Source: Bacteroidota bacterium
Lineage (GTDB): Bacteria > Bacteroidota > Bacteroidia > Chitinophagales > Chitinophagaceae
Assembly (NCBI GenBank): GCA_016183765.1
Contig: JACPEA010000007.1
Location: forward strand, 152,076-216,075
Length of the DNA stretch: 64,000 nucleotides
Direction: 5' to 3'
Part shown: positions 1 to 64,000 of the stretch, one piece after another
Layout: the number at the start of each line of letters is the position of its first letter
Position numbering within the stretch: the stretch's first letter is position 1
Notes under the pieces: generated by a model
Told to the model about the DNA's origin: nothing
Database searches by the model: none
Seen by the model: the letters and a program-made list of their open reading frames with translations, nothing else
Position numbers and translations under genes: made by a program

Positions 1-1
1 A

Positions 2-709
2 TCGCTGTCTTTATCGCTGAACAAACCGCTGATCGCGGTGCATCATATGCAGGCCCATGTGCTGGCCAACCTGATAGGCGAGGAGCGGCCTACATTCCCC
101 TTCCTCTGTTTGACCGTGAGTGGCGGTCATACACAGATCGTACTGGCGCGTTCGCCGCTTGACCTGGAAGTGATCGGTGAAACGATCGATGACGCTGCTG
201 GTGAGGCTTTTGATAAGAGTGCCAAATTACTGGGACTACCTTATCCCGGCGGTCCGCTGATCGACAAATATGCGAAAGAGGGGAACCCGCTGGCATTCAA
301 GTTCGCGGAGCCACAGATCCCTGAACTCAATTTCTCTTTCAGCGGGTTGAAGACCTCTGTTCTATACTTTCTGCAGAAACAGGAACCCGGTTTTATCCAG
401 GATAACCTTGCCGATATCTGTGCTTCGGTTCAATATACCATCATCAGCATTTTACTACGGAAACTGAAGAAAGCGGTTCAGCAAACCGGGGTGCGCCAGG
501 TTTGTATAGCAGGTGGTGTAAGCGCCAACAGCGGCCTGCGCAAAGCCCTGCAGGAAGCGGGCGTAAAACATGGCTGGGAAACCTTCATACCCAAATTCGA
601 ATACTGCACCGATAACGCCGCCATGATCGCCATTACGGCCTATTACAAATACCAGGCTGGCGAATTCACCGACCTCTCAGCAGGCCCCAGCGCCAGGGCG
701 GAATGGTAG
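2..709 (+). CDS. tsaD: tRNA N6-adenosine threonylcarbamoyltransferase TsaD (5'-truncated by the window edge)
   Basis: Open frame from base 2. Motifs HHMQAH, VSGGHT, DDAAGEAFDK, FSFSGLKT, GGVSAN and CTDNAAMI are typical of the TsaD/Kae1 family. Confidence 0.95.
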   Translation, partial: SLSLSLNKPLIAVHHMQAHVLANLIGEERPTFPFLCLTVSGGHTQIVLARSPLDLEVIGETIDDAAGEAFDKSAKLLGLPYPGGPLIDKYAKEGNPLAFKFAEPQIPELNFSFSGLKTSVLYFLQKQEPGFIQDNLADICASVQYTIISILLRKLKKAVQQTGVRQVCIAGGVSANSGLRKALQEAGVKHGWETFIPKFEYCTDNAAMIAITAYYKYQAGEFTDLSAGPSARAEW

Positions 710-810
710 ATCATTATTAATTAGAAATTAATAATTAGTAATTAGTAATGCACAACTTGTCTGCAGGAGGCGTCGTTTTTCACTACTTACTACTTACTAC
801 TTACTACTCG
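710..810. repeat. Intergenic short tandem repeats (AATTAGT-like and TACTTAC 7-mers)
   Basis: aattagaaattaataattagtaattagtaa and ctacttactacttactacttactac lie between two convergent genes. Confidence 0.8.
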
Positions 811-812
811 TT

Positions 813-1652
813 CTAATACTTCATCTCATTCAACTTCTCTGTCGGGTTCATCATATAGGTGATCATTGAGGTATCTTCCAGCAGTTCCACTACGCGGAAA
901 CCTTTGTAGGCTGTGCCCCAGTTGCCACCAACATGGGCGTCGAAGAAGAAGGGGATGTTGTTGCTCATCTTCACACCATCCTGGTCGTGCTCATGCCCGT
1001 GGAATACGGCTTTGAGGTTGGGATAGTTTTTGATAAGTTCAAAAAAAGCAGGCGTGTCGATGGCGTTTTTGGTCCACTTGGCCTGTGGTATGTGCAGGAA
1101 CAGGAAGACCTGTTTTTGCTGCCGGTGTTTATCCAGCGCCTGTTTCAGCCAGTCAAGGTCTGGTGAAAGGTATTTGCCCTCTTCATTGGAAGTATCTCCG
1201 AGGATGATGCCATGGTGTTTGATGGTGACATCATGGTTCAATGGGGTACCCCATACTTCCTGCCAGTAAGCGGGACTGACCATATCGTGGTTGCCGCGGG
1301 TGACATACCAGGGCATGGTGAGTTTGTCGAGCTGTTTTTTGGCAAGCGGCAGCAACTGTTTTTCGTTGTGGATGATATCGCCGTTGAACACGCAGAGATC
1401 GAGCGGGTTCTCTTGGTGAAAAGCGTTGATCTGGCCAATGACTTTTTCGATCATACCGTCAAAATCAGTCTGGGGTTGCCCGTAATGTGAGTCGGATGCC
1501 ACCACAAAACGCAGGCTTACTTTCCGGCGTAAGCGGTACACTTCTTCGGCCGAAAGCGCGCGAATGCCGCCCCCAAGCAGGAAGACAGAAGCGAAAGAGA
1601 CGTTCCGGATAAAAGACCGGCGGGAAACGGATGGGGTATTTTTTCCTGGCAT
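813..1652 (-). CDS. Calcineurin-like metallophosphoesterase with a twin-arginine (Tat-like) signal
   Basis: Likely start at 1652 (MPGKNTPSVSRRSFIR). Motifs DSH, GD, GNHD and GHEH. The longer 473 aa ORF-track extension overlaps the ABC-F gene antisense and is not real. Confidence 0.88.
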   Translation of the reverse strand: MPGKNTPSVSRRSFIRNVSFASVFLLGGGIRALSAEEVYRLRRKVSLRFVVASDSHYGQPQTDFDGMIEKVIGQINAFHQENPLDLCVFNGDIIHNEKQLLPLAKKQLDKLTMPWYVTRGNHDMVSPAYWQEVWGTPLNHDVTIKHHGIILGDTSNEEGKYLSPDLDWLKQALDKHRQQKQVFLFLHIPQAKWTKNAIDTPAFFELIKNYPNLKAVFHGHEHDQDGVKMSNNIPFFFDAHVGGNWGTAYKGFRVVELLEDTSMITYMMNPTEKLNEMKY

Positions 1653-1756
1653 TTGCTGAAAATTAAAGCGTAAACTTATCTTTTTTTCGGGTTCTGACAG
1701 GTTCGGGGGAGCATTGATAACTTTAAGTTCATCCCTCAAAATCCGTTGGTAAGTCT

Positions 1757-1764
1757 TACTTTTG
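1757..1764 (+). promoter_or_regulatory. Bacteroidota primary-sigma -7 element upstream of the ABC-F gene
   Basis: TACTTTTG matches TAnnTTTG, about 24 nt before the ATG at 1788. Confidence 0.6.
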
Positions 1765-1784
1765 CCGCCGAAAACAGCGTTTGA

Positions 1785-3413
<1,629 letters not shown>

Positions 3414-3457
3414 GTAAGCAAAGTATATATAGTATATAAAGTAAATAAGTATATATG

Positions 3458-3480
3458 AGGGCCGGGATTCCGGCCTTTGT
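3458..3480 (+). terminator. Putative intrinsic terminator after the ABC-F gene
   Basis: Hairpin ggccgg-gatt-ccggcc followed by tttgt. Confidence 0.55.
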
Positions 3481-3618
3481 GTTGGCGGAGGAGTAGGGTG
3501 ATAGGGTTGTACTATCCCGGGAGAAACGGAAAATGTGGATAAACCTGGAAAAATCAGATTTCCAAGCAGGTTTTCTACCCGTTTGTGAAGAAAATATTTA
3601 AAAAAAGGGTTTCTGATG

Positions 3619-3648
3619 TTGGTTTTTTGGCGCATTTCCTTACCTTTG
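3619..3648 (+). promoter_or_regulatory. Promoter of the rpmB-rpmG operon
   Basis: TTG at 3619-3621, a 19 nt spacer, then TACCTTTG at 3641-3648. This is the Bacteroidota -33/-7 arrangement. Confidence 0.7.
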
Positions 3649-3681
3649 CCTCCCGAAAAAATCGGAAAAAAATTCAGAGTC

Positions 3682-3918
3682 ATGGCAAGAGTATGTCAGG
3701 TTACAGGTAAAAAGCCCATCGTTGGTAACAGTGTTTCTCACTCAAACATCAAAACCAAGCGTCGTTTCTTACCTAATTTACAAAAGAAGCGTTTCTTTTT
3801 TGCTGAGGAAGACCGTTGGGTAACCATTAAAGTATCAGCAGATGCATTGAGGACCATCAACAAGAATGGTCTGTCTACTGTGATCAAATCCATGAGGGCA
3901 GAAGGCGTTAAAATCTAA
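3682..3918 (+). CDS. rpmB: 50S ribosomal protein L28
   Basis: [34 protein letters not shown]; start ATG at 3682. Confidence 0.97.
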
Positions 3919-3947
3919 CTTATTCACAAAGCAAACTACGCAATACA

Positions 3948-4130
3948 ATGGCAAGGAAAGGTAACAGGGTGCAGGTGATTTTGGAATGTACAGAGCATAA
4001 GACCAGCGGTCAGCCCGGTACAAGCCGTTATATCACTACCAAAAACAAGAAAAACACACCTGAGCGTGTGGAGTTAAAGAAGTATAACCCGATTCTGAAA
4101 AAAGTAACTGTTCATAAAGAAATCAAATAA
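3948..4130 (+). CDS. rpmG: 50S ribosomal protein L33
   Basis: [18 protein letters not shown]...[19 protein letters not shown]. Confidence 0.97.
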
Positions 4131-4132
4131 TC

Positions 4133-4306
4133 ATGGCTAAAGTAGCTTCTAAAAACGCGAAAGTAAAAGACCTTAAGGCTGCAGCTGAAGCAAAGAACTG
4201 GACCAAAGTGATCAAGGCTGTACGCAGTCCTAAATCCGGTGCCTATACTTTCAAAGAGCAGATCATCCACAAGGATAAGATCAAGGATTTCCTGTCTGAG
4301 AAATAA
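4133..4306 (+). CDS. Small conserved Bacteroidota protein (DUF4295-like), 57 aa, missed by the ORF track
   Basis: Translated by hand: MAKVASKNAKVKDLKAAAEAKNWTKVIKAVRSPKSGAYTFKEQIIHKDKIKDFLSEK. It occupies the usual position between rpmG and ftsY. Confidence 0.88.
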   Translation: MAKVASKNAKVKDLKAAAEAKNWTKVIKAVRSPKSGAYTFKEQIIHKDKIKDFLSEK

Positions 4307-4330
4307 TTGATCCCGGCGTATAAGATATTC

Positions 4331-4365
4331 AGAAAGCTTTCCCCTTTGTGTGGAAGGCTTTTTGT
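4331..4365 (+). terminator. Putative terminator of the rpmB-rpmG-DUF4295 operon
   Basis: Imperfect hairpin aaagctttcc...ggaaggcttt followed by ttgt. Confidence 0.5.
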
Positions 4366-4421
4366 ATTTAAACGCAAGGGAATTTGGGAATGAGCTAATT
4401 TGATAATTTGAAAATTCAGCT

Positions 4422-5384
4422 ATGAGTTTTTTAGGCAAACTGTTTGGCAAAAAGGAAAAAGAGAGTTTAGACCAGGGACTGGAAAAGACCAAGGAGAGTT
4501 TTTTCTCCAAGATCACCAAAGCCATTGCCGGCAAGAGTACGGTGGATGAGGAAGTGCTGGACAACCTGGAAGAAGCCCTGGTAAGCGCAGATGTGGGCAT
4601 TGAGACCACCATCCGGATCATTGAGCAGGTAGAAAAGCGGGTGAAACAGGACAAGTATGTGAACACCGAAGAGCTGAACAGGATATTGCAGGAAGAGATC
4701 GCTGCCATGCTGGTGGATGCAGCGGAACAGTCGTACAAGGACTTTGGCATTCCCGAAGGCAAAAAGCCCTATGTGATCCTGGTTGTTGGGGTGAATGGCG
4801 TAGGCAAAACCACCACCATCGGCAAACTGGCGCATAACTATAAAAAAGCCGGTAAAAGCGTGGTATTGGGTGCCGCGGATACGTTCCGTGCGGCTGCGGT
4901 TGACCAGTTGACCATCTGGAGCGAAAGGGTGGGTGTACCCATTGTAAAACAGGCCATGGGTTCAGACCCCAGCGCTGTGGCTTACGATACCGTTGCCAGT
5001 GCGGTTGCCAAAGGAGCGGATGTGGCCATCATTGATACGGCAGGACGTTTGCATAACAAAGCCCACCTGATGGATGAGCTGGCCAAGATTAAAAGGGCGA
5101 TCCAGAAGATCGTTCCCGGTGCGCCGCACGAAGTGATGCTGGTGCTGGACGGCTCTACCGGTCAGAATGCGTTGGAGCAGGCCAAACAATTCACGGCAAC
5201 CACAGATGTATCCGCCATTTCCATTACCAAACTGGACGGTACCGCCAAAGGCGGCGTAGTACTGGCCATCGCCAATCAATTCAAAATCCCCGTAAAATAT
5301 ATCGGCGTAGGAGAAAAGATCGATGACCTGATCATCTTTGATAAAAATGAGTTTGTAGACAGTCTCTTCAATTTGAATAAATAA
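4422..5384 (+). CDS. ftsY: Signal recognition particle receptor FtsY
   Basis: [39 protein letters not shown]. Confidence 0.97.
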
Positions 5385-5503
5385 AAGAACAGATGAGCAA
5401 GGAACCGAAGAACAGATGAACGGAAGTATTAGATACTGCTTATCCGTTCATCTGTTCCTTGTTCGTCTGTTCATCTGTTCTTCTGTTCGTCTGTTCATCT
5501 GTT
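5385..5503. repeat. GAACAGATG-type 9-mer repeats arranged as an inverted pair between convergent genes
   Basis: The left half repeats gaacagatg and the right half repeats catctgttc. The same unit recurs at about 63952-63985. Confidence 0.85.
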
Positions 5504-5980
5504 CTAAAAGGTATACCTGATTGCCAATCCTCCCCAGCCACCTTCAAAATAGTTGTAGCCGATGATGTTGAATGAGGGCTGCCAGTCGAAGCTAAGGTTC
5601 AACGGGGCTCCTTTGATCTTGTAATCCAGTCCCAATACCCCATCCACGCCGATGGCCAGTCCGTTTTCACGGGTAGGATAACGGTTTTTCCAGCTATCGC
5701 TCCAGACACCTACGTGTCCACCGCCACCCACGTACCATTTCAGTCCTTCCACATTTCCCAGGTTATTGTGGATCTCGTAAAGCCCGGTAAGCCGGAAACC
5801 GTCGGAGGAGATATAGCCCAATCCTTCGATCGCGTTTCTGTTGATAAAGTGTTTAACGGTAACGGCACCGGGATATACTTTTACACCCAGGGCGGTACGG
5901 TAATCGGTTCCCATGTTCTGTTGTGCCTGCGTCTGTACAAAGCCTGTAAGTATCAGCGCTACTACAAATAGTCGTTTCAT
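5504..5980 (-). CDS. Small exported protein, probable outer-membrane beta-barrel
   Basis: Sec signal (MKRLFVVALILTGFVQTQAQ), amphipathic beta-strands and a C-terminal aromatic IRYTF. Confidence 0.75.
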   Translation of the reverse strand: MKRLFVVALILTGFVQTQAQQNMGTDYRTALGVKVYPGAVTVKHFINRNAIEGLGYISSDGFRLTGLYEIHNNLGNVEGLKWYVGGGGHVGVWSDSWKNRYPTRENGLAIGVDGVLGLDYKIKGAPLNLSFDWQPSFNIIGYNYFEGGWGGLAIRYTF

Positions 5981-6082
5981 AAGCGTATTTTATCTCCTTT
6001 AATACAAAACCGTGCCAGAAATATAAAATGATCTCTCAAAGAATAGTTAAGGTTCAGATGCGGCTGTTTTTGGTTTTATAAT

Positions 6083-6090
6083 TAGGTTTG
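6083..6090 (+). promoter_or_regulatory. -7 promoter element whose last G lies 5 nt before the ATG of the polyprenyl synthetase
   Basis: TAGGTTTG at 6083-6090; ATG at 6095. Confidence 0.6.
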
Positions 6091-6094
6091 TAGC

Positions 6095-7060
6095 ATGCAT
6101 ACATTTAAAGAACTGGTAGCCGGTTTTGGAGAGCGTTTTGGTGTGAGGCATTTTCCGGAAACACCGGCAAGTCTGTACGAACCGGGTGAGTATTTTTTAT
6201 CCTGGGGAGGAAAACGTATCCGCCCGGTCATGTGTTTGATGGGCAATGAACTGTTTGCCGAGATCAGTAAAGATACCTGGCATGTGGCCACGGCTGTGGA
6301 ATTGTTCCACAACTTTACCCTGATCCACGATGATATCATGGATCAAGCGCCACTTCGCAGGGGCATGGAAACGGTACATGTGAAGTATGGGGTGAATACT
6401 GCGTTGCTGACGGGTGATGTGATGATGATCCGCGCCTATGAGTACCTGAACCTGGTAACCCCGCAGTACCTGCCGCGTATACTGGAACTGTTTAACCGCA
6501 CTGCCAGGGAAGTGTGCGAAGGTCAGCAGCTGGATATCGATTTCGAAAAAATGCCCGATGTGTCGCTGGATGCCTATATCCACATGATCAGTCTGAAGAC
6601 ATCCGTATTACTCGCAGCTACACTGGAAATGGGTGCCATACTGGGCGGCGCCAGCGAAGGCAACTGCAGGCATATCTATGAATTCGGAAAAAACCTGGGT
6701 ATCGCTTTCCAGGTGCAGGACGATTACCTGGATGCTTTTGGCGATCCGGAGAAATTCGGCAAGGAAGTAGGCGGGGATATCCGCCAGAATAAAAAGACCT
6801 TCCTGCTCATCCGTGCACAGGAACTGGCCAATGCGGAGCAGAAAAAAACACTGGAAACGCTGATGCAGCAGAACCCGGCCGATAAGGTGGAAAAAGTGCT
6901 GGACATTTTCCGCCAGTGCGGCGTAGATGCCTGGGCGGTGCAACTGAAAGAAAAATACTTACAAACGGCACTGAAACACCTGGAAGACATAGCCGTAGTA
7001 TCCAGCCGCAAAAAACCGCTGGAAGAACTGGCGTCTTTTTTAATTCAACGGGAGTACTGA
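6095..7060 (+). CDS. Polyprenyl (isoprenyl) diphosphate synthase
   Basis: GGKRIRP, HDDIMD (first aspartate-rich motif), GQQLD, LKTSVL, FQVQDDYLD (second aspartate-rich motif). Confidence 0.93.
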   Translation: MHTFKELVAGFGERFGVRHFPETPASLYEPGEYFLSWGGKRIRPVMCLMGNELFAEISKDTWHVATAVELFHNFTLIHDDIMDQAPLRRGMETVHVKYGVNTALLTGDVMMIRAYEYLNLVTPQYLPRILELFNRTAREVCEGQQLDIDFEKMPDVSLDAYIHMISLKTSVLLAATLEMGAILGGASEGNCRHIYEFGKNLGIAFQVQDDYLDAFGDPEKFGKEVGGDIRQNKKTFLLIRAQELANAEQKKTLETLMQQNPADKVEKVLDIFRQCGVDAWAVQLKEKYLQTALKHLEDIAVVSSRKKPLEELASFLIQREY

Positions 7061-7074
7061 TGGGGAAGGGGAGT

Positions 7075-7265
7075 CGTTAAAATAGTTAAAAGGGTTAAAA
7101 TAGTTAAAAGGGTTAAAGGGAGTTAAAATAGTTAAAGAAGGGAATTTCCTTTGGGTCATTTAACCCTTTTAACCAATTTAACCCAATTTACCCCCCCCCT
7201 TTAACCCCTTTTAACCCAATTTAACCCAGTTTAACTCCCTTTAACCCCCTTTAACCCCTTTAACT
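7075..7265. repeat. GGGTTAAA / TTTAACCC tandem repeats forming an inverted arrangement
   Basis: Repeated gttaaaa/gggttaaa units are followed by repeated ttaacccc/tttaaccc units. Confidence 0.85.
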
Positions 7266-7304
7266 TCCATACCTTCCTCTATCTCGATAACCAAAACCAA
7301 CTTC

Positions 7305-9002
7305 ATGTCTGATTCTGTTTTCAGGAAAAAATCAATAGATAAAATTGTGGCCGATTCTGCAGCCGGTTTGAGTGACGGGCACGGTGGTGGATTACGCAAA
7401 GTGCTGGGCGTGAAAGACCTTACTTTTATGGGTATAGCGGCGGTGATCGGTGCGGGTATATTCTCTACCATCGGTACGGCTGCCTTTAATGGCGGTCCGG
7501 GTATCGTGTTCCTGTTCATGATCACGGCGGTCACCTGTGGTTTCAGTGCCCTTTGTTATGCAGAATTTGCAAGCCGGGTGCCTATCGCCGGTAGTGCCTA
7601 TACCTATGCCTATGTTTCTTTTGGCGAGCTGGTAGCCTGGATCATTGGCTGGGCGCTGATACTGGAATATGCGATCGGTAATATCGTGGTGGCGATCAGC
7701 TGGAGCGGTTATTTCAACAACCTGCTGGAAGGGTTTCATATCGGACTTCCCGGCTGGCTGGCTACCAATGCCGGCAATGCACAGGTAGGATACGAGGAAG
7801 CCATGAAAGGACTTGCTGCCGGCCAGCCCCTGGAATCGTTGGGCAAGAATGCGAAAATGGGATATGATGCCATCATGCACGCGCCTGTGATCGGTGGCTG
7901 GAAGATGATCCTGAATATACCGGCGCTTGTGATCGTGTTCCTGATCACCATACTGGCTTATGTAGGGATCAAGGAAAGTAAGAAGAGCACCAACCTGATG
8001 GTGATCTTTAAGGTTTGTGTCATCATTTTCGTGATAGCCATCGGGTTCTTTTATGTGGACACCAAAAACTGGGATCCTTTTCTGCCCAATGGATTTGGCG
8101 GGGTACTGGCGGGTGTTTCTGCCGTATTCTATGCCTATATCGGGTTCGATGCGATCTCTACCACTGCTGAAGAATGTAAGAACCCGCAGCGCGATCTGCC
8201 CCGGGGTATGATCTATTCACTGCTGATCTGTACGGTACTGTATATCCTGATTGCGCTGGTATTGACGGGTATGGTGCATTTCAGCGAACTGAAAGTGGAT
8301 GACCCGCTGGCCTATGTGTTTGAAAAATTACACCTCAATAAGATCGGTTACCTGATATCGGTGAGTGCGGTGGTGGCCACTACCAGTGTATTGCTGGTGT
8401 TTCAGCTGGGCCAGCCGCGTATCTGGATGAGCATGAGTCGCGACGGACTTTTACCGAAAAAATTCGCCAAAGTGCATCCCAGGTTTCATACCCCATCTTT
8501 TGCAACGATCGTAACGGGATTCATGGTGGGGATCCCATCGTTGTTCGTATCCAGCAGCACGGTGACCGACCTGACCAGTATCGGAACCCTGTTCGCATTT
8601 GTACTGGTCTGCTTTGGCGTGTTGGTATTGCCTAAGCTGACCGATCCGAAACGGGCCGGCGCTTTCCGCTTGCCGTATATCAATGGTAAATACCTGATAC
8701 CCTTACTGGTGCTGCTGGTGATCTTCCTGTTCCGTGGCCGGATCGGGGATGCGCTTGCGAATATGGGATCGGAAAGTTACCAGGAAGTGCTGTTCCTGGT
8801 ATTCGTCGTGATCGCTGTGGTTACTGCTGTCAAGAGTTTTATCGGCAGTTATTCCGTGATCCCCGTGGTGGGAGCCTTGAGTTGTCTTTACCTGATGATC
8901 GAGATCCCCGCCATCAGCTGGCTCTGGTTTTTTGCCTGGATGGGATTGGGCCTGCTGATCTATTTCTTTTACGGGAGGAAACAGAGCAAACTGGCAGCTT
9001 AG
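7305..9002 (+). CDS. APC-family amino acid permease (cationic amino acid transporter-like)
   Basis: GIAAVIGAGIF, LCYAEFASRVPIAGSAYTY, GFDAISTTAEE and many TM helices. Confidence 0.92.
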   Translation: MSDSVFRKKSIDKIVADSAAGLSDGHGGGLRKVLGVKDLTFMGIAAVIGAGIFSTIGTAAFNGGPGIVFLFMITAVTCGFSALCYAEFASRVPIAGSAYTYAYVSFGELVAWIIGWALILEYAIGNIVVAISWSGYFNNLLEGFHIGLPGWLATNAGNAQVGYEEAMKGLAAGQPLESLGKNAKMGYDAIMHAPVIGGWKMILNIPALVIVFLITILAYVGIKESKKSTNLMVIFKVCVIIFVIAIGFFYVDTKNWDPFLPNGFGGVLAGVSAVFYAYIGFDAISTTAEECKNPQRDLPRGMIYSLLICTVLYILIALVLTGMVHFSELKVDDPLAYVFEKLHLNKIGYLISVSAVVATTSVLLVFQLGQPRIWMSMSRDGLLPKKFAKVHPRFHTPSFATIVTGFMVGIPSLFVSSSTVTDLTSIGTLFAFVLVCFGVLVLPKLTDPKRAGAFRLPYINGKYLIPLLVLLVIFLFRGRIGDALANMGSESYQEVLFLVFVVIAVVTAVKSFIGSYSVIPVVGALSCLYLMIEIPAISWLWFFAWMGLGLLIYFFYGRKQSKLAA

Positions 9003-9068
9003 GAATATCGAACGTTGAACAAGGAATGTTGAATGTTGAATGTGAATGTTGAATGTGAATGTTGAATT
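9003..9068. repeat. GAATGTT / GAATGT short tandem repeats
   Basis: gaacaaggaatgttgaatgttgaatgtgaatgttgaatgtgaatgttgaat; a near-identical unit recurs at about 63912-63950. Confidence 0.85.
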
Positions 9069-9126
9069 GGTGGGAAGCGAAACCGTCATGGTAGGGATAC
9101 TGGTGGGCAAAATCGCTTCTTATTTG

Positions 9127-9134
9127 TAATTTTG
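9127..9134 (+). promoter_or_regulatory. -7 promoter element whose last G lies 5 nt before the ATG of the Smr gene
   Basis: TAATTTTG at 9127-9134; ATG at 9139. Confidence 0.6.
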
Positions 9135-9138
9135 CCGT

Positions 9139-10164
9139 ATGAAATACCAGGTGGGTGATGAAATTATCGTACTGCTGAGCAATGAAGAGGGCAGGGTGGT
9201 AGAGATCATGAACGATCAGATGGTGATGATAGAAGTGCGGGGCGTAAAGTTCCCGGCTTATATGGACCAGATCGATTTTCCTTATTTCAAACGTTTTACG
9301 GAGAAAAAGCTCTTTGCCCAAAAGCCGGAGCCGAAAGTATATGTAGACCAGCTACCCAAAGAAAAACCCCAGCCCAACCAGATCAAAGTGGCAGATGGCG
9401 TGTGGTTATCATTCATTCCCAAATTCTCTCTCGACGATTTTAACGACGAAGTGGTTGACCTGCTCAAGATCCACCTGGTGAACAGGACCAATAAAGCCTA
9501 TCATTTTGTGTACACGCAGCAGTTCCTGGGTGAGACCGATTTTGAACTCCGTGCCGATATTGCTGCTTTCCATGATTTTTACCTGCACGATATCTCTTTT
9601 GAGCGCGTGAACGACAGTCCTTCCTTTGCTTTCGATTTTTCGCTGGTGAACCCCGAAAAAAAGAAAGCGCCGCATTTTGAAACTGCCCTTAAGCTGAAAC
9701 CCAAACAGGTGTTCAAACGTATTGAAGAAATGAAGGAGAACAACGAGCCGACCCTGTCGTACCAACTGTTCACCGACTACCCCGAAAAAACGGAAGAGCC
9801 ATATTTTGAACTGGGTTCGCTGGCCGCCAAAGGATTCAAAGTGTATGAAGCTTCCAAAGCCCGCCAGTACATGGAACCGGCCCGCTCGGTGGTGGACCTG
9901 CATATTGAAAAGCTGACCCATAGCTGGGAAAAACTGAGTAACCTGGAGATACTGGGCATACAGCTGAATGAGTTCCAGAAATGGTACGACCTGTCCATTG
10001 CCCATCACCAGCCGTCCCTGATCGTGATCCATGGGGTGGGTACCGGCAAACTGAAGGATGAGATCCACGATATCCTGAAGACCAAACGGGAGGTAAAAAC
10101 CTTCATCAACCAATACGACCCCCGCTTCGGCTACGGAGCCACCGAGATCTTTTTCCAGTACTAA
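9139..10164 (+). CDS. Smr/MutS2 C-terminal domain protein (Bacteroidota type)
   Basis: C-terminal VDLHIEKL ... VIHGVGTGKLK ... FGYGAT Smr signature; N-terminal KYQVGDEI SH3/KOW-like start. Confidence 0.88.
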   Translation: MKYQVGDEIIVLLSNEEGRVVEIMNDQMVMIEVRGVKFPAYMDQIDFPYFKRFTEKKLFAQKPEPKVYVDQLPKEKPQPNQIKVADGVWLSFIPKFSLDDFNDEVVDLLKIHLVNRTNKAYHFVYTQQFLGETDFELRADIAAFHDFYLHDISFERVNDSPSFAFDFSLVNPEKKKAPHFETALKLKPKQVFKRIEEMKENNEPTLSYQLFTDYPEKTEEPYFELGSLAAKGFKVYEASKARQYMEPARSVVDLHIEKLTHSWEKLSNLEILGIQLNEFQKWYDLSIAHHQPSLIVIHGVGTGKLKDEIHDILKTKREVKTFINQYDPRFGYGATEIFFQY

Positions 10165-10169
10165 TCCAA

Positions 10170-10237
10170 CATTCACTCATCCACTCATCCACTCATCCAC
10201 TCATTCACTCATTCACTCATTCACTCATTCACTCATT
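10170..10237. repeat. CACTCATT / CACTCATC 8-mer tandem repeat
   Basis: About eight tandem copies upstream of rnpB. Confidence 0.9.
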
Positions 10238-10248
10238 AAAAAGACCCG

Positions 10249-10256
10249 TATCTTTG
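10249..10256 (+). promoter_or_regulatory. rnpB promoter -7 element
   Basis: TATCTTTG ends 5-6 nt before the first P1 helix base of the RNA. Confidence 0.7.
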
Positions 10257-10261
10257 TATTT

Positions 10262-10634
10262 GCTACAAACCCGAACCATCGTGGCGCTTCAGGCGCCAAG
10301 GAAAGTCCGGACAGCGCAGGGCAACCCACCGGTTAAGCGCCGGCTTTCTGCAGTAATGCAGGAACGAGAAAGTGCCACAGAAAATAACTACCACACTTCG
10401 GTGTGGAAAAGGTGAAAATGTGAGGTAAAAGCTCACGGTCTTCCGTGGTAACACGGAACACGGGTAAACCTTGGGTGCTGTAATGCCATGTATAGGATCG
10501 TTCGAGGGCGGCTCGCTCAAGCCCGTGCTTTACGGCATGGCGCGGTCCAGGGTAGGCAGCAAGATCACGGCAGTAATGCCGGGGCCAGATAAATGATGGT
10601 GTAGAAACAGAATCCGGCTTATGAGGTTTGTAGC
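10262..10634 (+). ncRNA. rnpB: RNase P RNA (type A)
   Basis: P1 helix GCTACAAACC / GGTTTGTAGC. Conserved motifs AGGAAAGTCCGG, AAAGTGCCACAGAAA, GGTAAACC and ACAGAATCCGGCTTA. Confidence 0.96.
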
Positions 10635-10635
10635 T

Positions 10636-10708
10636 TTTTTTAGCTGCGGGCTGATAGCTGTGAGCTGCGAGCCAAACAAGCTCAGCGCTCACAGCTCATC
10701 GCTCATGG
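10636..10708. repeat. GAGCTGC-type 7-mer repeats in inverted arrangement (possible terminator-like hairpin)
   Basis: tagctgcgggctgatagctgtgagctgcgagcc ... gctcagcgctcacagctcatcgctcatggct. Confidence 0.6.
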
Positions 10709-10716
10709 CTTTCCCT

Positions 10717-10724
10717 TACATTTG
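10717..10724 (+). promoter_or_regulatory. -7 promoter element whose last G lies 5 nt before the prfB ATG
   Basis: TACATTTG at 10717-10724; ATG at 10729. Confidence 0.6.
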
Positions 10725-10728
10725 CAGC

Positions 10729-11821
10729 ATGACACAGGAACAGATCAAGATTATGAGGGACCGCGTTTTGGTCCTGAGGAGGTTTCTTTGACGTCGAGAA
10801 CCGCACATACAAAGTAGAAACCGACAGACAACTCTCACTTTCGCCGGGTTTCTGGGATGATAATGCCCGGGCCACGGCCATCATGAAAGAGATCAAGGTA
10901 AATGAGTACTGGTTAAAACTATACAAGCAGGTAGATACGGCTGTAGAGGATTTTGCCGTATTGTTTGATTTCTGGAAGGGTGGCGACGCAACCGAAGAAG
11001 AAGCCAGGGAAGCCTACGATCATGCCATACAGCAGATCGAAGATGCCGAGTTCAAGAGTACCCTGAACAAACCCGAAGATGAATTACCCGCAGTACTGCA
11101 GATCAACCCCGGGGCCGGTGGTACGGAAAGCCAGGACTGGGCTGAAATGCTGTTACGGATGTACCGCATGTACGGCGAAAAGCAGGGATGGAAAGTGACC
11201 GAGATCGATTACCAGGAAGGCGATGGGGCCGGTATCAAAAGCGCCACCCTGCAGTTCGATGGTGATTTCGCTTATGGCTTTTTAAAAGCGGAAAGCGGGG
11301 TACACCGCCTGGTACGTATTTCGCCTTTCGATAGTAATGCAAGAAGGCATACCTCATTTGCATCAGTATACGTATATCCGTTGATAGATGACAGCATCGA
11401 GATCAATGTGAACCCCAGTGATCTGGAATGGGCTTTTTACCGGAGTGGTGGCAGTGGCGGACAGAACGTAAACAAAGTAGAGACCGCCGTCAGGTTAAAA
11501 CATATACCCAGTGGTTTCATTGTGGAATGTCAGCAGGCGCGTACGCAGGGTGAGAACCGTGAACTGGCGTTGAAGATGCTGAAAAGCCGGTTGTATGAAG
11601 AGGAACTGCGCAAACGGCAGGAAGCCATGAATGCGACCAATGCCAATAAAAAGAAGATCGAGTGGGGCAGCCAGATACGCAGTTATGTGTTCCATCCTTA
11701 CAAGATGATCAAAGACCACCGTACCGATTATGAAGTAGGTAATGTGGGACCTGTAATGGATGGGGAACTGGATGGATTTATTAAGGCGTATTTGATGATG
11801 GAGAAGGAGGGGGATAGTTAG
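10729..11821 (+). CDS. prfB: Peptide chain release factor 2 with programmed +1 frameshift
   Basis: ORF1 [20 protein letters not shown] ends at CTT-TGA-C (10786-10792), with an internal SD AGGAGG at 10777-10782. The +1 frame continues DVENRTY... into the 10883 ORF, which contains SPF and GGQ. Confidence 0.97.
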
Positions 11822-11934
11822 TAGTTAGTAGTTGTTCGATAAGTCTAAAATTATTGAATATTTCAGACTTGATCCATACATAATAGATAAGTAATAATCA
11901 TAGATAGTGTCAAGTCTATTTGGTAACATCATGA

Positions 11935-12270
11935 TCATTTTTCTGACGGATGGTATGAACTGGTTTCCTTTTCCGTTGGATTGTAAAAGTGGGTCTCTAC
12001 CACTTTTACAACACCGCCGCCACCTTTCGGGTAATGCATTTCCTCGAGCATTAAACCATACTTGCCTTCCGTCCACAGATAAGGGTTGGCCGTTACTCCT
12101 GTGATGCTGAAAGAAGTAACAATAGGATCGAGCTGATGCATAGCTGAAAATAATTTGATGTCAGAGGTCATCTTTCCCACAAGCCAATTGTATAAATTCG
12201 TTGCACCGCTAACATTATTGAAATAATGTAGCACATAATAGCCAATAATTTTACCCTCTTTTACATATAC
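11935..12270 (-). pseudogene. Gene fragment of unknown function
   Basis: The frame is open upstream of the GTG at 12234 (RLPAVYVKEGKIIGYYVLHYF...) back to an in-frame stop, with no proper start. It is AT-rich. Confidence 0.35.
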
Positions 12271-12657
12271 AGCAGGTAGGCGGCTTTGGCCTCAGTTGCA
12301 TTGGTTTGCGCCTGTGTGGTCAGTAAGGAAAAACAGAAAATACAGGATACCAGTATTTTTTTCAACATATTCTTTGGTTTGATGAGTAGGGGCGGGACAG
12401 TTTACTGCCAGCAAAAATCAGATAGTGCGTTTGCTGGTTTTCAGTTCTGTTCTGTTCTGTTCTGCCTGTTGGTCTTACGATCGGGTGAAGGATCGATGCA
12501 GATCCAGGGATCTGAGAGAGGTTCATTGAATTGGCTTCGTGGCATTTCATAGGCAGATTCGAATAGTTGGGATATAATTTCCTTAAATGTATTAATATTT
12601 CGAAATTATGCTAAGTGAGGAAGAACCTCATTTTCTGAAGCGTCTCTTTTGATGATC

Positions 12658-12798
12658 GTTCTCCGCAGAAGTCTCCCCGGAGGGGGACTCTGCGGATTTG
12701 AAGCAGTTTAAAGATCGTTTGAAACAGTGTTTGTTAAAAGTGAGTAAGTAGCCCTCCGTAAGCCGCAGAGTCCTCTTCGAGAGACGTCTGCGGAGAAC
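12658..12798. repeat. REP/REPIN-like doublet: two GC-rich hairpins in inverted orientation
   Basis: Arm 12658-12695 (GTTCTCCGCAGAAGTCTCCCCGGAGGGGGACTCTGCGG) and arm 12763-12798 (CCGCAGAGTCCTCTTCGAGAGACGTCTGCGGAGAAC) are near reverse complements, and each folds on itself. Confidence 0.65.
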
Positions 12799-12812
12799 AG
12801 CCTGCAATATTT

Positions 12813-13661
12813 TCAGCCAATTTTATTAGATTTTTCAATGTTGCACTTCTTGCACAAGATTTGTAAATTTCTATAAGTGGTCGCCCCGCCTTTTGAAAAA
12901 GGTATAATGTGATCAAACTCCAAATTTTCCTGGCTACCACATTTTACGCACCTTCCTGAATCTCTATTCCAAACTTTGTCTTTTACATCTTGTGGTATTG
13001 GCTCTCTATTCCATTCAGAATCCCCGAATTGGTTTGAAATTAGCCCCTCCTCAAGAAGTTCTTTGAATACATCTCTTTGCAATTGTTTTTTACGCTCTTT
13101 TTCTAATAATTCTTGTCTAATTTGATCTTTCTCAGACTTCAATTGTTGATCTTTTAGCTGTTCTTGATATTCTATTCTTCTTTTTTCAATTTCAATTTTG
13201 TTTTCTTCATAAAATGAGTTTACATCTGTATTAAAAAATTTAAAACCATTTTGAATTAGTTTTTCTAACTCAGCTTCTGTTTTGATTCTAACTTCTCTTG
13301 CTGCAGAACCTTGGTTTGGCCCAACTATTCCAATTTGCTCAAGGTTGTCCATGATTCTGCCAGCACGATTATACCCTAATTTCATTCTTCGTTGAATAAG
13401 GGAAGTGCTGCCCATTTGGCTTTGAATTACAAGTCTTGCTGCGTCTTCTAGTAAAGGATCAAATTCGGCAGAAACGTTTTCATTCATTTCTTTTTCGCCT
13501 TTAGCGAAATAATCAATTAAATCATTTTTCTCTTGTTCTGATAAATTGACTTTTTTTTCACTAGGTTCTTTTGGTGATTCTTCTGAAATTAGATTAGTAG
13601 TATTGCTGGAACTTGGTTGTAAAGTTTTTTTTCCTAAAATTCGGTTTAGTAAGTTCATCAT
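12813..13661 (-). CDS. FtsK gamma (winged-helix) domain + coiled coil + HNH endonuclease fusion
   Basis: DPLLEDAARLVIQSQMGSTSLIQRRMKLGYNRAGRIMDNLEQIGIVGP is an FtsK-gamma signature. CVKCGSQENLEFDHIIPFSKGG...NLQILCKKCNIEK is an HNH signature. Confidence 0.85.
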   Translation of the reverse strand: MMNLLNRILGKKTLQPSSSNTTNLISEESPKEPSEKKVNLSEQEKNDLIDYFAKGEKEMNENVSAEFDPLLEDAARLVIQSQMGSTSLIQRRMKLGYNRAGRIMDNLEQIGIVGPNQGSAAREVRIKTEAELEKLIQNGFKFFNTDVNSFYEENKIEIEKRRIEYQEQLKDQQLKSEKDQIRQELLEKERKKQLQRDVFKELLEEGLISNQFGDSEWNREPIPQDVKDKVWNRDSGRCVKCGSQENLEFDHIIPFSKGGATTYRNLQILCKKCNIEKSNKIG

Positions 13662-13678
13662 ACAAGTATTTTAAAATA

Positions 13679-13848
13679 GTAGGCAACCTTCTTGGCTTTG
13701 CGAAGGGCGGGGGAGATTTTCCTTCTGCTGACTTGGCCACTAAAGCTCGATTAATAAAAGCCAATTTACTGAAGCACGGTCAGAAATCCAACAGCCGATA
13801 GCCAAGTACAAATGCCAACTTTTGCCAAGCAGCATGTTAGGCGTAGTT
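13679..13848 (-). other. attC-like recombination site A (170 bp)
   Basis: Read on the minus strand it runs AACTACGCCTAAC ... GTTGCCTAC, with inner arms CTTGGC/GCCAAG. It shares AAAGCCAATTTACTGAAGC and GGTCAGAAATCCAA with site C. Confidence 0.75.
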
Positions 13849-14803
13849 AGTCTGAGACAAACCTTGAAAAAAACTCATTACTCTTCTCTTGACTTTCAAA
13901 AGATGCAAGGTAGTCCAAGGCTATTTGTTCGCTATAATAAGCTGCCAATATATTTGTCATTCTCCTAAAAGCTTCAGGATGTGATTCGCTTTTTGAATTA
14001 CTCACAGTACCCATAATTGCAAAAAATGTACTGAGTACAGGGACAAAATTATTTTTTTCCATTTCGGGAAATAAATTGAATGCAGCTTTTTCAAAAATGG
14101 GATATGCAGAAAGGTCTGCTTTATATTCAATTTCGTGACTTCTGTCTTCTATGAATGCTTCGAATGGATGGTCTGCAAGGTTGGCAAAATTAGCTTCTTC
14201 ATCAAAATCGCCATTAATAAAATGACCAATTTCATGGCAAATAGTGAATAATTCTGAAAGCATTATCGAAACCATGTGAGACAAATATTTTGAATCCAAC
14301 TTTACTAATGCTCCAATAGGGAAATGATATTTTTTGTAGTTATCGAATAGTTCGTTCATGAATTTAATATAGTCATCGCTTGTAAGAGTCTTAATATCTC
14401 CTCTATTACAAAACCTCACAATTTTTGGATTATTCGTCGCATGAGCTAGTTTACCATGTTTATTAAGTAGTATAAATAATCCTTCATAAATTAAAACAGC
14501 ATATTTGCCTGTTGAGCTCTTGGAACAAGTTGCGTTAAAACTTCCATTTCGAACGAAACCAATAGCTAAAGAACTTTCAATTTTTTCTTTTAAGTCTGGT
14601 GAGACTGTATTTAGTATTGCATTTAGGTATTGATTTAGAAGAAATTTCATCTGATACATCCCATCTAATTGGTCAGGAGAAAGATGAACTACATCCTGGC
14701 TGTTAAGTTTTGTGAACTCAGGATCTTTTTCAAAAGGCAAATCATACACTTTCGTACAAATTTGTTGAAGATATTCAAGATATTCTTGAGCTGTGTCAAA
14801 CAT
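13847..14803 (-). CDS. HExxH zinc metallopeptidase, Lit / Peptidase U49-like
   Basis: ICHEIGHF followed by EYKADLSA and HP...R motifs. No signal peptide. Family assignment by motif only. Confidence 0.55.
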   Translation of the reverse strand: MFDTAQEYLEYLQQICTKVYDLPFEKDPEFTKLNSQDVVHLSPDQLDGMYQMKFLLNQYLNAILNTVSPDLKEKIESSLAIGFVRNGSFNATCSKSSTGKYAVLIYEGLFILLNKHGKLAHATNNPKIVRFCNRGDIKTLTSDDYIKFMNELFDNYKKYHFPIGALVKLDSKYLSHMVSIMLSELFTICHEIGHFINGDFDEEANFANLADHPFEAFIEDRSHEIEYKADLSAYPIFEKAAFNLFPEMEKNNFVPVLSTFFAIMGTVSNSKSESHPEAFRRMTNILAAYYSEQIALDYLASFESQEKSNEFFSRFVSD

Positions 14804-14832
14804 GCCTTTTCAATATTTAAAGAGGGTGATAG

Positions 14833-14976
14833 AATTACGCCTAACGGTTTGCAGCTACCCGAAGGGCGGGACTTATACCGCAAAACTTGATTTGAAAAAC
14901 TAATGTTTCATTACCCAAAAAACTTTTTTTAGAACGCGAAACCCCGCCTTTTGGCTAGCTGCTGTTATCGGCTGCC
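14833..14976 (-). other. attC-like recombination site B (144 bp)
   Basis: Imperfect palindrome: GCCTAAC-GGTTTGCAGCTA-CCCGAAGGGCGGG ... CCCGCCTTTTGGC-TAGCTGCT-GTTATCGGC. On the minus strand it ends in the canonical GTTAGGC (GTTRRRY). Confidence 0.8.
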
Positions 14977-15024
14977 TTTCTTCTCATTCTAGAGTCATGC
15001 GTCATATGCTTGTTATCATCTAAG

Positions 15025-16887
15025 TCACAAAGGGAAGAAACCTTGTCGGCCTCTTGTTTTTTCGTTAGTAAAATGTATATAGTTTATCTTTGATTTTAAT
15101 TCTTCTCTTGGTTCTTTATTGTCAAGGATTATTATTTGTCTATCATCTAAAGTATCCGCTAAGTCTTTAAAGAAAGCATCCTGCATATCTCTTGAAATTT
15201 CTTCTAGTTCGCCTTGCTCCTTTCCATGATAAGTTGTCAATGGAGAATCAATTATTATATTTCTTGGGTGTGCTAAATTATTACTTACACAATAGTCCAT
15301 AAGCCCAATTACAAAGGCAGAATAGGTAATGGCTCGAATTCCTTTTCCATGTGCATTTCTGTTTTTCTGATTTATAACGAAGTCAAATATGCTATAATCT
15401 GTATTGAAATTTACAGTAGCTACATTTGGATATTTCCAATTAGTGAGAATTACTTTTATTGTATCACATAAACCTTGAAGAATTGTATATTTTATGCCAT
15501 CAGATTGCTCTCCAACTTTAGGTTTCCTTGCAAGTTCGATTTCAAGTTGATTTCTTTGGCCATAATAGTTTGCAAGTTGTGTTTTGTAAAGTTCTTGCTC
15601 TTTTATTAGGGAAAGCTCAATTAACAACGCATCAATCTCCTCCTTTGTAGAAGATTTTATTGGTTCTATATTATTTTGAATTTCACTTTGAACAATTTGG
15701 TATTGTCGTTTGAGAGAAATTAATTCGTTATCCCTTTTGGATTTGTCGGAATTTAACTGAGCTAATGTGCTTTCTAAGTCAGAGAGTTTGATTTTAATTT
15801 TATCAATCTCCTTTTGAATTGAATCAATTACGCTTGAACTTTTTTTATCTTCTTCAATTATGCAATCGTAGTGGCCTTTGTCCATGTCACCACCACACAA
15901 AGGACACTTAATTGTTGTCAATTGAGAAAAGTAATCTTCTCCTTCTGTAATAAATGCTAATCGCTTTATATCACTATTGTAATGCTCTTGAAGTAAAACA
16001 AATCTGCTTCTTAATTCTTCGTGAAGAATATTTTTGGAATCCAGTTCACTAATTGAATTATAGAGTTGTTTCTTTTCTTTGGTTAAGGTTTCAAGTTGTA
16101 CGCTGGACTCTTGCAAGACAAGCGATAGCTTTTCTATTTTGGCTTGGAGTTGTTTTTGCTTTTCATTGGTTTTTTCCTTTTCTAGTATCAAAATCTTTTC
16201 AGAAAGGTCTTTAATTAAAGAATCTACAAATTCAAGTTTGCCCTTTATTCTACTGTGATAAATTTTAGCTTCCTCAACTTGTTCAAGTTCCTTTGCATCT
16301 TTTCCAGTAAGTAAAATTTCAAGAATGGATTGCTCTTGTATTTGCTGATTGAATTGTCCTGATGAATAAACGGGGGATTTTTCGGTAATGATTCTTTCCT
16401 CGTCAATCAAAGTTAATCTTGCTATATCTCTATAACTTATTTCTCTTTTTGCATTGTTCTTATTAATTCTAACATACTTTTCATCATAGCCAGAAAGTTG
16501 AAGAAGAAAACTGGATATGTTATCTTTTGAACCGTTAACATGTTGCGACTTTAATTCTCTTGCTGTGCCTTGTGTTTGGAACATGTCAATCTCTACTTCT
16601 TTTAATTTAAAAGTTCCGCCTTGCATATTTCTTGAAAGCGTGAATGTTTGTCCAGTGTAGGTTTTAATTTCAAGCAAAATATTTGAATAACCAATTGCTT
16701 CAGGTATTGCTTTGGGTGGATTGCTGCCACCAAGCATATAATTTATGCAAGCGAATACATAGGATTTACCAGTATCGGATAGACCTGAGATAACATTAAA
16801 ACCTTTTTCAAAAGTCAACTTTGCTGGCTTACTCGTTAGACCAGTTACGTGCAAGTTGCTAATGTAGAATCCGAAATTATTGTTCAT
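15025..16887 (-). CDS. lmuB: Lamassu LmuB, SMC/Rad50-like ABC ATPase
   Basis: Walker A GLSDTGKS, coiled coils with a CPLC zinc-hook motif, AHGKG signature and Walker B IIIDSP. 620 aa, the short form. Confidence 0.85.
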   Translation of the reverse strand: MNNNFGFYISNLHVTGLTSKPAKLTFEKGFNVISGLSDTGKSYVFACINYMLGGSNPPKAIPEAIGYSNILLEIKTYTGQTFTLSRNMQGGTFKLKEVEIDMFQTQGTARELKSQHVNGSKDNISSFLLQLSGYDEKYVRINKNNAKREISYRDIARLTLIDEERIITEKSPVYSSGQFNQQIQEQSILEILLTGKDAKELEQVEEAKIYHSRIKGKLEFVDSLIKDLSEKILILEKEKTNEKQKQLQAKIEKLSLVLQESSVQLETLTKEKKQLYNSISELDSKNILHEELRSRFVLLQEHYNSDIKRLAFITEGEDYFSQLTTIKCPLCGGDMDKGHYDCIIEEDKKSSSVIDSIQKEIDKIKIKLSDLESTLAQLNSDKSKRDNELISLKRQYQIVQSEIQNNIEPIKSSTKEEIDALLIELSLIKEQELYKTQLANYYGQRNQLEIELARKPKVGEQSDGIKYTILQGLCDTIKVILTNWKYPNVATVNFNTDYSIFDFVINQKNRNAHGKGIRAITYSAFVIGLMDYCVSNNLAHPRNIIIDSPLTTYHGKEQGELEEISRDMQDAFFKDLADTLDDRQIIILDNKEPREELKSKINYIHFTNEKTRGRQGFFPL

Positions 16888-17386
16888 TTTCTATTCCTCT
16901 TAAAAGTGATTCATTTGAAAATTCACCTCCCCAAACATCCAAATTGTTCTTAATAAAGAGAGAGAGTGTTTCATCGGAGTATGGTTTGAACTTATTGACA
17001 AGCCAAGAAGAAATTTCTTTCAAACTCATGGCGTATTCGGATTTATTGTATTCAAGAAACGGCTTTGTAAGTTCAGTTGCCTTGTATGTGATGCCTGTTG
17101 AATCAAAAACAGAATCTACTAATTGCTTACTGTGCATTAATGTCAGTCCTTTTTTTACCAATTCTCTTTTTACTAAAATTTCGGTTGTTCTGTGTGGTAT
17201 ACTTGGGTGAATACTTTTCGGTCCGCCTGGAACATCACTTGAATGAACTAGTATGTAGTCGTAATACACAAGTCGTTGTAAATCACAACCGTCAGGTTGT
17301 AATTCATTCAATAGATATAAAACTCTTAACCCGATTTCAAGGGGTGAATTGAAAACGCTTGTATTTCTTTCTTCAAATAGATTCAT
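16877..17386 (-). CDS. lmuC: Lamassu LmuC / ABC three-component system middle component
   Basis: FNSPLEIGLR...DLQRLVYYDYILVHS resembles ABC-3C middle components. It overlaps both neighbouring genes. Confidence 0.8.
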   Translation of the reverse strand: MNLFEERNTSVFNSPLEIGLRVLYLLNELQPDGCDLQRLVYYDYILVHSSDVPGGPKSIHPSIPHRTTEILVKRELVKKGLTLMHSKQLVDSVFDSTGITYKATELTKPFLEYNKSEYAMSLKEISSWLVNKFKPYSDETLSLFIKNNLDVWGGEFSNESLLRGIENEQ

Positions 17387-18471
17387 GACTTAACCCAAGT
17401 TAGTTTGTTTTCATTAGCAAGGTGATGGCAAATTCCGATTTTGTCTTGTGTCTTAGAAACTGAAAGCAATGCATTACTTTGAATGTTTAATGCAACTGCA
17501 GTTGCAGTTGTTTTTTTTACATTTTCATATCCACTAGAATGTGTTTGATTTGAAATGTCAACTACTCCATGAAATATTTCTTCTTTCAATTCAGCGAAGC
17601 AATTATTCCCAGTAGGCAAGCTGTCTCTGCTGAACTCATTCAATGCTTCAGCCCAATAAAAGCACTCTCGTTGCCGGTTGAAGTGGTCAAATAATTCCGT
17701 ATGTGAATTTAATTCTGTTATAGTGTGTACATCTATTTTGAGATGGTCGGAATATGCTTCAAATAATTGTTCAACGTATCTAATTGACATTTCAGCTTCA
17801 TGGATAGGATTAATTCTTGGCATCATTCTCCTTTTCAAACCTCCACCAAATCTTGCTGCATAATAACTGGTTTGTTTATGTTGCTCAATTAGTTCTTGAG
17901 GGTCTAAAAATGTGAAAATTGAAAAGTCAATCATTTCAATGTGTGCTTTTAGTTCAGACGACAGCGGAATGTCAACTTTCGTAGTTATACCTCCTTTGCA
18001 GTGTTTGTCCCATTCGATATATAATTGTTTTTTTAGTTCTTCTGGCTTTGTAAGATAATCACCAACTGTTGGGCCGACTCCCTTTGGTGCCACGAAATAG
18101 TATTTATTGGGTAACGAATAATCTTTTTTAAATGTGTAGTAACAAAGTTTTCCCAATTCTAACCAAATATCCCCTGGCATTAAGGCATTGCTATAGTGTT
18201 TACATTGGTAATTGTCCCATTTTCCACTTTCATCAATAATTGCCACAACGTCTCTTCCTTTATCCTTAGCTCCACCTGTTCTCCAAACCTTTATGTATTT
18301 TTTCTCAAAGTAGCCGGCAACCCATTCTCTAACTATGTCTTCAAACTCATCCTCAGATACAATCTTAAGCTTGTCAATTGCAGGAATGGGGGTTCCAATC
18401 AAAATATCCTGATTTGTCAGGAGTCCAATAGACTTGGGTCTTTCTGGTAATATTAGTTCTGCGTCAGCCAA
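17383..18471 (-). CDS. lmuA: Lamassu LmuA effector: Mrr/Cap4-like PD-(D/E)xK nuclease + ABC-3C C-terminal domain
   Basis: FEDIVREW...GGAKDKGRDVVA...YQCKHY nuclease motifs; C-terminal DKIGICHHLANE. TTG start. Confidence 0.8.
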   Translation of the reverse strand: MADAELILPERPKSIGLLTNQDILIGTPIPAIDKLKIVSEDEFEDIVREWVAGYFEKKYIKVWRTGGAKDKGRDVVAIIDESGKWDNYQCKHYSNALMPGDIWLELGKLCYYTFKKDYSLPNKYYFVAPKGVGPTVGDYLTKPEELKKQLYIEWDKHCKGGITTKVDIPLSSELKAHIEMIDFSIFTFLDPQELIEQHKQTSYYAARFGGGLKRRMMPRINPIHEAEMSIRYVEQLFEAYSDHLKIDVHTITELNSHTELFDHFNRQRECFYWAEALNEFSRDSLPTGNNCFAELKEEIFHGVVDISNQTHSSGYENVKKTTATAVALNIQSNALLSVSKTQDKIGICHHLANENKLTWVKS

Positions 18472-18516
18472 ATTTTATTTTTTTAATGTTGCTGTTTTTT
18501 CAATTTAGTTCTTTAA

Positions 18517-18691
18517 GGTTGCCGATAACATTCTAGAACAGGCGAAGGTTGTGGGGAGATATTCCTTCATCTGGCTTAGCCACTAATGCCTCGATTAGCT
18601 AAAGCCAATTTACTGAAGCTTGGTCAGAAATCCAAAGGCTGATGGGTTAACTACAAAACTACATCTTGCCAAGATGCGGTTTGACTGTAGT
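18517..18691 (-). other. attC-like recombination site C (about 175 bp)
   Basis: On the minus strand it ends in GTTATCGGCAACC. Its core is highly similar to site A (19 bp and 14 bp identical blocks at 18601-18619 and 18622-18635). Confidence 0.75.
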
Positions 18692-18702
18692 GTATTTCAG
18701 CA

Positions 18703-19965
18703 CTAGCTAATCACTTTTTCAATATCCTCTTTCCAGGTTTTGAATCCATTTTGTAAGTCTGCGTAATTATGGATAACTCTTTTGAAAGTATCTTCTCTTC
18801 TATTTATATATTCATTTTTTCCGTCTCTGATTATTTCATTGATGATTTTGTCTGTATTTGTCATTACTTTTTTTAAATCTTCTACATTAGCACTCACTGT
18901 CCAAATATAGGTTGCTTCTTCAGTGTCAAGTGTCTCCCAGACAATATGAAACTTTTCAATGCTACTTAAAAGAAATACAAATGAAAATGGTTTGTGAACA
19001 AAGCGTAGCTTTTGTATATGAGCTTGATGTTTACTTGAGAGATATCTTAGGTGTTTGTAATGTTTAGTTGTAGATTTTTCAAGAAGATTTTCAAAAAAGT
19101 CATTTTCAGTCTTAAATATTTTATTTCCATTTAAATTTTCAGTTGCCATGGTTTCAAGGTACTCATCCATGGTAAATAACTGTTTATCACCTAATAAATC
19201 CTTTTTTCTTATCGACTTCACAAAAGCAAATTTAACTTCTTCAATAAGAGTCTTGTCTATTTTCTCTATTTCTTCGGACTTGGCATTTTGTGAAATAATT
19301 CTGCCATCTAATGTTATAATAGATATAGCTACTTGAATTTTCTTTGTTTTTAATACACTTGAAAAATAATTTTTGATTGCGTCATATTCTTCTATGATGT
19401 TATCATTTATTATTTCAAATTCAATTTGTTTTTTAAAATGTTGTATCTTCTTTTCAAAAGCCACTTTTCCAGAAAGAAAGCTTACATGTTTGATTGGAAT
19501 TGAAAATGATTCATAGTAAGTTTCTTTCTTTGGTTCTCTTTGAATTTTTAGTTGAAGTTCTGTTGAGGTGTCTTTACTATCTTCTATTGATTTTTGTTGC
19601 AAAATCTTTATAGGATTGTTGCTATTTGAATTCGGTAATGGCTTGCTTGTGTTTATACTAAAAGACTGCAAAAGCCCTCTTGTTTCGATGCTTTTAAATT
19701 TTACTTTCTCTATTGTAATTAATGTTTCGGCTAGTTTGATTTGACTATTTGAAAATTTTGTTTCGCCTACGTCATATGATAAAACTTCTACGATTATTGT
19801 ACACTCATTTTCTATATAGTCAAGTACTCTTACTGTCCAGAATGCAGGTGCTTTTAATTTTATTGGAAAATCAGAAATTTGAACTTGCTCAAAATCTAAT
19901 GCAATCTCTTCTGTAAGAAAAGCTAAGTCGTCTTTAAACAAAATATTTAGCTCTTGTCCTTTCAT
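18703..19965 (-). CDS. Hypothetical cytoplasmic protein (420 aa), first cassette of the array
   Basis: Intact AT-rich ORF. The C-terminus KLRFVHKPFSFVFLL...WETLDTEEATYIW resembles a domain I recall from Bacteroidota DEAD/DEAH helicases, but no helicase motifs are present here. Confidence 0.7.
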   Translation of the reverse strand: MKGQELNILFKDDLAFLTEEIALDFEQVQISDFPIKLKAPAFWTVRVLDYIENECTIIVEVLSYDVGETKFSNSQIKLAETLITIEKVKFKSIETRGLLQSFSINTSKPLPNSNSNNPIKILQQKSIEDSKDTSTELQLKIQREPKKETYYESFSIPIKHVSFLSGKVAFEKKIQHFKKQIEFEIINDNIIEEYDAIKNYFSSVLKTKKIQVAISIITLDGRIISQNAKSEEIEKIDKTLIEEVKFAFVKSIRKKDLLGDKQLFTMDEYLETMATENLNGNKIFKTENDFFENLLEKSTTKHYKHLRYLSSKHQAHIQKLRFVHKPFSFVFLLSSIEKFHIVWETLDTEEATYIWTVSANVEDLKKVMTNTDKIINEIIRDGKNEYINRREDTFKRVIHNYADLQNGFKTWKEDIEKVIS

Positions 19966-20260
19966 TAGTAGATTGTTTAGGTAACATTACAAGCAACTTT
20001 ACAATGTACGTTATTTTATAAAAAATATAAAATATTTATCTTATATATTGATGAACAAGTAATGGATAGTTAAATAAATGAAGTAGTCAATTCGCTACTT
20101 TTAGAGCAAATAACTTCTGTAAATAGCATTTTACAATGAGCCCACATGCTATATATACACGTGCTAAATGTCAGTATGAAATTGCCCCCACAACTTTTTT
20201 GAATCCCCCTTGTGTCCCCCCGGGGTATATGTTTGATGTATATTATATGGGCAACTAAAA

Positions 20261-20314
20261 TGTTTACCCATTGTTTACCCCTTAATAAAAAAAACCTCAT
20301 AAGTCAATGACTTA
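20261..20314. other. Putative integrase arm-type sites and palindrome at the end of the cassette island
   Basis: TGTTTACCC repeated at 20261-20269 and 20272-20280; palindrome TAAGTCA-A-TGACTTA at 20300-20314, just outside the left att. Confidence 0.5.
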
Positions 20315-20336
20315 CAAGGCTTCTTATTTACTACTG

Positions 20337-20353
20337 GTGAACCGGATTGGATT
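20337..20353 (+). repeat. Left att core of the prophage (copy of the tRNA-Arg 3' end)
   Basis: GTGAACCGGATTGGATT, identical to 59640-59656. Confidence 0.93.
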
Positions 20354-20490
20354 AACAGGCATGTTTTCTGAAACCCTTTCCAGTACTGCGTTTCAGCCCC
20401 AACTATCAGATAACCAGTGAATTGTGGGTTTAAATCTATTCCCTCAAGTGTTATCCGGCGCAGAAAAGTGTAGTTAAAACCACTACTTTC

Positions 20491-20510
20491 GGTTAGGACA
20501 GCGTTAGGAA
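20491..20510 (+). other. Putative integrase arm-binding sites (left arm)
   Basis: GGTTAGGAC-AGCGTTAGGAA; AGCGTTAGGAA recurs at 59576-59586 inside the right end. Confidence 0.6.
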
Positions 20511-20512
20511 AA

Positions 20513-21313
20513 ATGAAACGATATAGTGTCAATCTCATTCTCTGGAGACACGACCCTGTCGGAGAGCTCAAAGATCAGTACCCAATTTACCTGAAAATTG
20601 TCGTTGAGGGAAAGAAATCTTACATCTCCACCGGAGTCGTTGTAAAGGCTATACAGTGGGATAGCAGTAATCAGTGCGTGGTGGCTCACCCGACCGCCCG
20701 GCTGCTTAACATGGATCTCACCAATCGCAAAAGCCAGGCTTTGCAGCGCATCATTAATTTGGAGCTGGGTGGAAAGGACTTCTCAGCCTTATCGCTGAAG
20801 CAGCAGCTGATAGGAACCAATCCATCCAACATCTTTGACTTCATCGATCGCTACTATGCTGAGGTGCGGGACAAACGTTCTACAGGTACTCTGATTCAGT
20901 ATCGCAAGCATCGAAACACACTCAAAGCCTTTCATGGTTCTGATGATCTTACCTTCGAACAGATAACTCCGGATTACCTGCTGAAGTTTGAGACACACCT
21001 GCGGAAGGAGATGAAGAACAATTACATCAACTCCATATTCAGGATGTACAAGGCCTTCTTCAATGCAGCCATCAAACGTGGTGTCACTACCAACTATCCT
21101 CTGCAGGGTGCAAATCCTGAAGACTGGGGTAAGCCTACAGCATTCGCTGCTGCCGGCGTACAGTACAGCGTCTATCTGCTCACCGGTGAGACCAGCGAAA
21201 GCTCTCCGACTCCGGTTGAAAAGCATGTAGACAAGAGCACTATCATCCTGGCTATTCCTTCCAATGGAGCAGCCAACGCTGATGTAGCTGTAAAAGGTAT
21301 CCTTGCCCTGTAA
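20513..21313 (+). pseudogene. Chimeric ORF: tyrosine integrase N-terminus (arm-binding + SAM-like core-binding domains) fused in frame at about 21100 to an unrelated 70 aa C-terminus, probably from a capsid-module gene
   Basis: YPIYLKIVVEGKKSYISTG (Bacteroidota arm-binding domain) and LTFEQITPDYLLKFETHL...FFNAAIKRG (SAM-like domain) stop at TNYP. There are no R-H-R-Y catalytic residues. The tail LQGANPEDWGK...TIILAIP is not integrase-like. Confidence 0.8.
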
Positions 21314-21344
21314 GCGTAGAGCACTTCTGTAACACTTTATATCC

Positions 21345-21376
21345 ACAGGCGGGGGTTTTCTCCGCCTGTTTTGTTA
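21345..21376 (+). terminator. Intrinsic terminator after the chimeric ORF
   Basis: ACAGGCGG-gggttttct-CCGCCTGT followed by tttgtt. Confidence 0.75.
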
Positions 21377-21398
21377 TACTTGAAAACACCTTGCACAG

Positions 21399-22040
21399 AT
21401 GACTCCAAACGAAATCACCACGCTGATCGCCTCAAACCTGGATAAGGAACTGGATATGCCTTTTAAACTCCAACTGATGGAGCGGGTGAAATACTGGCGC
21501 AGCCGGTTACTGGTCAATACCGTAAACAAGGATCCCTTCCAGCGACGGTTCTTCAAACAGACCCTGTATCTGACCATGGAGCCTTCTTCCAAGATTCGCT
21601 GTGCATCGCTGGTGAACATACCAGTGTCGGCCACACAGGTGGCAGTGCCGCAGGAGGTTATCGCCGGAAGCGTACAGTTCGACTACGTAGGTGGCGCAGA
21701 CGGTTCGTCTCCCTTTCAGCAACTGCAGGCCGGTACAGAGCTTTATCTCAGTAGCGGTAAATTCTACCCTCTCTGCGGACACTACGAATTCATCAACCGT
21801 TTCATAGTTACAGACAAGGAGCGATTACCGCTCATTCGCATTGACGCAATATTCGATGATCCTCAGTTGATACAGCAATTGAGTGCCGCTTGCACAGGAC
21901 AGACCTGCGACACGTGGAACCAGGAGTTTCCGGTAAACAATCAGATCATGCAACTGATCGTGCAGTCCATACTGCAGGTCGATTACAACCGTGCTGAGCG
22001 CGAGGATACTCCACAGATAGAAGTAAATAACACTAAATGA
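21399..22040 (+). CDS. crAss-like conserved virion structural protein (neck/ring or portal-vertex family)
   Basis: Resembles the conserved genes that follow the capsid genes in crAss-like phages (FDYVG..DG..PF; IRIDAIFDDP). Supported by position. Confidence 0.6.
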   Translation: MTPNEITTLIASNLDKELDMPFKLQLMERVKYWRSRLLVNTVNKDPFQRRFFKQTLYLTMEPSSKIRCASLVNIPVSATQVAVPQEVIAGSVQFDYVGGADGSSPFQQLQAGTELYLSSGKFYPLCGHYEFINRFIVTDKERLPLIRIDAIFDDPQLIQQLSAACTGQTCDTWNQEFPVNNQIMQLIVQSILQVDYNRAEREDTPQIEVNNTK

Positions 22041-22041
22041 T

Positions 22042-22656
22042 ATGGCAAAACAGATACTAAAACCAAGGATGATCTACTTGCGTGAGATATACACTCAATT
22101 CGCGCAGAGTGAACTGGATAAACATCCTGAGTGGTGGGGAAAATATGAACAGAAGGTCAAGCTTAAAAACTGCTACATCTACGCCAAGGAGCGGGATCAT
22201 GTGGTACTGAAGATGAGCTGGTACAGCTTCAAGGAGATAGTAGAAAGCTACTTCCACAAAGCAAAGGCCGCTATCATCCAGGGTGAAACACTTCGCATCG
22301 GGGCCAGTGTCGGTAAGATACGAGCCATACGTGTAGAGCGGAATTTCTCCAACCCGGTGATAGACTGGGTGAAGACCTACACCAACAAGGAGTTCGATGA
22401 GAAGGGTCACCTGATCAAACGCTACTATACGGACGAAGACTGGTGCAGAATAGAGTGGGAGAAATTCGGTGTACTCAGCAATGAGAGCATCTACAACTTT
22501 TACCCGGCCACCCGTAACATGGCCACCAATAAAGGGTTCAAAGCAGAGTTTGTACAAGCCTTGCGAAAAGACCCGCTGTTGAAGTTTAAATACAAGTTCT
22601 ACCCATACGTGAAGGTAGAACGCAAACAGACCAAAGATGAACTACAACCTCTGTAG
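22042..22656 (+). CDS. crAss-like IHF/HU-like DNA-binding protein
   Basis: FKEIVESYFHKAKAAIIQGETLRIGASVGKIRAIRVER resembles the HU/IHF fold. It sits just before the tail genes, as in crAss-like phages. Confidence 0.6.
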   Translation: MAKQILKPRMIYLREIYTQFAQSELDKHPEWWGKYEQKVKLKNCYIYAKERDHVVLKMSWYSFKEIVESYFHKAKAAIIQGETLRIGASVGKIRAIRVERNFSNPVIDWVKTYTNKEFDEKGHLIKRYYTDEDWCRIEWEKFGVLSNESIYNFYPATRNMATNKGFKAEFVQALRKDPLLKFKYKFYPYVKVERKQTKDELQPL

Positions 22657-23428
22657 CATGCGCGAAGTGATCGGAAGGATCATCCGTAACACACGGTTAC
22701 AGGATTCTTCCTTCATTGAAAGTATGCATGACTGGATATTCGAAGCTGTCTCCATGATGAAGACCAAGCAGACACTGCAGGGTGACTGGGAGGAGGTCAA
22801 CGTGGTGTTTCACAAAGGACAGTGGCCATGCGGACTGGTGTATGTCGACGCGGTCGAGTACAATGGTAACCGCCTGGTTCATGGAGGTAGCGTACGGCCG
22901 GCGGAGAAAGAGACGGCCTATCTCAATCCAGCGAATGGAGACATCTTCTTCTCAGAGGTGAACAAAGTGCCTACCACAGAGAACCACAGCATCTATGTTA
23001 CCAAGATGACCGAGGCCAGAAGCCTGCCTGCGGGTAAAGATTACTACACCACTGATACACCCGGTTACATTACCACTTCATTCGCTGATGGTAAAGTGAC
23101 GGTGTATTTCAGGCGTTACCCGGTGGATAAGGATGGCATACCGATGATCCCTGACAATGAGAACTTCAAGCAGGCCATCTACTGGTACGTACGAGCCATG
23201 ATGATCGGTGCAGGTTACCCCGATAAGGCATTCTCCTACGAGCAGTGCTTTGAAAAGTTTGAGAAACTCTATGCGCCCAGGGCTGTGGCTGAGATCCGGT
23301 ATCCGACACCGGACGAGATGGAGCACAGGGTCAACACGTTTGTACGATTCATGCCACCTCAGAACTATTACGACAACTTCTTCCGGAACGATTTCGGAGA
23401 AGGTATTTATGATACCAAAGTCTGGTAA
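22637..23428 (+). CDS. Tail tubular / ring protein (P22 gp4-like family of crAss-like phages)
   Basis: REVIGRIIRN...DWIFEA start; YITTSFADGKVTVYFRRYPVDKDGIPMIPDNENFKQAIYWYV; directly precedes the stabilization gene. Confidence 0.7.
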   Translation: MNYNLCSMREVIGRIIRNTRLQDSSFIESMHDWIFEAVSMMKTKQTLQGDWEEVNVVFHKGQWPCGLVYVDAVEYNGNRLVHGGSVRPAEKETAYLNPANGDIFFSEVNKVPTTENHSIYVTKMTEARSLPAGKDYYTTDTPGYITTSFADGKVTVYFRRYPVDKDGIPMIPDNENFKQAIYWYVRAMMIGAGYPDKAFSYEQCFEKFEKLYAPRAVAEIRYPTPDEMEHRVNTFVRFMPPQNYYDNFFRNDFGEGIYDTKVW

Positions 23429-23431
23429 GTA

Positions 23432-26400
23432 ATGCAAAACTTTAAACGCCTCTCCCGTGACACTCGTCTTCAGGAGCAACCTGAGGGAACCATACCGTTT
23501 GGTAAGAACGGGATCGTTAACTACGTGAAGAACGCAGTGTACAACGAGCCCGGCTTTATCCCATCGGCCAGCGTCATTCCTTACAAGTACAACGGGGTGA
23601 TAGAGACGGATAAGTATCCCATTATCTTCAGTACCAACGATGTCAATTCAGCGATCGGCTTCTACAATCCTGACGAGGATACTTATATTCCCATCCTCAA
23701 TGATGCAACCCTGCCATTCAAGTTGGGCTTTAAGGTAGCAAACTTCATCACCGGTCAGGTACAGCGTAACTACAAAGGGGAATTGGTAGGCGCTTTCACA
23801 GATAAGGTGCTGAACCCCTTCTACCTGAACTTTGACAATCCCCAGGTCACTTCGCTGCAGGATATGCTGCTGTTCCCGGGCACCCAATCCCCAACAGTGA
23901 ACATCGCGCTCACCAGCGGGGGAACTCTGTTGCCGGGAGCCTACTATGTAGCTGTCAAGCTTCTCAAGAATGACGGTACTGAGACGGCCTACCTGACGGT
24001 GAGTGCCCCACAGATCGTGAGCGGTACCACCAATACAGTGACCGATAAGGCCATCCAGGTATCAGTAAGCCAGATAGATACGGAATACGAACTGGTACAG
24101 CTGGCCATCATCCGCAAAACCAACGGAGTGACCTCTGTTGTACAGCTGGCCAGCCCCATCACCGCTTCTGCGAATCTGACCTATATCTATACCGGCAATG
24201 AGCTCAGTGAAGACATTACACTGGAAGAGGTACTGATCGCCCCGGCACATTACACCAGGGTGGAGACGATCGGCCAGTTGAACGATGCACTCTACATCAC
24301 GGGACTGGATTCAGAACCGGAAGAGCGCTTACAGAAATACGTGAACAAGATCCGCCTCAAATGGCACAGCAGTCTGCTGACCATCAGTCCTGCCAGCGAT
24401 GATCTGAAGAATAGCAAGGAGAAGACCTTCATGCACGATGAGGTGGGTGCTTTCTATATCCGATTCCGGAAGACATCCGGCGGCTTCACCAAGAACTTCC
24501 ATATACCTGGGCCAGCGCTAACCAGCGACCAGAAGTCTCCCTCTACAGTAGCTACTGCTGAGGGACTGGTGGCCAGCAAGTTCCAGGTGGATGATATCAT
24601 CACTGTCTTTGATGCTGCTTCTAAAAGTGGCTACTGCAGTGGGTATGCGAATGCCTCTGAAACCTATCCTAATACCGACGATTACAACTCCAGTGCTGTG
24701 GGCGGGGAAGATCTCCGCAACCAACCTGTAAGGCATCACCGATTCCCATCGATCCAGTGGTGCAAGGATAACCTCTACAGCGGTAATCCTGCCTACGGTA
24801 AAACGGCCCTGGATAAGCTGGGTATATCAGTGGAGAATATCGTACTGCCCAATAAGTACGCTTCAGCTTTCAACGGGTATGAGATACTGTATGCAAAGCG
24901 CAATATCGCCAATTCGACTGTACTGGGGCAGAGTCTCCTGCTGTTTGGCGCCAGGGCCAAGGGACAGACCGAATTCTCTCCGGCCAACTTCTACTCGACC
25001 GGCGGTAACTTTCACTCCGAGATCAACTACAAGAGCGGTGGTGATACTCTGTATGTAGACCAGAGCATCTTCCACCTGCATCCTTTCGATACACTATACA
25101 ACAGACCGGCTGTAAAGCCAGACTATCTTTCGCTGCAGTTACAGCTGAAGCGGGAACCGCTGACAACAACACCCAATCAGAACAGCGGTAGTTTCATAGA
25201 GGACGGCGGCCCGGATCAGGATCGCGGTACCGTGTTTCTGTTCGATTACATTACCAGCGGACTGACCCCCACCAGCCCAACCAAGAAGCTGAAAGCTGTC
25301 AAGGATACCCAGTACGTACCTAATCACGTGGAGATCGGTAAGTGGAAGAACAAGGGTATTGAGACCTTCTTCGGCGGACGGATAACCAATCCTGAGGCAT
25401 TGATAGCCAGCGGCAATGTGGACACCAACCAGGTATGGACAGATCGTGGCCGGCGTAAAGGAGTCACTACAGAGACCACCTTTCTGACCAACATGAAAGC
25501 CATTCGCTCCAATGTATACCTGCCCTTTACCGGTCAATCGCTGGTAAGAGCTGGAGTGTCCCCCAGCCTGACAGCGTCTCCCGTATTGTACGGCGGCGAC
25601 AGCTTCATCAGCGACTACACGTTCCACACATACGGCTCCTGGTCATTTGCCTACGGAGGTGACAACGAGAGCCAGAATAAGACAGGTACCATCACCGTGC
25701 GTAGGTTTATCTGTGAGACGGCCAGTAATCTGTACAGCCGTTTTGAGGACGCTGCAAATCCTTACAGCCGGTATTATCCCGTCAGTACCTTGGCCCCGGG
25801 AGACCCGAGCAACTACACCAGAACCTGGATCCGCTCCAGCGACCCTAATCAGTTTGGATACAGCAAGGACAGTAATGCACTGGATGACCTGATATCCACC
25901 TCTATATTCGACACCTACGTGGAAAGCGTGACATCGCACCCGTACCGGATACACCGTGGCGGTAAACTCAGCCGACAGACCAAGTTCAGAAGCTGGAAGA
26001 CCTTCCTGCCGCTGGATTACTACGAGATGCAGAAGAACATGGGCCGACCCGTCAACCTGGAAGGTATGGATGACCGGTTGCTGATCCACTGTGAGAACGC
26101 GCTGTTCCTTACACAGGATAAGGCCAAGCTGGAGAGCGACCTGATCGGTGTTACACTGGGCTCAGGAGATATTTTCCGCTTTGAGCCTCAGGAAGGACTG
26201 AGCGCCAAACTCGGTTATGCCGGTACCCAACATCAACTGGCCTGTGTGCGTACACCGTTTGGTTATGTATTCATAGACTCTGACCAGGGACAGTTGTTTC
26301 TGTACAAAGGAACACCGAAGCTGATCAATAACTGGATGAACACTTTCTTCCAGCAGTATCTCAGACTGAAGGAAATCAACGTCTTCAATGGTAATGGGTA

Positions 26401-28768
26401 CACGATCGGTTATGACCCACAGTTCAAACGACTGCTGCTGACCGTCAAGAACAGACGCCTGGCCTCAGGTGCTGATGTGCCTACCTATACAGACAGTATG
26501 CTGCCTACACTGGAGACCGGTGATATCGTATACAAAGACGGCCGCATGCAGCGATTCCTAGGCATCAACAATCCGGGAACCACCCTTGTGAACTGTGAGG
26601 TACCAAGTGCTGGCTCCATATCTAATTTTACAGCTACGATACCGGAGACCACCGCAGTGGGAACTGTGATCGGTAACGTGGGTGGAACCCATGTAAAAGA
26701 TCGTTTTCTCTCTGGAGACACTACGCCATTCAGCATGAATGCCGCCGGGGCCATATCTGTAACGAGTCCGCTGGATTACTACAAACAGAATACTTACAAC
26801 TTCACCGGTGGAGCCACAGGCGATGATGGTGCCCCAGTAACCTTCAGTGTCACCATCAATGTTACACTGGTAGCTTCAGCTCCGACCTTAGGAGACGGTG
26901 AGGTGACCATACTGGATACAGCCATCAATAATGATGAGCTGTTCACTGCCGTAGGTGTAAGCCGCGGTGGTCTTGCCATTGCTTATGCGATCACTGCCGG
27001 CAATGATGGCGCCTTCTCTATAAACAGCTCCACGGGTGTAGTCAAGGTAGCGGATGCTTCTAAGCTGGACGGTATCAATAAACCACGATATGATCTAACC
27101 ATCACTGCTACCACAACTGAAGGAACCGGAACTGCCACACTAATAGTGCATGTACTGCACGTGAACCGGCCACCGGTGCCCAGTAACCTGGAGATAACCA
27201 TCCTGGATACAACGGCTACCGGTGCTGAAGTATTGGTACTGGATACAGACGGGCTGGACCTGGAAAAAGATCCATTGAGCTTTGTACTGGTCGACCAGAC
27301 AGTGCCTGGAGTATTCCAGTTCAATCCGGCCACACTAACCATCAAGCTGGTGAACAACAGTTTGCTGGATCCATCGGTGAAAGCGGTGCATGTATTACAG
27401 ATGACAGTCAGTGACCCGTACCATAACCCGGTACCGTTCACAGTGACCATCAACGTGAAATACGACAGGGCCAGCGTGGCCTTCGAACCTGCAACACCTT
27501 CCTGTACCGGTAGTGCGCCTACCTGCGCTCCCGGATATACCTTGAGCCCTGACCAGACAACCTGTACCAAGGTAACCACTACCCCTGCGGCCAGCAGCGG
27601 CGGTTCAGGTATAGGATTGCAGCACTACTCTTACAGTCAATATTCTCTCTGGGGCTCTATCATTTATCCTGAAGGAACATACGGAAATGATGGAGCTGTA
27701 AACCAGAAAGTTGATACATCACTGATACTTGCTTCTGCACCCCTGTTTGGATACAAGCCTGTGGGAGAGTCTACTTATGCTGGCAGTCTTTGGGGTAACC
27801 CTACCTCAGGTACTGCTCAGGATGGTACCACCGGCCGCCTGAACCGTACTGGTGTATGGAAACAGGGTAGTCAGGTATACATGGGAGAACTCGGCTTTAG
27901 TCGGCAGTTCAATATCCCGGCTACCGGTAAGTATCTGATCGGTGTGGGAGCAGATGATGCTGCCACCATCAAGATCAACGGGGTGACCATCGTATCCCAA
28001 AACCTGACAGCCATCAATGCTTCTTTCAATACCTACTATGCAGCGGGTGTCGCTGGAACAGCAGATCTGTTCCGGTACTGGCATGTGTACGAGATGACCC
28101 TGAATGCAGGTGTGAACATCATATCCGTTTCCAGTAACAATACAGGGTCTATCGGTTTGATCGGGGTGGAAGTGTACAGTGCCACCATTACTCAGCTCAA
28201 AGCTCTCACCAATGAAAGCGAACTGGCCCCGTACATCATCTTCTCCTCAGCGAAACCAGCCTTTGGCTCAGTAGATGACGGTGATTTCTCTGATATCGGT
28301 ACCTACAATTGTGATGCGCATCCCGGTTACGTCCTGGTATATGACCCTGCCACCAGTGCATACAGCTGCCGATTGATCGAAACTGCCACACCAACACCGG
28401 GAACCAGTACACGTGCATGGGCGCAGATCGCTGTAAGGGATGTGAGGCTGTCCAAGCTTATACAATACAAGGATAACCTGAACCTGACGCCAAAGGCCAA
28501 ATTCCAGGATATCGACGTGCCTTACTACGCTCCTGTACTGAACCATCTGGATTGCGGAGGCACTGTGGTCAGCTTCCTGAATGCAGCCAAGTCTGGTAGC
28601 GCTCAGAAGCTCAACTGTACTACCGGTACGGGCAGTATTGTCAAGTACACAGTACCTGCCGGCAGTTATATGCAGACAGACTCACAGGCATCTGTAGATG
28701 CTATAGCACAGACAGAGGCTGATGCCAATAAACAATCTTACGCTAACACAAACGGCACTTGCTCATGA
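23432..28768 (+). CDS. Tail stabilization / muzzle protein (N-terminal part) extended with three cadherin-like domains, a PA14-like domain and a C-terminal DUF5977-like domain
   Basis: Start RLSRDTRLQEQPEGT; core GDSFISDYTF and GSGDIF..EP..GYAGTQH. Cadherin-like repeats at about 26600-27470, GADDAATIKING (PA14-like), and VKYTVPAGSY...SQASVDAIA...ANKQSYANTNGTC (DUF5977-like). Confidence 0.75.
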   Translation: MQNFKRLSRDTRLQEQPEGTIPFGKNGIVNYVKNAVYNEPGFIPSASVIPYKYNGVIETDKYPIIFSTNDVNSAIGFYNPDEDTYIPILNDATLPFKLGFKVANFITGQVQRNYKGELVGAFTDKVLNPFYLNFDNPQVTSLQDMLLFPGTQSPTVNIALTSGGTLLPGAYYVAVKLLKNDGTETAYLTVSAPQIVSGTTNTVTDKAIQVSVSQIDTEYELVQLAIIRKTNGVTSVVQLASPITASANLTYIYTGNELSEDITLEEVLIAPAHYTRVETIGQLNDALYITGLDSEPEERLQKYVNKIRLKWHSSLLTISPASDDLKNSKEKTFMHDEVGAFYIRFRKTSGGFTKNFHIPGPALTSDQKSPSTVATAEGLVASKFQVDDIITVFDAASKSGYCSGYANASETYPNTDDYNSSAVGGEDLRNQPVRHHRFPSIQWCKDNLYSGNPAYGKTALDKLGISVENIVLPNKYASAFNGYEILYAKRNIANSTVLGQSLLLFGARAKGQTEFSPANFYSTGGNFHSEINYKSGGDTLYVDQSIFHLHPFDTLYNRPAVKPDYLSLQLQLKREPLTTTPNQNSGSFIEDGGPDQDRGTVFLFDYITSGLTPTSPTKKLKAVKDTQYVPNHVEIGKWKNKGIETFFGGRITNPEALIASGNVDTNQVWTDRGRRKGVTTETTFLTNMKAIRSNVYLPFTGQSLVRAGVSPSLTASPVLYGGDSFISDYTFHTYGSWSFAYGGDNESQNKTGTITVRRFICETASNLYSRFEDAANPYSRYYPVSTLAPGDPSNYTRTWIRSSDPNQFGYSKDSNALDDLISTSIFDTYVESVTSHPYRIHRGGKLSRQTKFRSWKTFLPLDYYEMQKNMGRPVNLEGMDDRLLIHCENALFLTQDKAKLESDLIGVTLGSGDIFRFEPQEGLSAKLGYAGTQHQLACVRTPFGYVFIDSDQGQLFLYKGTPKLINNWMNTFFQQYLRLKEINVFNGNGYTIGYDPQFKRLLLTVKNRRLASGADVPTYTDSMLPTLETGDIVYKDGRMQRFLGINNPGTTLVNCEVPSAGSISNFTATIPETTAVGTVIGNVGGTHVKDRFLSGDTTPFSMNAAGAISVTSPLDYYKQNTYNFTGGATGDDGAPVTFSVTINVTLVASAPTLGDGEVTILDTAINNDELFTAVGVSRGGLAIAYAITAGNDGAFSINSSTGVVKVADASKLDGINKPRYDLTITATTTEGTGTATLIVHVLHVNRPPVPSNLEITILDTTATGAEVLVLDTDGLDLEKDPLSFVLVDQTVPGVFQFNPATLTIKLVNNSLLDPSVKAVHVLQMTVSDPYHNPVPFTVTINVKYDRASVAFEPATPSCTGSAPTCAPGYTLSPDQTTCTKVTTTPAASSGGSGIGLQHYSYSQYSLWGSIIYPEGTYGNDGAVNQKVDTSLILASAPLFGYKPVGESTYAGSLWGNPTSGTAQDGTTGRLNRTGVWKQGSQVYMGELGFSRQFNIPATGKYLIGVGADDAATIKINGVTIVSQNLTAINASFNTYYAAGVAGTADLFRYWHVYEMTLNAGVNIISVSSNNTGSIGLIGVEVYSATITQLKALTNESELAPYIIFSSAKPAFGSVDDGDFSDIGTYNCDAHPGYVLVYDPATSAYSCRLIETATPTPGTSTRAWAQIAVRDVRLSKLIQYKDNLNLTPKAKFQDIDVPYYAPVLNHLDCGGTVVSFLNAAKSGSAQKLNCTTGTGSIVKYTVPAGSYMQTDSQASVDAIAQTEADANKQSYANTNGTCS

Positions 28769-29526
28769 CACCAGGATGCACCAACCCGGCAGCAGCGAAT
28801 TACAATCCTGCGGCGGATACAGAAGATTACAGCTGTATATACCTCAAACGGTATGACGGGACTTGTTATGCCTTTCAGGATGTACCACCCAGCGAGATCG
28901 AAGACAAGTCTTTCACGCTCTCGTTTTCGCTGGAAGAGATGGACTGGGTGATGTTCCATGACTACATCCCGGACTTCTACTTCAGTACCCGCAACAGGCT
29001 GTTCAACCTGAAAGGCAATAAGATATACAAGCATAACGCCGGAGCTCCCGGTGTATACCATAGTTCAACACCGAAGTCCTTTTTCATTGACATGGTATTC
29101 GCTGACAAGCAGGAGATGCTCCTGCGCAGTGTTGAGTGGATCACAGAGGTGATAGGTAACAACGTGGAGACCGAGATGTCGACGCTGACCCACATCACCA
29201 TCTGGAATGCTCAGCAGTGTACCGGCCGTATCGCACTGTCCAGCGTGTTTGATCAGCTGCAGTACAGCACACACAGAAAGACCCAGGGAAAGTGGTCTTT
29301 CAACCATATCCGGGACATGGTCAAGACCCGTGGAACTACCTTCCTGCTTGATATATTTAACAATTTTGCAGTGATTAGTAACTCAATTTCACAGACTAAG
29401 CCATGGTATGAAAAAGCCCTGTTATCCGATAACTACTTTGTGATACGCTTCGAATTCGATAACACCAGCGGTAAACAGATCTTCTTCCATGGTGCTGATA
29501 TTAATGATAAACTTACCCCACGATGA
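28765..29526 (+). CDS. C-terminal part of the muzzle/stabilization protein encoded as a separate gene
   Basis: ATGA overlap with the upstream stop (the ORF track starts at TTG 28759). It opens with a GCTNPAAANYNPAA..DYSC motif, then FTLSFS...WVMFHDYIPDFYFSTRNRLF...IYKHN, which resembles the C-terminal part of crAss-like stabilization proteins. Confidence 0.7.
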   Translation: MTPGCTNPAAANYNPAADTEDYSCIYLKRYDGTCYAFQDVPPSEIEDKSFTLSFSLEEMDWVMFHDYIPDFYFSTRNRLFNLKGNKIYKHNAGAPGVYHSSTPKSFFIDMVFADKQEMLLRSVEWITEVIGNNVETEMSTLTHITIWNAQQCTGRIALSSVFDQLQYSTHRKTQGKWSFNHIRDMVKTRGTTFLLDIFNNFAVISNSISQTKPWYEKALLSDNYFVIRFEFDNTSGKQIFFHGADINDKLTPR

Positions 29527-30404
29527 GCCTCATTGCACGCTATAAAAAATACGGATTCGGCAGTTCGATGACCCCCGATCAGATGCAGGCGGCTACAACT
29601 GCAGGTGCTACAGCCGGCCTTGTGGGCCAGGTAGCCGAAGCTGCTTTTCCTCCCAACAGGTACGGACGTACAGCTACGGCTGGAAATGTACTGGGGGATG
29701 CCGGTAAGTTCGGCGCTATGGGGGCACAGGTGGCCGGACCATGGGGAGCTGTGGCTGGTGCCGGTATCGGACTGGTGACCGGGCTGTTCCGCAGTGGAGC
29801 ACAGAAGAAAGCAGAGCAGGAAGCAAAGATGCATGAGAGTTGGGCTATGCAGCAGAATGATCAGGCCAACGCCGCTGCCCGGATCGGTGCAGACCCTTCG
29901 CTTGTGAAGGGTAACCTGGCAGCCGGATACTACGCTGCTGGAGGTGAGTTGAAAGATTCCACAACAGTGAAAGTACCTAAGATCGATATGGCTGAAGAAC
30001 TGCGTGCGATCAATGCCGGGAAAACAGGATTTACTGCAGCGCAACGCGACAGTATCGCAAGTACATTCAATAAAGATGCTTACGCTCAGCACAAAAATGG
30101 TTCCGCAACACCGCTCTCCTCTACAGCCATCCAGTTCAATGGGCCGTCACACGAGAACGGTGGTATCCAGATCCCAGGGAAGAACGCTGAGGTAGAAGGT
30201 GGAGAAACCAGCACAGGCGACTATGTGTTCTCTGAACGCTTAGGATTCGCTCAACTGCATAAACCTATCGCCCGTGCCATCGGCAAGCTGGAACAGAAGC
30301 CGGCTTCTCCGGAGCGTATCAACAGCTTGAAACTGCTGAAAGGAGAGGAGGGCAAACTGAAAGTATTACAGGAATACACCAAGCAACGGCTTGGATTAAA
30401 CTGA
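29523..30404 (+). CDS. crAss-like virion cargo/ejection protein
   Basis: Gly/Ala-rich membrane-like segment (GAQVAGPWGAVAGAGIGLVTGLF) and the motif GPSHENGGI...EVEGGET...YVFSERL typical of crAss-like cargo genes. Confidence 0.7.
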   Translation: MSLIARYKKYGFGSSMTPDQMQAATTAGATAGLVGQVAEAAFPPNRYGRTATAGNVLGDAGKFGAMGAQVAGPWGAVAGAGIGLVTGLFRSGAQKKAEQEAKMHESWAMQQNDQANAAARIGADPSLVKGNLAAGYYAAGGELKDSTTVKVPKIDMAEELRAINAGKTGFTAAQRDSIASTFNKDAYAQHKNGSATPLSSTAIQFNGPSHENGGIQIPGKNAEVEGGETSTGDYVFSERLGFAQLHKPIARAIGKLEQKPASPERINSLKLLKGEEGKLKVLQEYTKQRLGLN

Positions 30405-30409
30405 TCGTT

Positions 30410-31372
30410 ATGAATAAAGATACCGCATTGATGAAGAAGTTCGCTGGCAGGAGACTGTTGGCGGCAGGTGGCCCGGGCGTTCTAGTGAAGGATCCAAAGA
30501 TGCTTACCTGGGTGAATGAACTGACTGGCAGTCCGGCATTGCCTGCTGCTGCGTCTGAGCCAAAGAAGTGGGAACCGGTACAGATGCTTGATCAACCCAG
30601 GATGTTTACACCTGTAGGGTCGGAACCGGCGTCTGCAACTCTGTTTGACAAGGTTCCCAGTGGGGCAGTAGCTGGTAACAACTCACAGGCCACTCAGCCT
30701 TCTATCTGGAATAAGTTGGGTACCATAGCTTCCAGTGCTGCGAAGAACAGCGGACAACTGATACCCTATATCTCCAATATCGCTAACTCTTTCCGCAAAC
30801 CCATGCGGCCTTTGCGTCCACTGACCCTTGATCCGGTTACAGCTGAGCGTGTATCCGGCGATGCTCAGCGGGTAGAAGCTGACCATACCATGCGGACACA
30901 GAACCTGGCAGCGGATCGTAACCTGGATGAGAATTCAGCAGCAGCCGTAAAAGCTGCGAACCTTGCCGGCTCCATTACAGCGAAAAACGGTATTGCTCAG
31001 TGGGAGGCCAACACCAACGCTGGATTGCGTACCCAGGCTAATCAGTTGAATGCCGGCATTGCAGCTCAGAACAACTCACTGCTGTCACGTTACAACGATA
31101 ACCTGGTAGACTGGAACAATACAGTACAGCGTACACAGTCTGAGAACATCGCCAATGCGGCCGATAAATACATCAACATCAAAAATGACCAGGACAAGGG
31201 TGACCTTGAGAAGCGCAAGCTGGGAATATACAGTCAGCTGTTCAAGAACAGTGGTGTGATGGGACGTGCCGTTGACGGTTACAAGACCTGGTTGAAAGAG
31301 AATAACCTGACAGATCCCACCATACAGGCGTATGGCGGTAAGATGACATCACGTAAAAAAGTATTTCGCTAA
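30410..31372 (+). CDS. Putative virion cargo/ejection protein
   Basis: Ala/Asn/Gln-rich helical protein inside the cargo gene block. Confidence 0.55.
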   Translation: MNKDTALMKKFAGRRLLAAGGPGVLVKDPKMLTWVNELTGSPALPAAASEPKKWEPVQMLDQPRMFTPVGSEPASATLFDKVPSGAVAGNNSQATQPSIWNKLGTIASSAAKNSGQLIPYISNIANSFRKPMRPLRPLTLDPVTAERVSGDAQRVEADHTMRTQNLAADRNLDENSAAAVKAANLAGSITAKNGIAQWEANTNAGLRTQANQLNAGIAAQNNSLLSRYNDNLVDWNNTVQRTQSENIANAADKYINIKNDQDKGDLEKRKLGIYSQLFKNSGVMGRAVDGYKTWLKENNLTDPTIQAYGGKMTSRKKVFR

Positions 31373-33597
31373 TGGGACTCTACGACGGATATCAACTGGC
31401 TAACAGCCGGGCTATACCACAATTCCGAGGTTCTGTTGTACCTGATCTGGTACAGGTATCTGGTCAGTTGCAGCAGTACTACGATAAGGCAGTAGAGACC
31501 AACGACTACACTGCCCGACTCATCAACAGCTTGCAGGCTCATCCCAATGACCAGCGGGAGCTGAGTGAATGGTCAAAGGGTTACCGGGAGAAGATCAACA
31601 AGCTTTCTCAGCGTCCAGATATGGAAAATGCGCTGAGAGAGGTCACCATGCTTGCCCGTCAGGTACCAGATGAATACCAGAAGCAGTTCGGCCAGCGTGT
31701 TAAAGATCTCGCGGACTACTCTGAAAAACTCAAGAAGGATGCTGAACTCTATATCACCAGCGGTGGTGAGAAAGGTATCAGTCCTATCACTCATAAAAAG
31801 GCACTCGCTGCCTCACTGTGGCTGGATAAGCAGGCCAAGGAACAGGCTGCAAAACTGGGACAGCCCCTGACCCGGTTCACAGGGCATGAGGTTGTGGGAG
31901 AGATCGATCTGCCTAAGATGACAGACGAGGCACTGGCTCACGTTGATCCTAAGAAATATGGTTTTGAAGTGGTTCAGGGAACAGATGGTAACTGGCTGAA
32001 GAAGACCGGAACGACCACTACCAGACTGACTCCTCAGGAGATCACCGCTATCACCAACAGTTACTTTGATGCCAGCGACAAGTACAGACAGTACTTGAAT
32101 CAGCAGCATCTGTTCAATACTTACGAGAAGGACTACAGCAACATAGACCCATCTCAGTTCAGCGATGGAACGGTACTCGATCGTTCGCTGCGTATGCAGA
32201 ATGGCAAGCCTGTCACTGATAAGAACGGTCGGCAGATCGTCGACACCTATACCGCAACTGATTATATCAAGCGATTGGTATCCAAAGGTGTGGCTCCGGC
32301 AGATGCTATGCGTCAGTTGGATTTTGTGATGCAGGACAAGGCCAATCGCCAGAAAGCTATCGCATACGCACAGAAATACGTACGGAACGATTCTATCTCT
32401 ACCATGGATATATCTGCCAATCCATTCGCACTGAAAAAGCTGGATGATTACGAGATACCCATCACAGCCCAGGTTCTTCAACCTGTCAGCGGATTCCAGC
32501 ATGACTCTCCGGATAAACTGAAGACAGCCATCGACTCAACCGAACAGGCAACCAAGGAATTGCAGAACAATATCGGCGTATGGAGAGCCAACAATGTGGC
32601 TCGCCAGACCGGCCCCATCGGTGATCCGAAGACCAGGTTCTATGATAAGAACGGTACAGATATCACCTTTGATGTATGGCGTAAGGAAGACCTGTACAAA
32701 CAATCTGCGCAGCAACTCAAAGACCTGCAGAACCGCCAGAAGCAGGTATTCGAGCAGGCTGGCTATAAACCATCACCGCAGTTGATCGAAAAAGCAGAGA
32801 AAGCACGTGCTGACGCCTTTGAGAAGAACCGTGCTATTCCTATGGGTGATGGTACAACAACGTATGACGATGATCGTGGACGGTTGGCTGGCCAGCAGGC
32901 TTATGATGCAGTGATGCAGAATACACCCGGTTATAAACGAGCCAAGCAACTCATGGCCGAGGATGCGAAGAACAAATCCGCTGTAGTGGGTGTGACCCGT
33001 TTCAGTAATAAGAAAGTGAACGATGCGATAGAAACTGCCTTTGATAACCTTGTGATAGGACTGGATAAGGGTGACCTGCAGTCCGGTATGATCGGTGCCA
33101 CATGGGCCGCTACCAACAACAAAGGTCAGGCTGGTACACCACTGAATGCCAAGGATTATGCACTCCTGCGTGGTAAGGGCAAATTCGCCGGTACTATGGT
33201 AGATGCTGACGGCCAGATCAAGATGATGTTCAAGGCTGACAATACTGCCCGTAACACCAAAGGTGATCAGGTTGGAGAAGCTTACATCGTTAAAGTACCT
33301 GCATTTGCAGGTGTAGCAGAGTCCATGGTTAAAGAGGGTATGGTTCGGGAAGCTGAGCAGTACATCCGCCAGAATATTGGCGCCATTGATGACCGACCTA
33401 ATAAGAGCGGTATGATCAGCTTGGGCCCGGGCAAAGATGTCCGCGTGGACAGGATTCCTGGCTCAACAGGCGAGCCCGATAACTACCGACTGACCATTCC
33501 AACTACCAGCGGACCTCAGCAGGTATCACTCCCTGACCCCAACGCAGTTACCTCTTACTTCATGAAAATGCTTGAAAACAGCGCTAAACGTAGATAA
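31372..33597 (+). CDS. Putative virion cargo/ejection protein (741 aa)
   Basis: Translationally coupled (TAATG overlaps) between cargo genes. Confidence 0.55.
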   Translation: MGLYDGYQLANSRAIPQFRGSVVPDLVQVSGQLQQYYDKAVETNDYTARLINSLQAHPNDQRELSEWSKGYREKINKLSQRPDMENALREVTMLARQVPDEYQKQFGQRVKDLADYSEKLKKDAELYITSGGEKGISPITHKKALAASLWLDKQAKEQAAKLGQPLTRFTGHEVVGEIDLPKMTDEALAHVDPKKYGFEVVQGTDGNWLKKTGTTTTRLTPQEITAITNSYFDASDKYRQYLNQQHLFNTYEKDYSNIDPSQFSDGTVLDRSLRMQNGKPVTDKNGRQIVDTYTATDYIKRLVSKGVAPADAMRQLDFVMQDKANRQKAIAYAQKYVRNDSISTMDISANPFALKKLDDYEIPITAQVLQPVSGFQHDSPDKLKTAIDSTEQATKELQNNIGVWRANNVARQTGPIGDPKTRFYDKNGTDITFDVWRKEDLYKQSAQQLKDLQNRQKQVFEQAGYKPSPQLIEKAEKARADAFEKNRAIPMGDGTTTYDDDRGRLAGQQAYDAVMQNTPGYKRAKQLMAEDAKNKSAVVGVTRFSNKKVNDAIETAFDNLVIGLDKGDLQSGMIGATWAATNNKGQAGTPLNAKDYALLRGKGKFAGTMVDADGQIKMMFKADNTARNTKGDQVGEAYIVKVPAFAGVAESMVKEGMVREAEQYIRQNIGAIDDRPNKSGMISLGPGKDVRVDRIPGSTGEPDNYRLTIPTTSGPQQVSLPDPNAVTSYFMKMLENSAKRR

Positions 33598-36500
33598 TGT
33601 TCAACCCAAACGACTTGCCAGGACAGGATCCTGGTAAACTGATACCTAAAGCAAGCTCTCCCGGTAAAGGGTTCAAAGCTTCAGACCTACCCACCTTTGG
33701 TAACACACCGGTGGGTAATCCTGTTTTAGGGGGTACCATCAATGACACTTCCTTCGATGACTTCAGGTTCCAGCCCAAGTTCGCTGCCGACAACCAGCTG
33801 CTGCGTGCACAGGATCAGAAGTGGTATGAACAGGCTGGACTGGCGATCGGTAATGGTGTGGCCAATACCGTTACAGGTCTGCTGGAAGGTATGGGGTACC
33901 TGGGTTCGCTGGCAACTGAGTGGGGAGATGACCGGAACTACAGCAACGCGCTGACAGAGACCATGCGTAACTGGCACAACCCGCTGGGTGAGATCTATGC
34001 TGAAAGGCCTGACCAGGTATTCGATCTCAAGGATCCGGCCTGGTGGTTCTCCAACATACAACAGCTCGCAGAAAGTGCCGGTGCCTTTGCGATAGAGGGA
34101 GCAGCACTGGGAAAGGTATTTGGAGGATTGGCAGCGCGTGCTGCTGGTGCCATGGCCAAAGAAGCACAGCTAGGCAGAGCCGCCGTACGGGCAGCAGGAC
34201 AGACAATGTCCGCCGCAACCCTGGCTTACACCGAAGGAGCCATGTCTGGTTACCGGATATACGACGCTGCTTATAAGACCAACTACCAGCGAATGGTAGA
34301 TAAAGGCGCCAGTCCTGAGGAAGCAGATGAGCGTGCCAAACAGATCGCCTCCCACGCGGCGGCCACTACGGTACAGATGAATACAGTGATGAACACAGCA
34401 CTGAATCTGACCGCCTTAGCGCCTATGTTCCATTCCGAAGAGGATCTGGTAGAAACCTGGGCTCGCAAAAAGGGTCAAGGTGCCATGGCGGAAGGGGAAT
34501 CCCTGGCCGCTTACAAATCCCGTTTAAAGAGTGCAGGTTTTGATGACGCTGCACTGAAAGATATACTGGTACACCGCAAAGGGCTGTCATCTCTGACAGG
34601 TGAAGCTCTGCAGGAAGGTATCGAAGAGGTTAATACTCAGTACGCTGAAGCTGAAGGTAAACGAGTGGGAGAGGGTAAGAGCCGGTCACTGGTCGAATCC
34701 CTGACAGATCTCAACAGATACATCACCGACGTTACCAACGAAGAGGGCGCACTCAACTTCGTTCTGGGTTCTCTGGGTGGTGTGGCTCAGACCGCACTGC
34801 TGGACAGGATCCCGATACACCGGGTACCGGTAACAGGTGCTGACGGCAAGCCTCTGGTCACCAAGGACAGTGAGGGTAATGAGAAATACCAGACCAGACT
34901 GGTAACGGCCAGAACTGCCAATGAATTCGGTGTACGTGAATACTTCACCGGCATCAAGGACAGCCTGCTCAAGGATGTCAATCATATCGAGGATCTGAAC
35001 GCAAGGCTGATCAAAGCTGTTACAGCGAAAGATGAAGTGGCAGCTGCCAACCTACGGGATGAACTCTTTGCTGTTGGTGCACTGGACAGTGTCACCAAAG
35101 GACTGGCTGAGAACTGGAAACAACAATACCGCAATATTGCTGAGGTCGACAACAGCAAGGATCTGGCCCGGGAACTGGACCAGCCTATCGAGACTCTGAA
35201 GACACAGTTGACTGAAGCGCAACAGCAGGCAGCACCTGCCGAAGAGATAGCTGCCATACAACAGCAACTGAGCGATCAGATCAAACAGCAGACAGAGCTG
35301 GAAGGGAAGACAGACGCTATACTGAAGGGTTATGCCAAGGATATGAAAGACATGTCCTACAAGCAGAAGGCTGAAAGAGCGATCGCTGATCTGGATGCGC
35401 TGCACAATATGCACCAGCAGGTTCAAAGAGACCTGGTAGATCAGTTCAATCCGGTTACAGCAGAGCTGGCCGACCACGTATTCCTACGCAAGGCTGACCT
35501 GTATCTGCGGAAGAACAACCTCAACCGGTTCAAGGAAGAGCTGGATGCGATGGAGCTTGCAGAGCTGGACGCTTCAGCAGACACGGTAGAGCGAGAACGT
35601 TTACGACACCTCAACTACGCCGGTGCCTGGGAGCGTACCTCCAAAAAGATGCAGGAGGACGTGAACCAGATGCAGACGTTGGCCAAGCGCATCAGTGACG
35701 GTGATACTGCCGCTGTACGCGAGTTAACACGGATACTGAGTAAGTATCGCCCGGTAGGATACAATGAGACTGACCTGGGTTCCGCTGTAAAAGCAGCTGT
35801 GGATAGTATCAATCGACGCTATGCACAGATGGAAGCCAGCATCAAGAAATCCGAAGAGGATCTGAAAACCCTTTCTGGTTTCTCTGCCTGGCTGGAACGT
35901 AATCCGGGCAAGACCTGGAAGGACTTCATGAGTGATGTATCCGGTAACCAGATATTTGAGATACGTAAATCCAACTACGATCGTGCTGTAGCTGAGCATG
36001 CCATTGCAGAGGAGAATCTGCAGCATGTCCTCTCAGCGAAAGGTCAGCAGGAGTTCATACAACGCGCAACAGAGCATCGCAACCAGTTGGTGGCTGAGCT
36101 GAACAAGAAGAATCAGACCTACAACGACGCGATGCTGTTGAAGATGCAGGACAAGAAGGCGGTAGCTGAGATGTCCGTGAAGAGTAAGACCGTACTGGCC
36201 CAAAAGCTGGAGAAGCAGTTAGCTGATAAAACCAGTGAGCTCAATGAGCTGGTAGATAAGCTGAATGGTATTAACCGTGAACTGAAAGAACTGGGTGTAC
36301 ATGGCATACTGAAGCTCAATAAGGTCATTCCACTGAAGCAACAGCAGACCAGGCTCAAGCGGGAGATCACCTCTGTGCAGACACAGATCGATTCTCTGCG
36401 TGAGCAGCTGGCCCTGCTGGATGCCAAGATAGATGCCGGTATCGCACAGGCAGCTGAGCCTGTAACACCGGAAAACGTAGAAGAGACCCCTGAACCCAAT

Positions 36501-38852
36501 CCGGAAGATTATATTCAGGAACAGCCGGAAGATGACGGCATTCCGCACCCGGACGAGAAACCAAAGTCATCTTACACAGCGGACGATTTCCAACTGGACC
36601 CTGACAACCCTGAAGATGCCTACATCATGTTTTGGGATACACTATCTCCCGCAGCCGGTGAGGCACTGGAGAGATTGCAGAATGAGATGGTCAAGAGCGT
36701 ATTCAGCCTCAACAGGTACAACCAGATCATGAGCCCTCTGGTAAAAGCCGGACAGATCACCGAAGAGCAGAAGTCTGAAGGTGCCGTCGTGCTGCGCCAG
36801 TATCTGGAGCACCTCAAGCAGCCTGCAGAAACCATGGCAACTCAGCCTGTAGTCGACGTAACCGAAAGTACCGGACTGGCTGCAGATGAGTATGTAGAAC
36901 CGTTCCCGGCTGAGAGTGAAGAGATATTCATCAATGATTCGCTGGCAAACGAAGACGAGCTGACCAGCGATTTCTTCTACGAAGATGTGGAGGTCAATAA
37001 GACCGCTGATGCTATCTCAGCAGCAACCAGTGGCATCAAATATGTAGAGGGCGTAATTCCTGGTACCGATAAGGTAGTTATCCGTACAGAATACAACGAG
37101 GACGGTGGTCCGGCGCTGGATCCGCAGAGTAGTAAAGCTCTGTTGATCCATAATAAGGTACAGAAGGGAGATGAAGTCATTTTACAGGTAGACAAGGATT
37201 ACAAGGGAACCCGTAGGGTAATGAATCGTCTGGCCACCGATGAAGATGGTAACCCGGCGATGGAGGATGACAGCTTCGATCAGTATACAGATGGTACCTC
37301 CATCCGCATGACCACCAAGCCCGGAGAGAACTGGGCTGGTTTTGCAGATGTGCCCATCAAGATCATACACAAGAAAACCGGGGAAGTCATCGGTTATCTG
37401 CGTACGGCCAGCTGGGTCAATCAGACCAAGGGTGCCGGCAATTACCGCAACATGACCGACCTGTTTCCAGCCGATGAGAACGGTAACCGGATGGAAGGTA
37501 ACGTGCAGTTTCAGACCGACAGGTTACTGGCTATCCGCAAGAAGATCGCACACGGCTGGAACAAAGACAAGAACTACACCATCACAACCCGTATCACAGC
37601 ACGCGGTAAGGGATATGTGTTCCATAACGGGGAGCTGACTGAGAGTACCTTACGCGAGAAGGTGAAGCTTCGCCAGGCCAGCAACAGTTTATCTGACCCT
37701 AATCTGGTATTCGGTATCGCGCACAAGATCAGTGACTCACTGACATTTGGCGTTGACCGTGGGGTGCCTTTTGATGGACCCTTGCAGGAGCTGACTGAGA
37801 AGCAGAAGCAGAAGTTCGCTGGTGCTCCTGTGGTGTTCTTACCGATGCCAGATGGCAGCCACAAGGTGCAGCCGCTGCTCACAGCGAAATTCGATACCCG
37901 TGGTCGTGACATGAACACCCTGTTGCGAGCCATAGAGCTGCATCTGCAGGCCGGTGTCGCTGAGGATGCGTTGTTTACCAAGCACATGGAGCTGATGGAT
38001 AAGACCGGATTCGATATCCGCACCAAAGAAGGCCTGCAGAATCTGATCAACCAACACTACACCTTCACCAACCAGTTCAAGGATGGAACTACAGCTGTGG
38101 ACGCTCCGGCTATCAATGGTAAGAAAGAGCTGCAGTTCATGTTTGCTGTTACCGGGGATGAGACCAACGTCAAAGCCCTCATCAAAGCCGGCGTTGCTTT
38201 TGGCGGGAAACTGGCCAAGGCACAGCTGGTCGACGGTAAGCTCAGTGATGACTTTGTTTCGCTGATGAAGAGTGGGTTTGAAGGTAAGCTGGATGGTCGG
38301 CCTCGCTTTAAGACCGTCACCTTCACCAAAGGTGATATCAAAGGAGTCAATAATAATTCTCCGATAACCGAAGTGGGTATCAACGTAGATGGAAAGACCT
38401 GGTCAAAGACCCACCCCAATTACAATGCCTACCTGAAAAGCTTCACCCGTACCAGTGTGTACGGTAAGCACCAGGTTAACGGAACCTACGTATACGGAGC
38501 GAACTCGTCAGTGATACTGGACGATGGTCCAATATTCGCTCAGTCTGAGGTGAAGGTAGTAGCGTCACCTGCAGAACTGCCTACAGGCGATGGCGCCAAC
38601 GAAGAACTCAGCGCTGAAGAAATCGCAGCACTGATGGAGAGTACCCGCAATGCAAGTCTGTTCGCACCGAGTGCTATCAAGCCGGTTATCCAGCCTGTGG
38701 GTGAGGAGCTGACGTACGAGAACCTGAAGAAGCTGCAAGATCTGGTGGCGGACCCTAACGGGTTACCTGTATATGAGGTACTGGAAAGGTTACAGAAGTT
38801 GGGAATCACACATATTCCGGATGGATATAATCCATTCGTAAAGTGCTCATGA
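33597..38852 (+). CDS. Large virion cargo protein (1751 aa) preceding the virion RNA polymerase
   Basis: N-terminal membrane-like segments, EALQEGIEEVNTQY motif, long coiled coils and an acidic linker. The position matches the large co-ejected proteins of crAss-like phages. Confidence 0.65.
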   Translation: MFNPNDLPGQDPGKLIPKASSPGKGFKASDLPTFGNTPVGNPVLGGTINDTSFDDFRFQPKFAADNQLLRAQDQKWYEQAGLAIGNGVANTVTGLLEGMGYLGSLATEWGDDRNYSNALTETMRNWHNPLGEIYAERPDQVFDLKDPAWWFSNIQQLAESAGAFAIEGAALGKVFGGLAARAAGAMAKEAQLGRAAVRAAGQTMSAATLAYTEGAMSGYRIYDAAYKTNYQRMVDKGASPEEADERAKQIASHAAATTVQMNTVMNTALNLTALAPMFHSEEDLVETWARKKGQGAMAEGESLAAYKSRLKSAGFDDAALKDILVHRKGLSSLTGEALQEGIEEVNTQYAEAEGKRVGEGKSRSLVESLTDLNRYITDVTNEEGALNFVLGSLGGVAQTALLDRIPIHRVPVTGADGKPLVTKDSEGNEKYQTRLVTARTANEFGVREYFTGIKDSLLKDVNHIEDLNARLIKAVTAKDEVAAANLRDELFAVGALDSVTKGLAENWKQQYRNIAEVDNSKDLARELDQPIETLKTQLTEAQQQAAPAEEIAAIQQQLSDQIKQQTELEGKTDAILKGYAKDMKDMSYKQKAERAIADLDALHNMHQQVQRDLVDQFNPVTAELADHVFLRKADLYLRKNNLNRFKEELDAMELAELDASADTVERERLRHLNYAGAWERTSKKMQEDVNQMQTLAKRISDGDTAAVRELTRILSKYRPVGYNETDLGSAVKAAVDSINRRYAQMEASIKKSEEDLKTLSGFSAWLERNPGKTWKDFMSDVSGNQIFEIRKSNYDRAVAEHAIAEENLQHVLSAKGQQEFIQRATEHRNQLVAELNKKNQTYNDAMLLKMQDKKAVAEMSVKSKTVLAQKLEKQLADKTSELNELVDKLNGINRELKELGVHGILKLNKVIPLKQQQTRLKREITSVQTQIDSLREQLALLDAKIDAGIAQAAEPVTPENVEETPEPNPEDYIQEQPEDDGIPHPDEKPKSSYTADDFQLDPDNPEDAYIMFWDTLSPAAGEALERLQNEMVKSVFSLNRYNQIMSPLVKAGQITEEQKSEGAVVLRQYLEHLKQPAETMATQPVVDVTESTGLAADEYVEPFPAESEEIFINDSLANEDELTSDFFYEDVEVNKTADAISAATSGIKYVEGVIPGTDKVVIRTEYNEDGGPALDPQSSKALLIHNKVQKGDEVILQVDKDYKGTRRVMNRLATDEDGNPAMEDDSFDQYTDGTSIRMTTKPGENWAGFADVPIKIIHKKTGEVIGYLRTASWVNQTKGAGNYRNMTDLFPADENGNRMEGNVQFQTDRLLAIRKKIAHGWNKDKNYTITTRITARGKGYVFHNGELTESTLREKVKLRQASNSLSDPNLVFGIAHKISDSLTFGVDRGVPFDGPLQELTEKQKQKFAGAPVVFLPMPDGSHKVQPLLTAKFDTRGRDMNTLLRAIELHLQAGVAEDALFTKHMELMDKTGFDIRTKEGLQNLINQHYTFTNQFKDGTTAVDAPAINGKKELQFMFAVTGDETNVKALIKAGVAFGGKLAKAQLVDGKLSDDFVSLMKSGFEGKLDGRPRFKTVTFTKGDIKGVNNNSPITEVGINVDGKTWSKTHPNYNAYLKSFTRTSVYGKHQVNGTYVYGANSSVILDDGPIFAQSEVKVVASPAELPTGDGANEELSAEEIAALMESTRNASLFAPSAIKPVIQPVGEELTYENLKKLQDLVADPNGLPVYEVLERLQKLGITHIPDGYNPFVKCS

Positions 38853-39011
38853 TTTCTTTCGTGGCCACACAGCGTAGACAAATATCACCAGTAGTAAAAT
38901 TCCAAAAGCTTTGAGCCAAGAGAGCACCAGAGGATTCATAGCATGAGTTTAAATGGGGTAGAAAGATAGGTAACTATCCTTAAATTTAAAAACAGTATTA
39001 ATTGTAAGTGT

Positions 39012-42000
39012 ATGTCACAGCATTGTAGTTTCTTAGCTCCCAACGGCGAAAAATCATTACTCTACGCTGCTCTTGAGCAGAAAGTGGGCGCCGATAAAGC
39101 CACACAGCTCTGGAGTCTCAGTAAATCCAGAGAGTTTCAAAAGCAGTTTTCCGATGTGGAGAAAGACAGCAACGGTGAAGTGGTTGCAGATGCATTGCTG
39201 AGCGTGTTCACCAACGACAGTAAACCCACTGCAATCAGTAAAGACATCACTATTCCGCTGAGCTTCAACACAATGAACGAATTCACCAAGACCTTCGGTA
39301 AGATCGTAGAGCTGGCACGTAAAAATCCAGAGATCACTTACAAGTTCCCGTTCACACCGGCTACGAAGCTGAGTATTGAAGGTAAGCGGTACGACGGTGA
39401 TAAGCTTGCCAATCTCTTATACAGCGAAACTCTGCCAACCAATCTGGTGTTTGACCAGACTCTGCAGGCTCGTATGTTCAACCTGCCACGGGTATTCACC
39501 AAAGGATTGGTGATGGAGATTAACGATCCCCTGGAGTTCGATGAGGCAGCTATGAAGCGCCAGATGGATGACTACTTCGTACGCGTGCGGGACGATAACG
39601 GTGAGATGACCGATAAGTATTTCGACCTGGAGAAGCAGAATGAGATCATCGACATGCTGATGTACATGTTGTACAACAACTACAACCACCCTAAACTGCA
39701 GGGCCCCCGCTGGAAGGTAATTGGGAATCATAAGGACTTGATACTCCAAGGATTACAGGCGCAGTTCGAGTTCTACTCCAACCCTGAGAAATACGGTACG
39801 GAAGGTATCCTTCCCGACCAGGCCAAAGAGATCGCTGGCAACTACCGAATGGTGTTGAACGCTTTCTATACACCTGGCCAGAAGAACAACTTCTGGGAGT
39901 TCACCATCAAGGCGATGGAGGGACTCGGCTTCCGGGTCAAGGGGCCACTGGATACAAAGACCAACGACATTGAGGAGACCAGTGATGAAGAGATACAGGA
40001 ATCCAACGGTCAGTCACTGCGTGACTGGTACAGCAGCTCCTTTGAGCTGGATCCCCGGGACACTGCCAGTGTACGGATGAAGATGTTCCTGATGTCCATT
40101 GAGAAGAGTAAGATAGGTGACGAACTCAAGCCCCGGCAGATCAGCCTGGCATTCAACAATGAGGACACCCGGCGGAAGATCATCACCAAGGAAAAGCAGT
40201 TCACCATCCGTGCTGCAGATACGGTAGCCAAGCACCTCAAGCTTACTGCGTTATCCGGATTGCCACTGGAGATGTCAGGTACTGAGCGTAACCGTCGTTC
40301 AGAGGCCATCGCTACCATTGAAGCTTCCAAAGCTCCCACTACCGTGGTACGCGCTACCGCAACCCACGTGATCAATGCTGAAGAGGCAGAGCAGTTCCGC
40401 GAACAGATGGAAGCGGAGGAAGGCTATACACCTAAAGCCGGAGATGTGTTCATCAAGCTGGAACATTACCAACAGCGAAAGAACATCTTGAGCGTGGAGA
40501 AGAATATCATGGGCACACCTAAGCTGGCCGGATTCGACAGTGTATTCATGGATATGGTTTCGCTGTTGGCTGACCGTAAGCCTGGTTACAGTGGATACCT
40601 CAAGGCACTGCAGGAGAGTGGTAAGCCTGAACTGATGCGTGCAGCCCAGAAGCTGGAGGCAGCTCCCAAGCATATTCAGAACGAATTTGTTGCGGTGATG
40701 TCCAAGCAATACCAGCAGATGATGATGATACTGTTCCGTAAATCCTTCAACGGATTCCTGGAAGGTCGTGTCATCAACGCCAACCGGGCCAGCGAGGTCG
40801 ACACACTTATTTCTCAGTGGAAAGAGAATCAGAAAGCCAGTCCCATTCTGAATCGGGACGAGGCTGGTATCGTACGGGTAGACCGTAGAATTGCTGAGGG
40901 CTTTTACGAAACCCTGAAAGAACTGCAGGAGCGGCAGATCACCAATGCCCGGGAGCGTGCCAAGCTGGACGAGGACTGGTTCGACCTGTTCAAAGCGGTA
41001 CTGGAGGATAACGGTATCAACCTTTCTGATCAAGCCCTCAACCAGGTAAAGCAGATGGGTCCTCAACTTGGTAAGAACACCACGCTGGGTGGAGCCGGAT
41101 ACCAGGGGATCACAGCATTGCTTATCAAGCGTTTGTATATAGGCGCCGGAGAAGTCACCGTACAGCAGGGCGAGGATGAGTTCGGAGAGGAAGCTGATAT
41201 TGAGCCCTTCAAGGTCAACAACCCACTGTACACAGAGGGTACCGCTATGCGGATCCTGGCTAACATTGAAGCCAACTACACCGATAACCTGCATTCACAG
41301 ACCTTACGTAACTCTGAAGGTAAGACCATCTATGCCTACGGCCTCAACACAGCACTGTCACATGCTATTCGACAGATCACAGATGACGGGCCAGAGGGTG
41401 AAGCTTACCGTAACCGGTTTACGGCCGCCTACAACAAGGAGAGCTGGCTACTGAACTTCCTCAGGACTGGTGGTACCCAGGGACGGGGTCGATTCAAGCT
41501 GGCCTATCTGGATGGTATCAAGAACGAATTCGGAACCCGGGATGGTGTTACCAGACCAGAGATGTCCGACAGGGAACAATGGCTCACCGTGCTGTCCCTG
41601 TTCCATAACCGTGGTAACAGCCAGGCACACTACGTAAGCCTGACACACTCTGATAAGACTACCACTCCGGTGTTCCTCAATGGCCCCAGAGAGTACCAGA
41701 TATTCAATCTGCGGGAAGGTAAACACGTGTACTCCAAGAACATACTGGATAAGGTTGTCAATCATGTATTCATCGCTGAGTACAATCGTATCCGGGAATC
41801 ACAGAAGAAGCAGGCAGAGGGCGGTGCATACGACCTGAAGAACTACAACGAAGGCAGTAAATACTTCTACGCTCTACCACTGTTCAACTATGAGAACATG
41901 GTTTCGCTGCAGCAGAAAGGTGCGCTGAGCCCTGAGGATGTGAAAGCCATCTGGGTCAGCGAGAGCAAGCTGAACGACCAAACCCACCCGCTGTTCAGTG

Positions 42001-45000
42001 CGGTGGTGCGTAAACTGATCGCCATGCAGCTGACAGCCATGACCAGCGAAACCATGGACTCCTGGCAGAGATCTGGTTTACTGGAGGCTGGTCTGCCGGG
42101 CACAGACTTTTACCTGAATCGGCTCATGCGTAATGCCGGCTATGTGAACAACGACGGTAAGTACAGTGATAAGGCATGGGTGAACGATAACGAAAAGCCT
42201 GTGGATCCGGAAACAGTGAAATCACTGAAGACCAGGCTTGCCGCAGCTGAGTATACAGTCAACAGTTTCCTGTTCAATGTATCCGGTTCCCAACTATTCT
42301 ACGGAGACCCGGCATTGGCCTGGAAAGGAAGCATCAATAAGACCCTGATCGAATACGGTAAACGTCTGGCCAAGGATATCGCTCCGGGTACCGACGGCAA
42401 CTGGGAAGGGAACTCAACTTACAACGCGGTTACCATTGAGGAATACACACCACTGGTGGAGGAACTGAAAGGTATCCCGGGTTATGAATCCGCGGTAGAG
42501 GGCTCAGATGCGGCCGAACTGACCACAGTGAAAGAACAGCTGGACGTACTGTTTGCGCTTGGTAAAAACATCACGCAGGAACAGTACGAACGGGCAATAG
42601 ATATCATTAACCACCCTGACGAGAACGGATACTACAGCTTTGAAGCTGATCCTGAACTGGACAGGCTGGTGAGGGAGAATATCACACTGCAGATAGATAA
42701 GCCGGTCGTAGCCGGACTAATGGAAACACAGGACGGTGTTATGCGTTACGACTACGTGAAATCAGCCTCTATGGCTCTGTATCCGCCGATGATCGCTGGA
42801 ATGGAGCTGGACAAGCTTCGCAAGGCCATGGAAGCTGGCAACGTACAGCGAGTCAACTTCTCCACAGCGAAGAAACTGGGAGCTCCGGCCGTGAAGCTTT
42901 CCATCTTCAATGCAGATAATACCATCAATGAAAAGGCATTCCAGTCCTCGGCCTGGACAGGAAAGAGTACCAATGGCGCTACTGTTCCCTCTGCCCGTCA
43001 GGTAATGAACAGAGACAATTTCAGGATACAGCAGGATGTTCCCTATGATGCCACCAAGGAAGAGATACGCATGGTTTCACAGATGAACAAGCTGATCGCA
43101 GAGAGTATCGCCACCATCCGACATCCGTTCAAGTTTGAGGGAGCTGAGTATACTGGTCAACAGATACGCGACATCAAGGAAGACATTCGCAAGAAGCTCA
43201 TCACCATCGCCCACCAGCGATTCCTGGACGAGATCGGCGCCACGGAGAAGGATGGTACTATCACAGTAAGCAATCGTAAAAAACTGTACGAGCGGTTAAA
43301 GGCCAGCGTGCTGTCAACCAAAGGTTACAGCCTGAACGATACTGCCGCCATACAGTCCTTCGTCAACAACAGTGACGAGCTTACGCTGCCGCTGATCTTT
43401 ACACCATCAGCCGGCAAATTCGAATCGTTGTTGATGAGTATGATCAAAGATGTTACCAGCATGAAGATGCCTGGTAAATCCTATGTACAGGCATCACCTG
43501 CCGGTTTCAAGCTGATGAAGACCTGGGAAGAAAGCAATCTTGACCGCAACAATATTGTATGGACCAAACCTTTCACAGGTAACCTGCAGACTGCACACAT
43601 CGGGGAAGATGGACGGGTTGTACCGGCTCAGGTACTGGTAAGCTTCAACTACTTTACCAAGAACGGTCAGCGAATCGATATCCGCAAGTTCATCAAAGAG
43701 GTGGACGGTAAGAAGATGATCGATACCGATAAGCTTCTGCCGGAACTGTTCCAGTTGATCGGAGCCCGTATCCCCAACCAGAAGCACTCATCCATGCTGC
43801 CTATCGAGATCGTAGGCTTCCTGCCTGAGACCATGGCTGACACCATTGTAGTACCAGCTGGTATCACCAGGCAGATGGGTGCTGACTTCGACGTGGATAA
43901 GCTGTATACGTACAAGCGTTCCTACCAACAGACCGGAGATCAGCTGAGTGTTGCAGGCACCACTGAAGCGGATACCGATGAGGAGGTCTACCTGAAGAAC
44001 CGGTACTTCGATATTCACTGGTCAGTATTGACCAATCCGGAGATGCTTCCCCGCATGATGAGTCCGCTGGATATAGATGACCTGAAAGCGGAAGCTGAGA
44101 AACGTGCTAAGAAGGGAGTCGACTATTACTTTGGCCCTACCTATCAGCTCAATGACTTCCAGAGCATGAAAGATGCCAAGCGCGGTGTGGGTAGTTCCTC
44201 ACTGGCTGTGACAAACAATGCTGTTGTCCAGGACAAGAACCTGTGGTTAGGCACCATGGAGATCGATGAGGAGACTGGTGATGTACGCCATATTTCTAAG
44301 CCTATCACCATTAACGGTGTGGAGTATACCCACTTATCCGGGTATGCAAATACTTTGGAGAAAAGAACCAAGACCGATACCCTGGTAAACATCCAGTCAG
44401 AGTTCGTGGATAACGCCAGAAACCGGGTAGTTGGTTCACTCAACCTGAATTCCTTCACAACAGATGCAGCGTATGCAATGAGTCGTCTGCAGACTCTGGA
44501 TAGCCACGCAATGAATGCCGACGGGACATCGGAACTGACGCCCGGACAGGCCATCAGCAGCAAAGAAATCGTAGACTTACTGACGCAACCGATTATCATC
44601 GAGTATGCTGCCCGCATGGCACGGCAATCAGACTCCCTGTCTTCAGCCTCAGCGAATGCTCAGCAGGTGGTATATGAGGCGCTGGCTAAGGACTACGCAC
44701 AGGATGCTCCCCAGCTCGAACACCTGAACCTGTTTAAAGCACTGGATGAGATCGGCCAGCAGTTGACAACCCTGCAGACCCTGACCACTACTGATACCCG
44801 CGGTGCCGGTAAGAGTCTCTTGGACACCCTATCGCTGGCAGAGAAAAGATCACGGTTAGGCGTCAACGCTTACGAATACAAGATCCAGGGAATGGGGACT
44901 GTGTTCTTTAACAACGAAGCAGAGACCGAGGTAGGTGCGTTATACCGTATGGGTAACGAGACAGCTATCAAAGTGTTCTCAGCAGATCTGCCATATCAGA

Positions 45001-48000
45001 AACTGACCTCAGTATTCGATATCGTGCGCAGACAGTCAGGTAGAGAAGAATTGGGCCGGGAACTGAAAGAGACACTGTTCGACGGGCTGCGTTCTTACGT
45101 GTTCGGCAGTTCCAGGTTACAGTTATGGTCTGACGCCTATAAGGAGCGTATACGCCTGTTGTTCAATATCAATGGTAACGACAGCCTGGCTAAACGGGTT
45201 GCCCAGGCCAAGGAGAGCTGGGGAAAGCACAACTATTTCCTGCAGCGGCTGCATACGCAGATAGACCCCACGGAACTGAAGCCTGACCTGATCAAGTATG
45301 AAGCCAGTAAGGCGCTGCAGTTGGATGACGAGGAGAATGTTCGTGGCTGGCTGAATCTGCTGTCGTCCGCTGATGAGGAGCAGAAGCGGCTGGGTGAGGA
45401 TCTCATCCGGTACTCTTACCTGACCGGTGGATTACAGAGCGCTGACAACTTCGTCAAGTATATCCCGTTCTCCTACATCAGCGGAACCCAGATCGGGCAT
45501 GAGCTGAGAAATGTACATGCACGACTGGAGGAACATGCAAATAATCCTGTATTCATTGAACAGTTCTTTCAGCACAACCCCATGTATACAAAGCAACTGG
45601 GTGCAAAGCTCAAAGAATCCGGAGTTGAATACGAAACGGCCCCAGACAGCTTCAAGCTGCCAGGCTTGTCAGATTCTACCGAGAACCCTGCATCAAACCT
45701 GGTCGTAAGGGTGAGGATAGGTAGCAAAGAGGTCAATGCTTATCCCAATTACCTGTCTTACCGGGACGGAAAGCAATGGGTACTCTATAAAAAGCGCAGC
45801 AGTGATTTTGATCAGCACGGTGTTAGGTATACCCGTATTGACACCCTGGGCTCCAAAACTGTCTCAGAATACAACGAGAACAGTGAGGAGCAACGTTCTG
45901 TATTCACGGAGAACCGTGCGAATAACTACGAATACATGACACCGGAGTACCGAAAGATCGAGGATCAGGATGTACACATGCTGGCATCTAAGATCGGGAT
46001 CTTCAAGAACTCCGGAAACTACAACGATATCACCCAAGCTCTGAGTGTGATCGCTGCCGATACACAGCAGCCTGATCATATCCGTGCACTGAGCAGCATG
46101 CTGGAATCTGCCAAGCGTATGTCGATTGAGGCTGACCTGTTGAAGAACTTCTCAGCGGCCAACGACCTCACCCTCTCCATTGGGAAGAATGGCCGTAGCC
46201 TGGGTACACTGGATTCTATGACCGGTGTATTGACCCTCAATCCTAAGATGCATTCTTCCAAGCAGGAACTGGCCGGTACGCTGTTACATGAGCTGCTACA
46301 TTATCATACAGCTTTCACACTGACAGCGCTGGAAGATGAGAGCGTATGGGCTACACGCGGAATATCTGCCAGGTCACAGGCAAGTCTGCGGAAGATCCGG
46401 GAACAGCTTGCTGATACGGATATTGCAGAAAAGGCGGCACAGCTGACCGACCTGCGTAAGATAGCGCTGGACAAACTCCGCAACGAGGTCATTGCTAAAG
46501 AGGGAGTCGACGGTTGGGCCAAACGTCAGGCAGAAGTTAGCAGCGGTACTATCAACGGACAGTATTCGCATCTGCTTTATGGCCTGTCCAGCAATACAGA
46601 ATTCATTACACACCTGTTCACGGATGGAGCCGTTATCGAATACCTGAACAACATCCCTCACAGCGAAAAGAAATCACTGTTGGGCCGTATCCGCGACCTG
46701 ATCAGCGAACTCTGGAGCAGCCTGATGGACGCGTTGGGCGTTAGAGAGGATTCGCTGATGGAAGAGGCTGTGCATAAGGCGCTGGAGATCCTGACCTACG
46801 ATAAGGCATCAGACTTCAAGGCTGATAACAGCATGACCGGAATGGACAGCATCATCAATGCTTCTTTCAGTGATTTCTCTCCTATACAGAAGATCATCGG
46901 TAAGCTGGAAGAGCAGAAGTCCGAATTGATACGCAGCTATACCGGTGTGACCAAACGCGGGGATAGTGTGGCTATCTCCAGAAAGATACGAGCTATTGAA
47001 GCTGATATCAGGGAACTACAGGAAGACGCGGATCTGCTGCAGGTGGCCAGCATTGGTAAGCGCCAGTTAAGCTGGGTCAACTCTATTACCAACAACACTC
47101 AGGCTACAGCGAATCAACTGATGACGGCTGTACGTTTGAATGATGTGTGGAACGGAGTGATCGACCTGATCTACGGTAACGAGAGTGTAGAAGCTGATGC
47201 TGACCTGATGCAGATCCAACAGCAGGCCAACCGGAACCGGGCCAAGTTAAACGCACGTTTACGCGACTACATGACCGATATCAGCCAGGGCACCATCAAA
47301 CCGGCGGACTGGTTACCGTCTAACCTGCAGGATCTGGGTAAATACAACAGCCAGATACGCTCTATGTCATCCGCTGCTCACTCACAGGTGTTACAATACA
47401 TCTCAGGGTTCGTAGAGACCACCGGAAGACAGCGTGATGAAGAGGCCCGTCGTATCGTCAAAGCTCTGCGTAAACTGGAAAAGGACATGCTAGCACACAG
47501 CGGTGGCAAGACCCAGTTGCAGGCTCTCTACAATAAACTGATGCAACAAAATGTGGATGAGAACGATACCAAGACCTGGGGACTGGTACAACAGTACAGC
47601 TCTCAGTGGTTCTCATGGAGACAACAACAGATAGCTAAACGCAATGCTATCCTGCGTAAGTATGCCAAGGATAAAACACCAGGAGCTGATGTGACAAAGA
47701 ACATGGAGAATCGGGCTGCCAGGGCACTGGCTTGGAAGATGTACTGGAAAGAACTGAAAGACAATGCCGTACTGATAGATACCCGGGTGTTATTTAACCC
47801 TGAGACCGGAGAGCTGAATACCGGTATCGAAGACTACCTGAAATCGCTGGCAGCAGGGGTGGGAGAGGATCATGTACAGACCATCCTGGAACGTGCACAG
47901 ACCCGGTACAAAGAATACCTGAATGAGCGGGATGTGCTGTTTGAGAAACTGCAGGAAGAATTCGAACGGGGAGAGCTTACACAAGAGAAGATGGATGAAG

Positions 48001-50219
48001 AGAAGAGTGTATTCGTAGAGAATTACTCTCCTAATGCTTTCTTCGACGAGAAGAAAGGCGGTGAGTTCACCATGGGTATGAATGCAGATAAGTACATCGT
48101 TATCGCTCCCAAGGCAGCCAAGACCGAGTTTTGGGATCAGAATTATCGAGAGGTAATGCAGGATGAGCAACTAAAGAGTTTCTACAGCCGCTATAAGACG
48201 ATGATGGATACATTGCTATCCTTCCTGCCTAAAACAGTACAGGAGAATGCCGGCGCATCATTCTTGCCAGCGGTGGCCAAGTCACTGGTAGCAGATAACC
48301 TGGACATCAAAGCTTACTTCGAGAATTACTCCAAGCGTTTTGTAGAATCAGTAGCAGCCGATGGCTGGAGCGAGGCCATGAATGCCCGCGCTTACAATAA
48401 GATACCACTGGAATTTGTGGATGATACTGTACCGGTAGCTGACCGCAGCCGGGACATTATCCGCATCGCTGAGGTGTTTGCCACCATGGCCACCCACTAC
48501 CGTCACTTCTCTGCAGCGAAAGACGTGATCGAGATGGGAGAGAGTATCATCGAAGAGATACACCACGCCGAGAGTAGTGGTACCGTGCAGATGGAGCAGA
48601 ACGGTAAGATCGTGACCGTACAGAAAGGCCTGGAAAACGCGATCAAAGCCCTGCGTTACCTGAAAGAGTACAGCGTCTATCGCAAACCTAAAGCACTGGA
48701 GTTCTCTCTGGGTGGTAAGTTGTTCGCTGAGAGGACTGAGGAGGGTACCAAGTACAGCCTTAACCCGCTCACACAGACCGCCATCAGTAACAAGGTTCGG
48801 GACCTGATGGTACAGCGCGAAAAGCTGGAGAAGGAATTCTTGAACCCTGAAGGTGAGCAGATGACCGTGGAGGAATACACCAAGCAACGGGAAGCTATTG
48901 ACAAACAGTTGGAACCTTATGTAGGTTACACACTGTACGGAAGTAAGGTGGGTGACAAACTGATCGGTATCAACCAGCTCAAAGCGTTAGCCTTCAACCC
49001 TTTCTCTGCAGTTGCCAACGTAAGCTTCGGTCTGCTGTCAGTTTACATCCATGCCAGCGGACGTCAGGATTTCACCCGCGGTGAGGTCAACCAGGCCTTT
49101 AAGAAGTTGTTGAATCTGCCGGGATCCGCTGAACAGGAAAAGATCATGAACCTGATGGAGCGTCTGGGCATCATGGGGGATATCGTGGACAGCCATTACG
49201 GCCGGGTACCACAGAACCGGGATAACATACCGACCTGGAAGAAGCTGGCCGACCCCTTCCAACTGATGCGTAGTTCTGACTTCTTCATGAAGGGGGTAAC
49301 TACTGTGGCCCATCTGCTGCACCAGAAGATCGAGGTAGAGACCGCTGAGGGTAAACAAACCATTCCGCTGTACGATGCTTTCAATACAGACGGCGAATGG
49401 GATACTAAGAAATACGGAGAGCGGCCGGAGTGGTCTTCCAAGGACATGCAGGAGCAAAAAGCCTTTGATAAACTGCGGAACAGGGTCATACGCCTGAATA
49501 TGATCATACACGGTAACCAGGATAAGAACTCACCGAAGCTTCTCAATAAGAGCGTGGTGGGCCGACTGATCGGTCAGTTCCGACTGAGCTGGTTACCGGA
49601 AGGCTGGTACAACCGATTCCAGGATGAACACTTTGATCAGCAACTGGGAAGAGCTGTGAAAGGACGTTACCGTACCATTGGCCAGCTCGGCTGGGGAGGT
49701 AATATGATGGTACTGGGCCGATCACTACTGAATCTGATACCGGGAGTAAAAGTGGATACCTGGAGCGGCATCCCGCTCAATAACGGTAAGTCGCTTGCTG
49801 ATAGCGCTGTGGATGTGGAGAACATGCACAGGAACCTTACAGAGCTTGGGTTCTTCCTGACACTCAGTGCGGCCATCCTGTCGCTGAGGTACCTGGGAGG
49901 GGATGATGAAGATAAGGTTGCCGATGGAGCCATGAAGATCCTGATCAACCAGCTTATCCGCGGTAAGCAGGATATCGACTTCTACGTATCCCCAAGCGTG
50001 TTCGACACGGTAACCCGGGACTTCATCCCAGCGAGCAATGTCATCAAGGACTATATGAAACTGGTCAAAGCCACAGGTAAACTGATGCTGGACGATGACT
50101 ACGAGTTCTCTGAGTGGATGTTGAAAATGACCAAAGCTGGTCTGCCGATTCCGGAAGCTGCGCTGGTTAATAAGGTGAAGTTCATGATGACCAAGAACTT
50201 GGATGACATGCAGAATTAA
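39012..50219 (+). CDS. Giant virion-packaged two-barrel DNA-dependent RNA polymerase polyprotein (3735 aa)
   Basis: Catalytic DFDVD (aa 1625-1629, nt 43884-43898) in the context TRQMGADFDVDKLY; upstream FRIQQDVP and IGARIPNQKHSSM; HELLH zincin motif at aa 2426-2430; N-terminal C..LAPNG.KS.L motif. Confidence 0.88.
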   Translation: MSQHCSFLAPNGEKSLLYAALEQKVGADKATQLWSLSKSREFQKQFSDVEKDSNGEVVADALLSVFTNDSKPTAISKDITIPLSFNTMNEFTKTFGKIVELARKNPEITYKFPFTPATKLSIEGKRYDGDKLANLLYSETLPTNLVFDQTLQARMFNLPRVFTKGLVMEINDPLEFDEAAMKRQMDDYFVRVRDDNGEMTDKYFDLEKQNEIIDMLMYMLYNNYNHPKLQGPRWKVIGNHKDLILQGLQAQFEFYSNPEKYGTEGILPDQAKEIAGNYRMVLNAFYTPGQKNNFWEFTIKAMEGLGFRVKGPLDTKTNDIEETSDEEIQESNGQSLRDWYSSSFELDPRDTASVRMKMFLMSIEKSKIGDELKPRQISLAFNNEDTRRKIITKEKQFTIRAADTVAKHLKLTALSGLPLEMSGTERNRRSEAIATIEASKAPTTVVRATATHVINAEEAEQFREQMEAEEGYTPKAGDVFIKLEHYQQRKNILSVEKNIMGTPKLAGFDSVFMDMVSLLADRKPGYSGYLKALQESGKPELMRAAQKLEAAPKHIQNEFVAVMSKQYQQMMMILFRKSFNGFLEGRVINANRASEVDTLISQWKENQKASPILNRDEAGIVRVDRRIAEGFYETLKELQERQITNARERAKLDEDWFDLFKAVLEDNGINLSDQALNQVKQMGPQLGKNTTLGGAGYQGITALLIKRLYIGAGEVTVQQGEDEFGEEADIEPFKVNNPLYTEGTAMRILANIEANYTDNLHSQTLRNSEGKTIYAYGLNTALSHAIRQITDDGPEGEAYRNRFTAAYNKESWLLNFLRTGGTQGRGRFKLAYLDGIKNEFGTRDGVTRPEMSDREQWLTVLSLFHNRGNSQAHYVSLTHSDKTTTPVFLNGPREYQIFNLREGKHVYSKNILDKVVNHVFIAEYNRIRESQKKQAEGGAYDLKNYNEGSKYFYALPLFNYENMVSLQQKGALSPEDVKAIWVSESKLNDQTHPLFSAVVRKLIAMQLTAMTSETMDSWQRSGLLEAGLPGTDFYLNRLMRNAGYVNNDGKYSDKAWVNDNEKPVDPETVKSLKTRLAAAEYTVNSFLFNVSGSQLFYGDPALAWKGSINKTLIEYGKRLAKDIAPGTDGNWEGNSTYNAVTIEEYTPLVEELKGIPGYESAVEGSDAAELTTVKEQLDVLFALGKNITQEQYERAIDIINHPDENGYYSFEADPELDRLVRENITLQIDKPVVAGLMETQDGVMRYDYVKSASMALYPPMIAGMELDKLRKAMEAGNVQRVNFSTAKKLGAPAVKLSIFNADNTINEKAFQSSAWTGKSTNGATVPSARQVMNRDNFRIQQDVPYDATKEEIRMVSQMNKLIAESIATIRHPFKFEGAEYTGQQIRDIKEDIRKKLITIAHQRFLDEIGATEKDGTITVSNRKKLYERLKASVLSTKGYSLNDTAAIQSFVNNSDELTLPLIFTPSAGKFESLLMSMIKDVTSMKMPGKSYVQASPAGFKLMKTWEESNLDRNNIVWTKPFTGNLQTAHIGEDGRVVPAQVLVSFNYFTKNGQRIDIRKFIKEVDGKKMIDTDKLLPELFQLIGARIPNQKHSSMLPIEIVGFLPETMADTIVVPAGITRQMGADFDVDKLYTYKRSYQQTGDQLSVAGTTEADTDEEVYLKNRYFDIHWSVLTNPEMLPRMMSPLDIDDLKAEAEKRAKKGVDYYFGPTYQLNDFQSMKDAKRGVGSSSLAVTNNAVVQDKNLWLGTMEIDEETGDVRHISKPITINGVEYTHLSGYANTLEKRTKTDTLVNIQSEFVDNARNRVVGSLNLNSFTTDAAYAMSRLQTLDSHAMNADGTSELTPGQAISSKEIVDLLTQPIIIEYAARMARQSDSLSSASANAQQVVYEALAKDYAQDAPQLEHLNLFKALDEIGQQLTTLQTLTTTDTRGAGKSLLDTLSLAEKRSRLGVNAYEYKIQGMGTVFFNNEAETEVGALYRMGNETAIKVFSADLPYQKLTSVFDIVRRQSGREELGRELKETLFDGLRSYVFGSSRLQLWSDAYKERIRLLFNINGNDSLAKRVAQAKESWGKHNYFLQRLHTQIDPTELKPDLIKYEASKALQLDDEENVRGWLNLLSSADEEQKRLGEDLIRYSYLTGGLQSADNFVKYIPFSYISGTQIGHELRNVHARLEEHANNPVFIEQFFQHNPMYTKQLGAKLKESGVEYETAPDSFKLPGLSDSTENPASNLVVRVRIGSKEVNAYPNYLSYRDGKQWVLYKKRSSDFDQHGVRYTRIDTLGSKTVSEYNENSEEQRSVFTENRANNYEYMTPEYRKIEDQDVHMLASKIGIFKNSGNYNDITQALSVIAADTQQPDHIRALSSMLESAKRMSIEADLLKNFSAANDLTLSIGKNGRSLGTLDSMTGVLTLNPKMHSSKQELAGTLLHELLHYHTAFTLTALEDESVWATRGISARSQASLRKIREQLADTDIAEKAAQLTDLRKIALDKLRNEVIAKEGVDGWAKRQAEVSSGTINGQYSHLLYGLSSNTEFITHLFTDGAVIEYLNNIPHSEKKSLLGRIRDLISELWSSLMDALGVREDSLMEEAVHKALEILTYDKASDFKADNSMTGMDSIINASFSDFSPIQKIIGKLEEQKSELIRSYTGVTKRGDSVAISRKIRAIEADIRELQEDADLLQVASIGKRQLSWVNSITNNTQATANQLMTAVRLNDVWNGVIDLIYGNESVEADADLMQIQQQANRNRAKLNARLRDYMTDISQGTIKPADWLPSNLQDLGKYNSQIRSMSSAAHSQVLQYISGFVETTGRQRDEEARRIVKALRKLEKDMLAHSGGKTQLQALYNKLMQQNVDENDTKTWGLVQQYSSQWFSWRQQQIAKRNAILRKYAKDKTPGADVTKNMENRAARALAWKMYWKELKDNAVLIDTRVLFNPETGELNTGIEDYLKSLAAGVGEDHVQTILERAQTRYKEYLNERDVLFEKLQEEFERGELTQEKMDEEKSVFVENYSPNAFFDEKKGGEFTMGMNADKYIVIAPKAAKTEFWDQNYREVMQDEQLKSFYSRYKTMMDTLLSFLPKTVQENAGASFLPAVAKSLVADNLDIKAYFENYSKRFVESVAADGWSEAMNARAYNKIPLEFVDDTVPVADRSRDIIRIAEVFATMATHYRHFSAAKDVIEMGESIIEEIHHAESSGTVQMEQNGKIVTVQKGLENAIKALRYLKEYSVYRKPKALEFSLGGKLFAERTEEGTKYSLNPLTQTAISNKVRDLMVQREKLEKEFLNPEGEQMTVEEYTKQREAIDKQLEPYVGYTLYGSKVGDKLIGINQLKALAFNPFSAVANVSFGLLSVYIHASGRQDFTRGEVNQAFKKLLNLPGSAEQEKIMNLMERLGIMGDIVDSHYGRVPQNRDNIPTWKKLADPFQLMRSSDFFMKGVTTVAHLLHQKIEVETAEGKQTIPLYDAFNTDGEWDTKKYGERPEWSSKDMQEQKAFDKLRNRVIRLNMIIHGNQDKNSPKLLNKSVVGRLIGQFRLSWLPEGWYNRFQDEHFDQQLGRAVKGRYRTIGQLGWGGNMMVLGRSLLNLIPGVKVDTWSGIPLNNGKSLADSAVDVENMHRNLTELGFFLTLSAAILSLRYLGGDDEDKVADGAMKILINQLIRGKQDIDFYVSPSVFDTVTRDFIPASNVIKDYMKLVKATGKLMLDDDYEFSEWMLKMTKAGLPIPEAALVNKVKFMMTKNLDDMQN

Positions 50220-50281
50220 CCGCTTACAAGCTGCATAGTATACAAAATAAGGGTTGAGAGTGCAAGGTACTTTTACGTACT

Positions 50282-51043
50282 ATGGCACTCCAACCCGTAC
50301 TAACATTAACTGAACTGGCCCCTGATGCCAGTTACCTGATAGTAAAAGACAATACAGGTGTGTATAATGCGCAGTCCAATCCTGGTGGATTTGGTACACC
50401 GAACCCTGCCAGTGCAGATGTAACTGCCGCCATATTTCACCTGTCGAGTTTTACAGACATCACAAAATCCTTTGGATACAGAGTAGGTACGTTTTCGTCC
50501 TTCTTAGCCAGCCAGATGAAGGCTACTGTAGGCACTTTTATGGGGATCAGTGATCGGGATGTATTCAGGGATGGGGTATACTCTATGAAGTACTACCTGG
50601 CTTTCGCTGTAGTTGATACGATAACCTTCGCTTCGGGTTCCAAGCAGTTTGCACTGACCAACGCTGACACGGTATTTGCTACAGGTGTTGGATTTGTGAT
50701 CCCATCCTTAAATGGCACCAAGGTCTATTTCATCGACCGTACGCAGCCGTTAACCAACAGCGGAGGATATGTCACAGAAGCCCTACCCACATTCACCGCA
50801 GCGAAAGCTATTGAGAAGGTGTATGAAGGTGATCTCAAATTCCTTAATGACAAAGCTGGTACCAACGGATTGAATGCAGATATCGCTGCAGCCTGTGACG
50901 ATAACTGTGATTGCATTGATGAGGAGTACAAGAATGTCTGGAAACGTTATACCTGGAAAGTAAGTATGGAGTCTAAGTTCTCCAGAAAGCTGTTCAGTGA
51001 AGCTCACACACTTGCTGTTGAACTTGAAAGCTACGCACTATAA
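50282..51043 (+). CDS. Phage tail hub / fibre-attachment-like structural protein
   Basis: DNTGVYNAQSNPGGFGTPNP and DGVYSMKY motifs as I recall them from Bacteroidota podovirus tail genes. Supported by position. Confidence 0.5.
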   Translation: MALQPVLTLTELAPDASYLIVKDNTGVYNAQSNPGGFGTPNPASADVTAAIFHLSSFTDITKSFGYRVGTFSSFLASQMKATVGTFMGISDRDVFRDGVYSMKYYLAFAVVDTITFASGSKQFALTNADTVFATGVGFVIPSLNGTKVYFIDRTQPLTNSGGYVTEALPTFTAAKAIEKVYEGDLKFLNDKAGTNGLNADIAAACDDNCDCIDEEYKNVWKRYTWKVSMESKFSRKLFSEAHTLAVELESYAL

Positions 51044-51786
51044 TGTTATTTCCTACACCACATATCAACACCAGCCAAAATACAGCATTGGAAAAGCTCA
51101 GTGACCTGGGCTATAACTATTTCCTGCGCGAAAAATATCAGCTGCATTTTGACAATAAGCATACGGATCGTAAGTACCTGCTGCTGTTGCAGGCTATCGG
51201 CTCCTGGGATAACCGCTCTGGCGCTGTCAATGCCTTCACTGAGGCTCAGCTTGCCAACATGCTCGACAGGTTAACCTGCGTTTCCAAGGATCCGCTGGTG
51301 AAATACCAGCCACCGGTTACCGGAGGTACCTGCGGTGTCGGTGGAACTACCGCCGGACTGGGATACGCAGCAGGTCTGAGTGGAAGCCTGAGCGGTATCA
51401 CCCTTGGCATTCTCAATACCCGCAGCATCAACCTGACACTGGTCAACGATACATTGTCAGCTAACACCAATGTATCCAATGTGAGCGGTAATGCTTTGAC
51501 AGTGCTTACCGATGGTTTGTACGTCACACAAGCTTCGACGGGTACCAGTAAGTTCATCCGGTCGGATGCATTTACAACCTCAACCCAGTATAACGATGTT
51601 TCGCTGAAGGATAAGCAGTTCGTGGTGACCTATCGCGGATATGGAGAGTTGTATTACAACTGGGCCAATCCCAGCGATCCTCTGAACGAGTTTCAACTGG
51701 TAGGTACAGGTGGGTTCAATATTACAATACCAGGATTCGATGTCACATTGGATCCTAATAACACCTTCCACATCCTGATACTATGA
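51043..51786 (+). CDS. Hypothetical phage tail-associated protein
   Basis: Intact ORF coupled to its neighbours; Gly-rich linker and beta-rich C-terminus. Confidence 0.5.
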   Translation: MLFPTPHINTSQNTALEKLSDLGYNYFLREKYQLHFDNKHTDRKYLLLLQAIGSWDNRSGAVNAFTEAQLANMLDRLTCVSKDPLVKYQPPVTGGTCGVGGTTAGLGYAAGLSGSLSGITLGILNTRSINLTLVNDTLSANTNVSNVSGNALTVLTDGLYVTQASTGTSKFIRSDAFTTSTQYNDVSLKDKQFVVTYRGYGELYYNWANPSDPLNEFQLVGTGGFNITIPGFDVTLDPNNTFHILIL

Positions 51787-54700
51787 AAAAAGTAATATCC
51801 ATACTGGTACTGATCGGGGTCTTGACACTGGCTTTCAGTCTTGGACTGCATGCGCAACCTGTCATGCAACGGGCTACCGGATCCACAACAGTGGCCGACA
51901 GTCGCCTGATGGTACAGTTGAACTTCTTTCTGCCTAAATATACCGATACTACCGTGGCCAACTCCAGCAAAGGAGTCGACAGTTGCGGGGCGTTGATATT
52001 CACCACCGATAACAAAATATGGGTTCGTGAATGTTCTCCAAAGCGCTGGGCCTATGTGGCCAGCGGCAATTACCTGAACAGTAAACTCAATATCAGTGAT
52101 ACGGCCAACATGCTGCAGACCTATGTAAGGGTGCAGCGTTTCCTGGATTCGCTGGTAGCTGTGCAGTTGCGTGTGCAGAGTAAGCAGCCTATTGGCAACT
52201 ATCTGCAAGCCGGCAACAATCTGGCTGATGTCAGTAACGTCAATACAGCTCGCAGTAACCTTGGCGTCTTCTCCAAAGCGGACACCACTGCCCCGGGCGG
52301 TATGTACCCGTGGAGTAACCCGCTGGGATTCCTCACATCAGCGACTGGTAGTTACCAACGCGTGAGTAAAGTTGACACACTATTTCCTGTCCGGGGAATT
52401 TTGGACTTTTCAGCTGAGTTCAATCTCACTGATTACCCTACAAAGACAACCGTGTCGATTGCACGGATTGCATCCAGTAAGATCACAGGTTTGGCTAATG
52501 GCGCTTACTTTGATACAACCTCTCTCATTCCACGTTTCAATCAACGGGTTCTATACTCTGATATAGCTGGGATGTTAGCCGGTTATCTACCACTATCCCT
52601 TCCATCAAGCAAAGCTGTAGTACTGAATGGAAACACATTGGATTTTTACGGTACAAATGGAGCGGGCCAATATACTTCAGGTAGGGTTGTAGTCTATCCT
52701 AACTTCGGTGGCGTTGGCTATCAGGTGGGTGGTAATTTTTATGGCTTGGCGGTAGATACACTTGGTATTGGGTCTTATTCAAGCCATGCAGGTAAGCCGC
52801 TTAACTACGCATCGAATTATTCCGCCAATATGGGCGATAATTCTCTCATAAATAGGCTGTATGCTGACGGCAGGTATATTAGCAAGACTGGTACGGACAC
52901 TATCTCAGGCGTTAAGACATTTACCGGATACCCGCTTACTTTAGATGGCACAACTCTTTCGTTAAAGAATTACACCAACATAAATATCTATGATGGTCAG
53001 CCTATCAACTGGAGAAGAACGAGCGATAATGCTTACATGGGTTATATTCAAGATAACCAAGTAGACGAGTGGCAATTTGATGCAACCCCTGGAGTACACA
53101 TGACTGTTCGCATTCCTGATATAAGGTTGGCAACAGGAACAAGTGGCAAGGTGAAGATCGGAGCAAATAGCGCAGCAGCACAAGCATTGGATGTGGTTGG
53201 TACTATTCGGCAATCATCTGTAGCATCTTCCGTTTTAAAGGCAAATGCGTCGGGTGATATAGTGGCTGCTGTGGCAGGTACAGATTATCAGGCAGCATTG
53301 GGCTTTACTCCCGAAAACGTTGCCAATAAGGGTGCCGCCAACGGATATGCGCCTATAGGATCCGATTCCAAGATAGCTACAACCTACCTGCCAGCTATCA
53401 CCATGAATAATGTGTTCACAGCGGCCAGCCAGTCGGCTATGTTAGCCCTTTCGGCGGTGGTGGGTGATATGTGTGTGCGCACGGATAGTACCATAACCTA
53501 TGTACTCCAGGTAGCAGCGCCTTCCAATCCGGCAGCATGGGTTAAGATACTAAGCCCATCGGCACCAGTTTCCTCTGTAAATGGGAAGACAGGAGTTGTG
53601 AGCCTGCTCACATCCGATATATCAGAGGGAGGCACATCCTACTATTGGACTGCAGCCAGATCCCGTGCTGCGCAATCAGTATCTGCTGTTGGTTTGACCT
53701 ATAACAATACCACAGGGGATATATCCATTACTGCAGGTTATGTGATACCTACCACCACAGATATCAGTAATGGGAATACGGCATATAGCAAGCGGGTAAC
53801 GGCGGTCGATCTGTCTGCCTCTACGCTTACGATCACTTTTGCTGATGCTTCAACAGTAACAGCTTCTGTACCTACATTCAACCAGAATACTACCGGCAAC
53901 GCTGGTACTGTTACAAACGGTGTTTATACAACAACATTCAATGGATTAGGTGATGCAAGGTATTTACAGCTAACTGGTGGGACATTAACAGGTGGGCTCG
54001 CCGGTACAACAGCATCATTTTCACTTGGAAATATTTCAGGTGGTATTGGTTCTGTAAAGAACCTAACTGTTACTAATACAAATGGTGCGGTTGGTGATTT
54101 TGCTGGATTAAACTTTGCATACTATAACAGTACAACAAATTTTGCGTACATAGGAACAGTTCTTACCAGTGCTGCATCTAATTCAGCAGCTGATTTAGTT
54201 TTCGGGGTTAAGGCAAATGCGTCTGCAACAACTGTTACAGAATACATGAGAATTGCTGTTGGTGGAGCAACAACTTGGGCAGGTAGCGGTACCTTTAGTG
54301 GTACAGTAACATCTGGTGTTGCTAAAATAGGTACTTGGTCTGCTTCATCAAGCTACGCTCGTTTCGGACATTCAAGCTACGATGTTGCAAGCAACTCTGG
54401 ATTTCTTCAAAGAAGTGATGGATTTTTATATCTTGAAGGTTCTTCTCTCTACGTGTCCGCTGTAGCAGGTTCAAGTGATGTTATAGTATATGCTGATAAT
54501 GGTGGTAAGATTGGGAAGATGGTTATCGGTTCTGGTCTATCATTTAGCGGAGGTACTCTATCAGCAACAGGTGGTTCTGCTGGTACTGTAACAGGTAGTG
54601 GTACTGTTGGATATATACCATTGTGGAATAGCGCAAGTGATATTGGTAATAGTCAGATAAGCCAAAGTGGGGGTTTAGTGAACATCAATGGTAACATACA

Positions 54701-55985
54701 ATTTGTTAACGCATATGTAACTTCCGGTTTCCAATTTAAATGGGGAGGTACTAACAGGGGTGGTATATACCAACTAAGTGCATGGACTGGTGGAGCTGCA
54801 AATTATAGCACAGTTATAGCAGCAGAAAGTGGATACGGTTTAAATCTCTACGTAGATGGAACTGCAACAAAAGGTTTTACAATAGCTACAACAGGTGCTG
54901 CCACTCTTACAGGTAGTGGAGTTGGAATTACGTACGTTAATACTGATGCTACATTTTACCATATATACAAAAGCGCAACAAGTACAGATAGAGGTTACAT
55001 AGGTAATGGAGCAAGTGTTTTTACTGGAGGTGCTGTAACAGATTTCGGTATTGGTGTGCCTTCTGGTGGGTCAGTAAACTTTGCGGTGGGAGGTACTGTG
55101 TACCAATCAATTGCTTCTACCGGAGCTACTACATTCTCATCATCAGTAACAGCATCATCGTTCTCTGGTGCAGGTACAGGATTAACTGGAACTGCAAGTA
55201 GTTTGACTGCTGGTTTTGCTACAAAATGGGGTAACGGTTCATACACATTTAACGAAGCTAATGCAGGAACTATTAGCGCTTTAGTTGTATTAGACGGCCC
55301 AAATGCTCAATACAGATTAAGCGCAAGTGTTTCTCAAGTACAAACATTCTTAGGTCTTGGCTCTGCTGCTTACTTAAACTCTAACCTTTCATCTTTCACA
55401 AACGATGCTGGATTTATTACTAATTCAACTTCAGGTTTAATTAATTACTACACTTCAACACAAATACAGAATTTTTTTGGTGGATCTTCTGCAATAACCG
55501 GTTACAACAAAACAAACTGGGATGCTGCGTACGGTTGGGGTAATCACGCTTCAGCAGGTTACTTGACATCATCTACTGCTGCATCAACTTATGTTCCTTA
55601 CAGTGGTGCAATTGGTAACGTAACGTTAGGAACGTATACTATGTCAGCAAGTGCTTTTTATGAAACATCTGATATACGCTTGAAAAAACTACATGAAGTT
55701 GTAATGAGTTCAGATGGTATAATGGCAATACAGTATACATTCAAACCATCTGGTGAAGACAAATGGGGTTACTCTGCACAACAAGTAAGAAATATACTTC
55801 CTTATGCTGTTCATGAAGATAGCGAAGGATGGCTGAAGGTTGATTACACAACAGTGCATACTTACAAAATCATGATGCTTGAGAAGCAAGTGGAGAAGCA
55901 GAATACCACTATCCAACAACAGATTAAAGTGATCGCCAGTTTCGAAGAGAGGATTTCTAAACTTGAAAAATTGTTAGAGAAATGA
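51783..55985 (+). CDS. Tail-fibre-like protein (1400 aa) with an N-terminal Sec-type signal peptide and a C-terminal intramolecular chaperone (Peptidase S74) domain
   Basis: Signal MKKVISILVLIGVLTLAFSLGLHA-Q. Fibre modules NKGAANGYAP and SSVNGKTGVVSL. C-terminal TSDIRLKK...WGYSAQQV..ILPYAV...LKVDY plus a coiled coil. Confidence 0.8.
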   Translation: MKKVISILVLIGVLTLAFSLGLHAQPVMQRATGSTTVADSRLMVQLNFFLPKYTDTTVANSSKGVDSCGALIFTTDNKIWVRECSPKRWAYVASGNYLNSKLNISDTANMLQTYVRVQRFLDSLVAVQLRVQSKQPIGNYLQAGNNLADVSNVNTARSNLGVFSKADTTAPGGMYPWSNPLGFLTSATGSYQRVSKVDTLFPVRGILDFSAEFNLTDYPTKTTVSIARIASSKITGLANGAYFDTTSLIPRFNQRVLYSDIAGMLAGYLPLSLPSSKAVVLNGNTLDFYGTNGAGQYTSGRVVVYPNFGGVGYQVGGNFYGLAVDTLGIGSYSSHAGKPLNYASNYSANMGDNSLINRLYADGRYISKTGTDTISGVKTFTGYPLTLDGTTLSLKNYTNINIYDGQPINWRRTSDNAYMGYIQDNQVDEWQFDATPGVHMTVRIPDIRLATGTSGKVKIGANSAAAQALDVVGTIRQSSVASSVLKANASGDIVAAVAGTDYQAALGFTPENVANKGAANGYAPIGSDSKIATTYLPAITMNNVFTAASQSAMLALSAVVGDMCVRTDSTITYVLQVAAPSNPAAWVKILSPSAPVSSVNGKTGVVSLLTSDISEGGTSYYWTAARSRAAQSVSAVGLTYNNTTGDISITAGYVIPTTTDISNGNTAYSKRVTAVDLSASTLTITFADASTVTASVPTFNQNTTGNAGTVTNGVYTTTFNGLGDARYLQLTGGTLTGGLAGTTASFSLGNISGGIGSVKNLTVTNTNGAVGDFAGLNFAYYNSTTNFAYIGTVLTSAASNSAADLVFGVKANASATTVTEYMRIAVGGATTWAGSGTFSGTVTSGVAKIGTWSASSSYARFGHSSYDVASNSGFLQRSDGFLYLEGSSLYVSAVAGSSDVIVYADNGGKIGKMVIGSGLSFSGGTLSATGGSAGTVTGSGTVGYIPLWNSASDIGNSQISQSGGLVNINGNIQFVNAYVTSGFQFKWGGTNRGGIYQLSAWTGGAANYSTVIAAESGYGLNLYVDGTATKGFTIATTGAATLTGSGVGITYVNTDATFYHIYKSATSTDRGYIGNGASVFTGGAVTDFGIGVPSGGSVNFAVGGTVYQSIASTGATTFSSSVTASSFSGAGTGLTGTASSLTAGFATKWGNGSYTFNEANAGTISALVVLDGPNAQYRLSASVSQVQTFLGLGSAAYLNSNLSSFTNDAGFITNSTSGLINYYTSTQIQNFFGGSSAITGYNKTNWDAAYGWGNHASAGYLTSSTAASTYVPYSGAIGNVTLGTYTMSASAFYETSDIRLKKLHEVVMSSDGIMAIQYTFKPSGEDKWGYSAQQVRNILPYAVHEDSEGWLKVDYTTVHTYKIMMLEKQVEKQNTTIQQQIKVIASFEERISKLEKLLEK

Positions 55986-56878
55986 GATACACAAAAACAG
56001 TACTAATCGCACTGCTTCTATGTATATGCTTGAGCTTCACCAGTTCTTATTATTGGTCATGGGCTGGACTTGCATCAAACCAAACTGTAAGTTGGGATAA
56101 TGCTAACAATGCTGTGACCAATGGGTATTTCGCTGCAAGAGGTGTGGCTGGAACGGGGTCAAAACAAATTACCAAATCGGAAGCGTTAACGTATTATTGG
56201 ATCAATCCACGTAATGCCACCCTGTGGGATAAGGCTAACAGTCAACTGGTTGTCAAACAAGATATCACCGCTGGAGACGTGTTGAACGCAAGTGGCACAT
56301 TATACTTCAGCAGTCAAGCAGGTCACACAACTTATGGGTGGGCTAATCCTTGTGCAGTTGGAACAACCGGAAGTGCAACTGTTTACTATCAATCTCCATT
56401 AGCGGTTAGTTCTAAATTATATGGAAGTGCAAGCTATGGATTATTCCTAAGTGACCCACCACTTAACACAGACTGGTTCAATCTTAATGGAACCCCTGTT
56501 AAGTTGGATACTTATGCATCTTACCCAGAAATGTACAGGTATGTTACAACCATTGGATACTGTGTGAGTGGTGGTATAACAAACAATACAGGAAGAACAA
56601 TATTCGTAACATTCGCAACTGGCGCACCGTGTTCAGATGTACTATACTTTACTGGTTCATATACCAGAGCAGCGGATGGACTAACCTACACATGGTATCT
56701 TAACTACAATGTCATATCAGGTAATACAGTACAAGCTACACAAACTGCAATTAGCGATTTAACAGGAGTTGCGTTAGTGTCTGGAGACGCTATTACACAG
56801 ATAAATGGTGGGGCAACCATTACGGAGTATATCTGTAGCAGTAATGCACAAATAGTTCTTTCTAATCCTTTACCGTAA
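55982..56878 (+). CDS. Hypothetical exported protein in the fibre block
   Basis: Hydrophobic signal MRYTKTVLIALLLCICLSFTS; Cys- and Thr-rich beta protein. Confidence 0.6.
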   Translation: MRYTKTVLIALLLCICLSFTSSYYWSWAGLASNQTVSWDNANNAVTNGYFAARGVAGTGSKQITKSEALTYYWINPRNATLWDKANSQLVVKQDITAGDVLNASGTLYFSSQAGHTTYGWANPCAVGTTGSATVYYQSPLAVSSKLYGSASYGLFLSDPPLNTDWFNLNGTPVKLDTYASYPEMYRYVTTIGYCVSGGITNNTGRTIFVTFATGAPCSDVLYFTGSYTRAADGLTYTWYLNYNVISGNTVQATQTAISDLTGVALVSGDAITQINGGATITEYICSSNAQIVLSNPLP

Positions 56879-56891
56879 ATAAACAGATAAC

Positions 56892-57290
56892 ATGAAAATC
56901 TTAACAGTATTACTGAGCCTGATGTTAACGCTCACATCTTCTGCCAGCGAAATCCATCCTACAGCTGTGACTGTAACCGCTCAGGTGAGTTCCACTGTAA
57001 TGAGTGAGACGCTGGTGATCCCCAAAGGTGCAAAGCAGATCAATCCTGTCGTTGTAACCTTCAAGGGAGACTCCGCTTACTCAGTGAGCTGGGTTGTCAA
57101 CAAGATCACCAGCGACACCACGGTGGACAGTTATGGTGAGGTATACCTTAACGGCAAGCAAGGTTATCCTATCGTACAGTTCGGTATCACTATTCCGAAA
57201 GCGATCATCAATAGTTGGGGACTGGACAACTCTTCCATTGATGACTTCATATTCAAACTACCCGAGATGAAACGTTTCGTTCGTAAATAA
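56892..57290 (+). CDS. Hypothetical exported protein
   Basis: Signal MKILTVLLSLMLTLTSSA. Confidence 0.6.
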   Translation: MKILTVLLSLMLTLTSSASEIHPTAVTVTAQVSSTVMSETLVIPKGAKQINPVVVTFKGDSAYSVSWVVNKITSDTTVDSYGEVYLNGKQGYPIVQFGITIPKAIINSWGLDNSSIDDFIFKLPEMKRFVRK

Positions 57291-57319
57291 TTTATCACTT
57301 AAACCCTAAATCACAGATC

Positions 57320-57673
57320 ATGAAAACAGTAGTATTATTCTGCATCGCAGCATTTATCACCACAGCATCTTTTGGCCAGGAAAAGTCTAAAGGAGACACA
57401 CTCTACATCGACTTTTCGAAAGTTCAAACGATCATATTCACGGACAGCTCTAAGCAAAAGAAGCCCGTGAAAGCTTACAACACAGAAGCCCTGGTAAAAG
57501 GTGACGTGTTGATTGCTACCAAACAGTACTGGTATCAGCTCTTGGTATTCATGAAAGGCAGCAAGAATGGAGATTTCACACAGCAACAGACCGAGCAGTT
57601 GCAGCAGCCTTTCTATGAGTATGCCGTTGAATGGGAGAAAATACTGCAGCAGAGTACACAACCAAAGAAGTAA
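57320..57673 (+). CDS. Hypothetical exported protein
   Basis: Signal MKTVVLFCIAAFITTASFG-Q. Confidence 0.6.
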   Translation: MKTVVLFCIAAFITTASFGQEKSKGDTLYIDFSKVQTIIFTDSSKQKKPVKAYNTEALVKGDVLIATKQYWYQLLVFMKGSKNGDFTQQQTEQLQQPFYEYAVEWEKILQQSTQPKK

Positions 57674-57707
57674 ACCGTAAACTATAACCCCCTTATACTC
57701 TAAACCC

Positions 57708-58205
57708 ATGAAAAGCCTACTCACTATCAGCGTTTTGACCTTACTGAACATCAAATTGAATTTCCTTCCAACAGGTACTCTTATGGCCGCAATGGCTGCC
57801 TCCATTGTGCTTGACTTTGTAACCGGGCTTATCAAAGCTGTTATTGCCAAAGACGCCAGAACCAGCCAGGGATACCGTAAAACAGTTGTCAAGTTTATGC
57901 AGTATGGCGGTGCTGTATGTGTGAGTATGCTGATGAAATTCCTGATGATGAGATCCGGAGAGACAGCCATGCAGGCTATCAGTCCGTATGCAGACTATCT
58001 GAACAATGGCCTGCTGATATTCATCCTCTTCATTGAGATCACTTCTATTCTGGAGAATATGTACGCGATCGATAACTCCAGTCCATTCGCTCAGTACTTC
58101 ATCAAGCCCTTGCTTTCTATTATGACTGTAGCTATCAAGAACAATTCCATTGCGAAGAAAGCTGCAGAACAGATGGAAGCTAAGGACCAAACTCCAACAT
58201 CATGA
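57708..58205 (+). CDS. Holin (phage_holin_4_1-like)
   Basis: IVLDFVTGLIKA...TSQGYRKTVVKF...FIEITSILEN; three TM segments. Confidence 0.85.
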   Translation: MKSLLTISVLTLLNIKLNFLPTGTLMAAMAASIVLDFVTGLIKAVIAKDARTSQGYRKTVVKFMQYGGAVCVSMLMKFLMMRSGETAMQAISPYADYLNNGLLIFILFIEITSILENMYAIDNSSPFAQYFIKPLLSIMTVAIKNNSIAKKAAEQMEAKDQTPTS

Positions 58206-58849
58206 AATCAAATAATCTACCATCCCCCTTACCACTGTTACTACTGCTGACGGCTATCTTAACGATAGCCTTCAGTTCTTGCGGGGTAACCAACAAGAAC
58301 AGATCGAGCAGCAGTTCACAAGTGGACAGCAGTAACACAGAGGTCAATAAGGAAACTGATTTATTCTGGAGTGAAGCAGCCCGTAAGTATGGTTTAACAA
58401 CTAAACACAGTGGCTTTACTTTCAAGATAGATTCCAGTTACCTGAAGCTTCGGTTCTATCCTTCTGACTCAGTGAATAACACCGGGCCAGTAGTGATATC
58501 GCAGGACTCTACCGGTAAGACAGTAATAGATCCTGGTGGCCGCAAATTGAAATCTGTTGAAGACAGCCGTAAAAAGACAACTGCTACCGGTAACCTGAAT
58601 ACCAGTGTTGGTAATGATTCTACCGTTACCTCTTACCTGGCATCCAAAACCAGAAGCGATAGTTCCAGTACAACAGTAAGTAAGAAAGCCAAGACCACGG
58701 AGGCAAAGACCTTTCGCTGGCAGCCGCCGTGGTATGCGTATCCGCTGGTGATCGCAGCCTTACTTGCTATCTGGAAATTCAGATTATACCGTCGTAATAA
58801 ATCAGAGGCAGTCATTCCTTACTCATCACCTAACGATACTGCAGTATGA
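58202..58849 (+). CDS. Lipoprotein with C-terminal TM helix, unimolecular-spanin-like
   Basis: Lipobox AFSS-C, Ser/Thr-rich body, and C-terminal WYAYPLVIAALLAIWKF followed by basic residues. It lies between the holin and the endolysin. Confidence 0.65.
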   Translation: MKSNNLPSPLPLLLLLTAILTIAFSSCGVTNKNRSSSSSQVDSSNTEVNKETDLFWSEAARKYGLTTKHSGFTFKIDSSYLKLRFYPSDSVNNTGPVVISQDSTGKTVIDPGGRKLKSVEDSRKKTTATGNLNTSVGNDSTVTSYLASKTRSDSSSTTVSKKAKTTEAKTFRWQPPWYAYPLVIAALLAIWKFRLYRRNKSEAVIPYSSPNDTAV

Positions 58850-59472
58850 TACTGTCTACGGTACTCTCCAGACAAACTCCGGTAACAATTGCCAGCGCCA
58901 GGTCGCTGGAAGCGTATCAGGAAAGTTGGAACAACATGGTCATCCGGGAGGTCATGCGCCCACAGATTGTCAACTGTGCCAAGCAGATTGCCAAGTATCG
59001 TCGCAATTTCGAGCTGGCAGTCAATGGCACCAAAGTACCATGGCAATTCGCAGGTATCATTTATTTCCGGGAAGATGGATTGCAGTTCAAGGGACATCCG
59101 CATAACGGGGACTCACTTCGCAGGCGTACAGTGAATGTACCGGCCGGCAGACCAGTGGCAAGTCCTAAGTATGCAGATGGTTATTCCTTCATGGAGAGCT
59201 TCGCTGATCTGATAGCACTCAAGCGCTGGGATAAAGTACCGGTATGGAATATGCCATCACTGTTATACTACTTTGAATCCAACAATGGATTTGGCTACAG
59301 AAGGTTGCATAACCCCATCATGACACCTTATCTGTGGTCAGGAACCAACTACTACACCAGTGGTAAGTTCATAGCAGATGGCCACTATGATCAGCAAACA
59401 GTAGACAAGCAGGTAGGAGCTGCTCCTTTGCTGCGCTACCTGACAGATAAAACCCTCGGAATTATTGATTGA
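58846..59472 (+). CDS. Endolysin, lysozyme-family (COG5526-like)
   Basis: VPWQFAGIIYFRE...HNGDSL...TVNVPAGRP...NNGFGY...PYLWSGTNYY..GKFIADG. Confidence 0.8.
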   Translation: MILSTVLSRQTPVTIASARSLEAYQESWNNMVIREVMRPQIVNCAKQIAKYRRNFELAVNGTKVPWQFAGIIYFREDGLQFKGHPHNGDSLRRRTVNVPAGRPVASPKYADGYSFMESFADLIALKRWDKVPVWNMPSLLYYFESNNGFGYRRLHNPIMTPYLWSGTNYYTSGKFIADGHYDQQTVDKQVGAAPLLRYLTDKTLGIID

Positions 59473-59505
59473 TTAGTTTTCTTATATAGCAGTTAAATTG
59501 GTATC

Positions 59506-59532
59506 GGCCTGGTGTTCTCACCGGGCCTTTTT
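59506..59532 (+). terminator. Intrinsic terminator of the late/lysis operon
   Basis: GGCCTGGTG-ttct-CACCGGGCC followed by TTTTT. Confidence 0.8.
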
Positions 59533-59575
59533 ACGGATAGGAAGTGAGGTGTGGATAAATATACCAGATTAGGGG

Positions 59576-59586
59576 AGCGTTAGGAA
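59576..59586 (+). other. Putative integrase arm-binding site (right arm)
   Basis: AGCGTTAGGAA, identical to 20500-20510. Confidence 0.6.
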
Positions 59587-59639
59587 CTTTTCAAACTGCG
59601 TTGTATCTGATTGATAATCAACGCAGTCTGAAATAAGTT

Positions 59640-59656
59640 GTGAACCGGATTGGATT
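59640..59656 (+). repeat. Right att core (overlaps the tRNA-Arg 3' end)
   Basis: GTGAACCGGATTGGATT, identical to 20337-20353. Confidence 0.93.
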
Positions 59657-59714
59657 CGAACCAATGACCTGCTGCTTAGAAGGCAGCTGCTCTATCCAGC
59701 TGAGCTACCGGTCC
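59641..59714 (-). tRNA. tRNA-Arg (anticodon UCU), CCA not encoded
   Basis: GGACCGGTAGCTCAGCTGGATAGAGCAGCTGCCTTCTAAGCAGCAGGTCATTGGTTCGAATCCAATCCGGTTCA folds as a cloverleaf with anticodon loop CTTCTAA. Confidence 0.97.
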
Positions 59715-59943
59715 TTAGAGGGTTTGTCGTTTGTGGTTGTTATACAACAACTACAGACCACAAACCTTTTCACGGGTTGCAAAATAAGGGAAAAAAAGGT
59801 TCAGAACCAAGCGGGAAGCGTGGGTAGGGGTTTTCAACCGCTTTTTCTATGCAGGCACCGCGCCTTTGTGCCTTTGCGGGCATTTTCCTACCCGGAAATG
59901 CCGGTAAGCTGAAATCACTTTACTTTGTTGAAACGATTGCCGA

Positions 59944-61437
59944 ATGAGTTATAACTATCTTCCGCTTGACCGGAAATGGCTGCATTTTTCGCAGGTCAAA
60001 CACCTGCTGGATTTTGACCAGCAGGTCTCCATCACTTTCGATGCCCACGAACGCATACTGGCCTGCCGCAACTACCTGGATGCCAAAATGGAAGACAAGG
60101 ACCGCCTTTATTATGGTATCAATACCGGCTTTGGTTTTTTACAGAATGTGAAGATAGACGGCAGCCAGATCGAACAGCTGCAATACAACCTGGTGGTCTC
60201 GCATGCCTGCGGACTGGGAGAGGAGGTTCCCCGCGATATCGTGAAACTGATGCTGATGCTCAAGATCAAATCGCTCAGTTATGGTAACAGTGGTGTGCAG
60301 ATCGATACGGTGATCAGGCTGATGGACATGTACAACAACGATGTACTGCCCGTGATCTATACCCAGGGTTCTTTGGGCGCTTCTGGCGACCTGGCGCCGC
60401 TCAGTCACCTGAGCCTGCCCTTGCTGGGCCTGGGCGAAGTGTACCACCAGGGCCGTAAAATGTCTGCCGCAGAAGCCATGCAATTATTCGGCTGGCAGCC
60501 CATTCAACTGCAGAGCAAAGAGGGGCTGGCCCTGATCAACGGAACCCAGTTCATGAGCGCCTACGGCATGTACTGCCTGAAACAGGCCGAACACCTGCTG
60601 CAGATGGCCGATCTGATCAGTGCCCTGTCGTTCGATGCGTTTGACTGCATCACAGAGCCCCTGAACCCCCATATCCATGCGCTGCGGGCTCATAAAGGAC
60701 AGGTGACCACGGCCAGGGTGTTACTGGAGCATCTGCAGGGCAGTGCCATAACCAGCCAGGCAAAGACCCAGGTACAGGACCCTTATTCTTTCCGATGCAT
60801 ACCCCAGGTGCATGGCGCCAGCAAGGATGCATTCGACCATATCCTCGATGTTTTTGTGCGCGAGATCAATTCGGTGACCGATAACCCCAATGTATTCCCC
60901 GAGGAAGACCTGATCGTAAGCGGCGGTAATTTTCATGGACAGCCCCTGGCATTATCGCTGGATTACTTGGCCATAGCCATGAGCGAGATCGCCAATATCT
61001 CCGAAAGAAGGACCTACCAGCTCATCAGCGGCCAGCGCGGCCTGCCCCTGTTCCTGGTGAAAGATGCGGGACTGAACTCAGGATTCATGATCCCCCAATA
61101 CACGGCGGCGGGTATCGTGAGCGAGAACAAACAACTCTGCACGCCAGCTTCCGTAGACAGTATATCTTCTTCCAATAACCAGGAAGATCATGTAAGCATG
61201 GGCGCCAATGCCGCCACCAAATGTTTCCGGGTAATCCAGAACGTAGAAAAAGTACTGGCCATCGAACTGCTCAGCGCTGCGCAGGCACTCGAATTCAGGC
61301 GCCCCCAGCACTCATCCCCCAAACTGGAACAGCTCATGGCATCCTTCCGCCAGATCGTCCCCTTCAACGAAGCCGACCGTCTCCTCCATGACGACATGGT
61401 TGCCGCGATCGGGTTTGTGAGAAAATTTGTGCAGTAG
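59944..61437 (+). CDS. hutH: Histidine ammonia-lyase
   Basis: YGINTGFG, GSLGASGDLAPL (ASG MIO tripeptide), KEGLALING, QDPYSFRCIPQVHG, SGGNFHG, QEDHVSMG. Confidence 0.96.
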   Translation: MSYNYLPLDRKWLHFSQVKHLLDFDQQVSITFDAHERILACRNYLDAKMEDKDRLYYGINTGFGFLQNVKIDGSQIEQLQYNLVVSHACGLGEEVPRDIVKLMLMLKIKSLSYGNSGVQIDTVIRLMDMYNNDVLPVIYTQGSLGASGDLAPLSHLSLPLLGLGEVYHQGRKMSAAEAMQLFGWQPIQLQSKEGLALINGTQFMSAYGMYCLKQAEHLLQMADLISALSFDAFDCITEPLNPHIHALRAHKGQVTTARVLLEHLQGSAITSQAKTQVQDPYSFRCIPQVHGASKDAFDHILDVFVREINSVTDNPNVFPEEDLIVSGGNFHGQPLALSLDYLAIAMSEIANISERRTYQLISGQRGLPLFLVKDAGLNSGFMIPQYTAAGIVSENKQLCTPASVDSISSSNNQEDHVSMGANAATKCFRVIQNVEKVLAIELLSAAQALEFRRPQHSSPKLEQLMASFRQIVPFNEADRLLHDDMVAAIGFVRKFVQ

Positions 61438-61499
61438 GGGCTTTGTTTCGATTTGTTTGATCAGGAGTAGTTGGGGAAGCAGTTCCTTGATTAGAGGGT

Positions 61500-61875
61500 G
61501 TGTTTGGCTATGAGCTTCGAGCTTTGAGCTGCGAGCATCCAGTATCCAGCATCCAGTATCCAGCAACTCAATTCCCCCATTCCTTCCTCTGAATATGCAG
61601 TCAGCAGCAATCAAAGCATTCACTCATTCTATCATCCACTCATTCGCTCATTGATTTTCTGCATCCAGCCCCCAGCAACTCCCATTCACTCATTGATATC
61701 CTTCATCTGTTCCTTGTCTCATCTGTTCCTATTTTCCTTTTACTCAATTCATACTTTCTTCGCCTCCGCTTCGCCTTTTCTTCGCTCTGCGGCCAGTAAA
61801 TCAGCGTAAAAAGCGAAGAAAGGGCGAAGGAATAGTGAATCAATAATGAATCAATAATGAATCAATAATGAAGCA
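61500..61875. repeat. Cluster of short tandem repeats (GAGCTTC, ATCCAGT/C, CATTCACT, AATCAATAATG)
   Basis: Several 7-11 nt units in tandem; aatcaataatg occurs three times at about 61839-61871. Confidence 0.8.
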
Positions 61876-62179
61876 ATCTATTAGATATATTGATTTATAT
61901 CTATTTATAAATATCATTTATTCGTTTTATATAATTGTGTCCAGCGTATAGTCCTAAGTCATTATGATAGAATTATTTATGTGGTCTGGAGAAAATTTTC
62001 TGCTTCACCACAAACGATTGCAACCAGGATGATCCGGTATTCCAACACCTGTTCCGTATCCGGTAGATCCGCAGCAACGTGGTCCTTTCAGTCACCCTCC
62101 GCGTACCCTCCCCGTCCTCCGCGGCTCCTGCGGTGAACAGCAGTTGTATGCCAACCTGCAACCTGCCGACAGGCAGATG

Positions 62180-62220
62180 CGCCACCCCCAATCCCTCAAT
62201 CCCCCAATCCCCCAATCCCT
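62180..62220. repeat. CCCCAATC 8-mer tandem repeat
   Basis: ccccaatccctcaatcccccaatcccccaatccc directly upstream of the glnS promoter. Confidence 0.8.
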
Positions 62221-62228
62221 TACCTTTG
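62221..62228 (+). promoter_or_regulatory. glnS promoter -7 element
   Basis: TACCTTTG about 22 nt before the ATG at 62250. Confidence 0.65.
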
Positions 62229-62249
62229 CAGACCTAAGAAAGCAAAGCA

Positions 62250-63911
62250 ATGAGCGAAGAAAAGAGCCTGAATTTTATCGAAGAGATCGTAGAAGAGGAT
62301 CTGAAGACCGGAAAATACAAATCCATCGTTACCCGATTCCCGCCGGAACCGAATGGTTACCTGCATATCGGGCATGCCAAGAGTATCTGTCTCAATTTTG
62401 GACTGGCCAAAAAATACGGTGGCAAGACCAACCTGCGTTTTGACGATACCAACCCCACCACTGAAGAGACCGAATATGTGGAAAGCATCAAAGACGATGT
62501 TCGCTGGCTGGGTTTTGAATGGGCCAACGAGTTCTATGCTTCTGATTATTTTGAACAGTTATATGTTTTTGCGGTAACCCTGATCAAAAAAGGGCTGGCT
62601 TATGTGGATGACAGCACCAGTGAAGAGATCGCCGAACAGAAAGGTACCCCCACTGTACCGGGAACAAGAAACCGCTATGCCGAAAGAAGTATTGAGGAGA
62701 ACCTGCAGCTGTTCGCAGATATGCGTGCCGGAAAATATGCAGATGGTTCCAAAGTATTGCGTGCCCGCATCGATATGGCTTCGCATAATATGCTGCTGCG
62801 CGATCCGATCCTGTACCGCATCAAACATGCACATCACCACCGCACCGGCGATAACTGGTGCATTTACCCGATGTATGATTTTGCGCACGGACAAAGTGAT
62901 GCGATCGAGAACATCACCCACTCGATCTGTACGCTGGAATTCATCCCGCACCGCGACCTGTACAACTGGTGTATTGAGAAACTGGAGATCTTCCCTTCAC
63001 ACCAATATGAGTTTGCACGTTTGAACATGACCTATACCATCATGAGCAAACGCAAACTGCTGCAACTGGTGAACGAGGGACATGTGACGGGTTGGGACGA
63101 TCCCCGTATGTCCACTATCAGTGGTATGCGCAGGAGAGGTTATCCCGCTGAAGCGATCCGCGAATTCTGCGACCGTATCGGCGTGGCCAAACGTGAGAAC
63201 CTGATCGATATAGGTCTGCTCGAATTCTGTGTGCGTGAACAGCTGAACAGGATCGCCCTGCGCAGGATGGTGGTGTTCGATCCGCTGAAACTGGTGATCA
63301 CCAATTATCCCGAAGGAGAAGAACACCTGCAGAGCGAGAACAATCCCGAAGATCCCAATGCCGGACACCGTGATATCCCTTTCAGCAGGGAACTCTACAT
63401 TGAGCGGGAAGATTTTATGGAGAACCCGCCCAAAAAATATTTCAGGCTGGCTCCCGGACAGATGGTGCGCCTGAAAAGCGCCTATATCATCCGCTGCGAG
63501 GAACTGGTGAAAGATGCGGCCGGAAACATTACTGAAGTGAGATGTACCTATATCCCCGAGAGCAAAAGTGGTTCCGATACTTCGGGTATCAACGTGAAAG
63601 GCACATTGCACTGGGTAAGCGTGAAACACGCTGTTACTGCAGAAGTGCGTCTGTACGACCGTCTCTTCAAAGTTGAGGACGTGGCCAATGCTGAAGGCGA
63701 TTTCAAAGACCATATCAACGAAGATTCCCTCACCGTACTCGCGAATGCCTATGCTGAACCTGCTTTGCTCAACGATACACCGGATGACCGCTACCAGTTC
63801 ATCCGCAAAGGATATTTCTGTCTCGACAAGGACAGCAGCGCGGACAAACTGGTCTTCAACAGAACGGTTACATTGAAAGACGCATGGGCGAAGGAAGCGA
63901 AGAAAAGCTAG
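62250..63911 (+). CDS. glnS: Glutamine--tRNA ligase
   Basis: [17 protein letters not shown] (HIGH motif), [20 protein letters not shown]. Confidence 0.96.
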
Positions 63912-63985
63912 GAATATTGAATATTGAACAAGGAATGATGAATGTTGAATGGAACAGATGAACAGATGAGCAAGGAACAGACGAA
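63912..63985. repeat. GAATATT / GAATGTT and GAACAGATG repeats
   Basis: Same units as at 9003-9068 and 5385-5503. Confidence 0.8.
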
Positions 63986-64000
63986 GGAGGGGCGGGAATT

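Follow-up and report, generated by a model that had tools for sequence, protein, structure and literature searches.

Gene content of the array

Six genes lie on the minus strand between positions 12813 and 19965 of the window, the 64,000-nucleotide stretch of a Sediminibacterium (Bacteroidota) chromosome analysed here. Three sites, termed A, B and C, divide them into four co-oriented units that hold, in order, a 420-aa protein, a three-gene Lamassu operon, a 318-aa protein and an FtsK-gamma/HNH nuclease. Leaders between a site and the start codon of the downstream gene span 26-58 nt. The ORF listing agrees with the four co-oriented minus-strand units, gaps and leaders described earlier from the DNA letters and ORFs (the sequence-only reading). 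The genes are:

18703..19965, minus strand: cassette 1, gene for the 420-aa protein, an intact ORF
17383..18471, minus strand: LmuA, first gene of the Lamassu cassette, Mrr-type nuclease with ABC-3C CTD6 (PADLOC 2.6e-109; Pfam CTD6, Mrr_cat)
16877..17386, minus strand: LmuC, ABC-3C middle component 2 (PADLOC 2.9e-53; Pfam MC2 2.2e-50)
15025..16887, minus strand: LmuB, SMC-like ATPase (PADLOC 1.2e-161)
13847..14803, minus strand: cassette 3, gene for the 318-aa protein, weak Peptidase_M78 match only
12813..13661, minus strand: cassette 4, FtsK-gamma winged helix fused to an HNH nuclease (Pfam FtsK_gamma 6.3e-25, HNH 2.6e-13)

The Lamassu operon is complete, with 3/3 components in order and strong PADLOC and Pfam matches, and is genuine anti-phage defence content. 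The whole operon forms one 3.6-kb cassette between attC-like sites, whereas a 67% identical Lamassu operon in a Sphingobacteriales MAG lies outside any such cassette context. The 420-aa protein gave no match in Pfam, NCBIfam or PADLOC. The 318-aa protein is possibly a metallopeptidase, given its weak Peptidase_M78 match (E = 0.045, residues 184-208), and PADLOC assigns its gene to no system. The FtsK-gamma/HNH product has a relative in Chitinophagales MAG L154 that is 98% identical across the last 40 residues, with divergence starting directly past the stop codon. An array loaded with anti-phage genes, as had been proposed, is borne out for Lamassu, while the defence role of the other three cassettes is putative. 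Other attC-flanked islets of the same genome carry AbiL and the candidate system PDC-S33.

Intergenic sites and cassette boundaries

The limits of the three sites were refined to run from AAC to GTT on the minus strand:

13838 to 13685 (154 nt), minus strand: site A, attC-like, 155-159-nt class, decayed (nhmmer 48.1 bits)
14966 to 14843 (124 nt), minus strand: site B, attC-like, 124-nt class, intact, with the layout AAC-A-stem...stem-AAACC-GTT
18681 to 18527 (155 nt), minus strand: site C, attC-like, 155-159-nt Sediminibacterium class, decayed (nhmmer 53.8 bits)

The nhmmer scores come from a profile built from sites in G018, a congeneric Sediminibacterium MAG. The layout of all three is attC-like (R''/L''...L'/R'). 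Site B ends the Lamassu cassette and starts that of the 318-aa protein. It matches G018 sites 993863, 995642 and 1001912 in length and spacers and belongs to a different sequence class from A and C. The latter two are homologous (82% across 100 nt) and have worn outer stems (8/9 pairs in A, 7/9 in C), and the R'' box of site C reads AAAC in place of AAC. Compared with shuffles, the DNA fold z was -1.96 for site B, +0.38 for A and -1.59 for C; folded whole, A and C were no better than shuffled sequence. The long imperfect palindromes reported between the units thus stand for site B but not for A and C.

In both internal cassettes, the opening box pairs with the cassette's own closing box, confirming the 12/13 and 11/13 complementarity first reported for the peptidase (318-aa) and Lamassu cassettes. 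For example, GTTAGGCGTAATT (14845-14833, minus strand) has one 12/13 inverted partner across the 64-kb window, at 13836-13848, where chance would give 0.04 matches. The 11/13 partner of GTTATCGGCAACC (18529-18517) lies at 14964-14976, exactly on the AAC end of site B, although matches of this quality are not beyond chance window-wide (4 found vs 1.2 expected). The R'' box of site A and the R' box of site B form ten pairs, one mismatch and two pairs, and the R stem between sites B and C forms nine pairs, two mismatches and four pairs. These mismatches are not noise: they fall at R-stem positions 10 and 11, which are mismatched family-wide.

The family-wide rule is clearest in G018, where 23/23 consecutive cassettes show ten Watson-Crick pairs, a mismatch at position 11 and four further pairs. 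Almost all of these cassettes have Watson-Crick pairs at positions 1-9, and most have one at position 10, with covariation at positions 4-7 and 9. Without exception, a G:C pair occupies position 8 and an A.C or A.G mismatch position 11, while positions 12-15 are mostly paired. The rule extends to other genomes (4/4 cassettes in L081, also L072 and, in part, L141), and the 318-aa and Lamassu cassettes of the window obey it, their R stems being perfect by this standard.

Four duplications inside the G018 array directly demonstrate that cassettes are bounded at GTT. These are 794-1279 nt long, 99-100% identical and cassette-precise, running from the GTT of one site to the ...ACGTT of the next, with flanks that differ on both sides. 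Further signs of structure come from the L''/L' stem, where Sediminibacterium lineages differ by a compensatory G:C to A:T change, and from folding: reconstituted as in a circle, the sites were more stable than in their array form in 19/19 cases, and the bottom strand was modestly favoured in 14/19.

The ends of the window array are less regular, and four features are found there:

19985..19997, minus strand: head half-site, R' box GTTGCTTGTAATG, opening the first cassette and fitting the family R' consensus GTTnnnnGnAAT
12799..12812, minus strand: AAAATATTGCAGGC, a possible but weak R'' box remnant of the HNH cassette; AAC and the remaining site are missing
12658..12798, no strand assigned: palindrome Z, reading GTT...AAC (inverted repeats I8, I14), in the position of the terminal site
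20513-21313: neighbouring ORF, N-terminal part only of a CTnDOT-type integrase, in a phage remnant

The first cassette conforms to the boundary rule only if a 1-nt indel is allowed. GTTGCTTGTAATG then pairs with the site C R'' box, retaining G:C at position 8 and an A.C mismatch at position 11. Upstream of this half-site, the sequence bears no likeness to the conserved attI of congeners. At the other end, the HNH cassette has lost its closing site, and the likeness of AAAATATTGCAGGC to the reverse-complemented R' extension of site A, AAAATAGTAGGCAAC, depends on a 2-nt indel. Palindrome Z reads as attC reversed and is not an attC site; it has short relatives near other islets of the genome. The CTnDOT-type fragment was likewise rejected as the integrase of the array.

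A recombinase-associated system in the Chitinophagaceae

The sites of the window recur elsewhere. The A/C repeat has about eight further copies in the same genome, all intergenic, co-oriented with flanking accessory genes and often paired around one unit, and the 124-nt B class has three. Congeners and other Chitinophagaceae genera have both classes in long co-oriented arrays beside a dedicated tyrosine recombinase. For instance, G018 carries a 321-aa tyrosine recombinase, an attI-like junction and at least 23 consecutive cassettes, with 13 strong co-oriented site copies plus sequence-different sites of equal layout. These sit between small co-oriented ORFs, from 2 kb downstream of the recombinase, and share their layout with the window sites (AAC, a 1-4 nt spacer, a 12-22-bp stem, a second stem, 5-6 nt, GTT).

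Across 10 recombinase loci, the attI-like junction GCGTATATTTAAGT|GTT is conserved, with variable sequence past GTT, and the recombinase lies at a conserved distance from this point where variable cassettes start. This P0001-type recombinase occurs in 87/200 good Chitinophagaceae genomes and 63/135 genera, and is closest to XerA and IntI. It aligns end to end without a break with archaeal XerA (5hxy); the alignment with VchIntIA extends to either side of a gap, with 25 residues in place of 65, and the recombinase lacks the ~40-residue IntI-specific insertion. Among NCBIfam models, XerA ranks best and TIGR02249 (integron integrase, cut-off 265 bits) second, with scores below both cut-offs. The C-terminal LSPL tail aligns with VchIntIA, and public annotations name relatives XerD.

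Adjacency and conserved junctions suggest that this recombinase is the enzyme of the system. An intact system, as seen in G018, comprises a Xer/IntI-like tyrosine recombinase and then a conserved attI-like site that contains several direct repeats, followed by cassettes oriented as the recombinase gene. Each cassette has one to five genes behind a promoter-proximal leader and is completed by a foldable site of 110-195 nt, which runs R''...AAC, 1-4 nt, L'' stem, variable centre, L' stem, 5-6 nt and GTT...R'. Crossover most likely occurs at or beside GTT, so that the bases past GTT would be part of the following cassette, whose closing R'' box they pair with. Reciprocal pairing would then be the footprint of a circular intermediate, and single-stranded folded DNA would be the probable substrate. 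The window array was very probably assembled by the same mechanism, and the region at 12.8-20.0 kb is very probably a relic array of four gene cassettes of this integron-like capture system.

Probable relic status and relationship to known systems

The window array is, with high confidence, a frozen relic comparable to a CALIN, since the recombinase is gone, sites A and C are worn and an unrelated palindrome takes the place of the terminal site; it is now inherited as a fixed defence islet. Exact copies of the 318-aa gene occur on 11 Logan contigs, and the six places listed for them come from six sequencing runs. A comparison of cassette order between strains gave no variation: gene order was identical across the Logan contigs listed, from six runs, with no strain-level gain or loss at the locus among them. 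Downstream of prfB, the nearest species have no synteny with the window genome, so that no empty site was recovered there.

It is unlikely that the array is still a working CALIN, its cassettes excised, reordered or exported in trans by a host XerC/XerD-like enzyme or by a P0001-type integrase on incoming DNA. Site B is structurally intact, two cassettes have perfect R stems by the family rule, the genome keeps two Xer-like recombinases, and trans supply is conceivable given how common P0001-type enzymes are in the family. However, little of the L stems remains at sites A and C, no terminal site is left, order is constant and a P0001 ortholog is absent from the genome, which is 99.98% complete. 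As for the shuffling system of CALIN type originally proposed, the label is fair because no matching recombinase is present, but present-day shuffling does not fit a relic.

A CALIN, as defined for IntegronFinder, is a cluster of attC sites without an integron integrase (PMC9024848), and integrase-less clusters likewise occur elsewhere in genomes. IntegronFinder 2.0 found in Bacteroidetes proper only cassette-less integrases and one complete integron, in Salinibacter (PMC9024848). The Chitinophagaceae arrays resemble sedentary chromosomal integrons (the Vibrio cholerae superintegron, with VCR-type attC) in their tandem, co-oriented, promoterless-looking cassettes, in the folded AAC...GTT sites with R and L boxes between them, and in the similarity of sites inside one array. 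They also share cassettes that end at GTT and whose start pairs with their own site, intra-array cassette duplications and an attI-like junction beside a tyrosine recombinase. Unlike integrons, the system has its recombinase gene co-oriented with the cassettes, sites with a branched centre and unequal spacers (1-4 nt vs 5-6 nt), and a host in the class Bacteroidia.

A degraded classical integron, in which a canonical IntI with the I2 insertion formerly acted on ordinary attC sites and the Xer-like neighbour in congeners is incidental, is very improbable. The attC layout (AAC...GTT, R and L boxes, G|TT-type boundaries), the second-ranking TIGR02249 match and the LSPL tail would fit it. Classical attC sites, however, measure roughly 57-141 nt, against 110-195 nt here with a 10+4-bp R stem and a fixed A.C mismatch at position 11, and it is the insertion-less recombinase that keeps its distance from the conserved junction in 10 loci. 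None of six Sediminibacterium genomes tested (0/6) had a match above the TIGR02249 cut-off. The absence of an integrase next to the array, noted at the outset, extends to the whole window genome, in which no integron-type integrase was found (TIGR02249 <= 79 bits). The integron-like reading was supported by all sequence tests run, but as a system outside the classical integron family.

Xer systems (XerA, XerC/D, Acinetobacter plasmid dif modules and Xer-exploiting elements) offer another likeness: discrete gene modules bounded by recombination sites, and a recombinase alignable throughout with XerA. Their sites are roughly 28-bp duplexes, whereas those of the Chitinophagaceae are foldable elements in direct orientation, and the recombinase is an extra, patchily distributed array-side gene rather than part of the housekeeping Xer pair.

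Two readings without cassette recombination fare worse. Ordinary intergenic repeats (REP/BIME-like, miniature transposons or terminators) would be intergenic, palindromic and present in more than 10 copies in the genome, as these are, and the different palindrome Z does occur at the array end. This reading is nevertheless highly doubtful: terminal inverted repeats and target duplications are absent, every copy is co-oriented with its genes, duplicated units start and stop at GTT, the variable boxes covary over the length of a cassette and not inside one repeat, and the arrays adjoin one recombinase family. Least credible is a structured RNA (5' leader, small RNA or riboswitch) in the A/C core, which has conserved small hairpins always just upstream of a co-oriented gene but matches nothing in Rfam, even under a permissive threshold, and has functionally unrelated downstream genes (nuclease, ATPase, P-type transporter, reductase), and which cannot account for box complementarity over 1-3.6 kb or for duplication ends at GTT.

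In Vibrio integrons, defence systems are reported to be carried as cassettes (bioRxiv 10.1101/2024.07.02.601686), and the relic array is alike in that defence systems travel in this form. No paper describing this Chitinophagaceae gene-capture system was found; though apparently undescribed, the system is widespread, and a common means of gene capture in the Chitinophagaceae.

Cassettes, sites and flanks of the window array

Integrons are a textbook platform for bacterial gene capture. The explanation that we consider very probable for 12.8-20.0 kb of the window is a relic array of an integron-like capture system. All six genes from 12813 to 19965 are carried on the minus strand, with three long gaps between them, and a 6.3-kb stretch holds three attC-like sites and a head half-site.

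Features of the window array and its surroundings
12658-12798: palindrome Z, 141 nt, perfect 12-bp ends GTTCTCCGCAGA...TCTGCGGAGAAC; occupies the place of the last cassette's site
12813-13661, minus: FtsK-gamma winged helix fused to an HNH nuclease (Pfam)
13838 to 13685, minus: site A, AAC to GTT, 154 nt
14966 to 14843, minus: site B, AAC to GTT, 124 nt
15025-18471, minus: complete Lamassu (PADLOC LmuA 2.6e-109, LmuC 2.9e-53, LmuB 1.2e-161; Pfam agrees)
18681 to 18527, minus: site C, AAC to GTT, 155 nt
20513-21313, right flank: ORF for the N-terminal half of a CTnDOT-type integrase (Arm-DNA-bind_5 and SAM_5, without the catalytic domain)

The Lamassu operon holds the LmuA effector, the LmuB SMC-like ATPase and LmuC together. 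Its nearest relative, a 67% identical operon in a Sphingobacteriales MAG, lies outside any cassette context, which suggests that the operon in the window was captured as a unit. The 318-aa protein has one weak M78-peptidase match (E = 0.045, residues 184-208), and a search of genome contigs returned no relatives of it; the 420-aa protein has no match in Pfam, NCBIfam or PADLOC. Relatives of the HNH protein do no more than hint at a boundary directly after the stop codon.

The sequence-only reading proposed that these cassettes are delimited by reciprocal boxes, and the boxes are real. Box GTTAGGCGTAATT (14845-14833) has a single 12/13 inverted partner in the 64-kb window, at 13836-13848 (chance expectation 0.04). 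The inverted partner of box GTTATCGGCAACC (18529-18517), with 11/13 matches, occupies 14964-14976, which is precisely where site B has its far end; window-wide, a match of this quality is within chance (1.2 expected). Sites A and C are homologous (82% over 100 nt), and B is a different sequence. The description of all three as long imperfect palindromes holds for B, the only site with a long-hairpin fold (z = -1.96), and fails for A and C, which fold no better than shuffled sequence. B keeps the attC layout, and A and C retain their ends with worn stems.

At the tail of the array, the HNH cassette has at most a remnant of the closing R'' box (12799-12812), and palindrome Z stands in for the rest of its site. 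Palindrome Z is not a fourth attC, as its layout is reversed (GTT...AAC). Short relatives of it are found near other cassette islets of the genome, at C12:188438, C12:185326 and C15:699271. Beyond it, 27 nt at 12511-12537 are 78% complementary to the conserved A/C core, forming an inverted partial copy that is perhaps what is left of another, rearranged site.

On the left, the array is flanked by the RNase P RNA and prfB. The integrase ORF on the right was rejected as the enzyme of the array, being a truncated CTnDOT-type N-terminus that is followed by crAss-like tail genes. The phage-like block that it opens (20513-59714) goes on with crAss-like tail-ring proteins 1 and 2 and four giant ORFs (1778, 1751, 3735 and 1400 aa) as far as a tRNA-Arg(tct) gene, and resembles the remnant of a crAss-like prophage.

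Sites of both types recur in the same genome, with about eight further copies of the A/C type and three of the 124-nt B type. The A/C-type copies are all intergenic and co-oriented with neighbouring genes. They are often paired around one unit, and lone copies are found upstream of two further units, a P-type ATPase and a PEP-mutase/AhpD pair.

Related sites elsewhere in the genome of the window
C11:139803-142355: AbiLi and AbiLii pair between two direct A/C-type copies, about 10-12 kb upstream of the window start
C12:188248-190053: attC-like
C1:425555-426758: attC-like
C15:166250-166373: attC-like
C13:63924-64040: attC-like
C12:182630-182749: attC-like

The AbiL locus resembles a second, small islet of defence cassettes. 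The other five entries comprise one pair of sites around a PDC-S33 (RelA/SpoT-like) gene, one pair around a RibD_C-type reductase and the three copies of the 124-nt class. A very improbable alternative, that these repeats are REP elements or miniature transposons, is contradicted by the co-orientation of all copies with genes and by reciprocity that spans whole cassettes; no target duplications were seen. Rfam returned no match to the sites at either the gathering or a permissive threshold, and a home-made genome scan for an AAC-stem...stem-GTT pattern was non-discriminating (979 matches versus 735 in a Markov control).

A full array in a congener and the pairing rule of cassette ends

A full array was found in a MAG of the same genus, Sediminibacterium sp. 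NI882-mx-bin02. Here, 13 strong co-oriented A/C-type copies are spread over 32 kb among small co-oriented ORFs, starting 2 kb downstream of the gene for P0001, a tyrosine recombinase of 321 aa, and the remaining gaps hold sites of other sequence with the same layout. This layout runs R''...AAC, 1-4 nt, a stem of 12-22 bp, a variable centre, the return stem, 5-6 nt and GTT...R', and was seen in 10 sequence-diverse sites of the MAG as well as in site B of the window, which belongs to the 124-nt class of the MAG by its length and both spacers. Between Sediminibacterium lineages, the L stem shows a compensatory G:C to A:T swap.

The cassettes of this array are discrete units with ends at GTT. Four internal duplications of 794-1279 nt (99-100% identical) run from the GTT of one site to the ...ACGTT of the next, with differing flanks. 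In one of the four, an internal cassette was copied to the first position, where it abuts non-attC sequence 205 nt past the recombinase stop codon. Another cassette (G018:C1:998117-1001991) spans 3.9 kb and five ORFs between one pair of reciprocal boxes, so multi-gene cassettes like that of Lamassu are not exceptional in the system.

The reciprocity of cassette ends was examined in 23 consecutive cassettes of the MAG, by comparing two 17-base stretches, one starting at the GTT of the opening site and the other finishing with the AAC of the closing site. All 23 obey the rule that the opening R' box pairs with the closing R'' box of the same cassette, forming the R stem, as had been claimed for the window, where both internal cassettes conform. 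Positions 1-9 are Watson-Crick pairs in essentially all 23 cassettes and position 10 in most, with several pair types at positions 4-7 and 9 (i.e., covariation) and G:C at position 8 throughout. Position 11 is always a mismatch, either A.C (19 cases) or A.G (4 cases), after which pairing mostly resumes at positions 12-15. Classical integrons use a single-stranded bottom strand with extrahelical bases as substrate; in the present sites, the A.C of the unpaired position 11 reads T.G on the bottom strand, and the two spacers are unequal. The rule also applies to all four cassettes of a further locus (L081) and to another (L072), and partly to one in a MAG of a different genus (L141).

Folding agrees with a circular cassette form. 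In 19/19 cases, the fold of a site becomes more stable than in the array once the site is placed beside the R' box that it pairs with, the arrangement expected in a circle (mean bottom-strand fold of -33.3 versus -24.9 kcal/mol); the bottom strand is the stabler one in only 14 of the 19 sites.

Within the window, the R stem of the 318-aa cassette has ten paired positions, one mismatch and two further pairs, and that of the Lamassu cassette has nine pairs, two mismatches and four pairs, a variant pattern that is also present in the MAG. The mismatches of the window boxes are therefore the fixed unpaired positions of the family and not noise. The 420-aa cassette fits only given a 1-nt insertion in the R'' box of site C (AAAC), with which positions 8 (G:C) and 11 (A.C) are kept. 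Of the four window cassettes, the two internal ones comply in full, the 420-aa cassette complies if an indel is allowed, and the HNH cassette is truncated.

The associated recombinase and a candidate attachment site

The recombinase P0001 is encoded in the same orientation as the cassettes. Its best NCBIfam match is a XerA/'integron integrase' model (201 bits, cut-off 220), and it matches the integron-integrase model TIGR02249 in two stretches at 180 bits, below the cut-off of 265. The alignment with XerA (5hxy) is unbroken. Against VchIntIA (2a3v), residues 41-214 align to 8-181 and 240-312 to 247-319, leaving 25 residues in P0001 where VchIntIA has 65; the IntI-specific insertion is thus absent.

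Relatives of P0001 number in the thousands; public annotation names them XerD or tyrosine recombinase and never an integron integrase. Of 200 good Chitinophagaceae genomes, 87 encode a family member, frequently near the end of a contig, and 63 of 135 genera are represented. Bearers of the recombinase include Sediminibacterium salmoneum NBRC 103935, Sediminibacterium sp. C3 and Lacibacter sp. MH-610. Many relatives are about 400 aa long, with an N-terminus that exceeds the 321-aa Sediminibacterium form by 70-100 residues. Most lie on contigs of 1-3 kb, as would be expected if repeat arrays break assemblies.

Ten recombinase loci of Sediminibacterium and relatives share a conserved junction, GCGTATATTTAAGT|GTT, the one at which the duplicated first cassette of the MAG begins. 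Ahead of it stand 2-4 direct repeats of the type GACAATACAAAAWGTATAAC, and the sequence after it varies, as would be expected of an attI site.

Putative attachment region of the congener array
L068 13740-13932 (G018:C1:988740-988932), downstream of the recombinase gene: attI-like region, four direct repeats of about 20 nt, CGACAATACAAAATRTATAAC

The number and sequence of these four CGACAATACAAAATRTATAAC-type repeats are kept across Sediminibacterium loci, making them candidate recombinase-binding sites.

State of the window array and its place among known systems

The genome of the window (99.98% complete) contains no ortholog of P0001, and a search of it for an IntI-type recombinase, as the sequence-only reading had suggested, came back empty (best TIGR02249 score 79 bits, cut-off 265). 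The head of the array has no similarity to the conserved attI of congeners. The exact 318-aa protein occurs on 11 Logan contigs, and the places shown, which come from six sequencing runs, share one order (420 aa, LmuA, LmuC, LmuB, 318 aa, HNH, a 99-aa ORF and prfB). Runs that contain the array include SRR13007707 and SRR12532595. Comparison of gene order, proposed as a sign of shuffling, thus gave no cassette gain or loss across these contigs; the exact HNH protein has no copy on record. prfB is kept across the genus, but the sequence downstream of it in three relatives (G051, G017 and G050) is unlike the window, so with species-level relatives non-syntenic here, no insertion-free locus can be demonstrated. 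Considering the worn A and C stems, the lost terminal site, a head without attI, the missing recombinase and the constant order, the most plausible reading of the array is a frozen relic in which shuffling has ended.

The proposal of an integron-like CALIN, an attC cluster lacking an integron integrase, is supported with two qualifications. Reciprocal boxes, GTT boundaries and the lack of a matching recombinase in the genome agree with it; the system is not a classical integron, and the array is no longer shuffled here. With at least two sites and no integron integrase nearby, the array is a CALIN provided that its attC-like sites count as attC.

Like integrons, the system combines a recombinase, an attI-like junction in congeners, attC-like sites, GTT boundaries and the footprint of circular cassettes, and the attC architecture and G/TT boundary of classical integrons are both present. 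In contrast to them, it lacks the IntI insertion, its recombinase gene is co-oriented with the cassettes, and its sites are longer and branched; neither the genome of the window nor P0001 provides an integrase with this insertion and a TIGR02249 score above cut-off. Xer/dif modules differ in another way. XerC/XerD binding sites are short (about 28 bp), whereas the sites here are foldable elements of 110-195 nt in direct orientation.

We found no description of such a gene-capture system in the literature. Integrons are regarded as nearly absent from Bacteroidetes proper, where IntegronFinder 2.0 recorded integrases that lack cassettes and, as the sole complete integron, one in Salinibacter (PMC9024848). 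Where reviews count 'Bacteroidota' among the phyla with integrons, they do not elaborate. A tyrosine recombinase survey, which says of its integron-like subgroup that the insertion 'is not fully conserved', does not describe such arrays (PMC8138268). In Vibrio, integron cassettes are known to carry defence systems (bioRxiv 10.1101/2024.07.02.601686).

Taken together, the evidence moderately favours a second integron lineage in the Chitinophagaceae. It would use a Xer/IntI-like recombinase that lacks the insertion with which classical integrases read folded attC, and would capture genes by attI x attC recombination on long, branched sites of 110-195 nt whose R stem has 10+4 bp and is always mismatched at position 11. 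About 44% of the good genomes of the family encode the recombinase. The cassettes would include whole multi-gene defence systems (Lamassu, AbiL), left stranded as islets where the enzyme has been lost, as in the window.

If true, this would extend cassette-based gene exchange to a major soil and freshwater family, and the I2 insertion would be dispensable for reading folded attC DNA, a mechanistic question that is directly testable. Tools keyed to the hallmark domain of IntI would then undercount integrons. The R-stem rule (GTT plus 7 bases, G:C at position 8 and a mismatch at position 11) offers a simple signature of cassette ends. As the window illustrates, a complete three-gene Lamassu can travel as one cassette, and a small defence island in a genome without an integrase can be the fossil of such an array, which gives at least some defence islets a concrete origin.

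Follow-up and report, generated by a model that had tools for sequence, protein, structure and literature searches.

A mobile Bacteroidota gene that joins a host-matched FtsK gamma domain to a predicted HNH nuclease

Introduction

Stand-alone HNH nucleases in which a DNA reader has been added to the cleavage module are a known kind of enzyme, and we know of none in which that reader is the gamma domain of FtsK. A gene with this combination lies in the window, by which we mean the whole 64,000-nucleotide stretch of a Bacteroidota genome (contig JACPEA010000007.1) that was analysed, and it raises the question of what such a protein would be aimed at and whose interests it would serve. A preliminary description of the locus had proposed a sequence-guided nuclease or a decoy, and had put it forward as a candidate defence effector given its neighbours. 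In the literature we found no paper that connects an FtsK gamma domain joined to HNH with defence, nor one that reports a defence activity for it.

Architecture of the protein

The gene encodes a protein of 282 amino acids, the parts of which are placed in the window as follows.

12813..13661, minus strand: FtsK-gamma/HNH gene, 282 aa, stop codon at 12813-12815 (open reading frame list; Pfam FtsK_gamma and HNH)
13617..13661, minus strand: N-terminal motif M-x-F-x-K-x-(I/L)-F-x-K, residues 1-15, conserved in 69 homologues
13284..13466, minus strand: FtsK gamma winged helix, residues 66-126, including the recognition helix GSTSLIQRRMKLGYNRAGRI (Pfam, superposition on 2VE9, identity to host FtsK)
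13050..13277, minus strand: helical stalk, residues 129-204 (AF2 helices 129-153 and 155-204, pLDDT about 90; per-column hydrophobic and charge profile)
12816..13004, minus strand: Zn-ribbon HNH (beta-beta-alpha-Me) domain, residues 220-282, pattern CxxC...DH...N...CxxC-N (Pfam HNH and HNH_5)

From the N-terminus the order is a basic-hydrophobic motif, a disordered linker that runs to about residue 40 in a region with pLDDT below 50, the gamma domain, a long charged helix and the Zn-ribbon HNH domain. The AF2 model of the protein has a mean pLDDT of 76, which rises above 90 across the gamma domain. The 281-residue form known from databases starts at the second in-frame ATG. An identical protein is encoded, in an unchanged arrangement, by 11 metagenome contigs, which represent one strain-level element. 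Several homologues carry the database name FtsK/SpoIIIE DNA translocase, which can be ruled out as the protein has neither the RecA-like alpha/beta motor (PF01580) nor the N-terminal membrane domain; a Pfam search of the 282 residues for the FtsK_SpoIIIE motor gave no match to PF01580, PF17854 or PF13491. The real FtsK of this genome is a protein of 860 amino acids encoded on contig C16. In contrast to FtsK, the nuclease lacks both the alpha/beta motor and the 4-TM anchor, is fused to an HNH domain and is carried on a mobile cassette outside ftsK.

The HNH domain is matched by Pfam HNH at residues 238-280 (E 2.6e-13) and by HNH_5 (E 2.1e-11). It contains the D-H general base, the structural Asn, the metal-ligand Asn/His and two CxxC pairs of Zn ligands, and residues C238, C241, D250, H251, N265, C270, C273 and N274 are invariant across 69 homologues. 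Judged by these residues the domain is catalytically intact, and cleavage of DNA is predicted. The nearest solved sequences are the HNH domains of Cas9 and IscB and that of 4H9D. The original reading of a full FtsK gamma domain and a Zn-binding HNH domain without a motor ATPase is confirmed by Pfam, the AF2 model and the invariant residues.

The segment between the two domains had been described as a charged coiled coil. The charge stands, since residues 155-204 are predicted to form a single helix of 50 residues whose N-terminal half is almost entirely charged, and a coiled coil is possible from the hydrophobic residues spaced every 3-4 positions in the C-terminal half of the modelled helix. 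Residues 1-15 may form an amphipathic membrane-binding helix, with a hydrophobic moment of 0.53 that is only about 1 SD above that of shuffled sequences (0.40 ± 0.13); in some relatives transmembrane segments take the place of this motif. The middle domain is variable among relatives, some N-termini being of membrane type, and Pfam gave nothing informative for the other N-terminal domains of relatives that share only the HNH part.

A gamma domain that follows the host FtsK

The match of residues 66-126 to Pfam FtsK_gamma (PF09397) has an E-value of 6.3e-25 and scores 87.1 bits, above the Pfam gathering threshold of 30.6. The modelled domain superimposes in Foldseek on the KOPS-bound gamma domain of P. 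aeruginosa (2VE9) with a TM score of 0.90 and an rmsd of 1.3 Å, and on 2J5P with a TM score of 0.84. It has the same fold and belongs to the same family as the FtsK/SpoIIIE gamma domains (PF09397; PDB 2VE9, 2J5P and 5DCF), and it keeps the GYNRAGR sequence, GYNRAGRI being residues 96-103 of the protein. The DNA-recognition helix is among the best-conserved parts. At the positions equivalent to N1296, R1300 and E1303 of E. coli FtsK, which we take from mutagenesis to be those that read KOPS, the nuclease and the host FtsK both have N, R and D.

The gamma domain of the nuclease is 84% identical over 57 amino acids to that of the FtsK encoded in its own genome, and the recognition helices of the two are identical. 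Exactly two gamma domains were found in each of the 16 carrier genomes examined. Across carriers, the nuclease gamma domain and the FtsK gamma domain of the same genome share an amino acid identity of 0.58-0.95, while the identity at third codon positions is just 0.33-0.65, and synonymous sites between them are nearly saturated. The nuclease gamma domains do not form a clade (AU p = 8e-6); they fall into mixed clades with FtsK gamma domains, and these clades follow taxonomy. When the FtsK gamma domains were ranked by similarity, that of the own genome had a mean rank of 2.1 of 17, compared with 8.3 expected, and the observed mean was reached in 0 of 10,000 permutations. Across 15 genomes the nuclease gamma domain tracks the FtsK gamma domain of the host lineage. 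For the present genome, a recent conversion event between the gene and the resident ftsK was considered and rejected, as the two are only 0.33 identical at third codon positions and differ in GC3, at 0.28 in the nuclease gamma domain and 0.61 in that of FtsK.

At the level of sequence these comparisons show that the gamma module was taken up afresh from the ftsK of the host lineage, or homogenised with it, at least three or four times, and that it was then kept under strong purifying selection; the match to the host gamma domain is therefore taken to be functionally required. Since the nuclease gamma domain so closely matches the FtsK of the host lineage, the nuclease probably reads motifs of the host chromosome or binds host partners. 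The proposal that the gamma domain reads KOPS-type motifs is strengthened to that extent by the shared recognition helix and by the tracking seen in 15 genomes.

The sequence read by the host FtsK was sought through the skew of 7-mers and 8-mers between leading and lagging strands of the 3.67-Mb genome. No clear KOPS-like polar octamer emerged, the best-skewed k-mers being GGTGGTGG at 0.70 and GGGTGGGG at 54:9. As none reached the KOPS-like level of more than 90% skew, no target motif can be proposed.

A mobile unit bounded by attC-like elements

The gene is rare: of 400 other Bacteroidota genomes 1 has it, and of 60 relatives none. In the window it lies in an island with a GC content of 0.29-0.36, compared with 0.50 in the flanks, and the sequence shared with 40 congeners extends no further than the stop codon of prfB, where the closest relative is rearranged. 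Elsewhere it is found inserted alone among housekeeping genes (katG|pckA, gltB|..., ftsK|lolA), an ordinary housekeeping neighbourhood accounting for 4 of its 10 Pfam-annotated contexts, and each lineage that carries it has different genes at its flanks. The gene is horizontally mobile. A search of the window with Rfam at gathering thresholds gave only RNase P RNA and one tRNA.

Two elements bound the unit.

13662..13846, minus strand: attC-like repeat of B/D type between the gene for a 318-aa protein and the HNH gene, with 5' box CTACGCCTAAC and 3' box GTTGCCTAC
12645..12812, minus strand: downstream imperfect palindrome of E type, GTTCTCCGCAGACGTCTC...GAGACTTCTGCGGAGAAC (inverted repeats I2 and I8; fold z -3.9 and -5.4)

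The 3' box of the B/D-type repeat, GTTGCCTAC, opens the HNH cassette. This repeat family has at least 8 copies in the genome, with homologous copies in a locus of another genome that carries the gene (L217). Repeats related to the E-type palindrome form arrays on contigs C12 and C15 and are present in locus L094. The attC-like element that bounds the unit is about 175 nt long, and the same element follows the gene in L217. In the window the HNH unit opens with GTTGCCT, which is complementary to the AGGCAAC that closes the homologous unit of L217; the AGGC ahead of the E-type palindrome is a remnant of this expected closing box. Opening and closing boxes are likewise complementary in the unit of the neighbouring Lamassu system (GTTATCGGC...GCCGATAAC) and in that of the 318-aa protein (GTTAGGCGTA...TACGCCTAAC). 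The locus thereby shows two marks of an integron cassette, namely attC-like sites that carry AAC/GTT boxes and the complementarity of the boxes at either end of a unit. Folded as single-stranded DNA, the C and E elements gave z-scores of -2.9 to -5.4 and those of B/D type about 0 to -1; B/D-type elements gave no significantly stable hairpin, either strand being no more stable than its shuffles.

As in integron cassettes and CALIN arrays, co-oriented and promoter-poor units are here parted by AAC...GTT elements with complementary boxes, as in sedentary chromosomal integrons the repeat families are homogeneous, and the cargo is enriched for defence and toxin-antitoxin genes. The locus differs from integrons in the length of its elements (about 175 nt), in the B/D type without a stable hairpin (z about 0) and in a genome without IntI. 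A search of the genome for the IntI integrase found XerC/D-like proteins only (TIGR02249, best score 79 bits against a cut-off of 265), and the tyrosine recombinase nearby is a truncated one of the Bacteroidota Arm-DNA-bind_5 type. A strict ungapped detector of AAC...GTT arms gave zero matches and was too rigid to recover even the elements of the window. The description of the gene as carried on a cassette is thus largely supported by the attC-like bounds and complementary boxes, while the genome without IntI and the B/D elements without a stable hairpin depart from the classical form.

Neighbouring genes and the case for defence

In the low-GC island the gene adjoins a complete Lamassu system (LmuA/C/B). 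The search for a conserved partner, an all-against-all BLAST of the 6 neighbours on either side at 24 loci, found no family in common, and the 318-aa neighbour is unrelated to the neighbouring gene in L217. Neither Lamassu nor a homologue of the 318-aa protein lies beside the gene at any of about 30 other loci; linkage to Lamassu was rejected on this ground, Lamassu being present in the island of the window only.

To compare the wider neighbourhoods we counted the PADLOC families matched at E <= 1e-10 by the neighbours of relatives and by an equal number of random proteins from the same genomes. As a coarse count, which is not a per-locus statistic, 39 families were matched by 119 neighbours of 20 relatives and 13 by the 119 random proteins. 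Those among the neighbours include Type I R-M, SspH, AbiJ, PbeA and a Type IV REase. The closest homologue lies beside a TIR_2 gene within an element that has an integrase and a rolling-circle Rep, and other copies are found in a prophage-like region (Niabella), in a transposase/NERD region, in a reverse-transcriptase region and, in one case, beside Fic/ParD genes.

The preliminary argument for defence from the neighbours therefore does not hold, as none of the neighbours is conserved and linkage to Lamassu is not seen in any relative. A candidacy for defence is plausible from the cassette island beside Lamassu, the homologue beside TIR and the coarse count of 39 against 13 PADLOC families; it is weakened by the 4 of 10 contexts that are housekeeping and by copies within phage structural modules.

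The protein has no family-level match to a known defence system of PADLOC 2.0. It matches PtuB, PDC-M01B and REase_II there, but weakly and through the HNH domain alone, the best match being REase_II at E 3.8e-6. Septu (PtuAB) was rejected, as the PtuB matches are weak (E 9e-5 or worse), cover the HNH core and come with no conserved ATPase neighbour. PtuB and PDC-M01B align weakly with the HNH core (E 9e-5 to 4e-4), PDC-M01B also with part of the preceding helix; these proteins act with partners (the PtuA ATPase and PDC-M01A), whereas the window nuclease has no conserved partner and scores far below family level. There is also a likeness to the McrA/Type IV HNH enzymes and to the logic of FokI-like Type IIS enzymes, in which a single polypeptide combines reader, spacer and HNH cleavage module. 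Like the McrA/Type IV enzymes, the window nuclease has no methyltransferase and is sporadic and mobile, with weak PADLOC matches to REase_II and mREase_IV. The readers of McrA/Type IV enzymes recognise modified bases or foreign sites, whereas the reader here is predicted to be a host-copied one for chromosome-polarity motifs.

A possible mode of action

The reading that we favour, tentatively and with somewhat less than even confidence, is that of a stand-alone mobile nuclease of inter-genome conflict, whether defence or exclusion, aimed by its host-matched gamma domain and moving as a single-gene cassette. Under this reading the N-terminal basic-hydrophobic helix, or the transmembrane segments of some relatives, would tether the protein to the inner membrane through the flexible linker. 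The gamma winged helix would bind double-stranded DNA at the KOPS-like motifs read by the host FtsK, as expected from a recognition helix that is the same as that of the host-lineage FtsK. The long charged stalk would space or oligomerise the protein, and the Zn-ribbon HNH domain would nick or cut DNA close to the site bound by gamma. The tether and the oligomer are conjectural steps. The protein would act independently of the adjacent Lamassu.

A nuclease directed at the KOPS-like motifs of its host would be expected to be toxic to its own cell, and no gene for immunity was seen, which counts against this reading. The KOPS-rich host chromosome could be spared by regulation, by confinement to the membrane or by the use of KOPS as a protective mark of self. 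In the last case, which we consider improbable, DNA at the membrane without correctly read motifs would be cut and motif-bearing host DNA spared, much as Chi protects DNA from RecBCD. As the polarity code differs between lineages, a mobile gene using such a mark would have to re-sample its gamma domain from the ftsK of each new host, and the pattern of the gamma tree is consistent with the re-sampling expected.

Alternative explanations

An alternative that we judge unlikely, while keeping it in view, is that the protein is a weapon of phages or other mobile elements. Its gamma domain would read the abundant KOPS-like motifs of the host and host DNA would be cut, the small genome of the element having no such motif; the cut could form part of a take-over, or the protein could be an addiction toxin or an inter-element weapon. 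Full-length copies do occur in genuine phage genomes, flanked by the portal and major head genes in one (L157) and upstream of the tape measure gene in another (L153), besides the copy in the Niabella prophage-like region, and those inside phage structural modules make a phage or selfish role a live rival. A host-matched gamma domain is exactly what such a weapon would need, phages readily capture pieces of host genes, and the gene is low in GC. Against this, intact chromosomal copies persist among housekeeping genes without an immunity partner, the gamma domain is present in only about 4 of 62 viral-contig matches, and defence genes too are often carried by phages, so that phage carriage does not discriminate.

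The temperate Bacteroides phage BS-TP3 has a related stalk-HNH gene, gp27 ('HNH endonuclease'), in its lysogeny/accessory region beside the S24 repressor; the product is 56% identical to the window protein over the C-terminal helix and HNH domain, but its N-terminal half is another, unannotated domain and it has no gamma domain. Among the motor-less gamma proteins of actinophages, Gordonia phage Bowser gp53 (348 aa) is like the window protein in having an FtsK-type gamma domain in a mobile element outside a translocase, and differs in having no HNH domain, gamma alone being found by Pfam. The FtsK wHTH is known from polyvalent proteins of mobile elements (PMC5512222). The gamma domains of Cluster J actinophages are described as unlike those of their hosts (PMC3706429), the opposite of the host-matched domain seen here.

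Rather less probable is a selfish, free-standing HNH endonuclease of homing type, which would spread through cuts made close to its points of insertion and for which gamma would be no more than the DNA-binding module. The single inserts between conserved housekeeping genes, the copies inside phage structural modules, a typical setting for homing HNH genes, the sporadic distribution and the lack of a partner gene would all suit it. The insertion sites differ in every lineage with no recurrent homologous target site, however, and homing needs a rare target that is destroyed by insertion, while a reader of host-type KOPS would have many targets. Homing would also leave unexplained the strong purifying selection for a gamma domain matched to host FtsK, and the attC-like recombination elements that bound the unit here and in L217 indicate a different route of mobility.

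Similarly doubtful is a mimic of FtsK used for protein recognition. It would serve as an integrated decoy for some phage factor directed against FtsK, or else bind the XerD-type recombinase of the host, and in either case the nuclease would be recruited to Xer/dif-type complexes, or set off there or upon infection. FtsK gamma is known to bind XerD (PDB 5DCF), an anchor, linker and gamma domain in series resemble a motor-less FtsK, and the tracking of host FtsK gamma at the protein level with saturated synonymous sites would fit a host-specific interaction surface. The strongly conserved recognition helix fits DNA reading equally, there is no linkage to recombinase genes, and no phage factor directed against FtsK gamma is known to us, nor was one found in the literature.

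That the protein assists or regulates either the neighbouring Lamassu or the 318-aa HExxH protein is highly improbable. The gene does share strand, close spacing and island with LmuA/C/B and the 318-aa gene, an arrangement identical on the 11 contigs, though these are the same strain-level element; about 30 other loci have neither neighbour, each unit is parted by its own attC-like element, and Lamassu is complete by itself. Least credible is a housekeeping factor of chromosome segregation or dimer resolution, as the database name 'DNA translocase FtsK' would have it: despite a gamma domain nearly identical to that of host FtsK and one copy directly between ftsK and lolA, the missing motor, low GC and island location speak against it, and it is effectively refuted by the distribution, the gene being absent from all 60 relatives and from 399 of the 400 other Bacteroidota genomes sampled.

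Implications

The repeated matching of the gamma module of a mobile gene to the FtsK of its host lineage is new, and it implies dependence on something specific to the host, either the KOPS code or a Xer partner. If the favoured nuclease serves defence, it would provide a rule for telling self from non-self that is drawn from the motifs of chromosome architecture; if it is instead a phage weapon, it would be a means of aiming a nuclease at host DNA alone. The attC-like flanks suggest that Bacteroidota have a cassette system that resembles integrons but lacks a classical IntI, and the FtsK-gamma/HNH family offers a handle for finding the KOPS motifs of this phylum.

Domain architecture of the gamma-HNH protein

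The gene at 12813-13661 (minus strand) is an ORF of 282 amino acids in which Pfam identifies an FtsK_gamma domain at residues 66-126 (E 6.3e-25) and an HNH/HNH_5 domain at residues 238-281 (E 2.6e-13 and 2.1e-11), with no Pfam match to a translocase motor. In NCBIfam the matches are limited to the final 60 residues of FtsK and to HNH domains (IscB and Cas9d). Among solved structures the nearest by sequence are 2VE8, 2VE9 and 2J5P, all FtsK gamma domains, for the gamma part, and the HNH domains in Cas9, IscB and 4H9D for the HNH part. An AlphaFold2 model was built from a 69-homologue alignment, with a mean pLDDT of 76.

Segments of the AlphaFold2 model
Residues 1-36, disordered N-terminus
Residues 42-53, short helix
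Residues 71-125, winged helix, confident
Residues 129-153, helices
Residues 155-204, single 50-residue helix
Residues 220-282, HNH domain

The modelled gamma part superposes on the KOPS-bound gamma domain of P. aeruginosa with a TM score of 0.90 and an rmsd of 1.3 Å. The zinc ligands C238, C241, C270 and C273 and the catalytic residues D250-H251, N265 and N274 are invariant in the 69 homologues. Domain matches, model and invariant HNH residues together bear out the preliminary description of a gamma winged helix joined to an HNH domain without a motor. The "charged coiled coil" it placed between them is present as a long helix, nearly all charged in its first half; hydrophobic positions recur every 3-4 residues in the second half, and a coiled coil is possible from the model.

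All gamma-bearing members open with the motif M-x-F-x-K-x-(I/L)-F-x-K, followed by a low-complexity linker and a short helix. The N-terminal hydrophobic moment is 0.53, against 0.40 +/- 0.13 in shuffles. Some relatives have transmembrane segments where this motif would be, and in others gamma is swapped for a different, unannotated middle domain. We infer that the nuclease may be held at the membrane and that its targeting module may be exchangeable. The HNH core of the family (LEFDHIIPxSKGGxxTxxNLQxLCxxCNxxKxN) is also found at 60-75% identity in proteins of ~180-480 amino acids at loci L035-L081, from Omnitrophota, Dehalococcoidia, Actinomycetota, Planctomycetota and other phyla. These proteins differ widely in their N-terminal regions, which carry no annotation apart from a TerB-like match in one and a TPR-like match in another, and together they form a broad "variable head plus HNH" group.

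The gamma-HNH protein can be classed as a modular HNH nuclease, a kind already known. The gamma and HNH combination is visible in databases (JGI label "Ftsk gamma domain/HNH endonuclease"), and our literature search found no study of it. The FtsK winged helix is mentioned solely among the DNA binders of polyvalent proteins, as a rare one (PMC5512222), and phage FtsK homologues with a motor and atypical gamma domains have been reported (PMC3706429). Actinophages (>100 records) also encode proteins that lack the motor and have an FtsK gamma domain at the C-terminal end, under names as inconsistent as "RusA-like resolvase", "FtsK-like DNA translocase" and "sliding clamp"; in Gordonia phage Bowser gp53 (L216:1697-2743) gamma lies at residues 271-329 of 348 and is all that Pfam sees.

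The gamma module tracks the host FtsK

The surprising element of the gene is a gamma module that follows its host. All 16 carrier genomes examined have exactly two gamma domains, one in the real FtsK and one in the nuclease, and within a genome the two have lineage-specific residues in common. In the window's genome they are 84% identical over 57 amino acids and have the stretch GSTSLIQRRMKLGYNRAGR in common; in a Symbiothrix genome they are 95% identical, and GSASLLQRKLKLGYNRAGRL is found in both gammas of two Flavobacteriales genomes. In a maximum likelihood tree of 33 gammas, based on 57 columns only, nuclease and FtsK gammas intermingle according to taxon, with three mixed clades strongly supported; constraining the nuclease gammas to one clade lowers the log-likelihood by 91 units (AU p = 8e-6). 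As a match to the nuclease gamma the genome's own FtsK has a mean rank of 2.1 of 17, where 8.3 is expected (the observed value was reached in 0 of 10,000 permutations), and for 9 of the 15 genomes the nuclease gamma resembles that of the resident FtsK more closely than the gamma of any other nuclease.

Where residues are identical, their codons share the third position in only 33-65% of cases, and GC3 in the window's genome is 0.28 for the nuclease gamma and 0.61 for that of FtsK; the similarity therefore does not stem from recent conversion in the present host. The likeness goes back to older capture or conversion events in each order, after which strong purifying selection acted and the gene spread by transfer. 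In one Chitinophagaceae MAG (CANGOX010000007.1) the gene lies exactly between ftsK and lolA, which are normally adjacent. Its first 41 gamma residues are identical to those of the upstream FtsK, and the nucleotide identity of this pair (0.81) is the highest among all pairs. By our estimate the chance of such a placement among ~30 loci is roughly 1-2%, and it suggests insertion or exchange by recombination through gamma-sequence homology.

A low-GC island of cassettes

The gene is the last unit of an island with a GC content of 0.29-0.36, compared with ~0.50 in the flanks, in which every gene is on the minus strand.

Features of the island and its surroundings
10263-10637, plus, RNase P RNA, class A (220 bits), left of the island, immediately upstream of prfB
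10621-11821, plus, prfB, left of the island
12813-13661, minus, gamma-HNH gene
13847-14803, minus, 318-aa protein with CHEIGHF (HExxH) motif, single-gene cassette
15025-18471, minus, complete Lamassu system (PADLOC)
15025-16887, minus, LmuB (PADLOC E 1.2e-161)
16877-17386, minus, LmuC/MC2 (PADLOC E 2.9e-53)
17383-18471, minus, LmuA, Mrr-like N-terminus and ABC-3C CTD6 domain (PADLOC E 2.6e-109)
18703-19965, minus, 420-aa protein, single-gene cassette
20513-21313, plus, truncated tyrosine integrase, Bacteroidota type (Arm-DNA-bind_5 and SAM_5 domains only), right of the island
21399-30404, plus, crAss-like phage structural-type genes, directly after the integrase
22637-23428, plus, CrAss_Ring_1 protein, among the structural-type genes
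23432-28768, plus, 1778-aa DUF5977 protein, among the structural-type genes

The 420-aa protein has no family match at all, and the HExxH protein has only faint IrrE/M78 and CapP-like matches. Homology with 40 congeners stops no more than ~15 nt from the prfB stop codon. prfB itself is seemingly in two parts, a short ORF at 10621-10791 and, in the +1 frame, a main ORF from 10883 onwards; this is the familiar layout of a programmed frameshift. The truncated integrase aligns to residues 19-206 of a 408-aa integrase, and with the structural genes it may be a chromosomal crAss-like prophage remnant. Eleven metagenome contigs encode an identical gamma-HNH protein in the same gene arrangement.

The attC-like intergenic elements B, C and D read AAC...GTT on the coding strand, and the opening box of a unit is complementary to its closing box: 13 of 15 positions in the Lamassu unit once extended (GTTATCGGC...GCCGATAAC) and 10 of 10 in the 318-aa unit (GTTAGGCGTA...TACGCCTAAC). 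The B/D-type element (~175 nt, 5' CTACnGnnTAAC, 3' GTTnnnn) has at least eight copies in the window's genome beside other low-GC accessory genes, a YoeB/YefM-like pair among them; the cargo of the attC-like arrays also includes an AAA ATPase. It recurs in an unrelated locus, L217, once after a TIR gene and once directly after the gamma-HNH stop codon, where its first bases, TTACAGGCAAC, are complementary to the opening box G|TTGCCT of the cassette in the window. In the window the closing element of the gamma-HNH unit is replaced beyond "AGGC" by a different palindrome, which has related repeats both in locus L094 and in arrays of contigs C12 and C15.

attC-like repeats
Arrays in the window's genome: C12:181-191 kb; C11:139-142 kb; C1:425-427 kb; C15:485-487 and 699-703 kb
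Other loci: L217:8687-8840 and 10890-11060; L094:12692-12883

Such repeat families (B/D-type and E-type palindromes) also lie between low-GC accessory genes of other Bacteroidota genomes. The arrays look like an integron-like cassette system, probably served by a recombinase other than IntI. The complementary boxes and the L217 element agree with the earlier proposal that the gene is carried as a cassette; it travels in an integron-like system that differs from a classical integron in that the window's genome has no IntI integrase and the B/D elements show no significant folding.

Distribution and neighbourhoods

Around 3,200 database proteins match the gamma-HNH protein, under names such as "DNA translocase FtsK", "HNH endonuclease" and "McrA", and most of the best 120 have the full gamma and HNH architecture. 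The gene is rare and patchy. It is absent from all 60 relatives searched (36 of them congeners), whose matches are to real FtsK only, and is present in at least 1 of another 400 Bacteroidota genomes drawn evenly; scoring was confined to six candidates in each genome, which makes this count a minimum. Across 24 loci there is no conserved neighbour. A gamma-less relative adjoins the S24 repressor of the temperate Bacteroides phage BS-TP3.

Contexts annotated with Pfam (n=10, window included)
1 of 10, Lamassu island (the window)
1 of 10, integrative element with integrase, rolling-circle Rep and TIR_2 gene; has the closest homologue (~70-74% identity)
1 of 10, prophage-like region
2 of 10, regions rich in transposases, NERD or reverse transcriptase
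1 of 10, region with Fic and ParD genes
4 of 10, single inserts among housekeeping genes (FA-hydroxylase/GNAT, gltB/hydrolase, katG/pckA, ftsK/lolA)

Neighbours of the gene at 20 loci (n=119) matched 39 PADLOC families at E <= 1e-10, including Type I R-M, SspH, AbiJ, PbeA, Type IV REase and mad3/mad8, while 119 random proteins from the same genomes matched 13. This enrichment seems real, though the test is coarse, and it lends partial support to the suggestion of a defence effector; the missing conserved neighbour and the four housekeeping contexts count against it.

Possible function

The protein combines a gamma reader matched to its host with an intact HNH domain, and has neither motor nor partner gene. 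The gene is mobile as a cassette, rare, moderately tied to defence and mobile-element regions, and carried by phages. Our leading, still tentative reading, at somewhat under an even chance, is a stand-alone conflict or defence nuclease. A weapon of phages or mobile elements directed at host DNA is unlikely, though the strongest alternative: two genuine phages have the gene, one between its portal and major head genes (L157) and the other upstream of a tape measure gene (L153). We consider a homing-type selfish nuclease improbable, and to the same degree FtsK mimicry aimed at XerD or a phage factor, which takes in the "decoy" of the preliminary description. A Lamassu accessory is very improbable and a housekeeping function slightly more so.

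As a conflict or defence nuclease the protein would be tethered at the membrane, its gamma domain would bind the same DNA motif as the host FtsK, the stalk would space or oligomerise the protein, and the HNH domain would cleave near bound sites. A scan of k-mer skew in the window's genome gave no clear KOPS motif. The chief difficulty is self-sparing. To read motifs that are abundant in its own host, such a nuclease must be regulated or confined, or follow an inverted logic by which the motif is protective.

What the first reader, a model, noticed from the sequence alone, without database searches (positions are those of the whole stretch)
20337..59656. A crAss-like phage integrated as a prophage in tRNA-Arg(UCU)
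Seen: a perfect 17 bp direct repeat GTGAACCGGATTGGATT (20337-20353 and 59640-59656) equals the tRNA 3' end. An integrase 5' part starts 160 bp inside the left att, and an 11 bp arm-like repeat AGCGTTAGGAA sits inside both ends. The gene order is IHF-like, tail tube, muzzle, cargo proteins, giant DFDxD virion RNAP, fibres, lysis. Established: this order and the virion RNAP are hallmarks of Crassvirales-type podoviruses, which are mostly described as non-integrating (lytic or carrier state). Inference: a temperate, site-specifically integrating crAss-like lineage infects environmental Bacteroidota.
Basis: partly seen in the sequence, partly recalled or inferred. Interest (0 to 1): 0.88.

Follow-up and report, generated by a model that had tools for sequence, protein, structure and literature searches.

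The report
Deleted crAss-like prophage remnant in tRNA-Arg
A Chitinophagaceae chromosome carries the tail, RNA-polymerase and lysis half of a crAss-like phage, inserted at a tRNA-Arg gene and later crippled by one large deletion, which is direct evidence that some relatives of the "non-integrating" crAss phages do integrate.

Summary
A perfect 17-bp direct repeat, equal to the 3' end of tRNA-Arg(TCT), brackets window 20337-59656. An integrase 5' part starts 160 bp inside the left repeat. The genes inside are crAss-like: CrAss_Ring_1 at 120 bits, and a giant RNA polymerase whose only solved-structure match is 6VR4.

It is not a whole prophage. It is a 39.3-kb remnant of a phage of about 90 kb. 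ORF 20513-21313 is an in-frame chimera. Integrase residues 1-189 (arm-binding and SAM-like domains, no catalytic domain) are joined at about nt 21080 to the last ~77 residues of the head-module gene that precedes Ring 2 in relatives. Terminase, portal, capsid and all early genes are absent from the whole genome.

Both att junctions and the deletion junction recur at 99.98-100% identity in contigs from at least six other sequencing runs, so this is not a misassembly.

The two closest complete relatives (87 and 91 kb, terminal repeats) each carry a different tyrosine integrase. Beside it lies a conserved block holding the first 47 nt of a Chitinophagaceae tRNA-Gly(CCC), flanked by repeats. This supports a temperate, tRNA-integrating crAss-like lineage.

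The parts
20337..20353 (.). attL core: displaced 17-bp copy of the tRNA-Arg 3' end
   Evidence: Exact repeat, two copies in the window and in the genome.
20354..20512 (+). P' arm of the former attP, with tandem arm-type repeats GGTTAGGAC-AGCGTTAGGAA at 20492-20510 and ACTGCGTT at 20385
   Evidence: Motifs shared with the other arm; 0.7% of shuffles share an 11-mer.
20513..21313 (+). Chimeric ORF (266 aa): integrase residues 1-189 (Arm-DNA-bind_5, Phage_int_SAM_5) fused in frame to the C-terminal ~77 residues of the crAss-like head-module gene that precedes Ring 2
   Evidence: Pfam. The tail is 62% identical to the end of the G041 330-aa protein and also matches the L004 322-aa protein. The identical ORF is on 8 other contigs.
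21074..21085 (+). Deletion junction (...FFNAAIKR | GVTTNYP...), about 50 kb missing
   Evidence: Alignments to full-length integrases and to crAss-like 322/330-aa proteins cross over here.
21399..22040 (+). Tail ring protein 2-like
   Evidence: PF25702 at 23.6 bits, below the cut-off of 27. It is 53-55% identical to the Ring 2 genes of L004 and G041.
22042..22656 (+). Homologue of phi14:2 g073 (annotated 'IHF subunit')
   Evidence: Pairwise E 5e-6. No Pfam or PDB hit.
22637..23428 (+). Tail ring protein 1 (the 'tail tubular protein' of older annotations)
   Evidence: PF24228 at 120 bits. PDB 7QOG crAss001 gp43.
23432..29526 (+). Muzzle-type protein (1778 aa, with cadherin, PA14-like and DUF5977 additions) plus a 255-aa continuation
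   Evidence: phrog_15100, and 57% identity over 1784 aa to G041.
29523..38852 (+). Four virion internal or cargo-type proteins (293, 320, 741 and 1751 aa)
   Evidence: Syntenic and full-length against G041 and L004. The crAss_CARG1 and internal-virion-protein hits are weak.
39012..50219 (+). Single 3735-aa virion RNA polymerase ORF (GADFDVDK at aa 1625); it corresponds to two genes in G041 (2357 and 1517 aa) and to phi14:2 g066 (no significant match to g065)
   Evidence: PDB 6VR4 at E 2.8e-27, the only hit. phrog_16227. tblastn hits are to Crassvirales only. Motif alignment.
50282..51786 (+). Two conserved late proteins (253 and 247 aa)
   Evidence: 36-42% identical to the G041 genes that follow its RNAP.
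51783..57673 (+). Tail fibre (1400 aa) and three small followers
   Evidence: phrog_33119 tail-fibre C-terminus.
57708..59472 (+). Holin (165 aa) and two unassigned proteins (215 and 208 aa) that end the late operon
   Evidence: PF05105 Phage_holin_4_1.
59473..59639 (+). P arm of the former attP, with GATTAGGGG-AGCGTTAGGAA at 59568-59586 and the inverted repeat ACTGCGTT/AACGCAGT
59640..59714 (-). Intact tRNA-Arg(TCT); its last 17 nt (59640-59656) are the attR core
   Evidence: ARAGORN. Logan contig L148 is 100% identical across 57543-63472.

Best explanation
[quoted passage not shown] Integration used a heterobivalent tyrosine integrase of the Bacteroidota type, with an arm-binding, a SAM-like and a catalytic domain. 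Its attP had a 17-bp core identical to the tRNA end and TTAGG-type arm repeats on both sides. Integration produced attL (20337) and attR (59640) and rebuilt the tRNA.

Later, one illegitimate in-frame deletion of about 50 kb joined integrase codon ~189 to the last ~77 codons of the head-module gene upstream of Ring 2. This removed the integrase catalytic domain, the whole early and replication region, and terminase, portal and capsid genes.

What remains is a 39.3-kb cryptic prophage: tail rings, muzzle, internal proteins, virion RNAP, fibre and holin, all still open. It cannot excise, replicate or package.

Shown: the repeats, the crAss-like identity, the chimeric junction, the absence of the other genes, and the reproducibility of the junctions. 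Inferred: that the phage's own integrase did the integration, the original size, and that the remnant is inert.
For: The repeat equals the tRNA 3' end and has only two copies in the genome.

crAss-like identity: CrAss_Ring_1 at 120 bits; the RNAP hits only 6VR4; Ring 1 hits crAss001 gp43; all GenBank hits are Crassvirales.

The chimera: the integrase alignment stops at ...AAIKR, and from GVTTNYP on the ORF is 62% identical to the C-terminus of the 330-aa gene upstream of Ring 2 in G041. It also matches the L004 322-aa protein.

G041 (91 kb, terminal repeats) is collinear with the window from that gene through the two genes after the RNAP. Its TerL, portal, MCP and early genes have no match anywhere in the own genome. 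The phi14:2 markers are also absent.

The chimeric ORF with both flanks is on 8 Logan contigs from at least 6 runs at 99.98% identity or more. The attR side is on 9 contigs, two of them checked at 100% identity.

The two arms share arm-type repeats, so they belong to one attP.

Only the two closest of 27 IMG/VR relatives carry a tyrosine integrase. It lies at the end of the late operon in G041 (the position was not mapped in G044), beside a 66-nt block that is 100% conserved between them. The block contains nt 1-47 of a tRNA-Gly(CCC) found in Chitinophagaceae genomes, and it is flanked by CGTTAACGnnATCGTTAA repeats.

No Ring 1 gene is found in 40 relatives, and only 3 of 401 genomes of the order have one.
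Against: No intact copy of this phage, no full-length copy of this integrase and no attP junction was found. The nearest integrases are 41-44% identical, and one sits in a non-crAss phage.

The integrases of G041 and G044 are unrelated to the window's integrase N-terminus, so they support the lifestyle, not this particular integrase.

No same-species empty attB is available. In sister species the far side of the tRNA is not syntenic.

A low-GC Lamassu island abuts attL, so the locus is a composite hotspot.

All 19 remaining ORFs are intact, which fits a very recent deletion but also fits selection.

Reads could not be mapped.
Confidence: 0.8

Rival explanations
1. The integrase fragment and the att sites belong to an unrelated integrative element that occupied tRNA-Arg. 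The crAss-like DNA entered by other recombination events, so the crAss-like phage itself was never an integrase-carrying temperate phage.
For: The window's integrase N-terminus has no crAss-linked relative. Its nearest full-length homologue with DNA in hand (P0110, locus L014) lies in a non-crAss temperate phage. The locus is a hotspot with a neighbouring island.
Against: This needs at least two junctions. Only one is visible, and it is a clean in-frame fusion to the gene that precedes Ring 2 in collinear relatives. The 167-bp arm next to the crAss lysis genes shares arm-type repeats with the arm next to the integrase. The closest relative places its integrase and candidate attP at the same position, the end of the late operon.
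Confidence: 0.08
2. The remnant is not just decaying. It is retained because it does something for the host, for example superinfection exclusion, a tail-derived particle, or the truncated arm-binding integrase acting as a DNA-binding regulator.
For: All 19 ORFs are open and full-length against G041, including ORFs of 3735, 1778, 1751 and 1400 aa. The fusion is in frame. The same structure is seen in runs from two accession series.
Against: All copies are 99.98-100% identical, so there has been no time for decay, and open frames carry no information on selection. The element is absent from all 40 relatives searched. There are no capsid or assembly genes, and no known promoter logic without the early genes.
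Confidence: 0.08
3. It is an intact, inducible crAss-like prophage.
For: att repeats, a late operon without stops, and a holin.
Against: There is no integrase catalytic domain. There are no TerL, portal, MCP or replication genes in the element or anywhere in the genome. The element is 39 kb, against 87-91 kb for complete relatives.
Confidence: 0.01
4. It is an assembly chimera of host and phage contigs.
For: The sequence occurs in metagenome runs, and tRNA genes are typical break or join points. Some Logan contigs end close to the att cores.
Against: attL with the deletion junction, and attR with hutH and GlnRS, were each assembled independently by another assembler in several runs at 99.98-100% identity.
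Confidence: 0.02

Closest known systems
Cellulophaga phage phi14:2 (Crassvirales, Steigviridae) and the Flavobacterium FpV4-type phages: cultured crAss-like phages of environmental Bacteroidota
   Same: The block g074 - g073 ('IHF') - g072 (ring/tube) - g071 - ... - g067 - g066 RNAP - g065 is in the same order. The RNAP catalytic motif aligns (GADFDVDK against GSDFDIDK). 6VR4 is the only PDB hit.
   Different: Identity is only 21-28%. Those phages have about 88-100 kb, no integrase, and are not integrated. Here the two RNAP genes form one ORF, fibres and lysis genes follow the RNAP, and the head, packaging and early halves are missing.
IMG/VR genomes IMGVR_UViG_3300002307_000002 (91,265 bp) and IMGVR_UViG_3300025423_000001 (87,118 bp), both uncultured with direct terminal repeats
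   Same: These are the closest relatives. The first, G041, is 30-62% identical in protein and collinear from the 330-aa gene to the genes after the RNAP. Only the integrase region of the second, G044, was compared. Each has a tyrosine integrase, at the end of the late operon in G041, and a tRNA-derived block next to it.
   Different: They are complete and unintegrated. Their integrase is unrelated to the window's and is oriented against the late operon in G041. Their candidate target is tRNA-Gly(CCC), of which they carry the 5' 47 nt, not the 3' end of tRNA-Arg(TCT).
Incomplete epsilon-crAss-like prophage sequences in Parabacteroides distasonis and P. merdae (Viruses 2024, PMC11054128)
   Same: Incomplete crAss-like DNA inside a Bacteroidota chromosome.
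   Different: That paper found no integrase and does not report att sites. Here the att repeats, the tRNA target, the integrase remnant and the exact deletion junction are all resolved, and the host is an environmental Chitinophagaceae.
Classical tRNA-integrating temperate phages with lambda-type heterobivalent tyrosine integrases (own knowledge)
   Same: A core identical to the tRNA 3' end that restores the gene, arm-type repeats on both arms, and the integrase next to attP.
   Different: The cargo is a crAss-type podovirus with a virion RNAP, a group described as virulent, carrier-state or phage-plasmid (PMC6235969; bioRxiv 10.1101/2024.03.20.585998).

Membership tests
crAss-like phages (Crassvirales type) | Tail module with Ring 1, Ring 2 and muzzle proteins in the conserved order | tested here: met
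   PF24228 at 120 bits. PF25702 at 23.6 bits (below cut-off), but the ORF is 55% identical to relatives' Ring 2. PDB 7QOG gp43. Collinear with phi14:2, L004 and G041.
crAss-like phages (Crassvirales type) | Giant virion RNA polymerase of the phi14:2 gp66 type with a DxDxD centre | tested here: met
   6VR4 is the only PDB match, at E 2.8e-27. GADFDVDK aligns with gp66 GSDFDIDK. No N4-type hit.
crAss-like phages (Crassvirales type) | crAss-type major capsid, portal and large terminase, the genes used for classification | tested here: not met
   Absent from the element and from the whole genome. They are present in the collinear relatives (L004 MCP = PF23898 Crass_capsid; G041). Placement in a family is therefore not possible from the window.
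crAss-like phages (Crassvirales type) | Bacteroidota host | tested here: met
   Flanking genes are closest to Ferruginibacter and Chitinophagaceae genomes.
Site-specifically integrated prophage in a tRNA gene | Direct repeats identical to the tRNA end at both borders, with the tRNA left intact | tested here: met
Site-specifically integrated prophage in a tRNA gene | Complete integrase next to an att site | tested here: not met
   Only the arm-binding and SAM-like domains remain. The catalytic domain is deleted.
Site-specifically integrated prophage in a tRNA gene | Unoccupied attB in related genomes | tested here: inconclusive
   tRNA-Arg(TCT) next to hutH is conserved in three sister species without phage genes. 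In G018 GlnRS follows the tRNA 3' end after 92 bp. However, the flanks are rearranged and no same-species genome is held.
Site-specifically integrated prophage in a tRNA gene | Junction reads and excision products (attP, attB) | not testable with these tools
The attL/attP 27-mer is absent from IMG/VR and the JGI metagenomes.
Intact, inducible prophage | Packaging, head and replication genes present | tested here: not met

The most novel reading that the evidence does not exclude
Environmental Chitinophagaceae host a clade of genuinely temperate crAss-like phages. They carry interchangeable tyrosine-integrase modules at the end of the late operon and integrate into different tRNA genes: the 3' end of Arg-TCT here, and Gly-CCC through a 5'-side attP in the two complete IMG/VR genomes. 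This would be the first att-resolved case of integrative lysogeny in the crAss-like group.
Probability: 0.6. Interest if true: 0.75.

Novelty: new variant of a known kind. Interest (0 to 1): 0.64.

Why it matters
crAss-like phages are the most abundant phages of the human gut, and their lifestyle is a long-standing puzzle. The crAss001 paper states there is no evidence that any crAss-like phage occurs as a prophage (PMC6235969). The prototypic crAssphage was recently described as a non-integrating phage-plasmid (bioRxiv 10.1101/2024.03.20.585998). A 2024 report of two incomplete prophages found no integrase (PMC11054128).

This locus gives a base-resolved integration scar: an att core in a tRNA, arm repeats and an integrase remnant. 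Together with two complete relatives that carry an integrase and a tRNA-derived candidate attP, it makes integrative lysogeny in this group directly testable. It also shows how such a prophage is disabled by a single deletion.

Tried and rejected
Searches that found nothing or could not run:
- The intact phage: the attL/attP 27-mer is absent from IMG/VR and the JGI metagenomes.
- A Ring 1 single-protein scan of IMG/VR found nothing. The alignment-based scan did work.
- A Ring 1 alignment scan of the GTDB genomes found nothing.
- The nearest full-length integrases are only 41-44% identical. One lies in a non-crAss phage, and the other has no DNA held.

Rejected ideas:
- The rest of the phage lies elsewhere in the genome.
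- The G041 and G044 integrases are orthologues of the window's.
- The 86-kb contig of G146 is an integrated relative. It is a distant, free crAss-like contig.

Weakly supported only: 'IHF-like' for ORF 22042-22656 has no Pfam or PDB support. It rests on homology to phi14:2 g073, which is so annotated. No endolysin could be recognised.
Full report
**Observation.** The 17-mer GTGAACCGGATTGGATT occurs at 20337-20353 and 59640-59656 and nowhere else in the window (0 expected). It has no other copy in the 3.67-Mb, 17-contig genome. ARAGORN places tRNA-Arg(TCT) on the minus strand at 59640-59714, so the repeat is the tRNA's 3' end. AGCGTTAGGAA occurs at 20500 and 59576. Only 0.7% of shuffles of the two ~160-bp arms share an 11-mer. 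In both arms it is the second unit of a tandem pair (GGTTAGGAC-AGCGTTAGGAA and GATTAGGGG-AGCGTTAGGAA), and ACTGCGTT is shared too. All large ORFs between the repeats are on the plus strand.

**Identity of the element.**
- ORF 22637-23428 is CrAss_Ring_1 (120 bits against a cut-off of 27) and hits crAss001 Ring protein 1 gp43 in the PDB.
- ORF 21399-22040 is Ring 2-like. It is below the Pfam cut-off but 53-55% identical to relatives' Ring 2.
- ORF 22042-22656 is homologous to phi14:2 g073, annotated 'IHF subunit'.
- The 3735-aa ORF hits only 6VR4, the phi14:2 gp66 RNA polymerase (E 2.8e-27). Its GADFDVDK at aa 1625 aligns with gp66 GSDFDIDK.
- All tblastn hits of the RNAP, muzzle and Ring 1 in 50,697 GenBank phage records are crAss-like phages, at 21-28% identity, and none is N4-like.
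- The order matches phi14:2 g074 to g065.
- A holin lies at 57708-58205. No endolysin was recognised.

**It is a remnant.** ORF 20513-21313 has Arm-DNA-bind_5 and Phage_int_SAM_5 but no catalytic domain. Against full-length integrases (P0109, P0110) the alignment holds up to ...FFNAAIKR. From GVTTNYP to the stop the ORF matches the C-terminus of the gene just upstream of Ring 2 in crAss-like relatives. It is 62% identical to the 330-aa protein of G041 and matches the 322-aa protein of L004 at E 2e-27. The crossover is at about nt 21080 and is in frame. Both parents read K-(R/-)-x-V..YP there, a short similarity that fits illegitimate recombination.

The closest complete genome is G041 (IMG/VR, 91,265 bp, terminal repeats). 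Its order is TerL, portal, MCP, three further genes ending in the 330-aa gene, Ring 2, the g073 homologue, Ring 1, muzzle..., RNAP (two genes), 271 aa, 240 aa, fibre, then the integrase. The early genes are on the other strand. The window is collinear with it from the 330-aa gene's C-terminus to the 240-aa gene. Nothing else of G041 matches the own genome, apart from a host polymerase paralogue. The phi14:2 MCP, portal and TerL are also absent. About 50 kb is therefore missing from a phage of about 90 kb. The remaining ORFs align full-length, so there is no further decay.

**Not an artefact.** The exact 266-aa chimera, with the same left flank and the same tail genes, is on 8 Logan contigs from at least 6 runs, at 99.98% identity or more. 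The last phage gene is on 9 contigs. L148 is 100% identical from the holin through the tRNA into hutH and GlnRS.

**Host and site.** The flanks are housekeeping genes: TsaD, FtsY and RF2 on the left, and hutH and GlnRS on the right. Their closest named genomes are Ferruginibacter and Chitinophagaceae. None of 40 relatives has a Ring 1 gene. Only 3 of 401 genomes of the order do: the own genome, G146 with a free 86-kb distant crAss-like contig, and G170 with a 4.6-kb contig. In three sister species tRNA-Arg(TCT) lies next to hutH without phage genes. In G018 GlnRS follows the tRNA 3' end after 92 bp. The flanks are rearranged, however, so this is not a strict empty-site test.

**Is the lineage temperate?** Of 27 IMG/VR relatives found with a Ring 1 alignment, only the two closest complete genomes, G041 and G044, carry a tyrosine integrase. 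It is unrelated to the window's integrase N-terminus. In G041 it sits at the equivalent place, the end of the late operon; its position in G044 was not mapped. Upstream of both integrases is a 66-nt block that is 100% conserved in otherwise diverged DNA. The block contains nt 1-47 of a tRNA-Gly(CCC) and is flanked by CGTTAACGnnATCGTTAA repeats. Genuine tRNA-Gly(CCC) genes of three Chitinophagaceae genomes match 46 nt of it with 1-2 mismatches, and the similarity continues to nt 47. This looks like an attP, although carrying the 5' part of a tRNA is unusual. I treat it as a candidate only.

**Literature.**
- The crAss001 paper states that there is no evidence that crAss-like phages occur as prophages (PMC6235969).
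- Yutin et al. 2021 only speculate about integrated crAss-like prophages (PMC7886860).
- The crAssphage phage-plasmid study found no integration.
- A 2024 paper reports two incomplete epsilon-type prophages and no integrase (PMC11054128).
- Phrase searches found no description of an att-resolved crAss-like prophage. The library lacks many subscription journals.

**Verdict.** The interpretation needs one correction: this is a decapitated prophage remnant, not a prophage. That a crAss-like phage integrated here through its own integrase is the most economical reading (about 0.8). The main rival is that the integrase and att sites come from another element (about 0.08).

Noticed in passing
window 12600-20330: A low-GC island (33% against 47%) directly left of attL. 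It carries a complete Lamassu system: LmuA 17383-18471, LmuC 16877-17386 and LmuB 15025-16887, with PADLOC E-values from 1e-161 to 3e-53. In Pfam terms this is ABC-3C MC2/CTD6. The island also has an FtsK-gamma-HNH protein (12813-13661), two unassigned ORFs, and an 85%-identical 54-nt repeat at 13746 and 18590. No integrase was recognised.
   Followed up: partly
L045 (G041 79280-79346) and L044: Two complete crAss-like IMG/VR genomes share a 66-nt, 100% conserved block upstream of their integrase. It holds the first 47 nt of a tRNA-Gly(CCC) and is flanked by CGTTAACGnnATCGTTAA repeats. This is a candidate attP that carries the 5' rather than the 3' part of a tRNA.
   Followed up: partly
window 39012-50219: The virion RNAP is one 3735-aa ORF here, but two genes in G041 (2357 and 1517 aa) and in phi14:2 (g066, g065). 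An HELLH zincin-type motif sits at aa 2426, in the part that corresponds to the second gene.
   Followed up: partly
window 30093/30094 against L008 9432-9527: A Logan contig from SRR21614642 is otherwise 99.98% identical but has 96 extra bases (32 aa) in ORF 29523-30404, an internal or cargo-type protein. This is an in-frame length polymorphism within the population.
   Followed up: no
L013 (window 20334-21322) and L149 (window 56700-59669): Two short Logan contigs end within 3 nt and 13 nt of the att cores. This could reflect branching of the assembly graph at the att sites (other forms in the sample), or simply conserved tRNA sequence in a metagenome.
   Followed up: no
window 23432-28768: The muzzle-type protein carries cadherin (aa 1183-1242), PA14-like and DUF5977 (aa 1715-1778) domains. 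The G041 homologue aligns over the full length.
   Followed up: no
G146:C4 (L061-L067): Another genome of the same order contains an 86,145-bp contig with distant crAss-like MCP, portal, TerL and Ring 1, and no host-like DNA. It is probably a free or co-assembled phage genome.
   Followed up: partly
L014 (ENA ERZ27336874 NODE_269): The nearest full-length homologue of the window's integrase with DNA in hand (41% identical) sits in a non-crAss temperate phage. Its order is fibre, lysis (Glyco_hydro_19), HTH genes, integrase.
   Followed up: partly

Follow-up and report, generated by a model that had tools for sequence, protein, structure and literature searches.

Our results argue that the 64-kb stretch of Chitinophagaceae DNA analysed here (the window) holds what is left of a temperate crAss-like prophage of ~90 kb, in which a later deletion at a short homology left a by-product open reading frame (ORF) and a block of late genes; we give this reading a probability of roughly 85%. 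The element measures 39,320 bp between two exact direct repeats of 17 bp, GTGAACCGGATTGGATT, which are the sole long match between the two zones compared. The left repeat (20337-20353, + strand) is the attL core and a copy of the 3' end of tRNA-Arg(tct), while the attR core (59640-59656) is formed by the 3' 17 nt of the tRNA gene itself (59640-59714, - strand, called by ARAGORN). This tRNA gene is intact and 100% identical to that of a genome of the same genus, G326, which keeps the same right-flank gene. The integrase start codon falls 160 bp inside attL, and the locus brings together the direct att repeats, the tRNA 3' end and the integrase gene adjoining one repeat that mark a tRNA-integrated prophage. 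An exact 11-mer, AGCGTTAGGAA, is found only twice in the 64-kb window, once per att arm: 3 bp before the ATG in the left arm (20500-20510, + strand) and at 59576-59586 (+ strand) in the right arm. The two copies fit candidate arm-type integrase sites of one attP, a role that we infer from the repeat in both arms.

The tRNA-Arg locus is a variable hotspot in the genus. The region to the left of the element (12.8-20.3 kb) is a block of low GC (0.29-0.36) that contains defence-type genes (MC2, CTD6, HNH and FtsK-gamma); the repeat comparison of the zones placed it outside the repeat and detected no att copy of its own. We considered this defence island as the source of the integrase and rejected it: an att copy separates the two, there is no third att and the compositions differ. 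The GC3 of the integrase part is 0.59, against 0.58-0.64 for the phage late genes.

The chimeric gene and its junction

The by-product ORF (20513-21313, + strand, 266 aa) is a fusion of an integrase N-terminus to a capsid-module C-terminus. This was the proposal of a sequence-only reading of the same DNA, and both halves have now been identified through Pfam, homologues and a fold match of the parent capsid family. The integrase part covers residues 1-189 (20513-21079, + strand) and carries the arm-binding domain (PF17293, Arm-DNA-bind_5, residues 21-92, E 4.2e-11, over the curated cut-off) and the SAM-like core-binding domain (PF13102, Phage_int_SAM_5, residues 107-196, E 2e-17, the end of the match reaching into the ambiguous junction motif discussed below). 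The catalytic domain PF00589 has no match in the 266-aa protein and the PHROGs annotation 'integrase' is restricted to residues 71-202, in agreement with the earlier view that both DNA-binding domains were kept and the catalytic one was gone. Judged by this domain content, the 266-aa ORF encodes an integrase fragment and not an integrase; with the catalytic domain absent the element would therefore be unable to excise itself, as had also been anticipated. Full-length integrases found among 5.8 billion proteins searched (P0002 and P0003, 361-380 aa) are 43-44% identical to residues 4-203 of the chimera, and the alignment with the 380-aa P0002 ends at residue 204. A search of the protein collection with region 1-190 as query found no closer intact integrase homologue, and a search of the genome's contigs revealed neither a second copy nor a C-terminal half of the integrase anywhere in the genome.

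The rest of the ORF (21080-21313, + strand) corresponds to the C-terminal ~77 codons and stop of a gp36-like auxiliary capsid gene. Searching the 5.8 billion proteins with the chimera returned two kinds of matches, the full-length integrases and a set of unnamed capsid-type proteins (P0004-P0019), fifteen of them 312-332 aa in length and one a fragment of 160 aa (P0018). The last ~80 residues of these proteins are 55-69% identical to chimera residues 187-266, the nearest auxiliary capsid protein standing at 69% to the chimera tail. What had been described as 70 unrelated residues is thus a stretch of ~77 residues clearly related to the C-terminus of a crAss-like family of 312-332 aa. The family gene lies directly 5' of CrAss_Ring_2 in the relatives L001, L002 and G403, and the order on long relative contigs is as follows: proteins of 700, 815 and 390 aa, the Crass_capsid major capsid protein (MCP), proteins of 306 and 350 aa, the auxiliary capsid-family protein, ring protein 2 (R2), a 209-aa protein, ring protein 1 (R1) and proteins of 1600-1720 aa.

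Neither Pfam nor PHROGs provided a name for the auxiliary-capsid family or for the terminase- and portal-sized proteins, an HMM search of this family and of the two families upstream against PDB sequences was empty, and among 50,697 phage records tblastn found no meaningful match to the 70-aa tail. The link of the auxiliary-capsid and upstream families to phicrAss001 came solely from fold comparison. The fold test was run on a family member, P0005, not on the chimera fragment: its AlphaFold model (pLDDT 76.8) has a single strong PDB match, 7qof_a (Foldseek E 2.6e-10, TM 0.45), which is chain a (333 aa) in entry 7QOF, the capsid of phicrAss001. This length equals that of gp36, the capsid auxiliary protein of phicrAss001, which has 333 residues and a PH domain built from residues 1-74 and 238-333 (PMC10172136). 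The suspected match of the tail to crAss-like capsid proteins was therefore obtained through the model of its family. As modelled, the chimera tail represents the last quarter of an auxiliary capsid protein of the gp36 type, kept at its original position ahead of R2; the full-length, two-domain protein of ~330 aa is not present in the window, where only the last ~77 residues are found. As part of a split gp36 PH domain, the 77-aa tail would probably not fold on its own.

The two halves meet at a peptide motif that both parents possess. Across the junction the chimera reads F-F-N-A-A-I-K-R-G-V-T-T-N-Y-P-L-Q-G-A-N-P, where the integrase relatives have F-F-N-A-A-R-R-R-G-L-I-T-N-Y-P-F and R-R-K-G-L-V-K-H-Y-P-F and the capsid family has D-V-[YLM]-K-G-V-T-T-[QN]-Y-P-L-Q-G-A-N-P. 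The chimera is integrase-type up to K188-R189 and capsid-type from L197 (LQGANPED), and the peptide G-[VL]-[TI]-T-N-Y-P at the junction is common to relatives of both. The intervening R189-P196 (RGVTTNYP, eight residues), encoded by the 24-nt interval 21077-21100 (+ strand), is compatible with either parent, with V191-T192 favouring the 5' side of the interval for the break. The break had been placed at ~21100, after NYP; this needs correction, since it may lie anywhere in R189-P196 (21077-21100), where the motif fits both parents. As the motif is in the same frame and on the same strand in both parents, a crossover there gives an in-frame fusion, and the kept reading frame needs no selection to explain it. 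Short-homology recombination at the motif would explain the endpoints together with the frame and is the simplest account. How long the homology was at the DNA level and how much was lost are inferred from relatives, the nearest of which are 44% (integrase) and 69% (capsid) identical.

This assembly did not create the junction. Eight contigs assembled from 5 other sequencing runs encode precisely the same 266-aa chimera and match the window for more than 10 kb to the left and right of it. In addition, positions 10513-61043, a range that takes in attR and the host flank, are covered by contigs from 9 runs at 99.98-100% identity. Against these contigs the window shows just 2 SNPs and one 96-bp indel: the SNP at 21775 changes R2 (C126F), and the one at 30087 adjoins a 96-bp in-frame segment of a late gene that is missing from the window's genome (a private deletion). 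All sampled copies of the element are one clone. The search for the same deletion in independent material was thus successful in that the identical junction recurs in 5 other runs, but all these copies belong to that clone; they show that the junction is real and say nothing on its age or spread.

Retained and missing modules

Downstream of the chimera the gene order is that of a crAss-like late block. The auxiliary capsid gene still has its own intrinsic terminator at the 3' end (21345-21369, + strand; 11-bp stem, 7 G-C pairs, T-run), and terminator-like hairpins stand at the equivalent intergenic place in L002 and G403. The terminator is followed by R2 (21399-22040, + strand; CrAss_Ring_2, E 4.6e-5, under the curated cut-off), a 204-aa ORF on the same strand that lies between R2 and R1 within 21399-23428 and is collinear with relatives, R1 (22637-23428, + strand; CrAss_Ring_1, E 1.6e-34) and a muzzle-like protein, so that the terminator and neck/tail genes recognised in the sequence-only reading are indeed there. 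The stretch from R2 to R1 (21399-23428) is 53-59% identical to, and collinear with, L001, L002, L012 and G403. The following block (23432-51786, + strand) encodes, again collinear with relatives, the muzzle-like protein of 1778 aa (with DUF5977 and Cadherin domains in Pfam), internal/cargo proteins and giant virion proteins of 1751 and 3735 aa; it is matched by phrog_15100 and phrog_16227 and is 30-60% identical to, and collinear with, G403 by tblastn. R1, R2, a muzzle-like protein and a giant virion protein in conserved order identify the block as crAss-like.

The end of the late block (51783-59472, + strand), described with PHROGs and Pfam, is variable and has no G403 counterpart: it contains a 1400-aa fibre-like protein whose C-terminus matches the tail-fibre family phrog_33119, small ORFs and a holin (Phage_holin_4_1 in Pfam), and the GC3 of 51783-56878 is lower (0.31-0.34). 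No retained ORF is interrupted, the large ones of 1778, 1751, 3735 and 1400 aa among them, which agrees with what had been noted from the open reading frames, and set against G403 they are close to full length. A 320-aa ORF lacks ~220 C-terminal residues of its G403 homologue. That all retained ORFs are open fits recent loss and purifying selection alike. Pfam and PHROGs recognised no regulator in the retained block.

The extent of the loss emerges from complete relatives, which were taken from IMG/VR by an alignment-based scan; the two closest are G402 (87,118 bp) and G403 (91,265 bp, circular by terminal overlap). A viral-contig scan with R1 as a single protein gave no match. Collinearity between G403 and the window begins at residue 247 of the auxiliary capsid protein and runs via R2, R1 and the muzzle-like, internal and giant proteins up to window position 51786. 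The remaining stretch of G403, from the auxiliary-capsid point round to the integrase, amounts to 54.6 kb and contains the head genes (702, 821, 387, 515-MCP, 309 and 349 aa) and, on the opposite strand, an early block with PolA, a DnaB-like helicase, a DEAD/SNF2-type helicase, ThyX and a 5'-3' exonuclease. With the retained late genes in the window as positive control, tblastn of the G403 missing-block proteins against the 17 contigs of the genome (99.98% complete) detected none of them but the host's own polA. Domain, PHROGs and tblastn searches agree with the earlier statement that no terminase, portal, major capsid or replication gene is recognisable between the att repeats, and the hallmark genes TerL, portal and Crass_capsid MCP, all present in L001, L002 and G403, are absent from both the element and the genome. 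On gene content, then, the element is a remnant and not a phage genome. The missing genes being found nowhere in the genome, the block was lost rather than moved; an inversion or translocation instead of a deletion was rejected, as there is neither a reciprocal chimera nor any missing gene elsewhere. The proposed loss of tens of kb is borne out, at ~54 kb by comparison with the 91-kb G403. One junction is most simply explained by one event, but internal deletions of earlier date may also have contributed.

The loss extends beyond the head. The two genes between MCP and the auxiliary capsid gene in relatives (306-aa and 350-aa proteins) are also missing from the element, and the sole good matches of one product are 7qoj_F (E 8.7e-4) and 7qoj_E, as obtained with a low-confidence model (pLDDT 56). 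By hhalign, the 350-aa family matches neither R1 nor R2. In phicrAss001 two ring genes, gp34 and gp35, come before gp36 in the gene order (PMC10172136), which is consistent with this match. On this modelling, at least one of the lost genes probably encoded a tail-barrel ring. The description of the element as an intact headless tail was thus overstated, since two genes before the auxiliary capsid gene are gone, one of them tentatively tail-barrel-ring-like.

The virion module of phicrAss001 comprises gp32 (MCP), gp34/35 (rings), gp36 (auxiliary capsid), gp40 (R2), gp43 (R1) and gp44 (muzzle) (PMC10172136). The relatives of the element are ordered alike, with MCP, two genes, a gp36-like gene of ~330 aa, R2, one gene, R1 and muzzle, and predicted models of their proteins match the folds of 7qof_a, 7qoj_E and 7qoj_F. 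However, the tested families have no HMM-detectable sequence identity to phicrAss001 proteins, the host here is an environmental Chitinophagaceae and not a gut Bacteroides, and the lineage here carries integrases.

Ownership of the integrase and proposed course of the deletion

G402 and G403 each encode a tyrosine integrase of 374 aa right after the last late gene, convergent with the late block. In circular form, the window int would take the same map position, after the lysis genes and across attP. The G402 and G403 integrases are of a different type from the window integrase and lie on the opposite strand, a difference which suggests that lysogeny modules have been swapped. No integrase was seen in three complete relatives that are more distant. 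It is likely, given this map position, that the integrase was the crAss-like phage's own.

The integrase might instead have come from a second integrative element that sat in tandem at the same tRNA, the deletion having run from the int of that element into the phage. This is an unlikely course of events, although it draws some support from the nearest intact integrase homologue, P0002, which belongs to an unrelated temperate phage (we examined its contig as a possible crAss-like genome and rejected this), from the other integrase type used by G402 and G403 and from the variable nature of the tRNA-Arg hotspot. However, it requires an extra element that has left no other trace at a locus with a single att pair. 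Moreover, the 11-mer is present in both att arms, the right one abutting the phage's last gene, the int occupies the map position where the relatives keep theirs and its composition is phage-like.

We favour the phage-owned integrase, and propose that a single step mediated by short homology would have given rise to products with no function of their own. A temperate crAss-like phage of roughly 90 kb would have integrated by its own tyrosine integrase into the tRNA-Arg(tct) 3' end of a Chitinophagaceae bacterium, yielding a prophage with the order attL, int, early/replication block, head, auxiliary capsid, tail and cargo genes, lysis genes and attR. As the integrase is truncated, the deletion came after integration. 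One illegitimate recombination between integrase codon ~190 (KRG-[LV][IT]TNYP) and auxiliary-capsid codon ~250 (KG-VTTNYP), which share orientation and frame, would then have removed about 50-55 kb. With this DNA would have gone the integrase linker and catalytic domain, any excisionase or repressor, all replication genes, terminase, portal, a scaffold-like gene, MCP, two structural genes and three quarters of the auxiliary capsid gene. The products left over would be the by-product ORF, which closes with the stop codon and terminator of the capsid gene, and a late block of 38 kb no longer able to replicate, package, excise or build a complete tail.

Fate of the remnant and its significance

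The element is most likely a recent, dead relic. Among 401 Chitinophagaceae genomes (151 genera, including 4 genomes of the same genus) a homologue of R1 occurs in this one only, and there is thus no conservation across lineages; the contigs of the 9 runs, coming from one clone with 2 SNPs, carry no information on selection. This narrow distribution, combined with the losses of portal, early and probable ring genes, favours the relic among the two fates that had been offered by the sequence-only reading.

That the host has put the late block, the chimera or both to use has, in our estimation, only a small chance of being true; if it were so, the host would use, for example, a lysis/giant-protein cassette, or a catalytically dead Int that occupies att/arm sites and excludes related temperate crAss-like phages. 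The second of these uses, in which the dead Int fragment is dominant-negative against related incoming phages or locks the att sites, is compatible with the deletion scenario and we regard it as quite improbable; the blocking of att sites that the sequence-only reading had raised is speculative. In its favour, both DNA-binding domains are practically whole, the ORF has kept its start codon and the sequence before it, the native terminator follows and candidate arm sites exist in both att arms. Against it, the 77-aa tail is the C-terminal part of the gp36 split domain and would probably not fold alone, the chimera is confined to a single clone and its kept frame is explained without selection.

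It is still less probable that the deletion was a domestication step, by which a headless tail, cargo, a giant RNAP-like protein and the lysis block were kept as a tailocin- or secretion-like weapon. The uninterrupted and nearly full-length ORFs of 1778, 1751, 3735 and 1400 aa would be expected of such a device, and so would the kept holin and the fixation of the element in every sampled contig. However, a single genome of the 401 in the family has it and the sampled copies are one clone, the early and regulatory genes are all lost, the window's genome has a private 96-bp deletion in one late gene and the 320-aa ORF is short of ~220 C-terminal residues with respect to its G403 homologue. Assembly is a further obstacle: with the portal and head genes gone there is no portal for R1 to dock on, and of the two genes lost before the auxiliary capsid gene, one is tentatively tail-barrel-ring-like. 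In phicrAss001 the barrel ring nearest the portal consists of R1 (PMC10172136). As the portal is gone here, a complete tail is unlikely to assemble, and the suggestion of a domesticated, secretion-like device finds no support.

Finally, a collapsed or chimeric join of a chromosomal integrase with a co-occurring crAss-like phage during assembly, which the position of the join on a short shared motif might bring to mind, deserves practically no credence: the same junction is found with more than 10 kb on each side in independently assembled Logan contigs of five runs, contig L134 continues from the block's right end across attR and the tRNA gene into genes of the host, the shared stretch is at most ~21 nt and too short for assembly collapse, and no full-length version of either half exceeds 69% (capsid) or 44% (integrase) identity in the 5.8-billion-sequence collection, which includes those runs.

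As a defective prophage, the element is a case of ordinary prophage decay, of a known kind: module loss by deletion is a normal prophage fate and in this respect the core finding is ordinary. The cryptic prophages of E. coli K-12 are defective prophages made by internal deletion, and they resemble the element in having att repeats at a tRNA gene, deleted essential modules and neither excision nor virions. Here, in contrast, the element is crAss-like and its whole loss is explained by one junction, at which integrase and capsid protein are joined in frame through a motif common to both. Tailocins (R- and F-type pyocins) and gene transfer agents are likewise chromosomal phage-derived blocks without replication genes, but they are conserved among strains, self-regulated and equipped with a complete assembly set, whereas the element occurs in one clone only, has no regulators, portal or, probably, ring genes and originates from a podovirus-type tail. 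To our knowledge, no tailocin derived from a podovirus is known.

The junction itself provides a clean natural example of a short-homology deletion, involving a near-identical heptapeptide in the same frame of two unrelated genes. The broader significance lies in the lifestyle of the parent phage. A 2023 review of the Crassvirales concluded that true lysogeny in the group is not supported by the available evidence (PMC10136315), and a 2024 paper described two incomplete Epsilon-crAss-like prophage sequences in Parabacteroides distasonis and P. merdae (PMC11054128). Those sequences are, like ours, partial crAss-like sequences in a Bacteroidota chromosome that hint at a temperate lifestyle, but in the present case the att duplication, tRNA target, integrase remnant and exact junction are resolved, and both the host family and the phage clade differ. 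We consider it probable, if somewhat less so than the deletion history itself, that in this relic a crAss-like lineage has left a direct genomic trace of classical lysogeny, with an integrase acting at a tRNA. The relic would as such be rare direct evidence for integration by a crAss-like phage, a group usually held to be non-lysogenic, and the findings point to an environmental, Chitinophagaceae-infecting clade of temperate crAss-like phages.

Late genes that depart from those of relatives

At 51783-56878, GC3 is 0.31-0.34 across two genes, one fibre-like (1400 aa) and the next encoding 298 aa, well below the values of 0.53-0.64 in the remaining late block. The pair looks like an exchanged host-recognition module because no counterpart of these genes was found in G403, one of the two closest complete crAss-like relatives. 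A second departure concerns the 320-aa ORF at 30410-31372, which ends 8 residues beyond its similarity to a 523-aa homologue in G403 and of which the version in L001, a long contig of a crAss-like relative, is 500 aa; some 220 residues at the C-terminus are missing from the ORF, and no remnant sequence has been left behind.

At a finer scale, 96 bp (32 codons, in frame) are missing at 30087-30094 in the ORF at 29523-30404 and are present in all the metagenome contigs (L007, L008, L139, L140 and L141), with a K-to-Q SNP 6 nt ahead of the break. Either the window's genome alone has lost these codons from a late gene, or the assembly slipped at this point. Besides this site, the sole difference between the window and the contigs of other runs is found at 21775, where the window has G and the contigs T; residue 126 of ring protein 2 (21399-22040) is accordingly Cys in the window and Phe in the contigs.

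Integrase and early genes of complete relatives

Both G402 (87.1 kb; L047) and G403 (91.3 kb; L048-L052, 79433-81569), crAss-like genomes in IMG/VR, encode a 374-aa tyrosine integrase, the gene of which is convergent with the last late gene, encoding a 230-aa peptidoglycan-binding-like protein. The gap of about 320 bp between the two genes is a candidate attP. In a 93-kb relative (L024, 7157-7435), a 92-aa early gene with a weak Pfam match to Acb2_Tad1_hairpin, an anti-defence sponge family, falls in the block corresponding to the part deleted from the window.

Surroundings of the att sites

Directly outside attL (20337-20353) lies a low-GC block (12813-20336, GC 0.29-0.36), the minus-strand genes of which encode conflict-system domains (PF20288 MC2, PF20282 CTD6 and HNH + FtsK_gamma). 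No att copy belonging to the block itself was found, and the truncated integrase at 20513 is separated from the block by the att repeat and belongs with the phage.

The tRNA-Arg(tct) locus was compared in four genomes of the same genus (G131, G399, G326 and G242; L019-L023). The right-hand neighbour of the tRNA gene is kept in three of them, but the sequence 3' of the tRNA gene is different in each; in G131 the tRNA gene is inverted and its flanking genes are 28 kb apart. The tRNA-Arg(tct) locus is an insertion hotspot.
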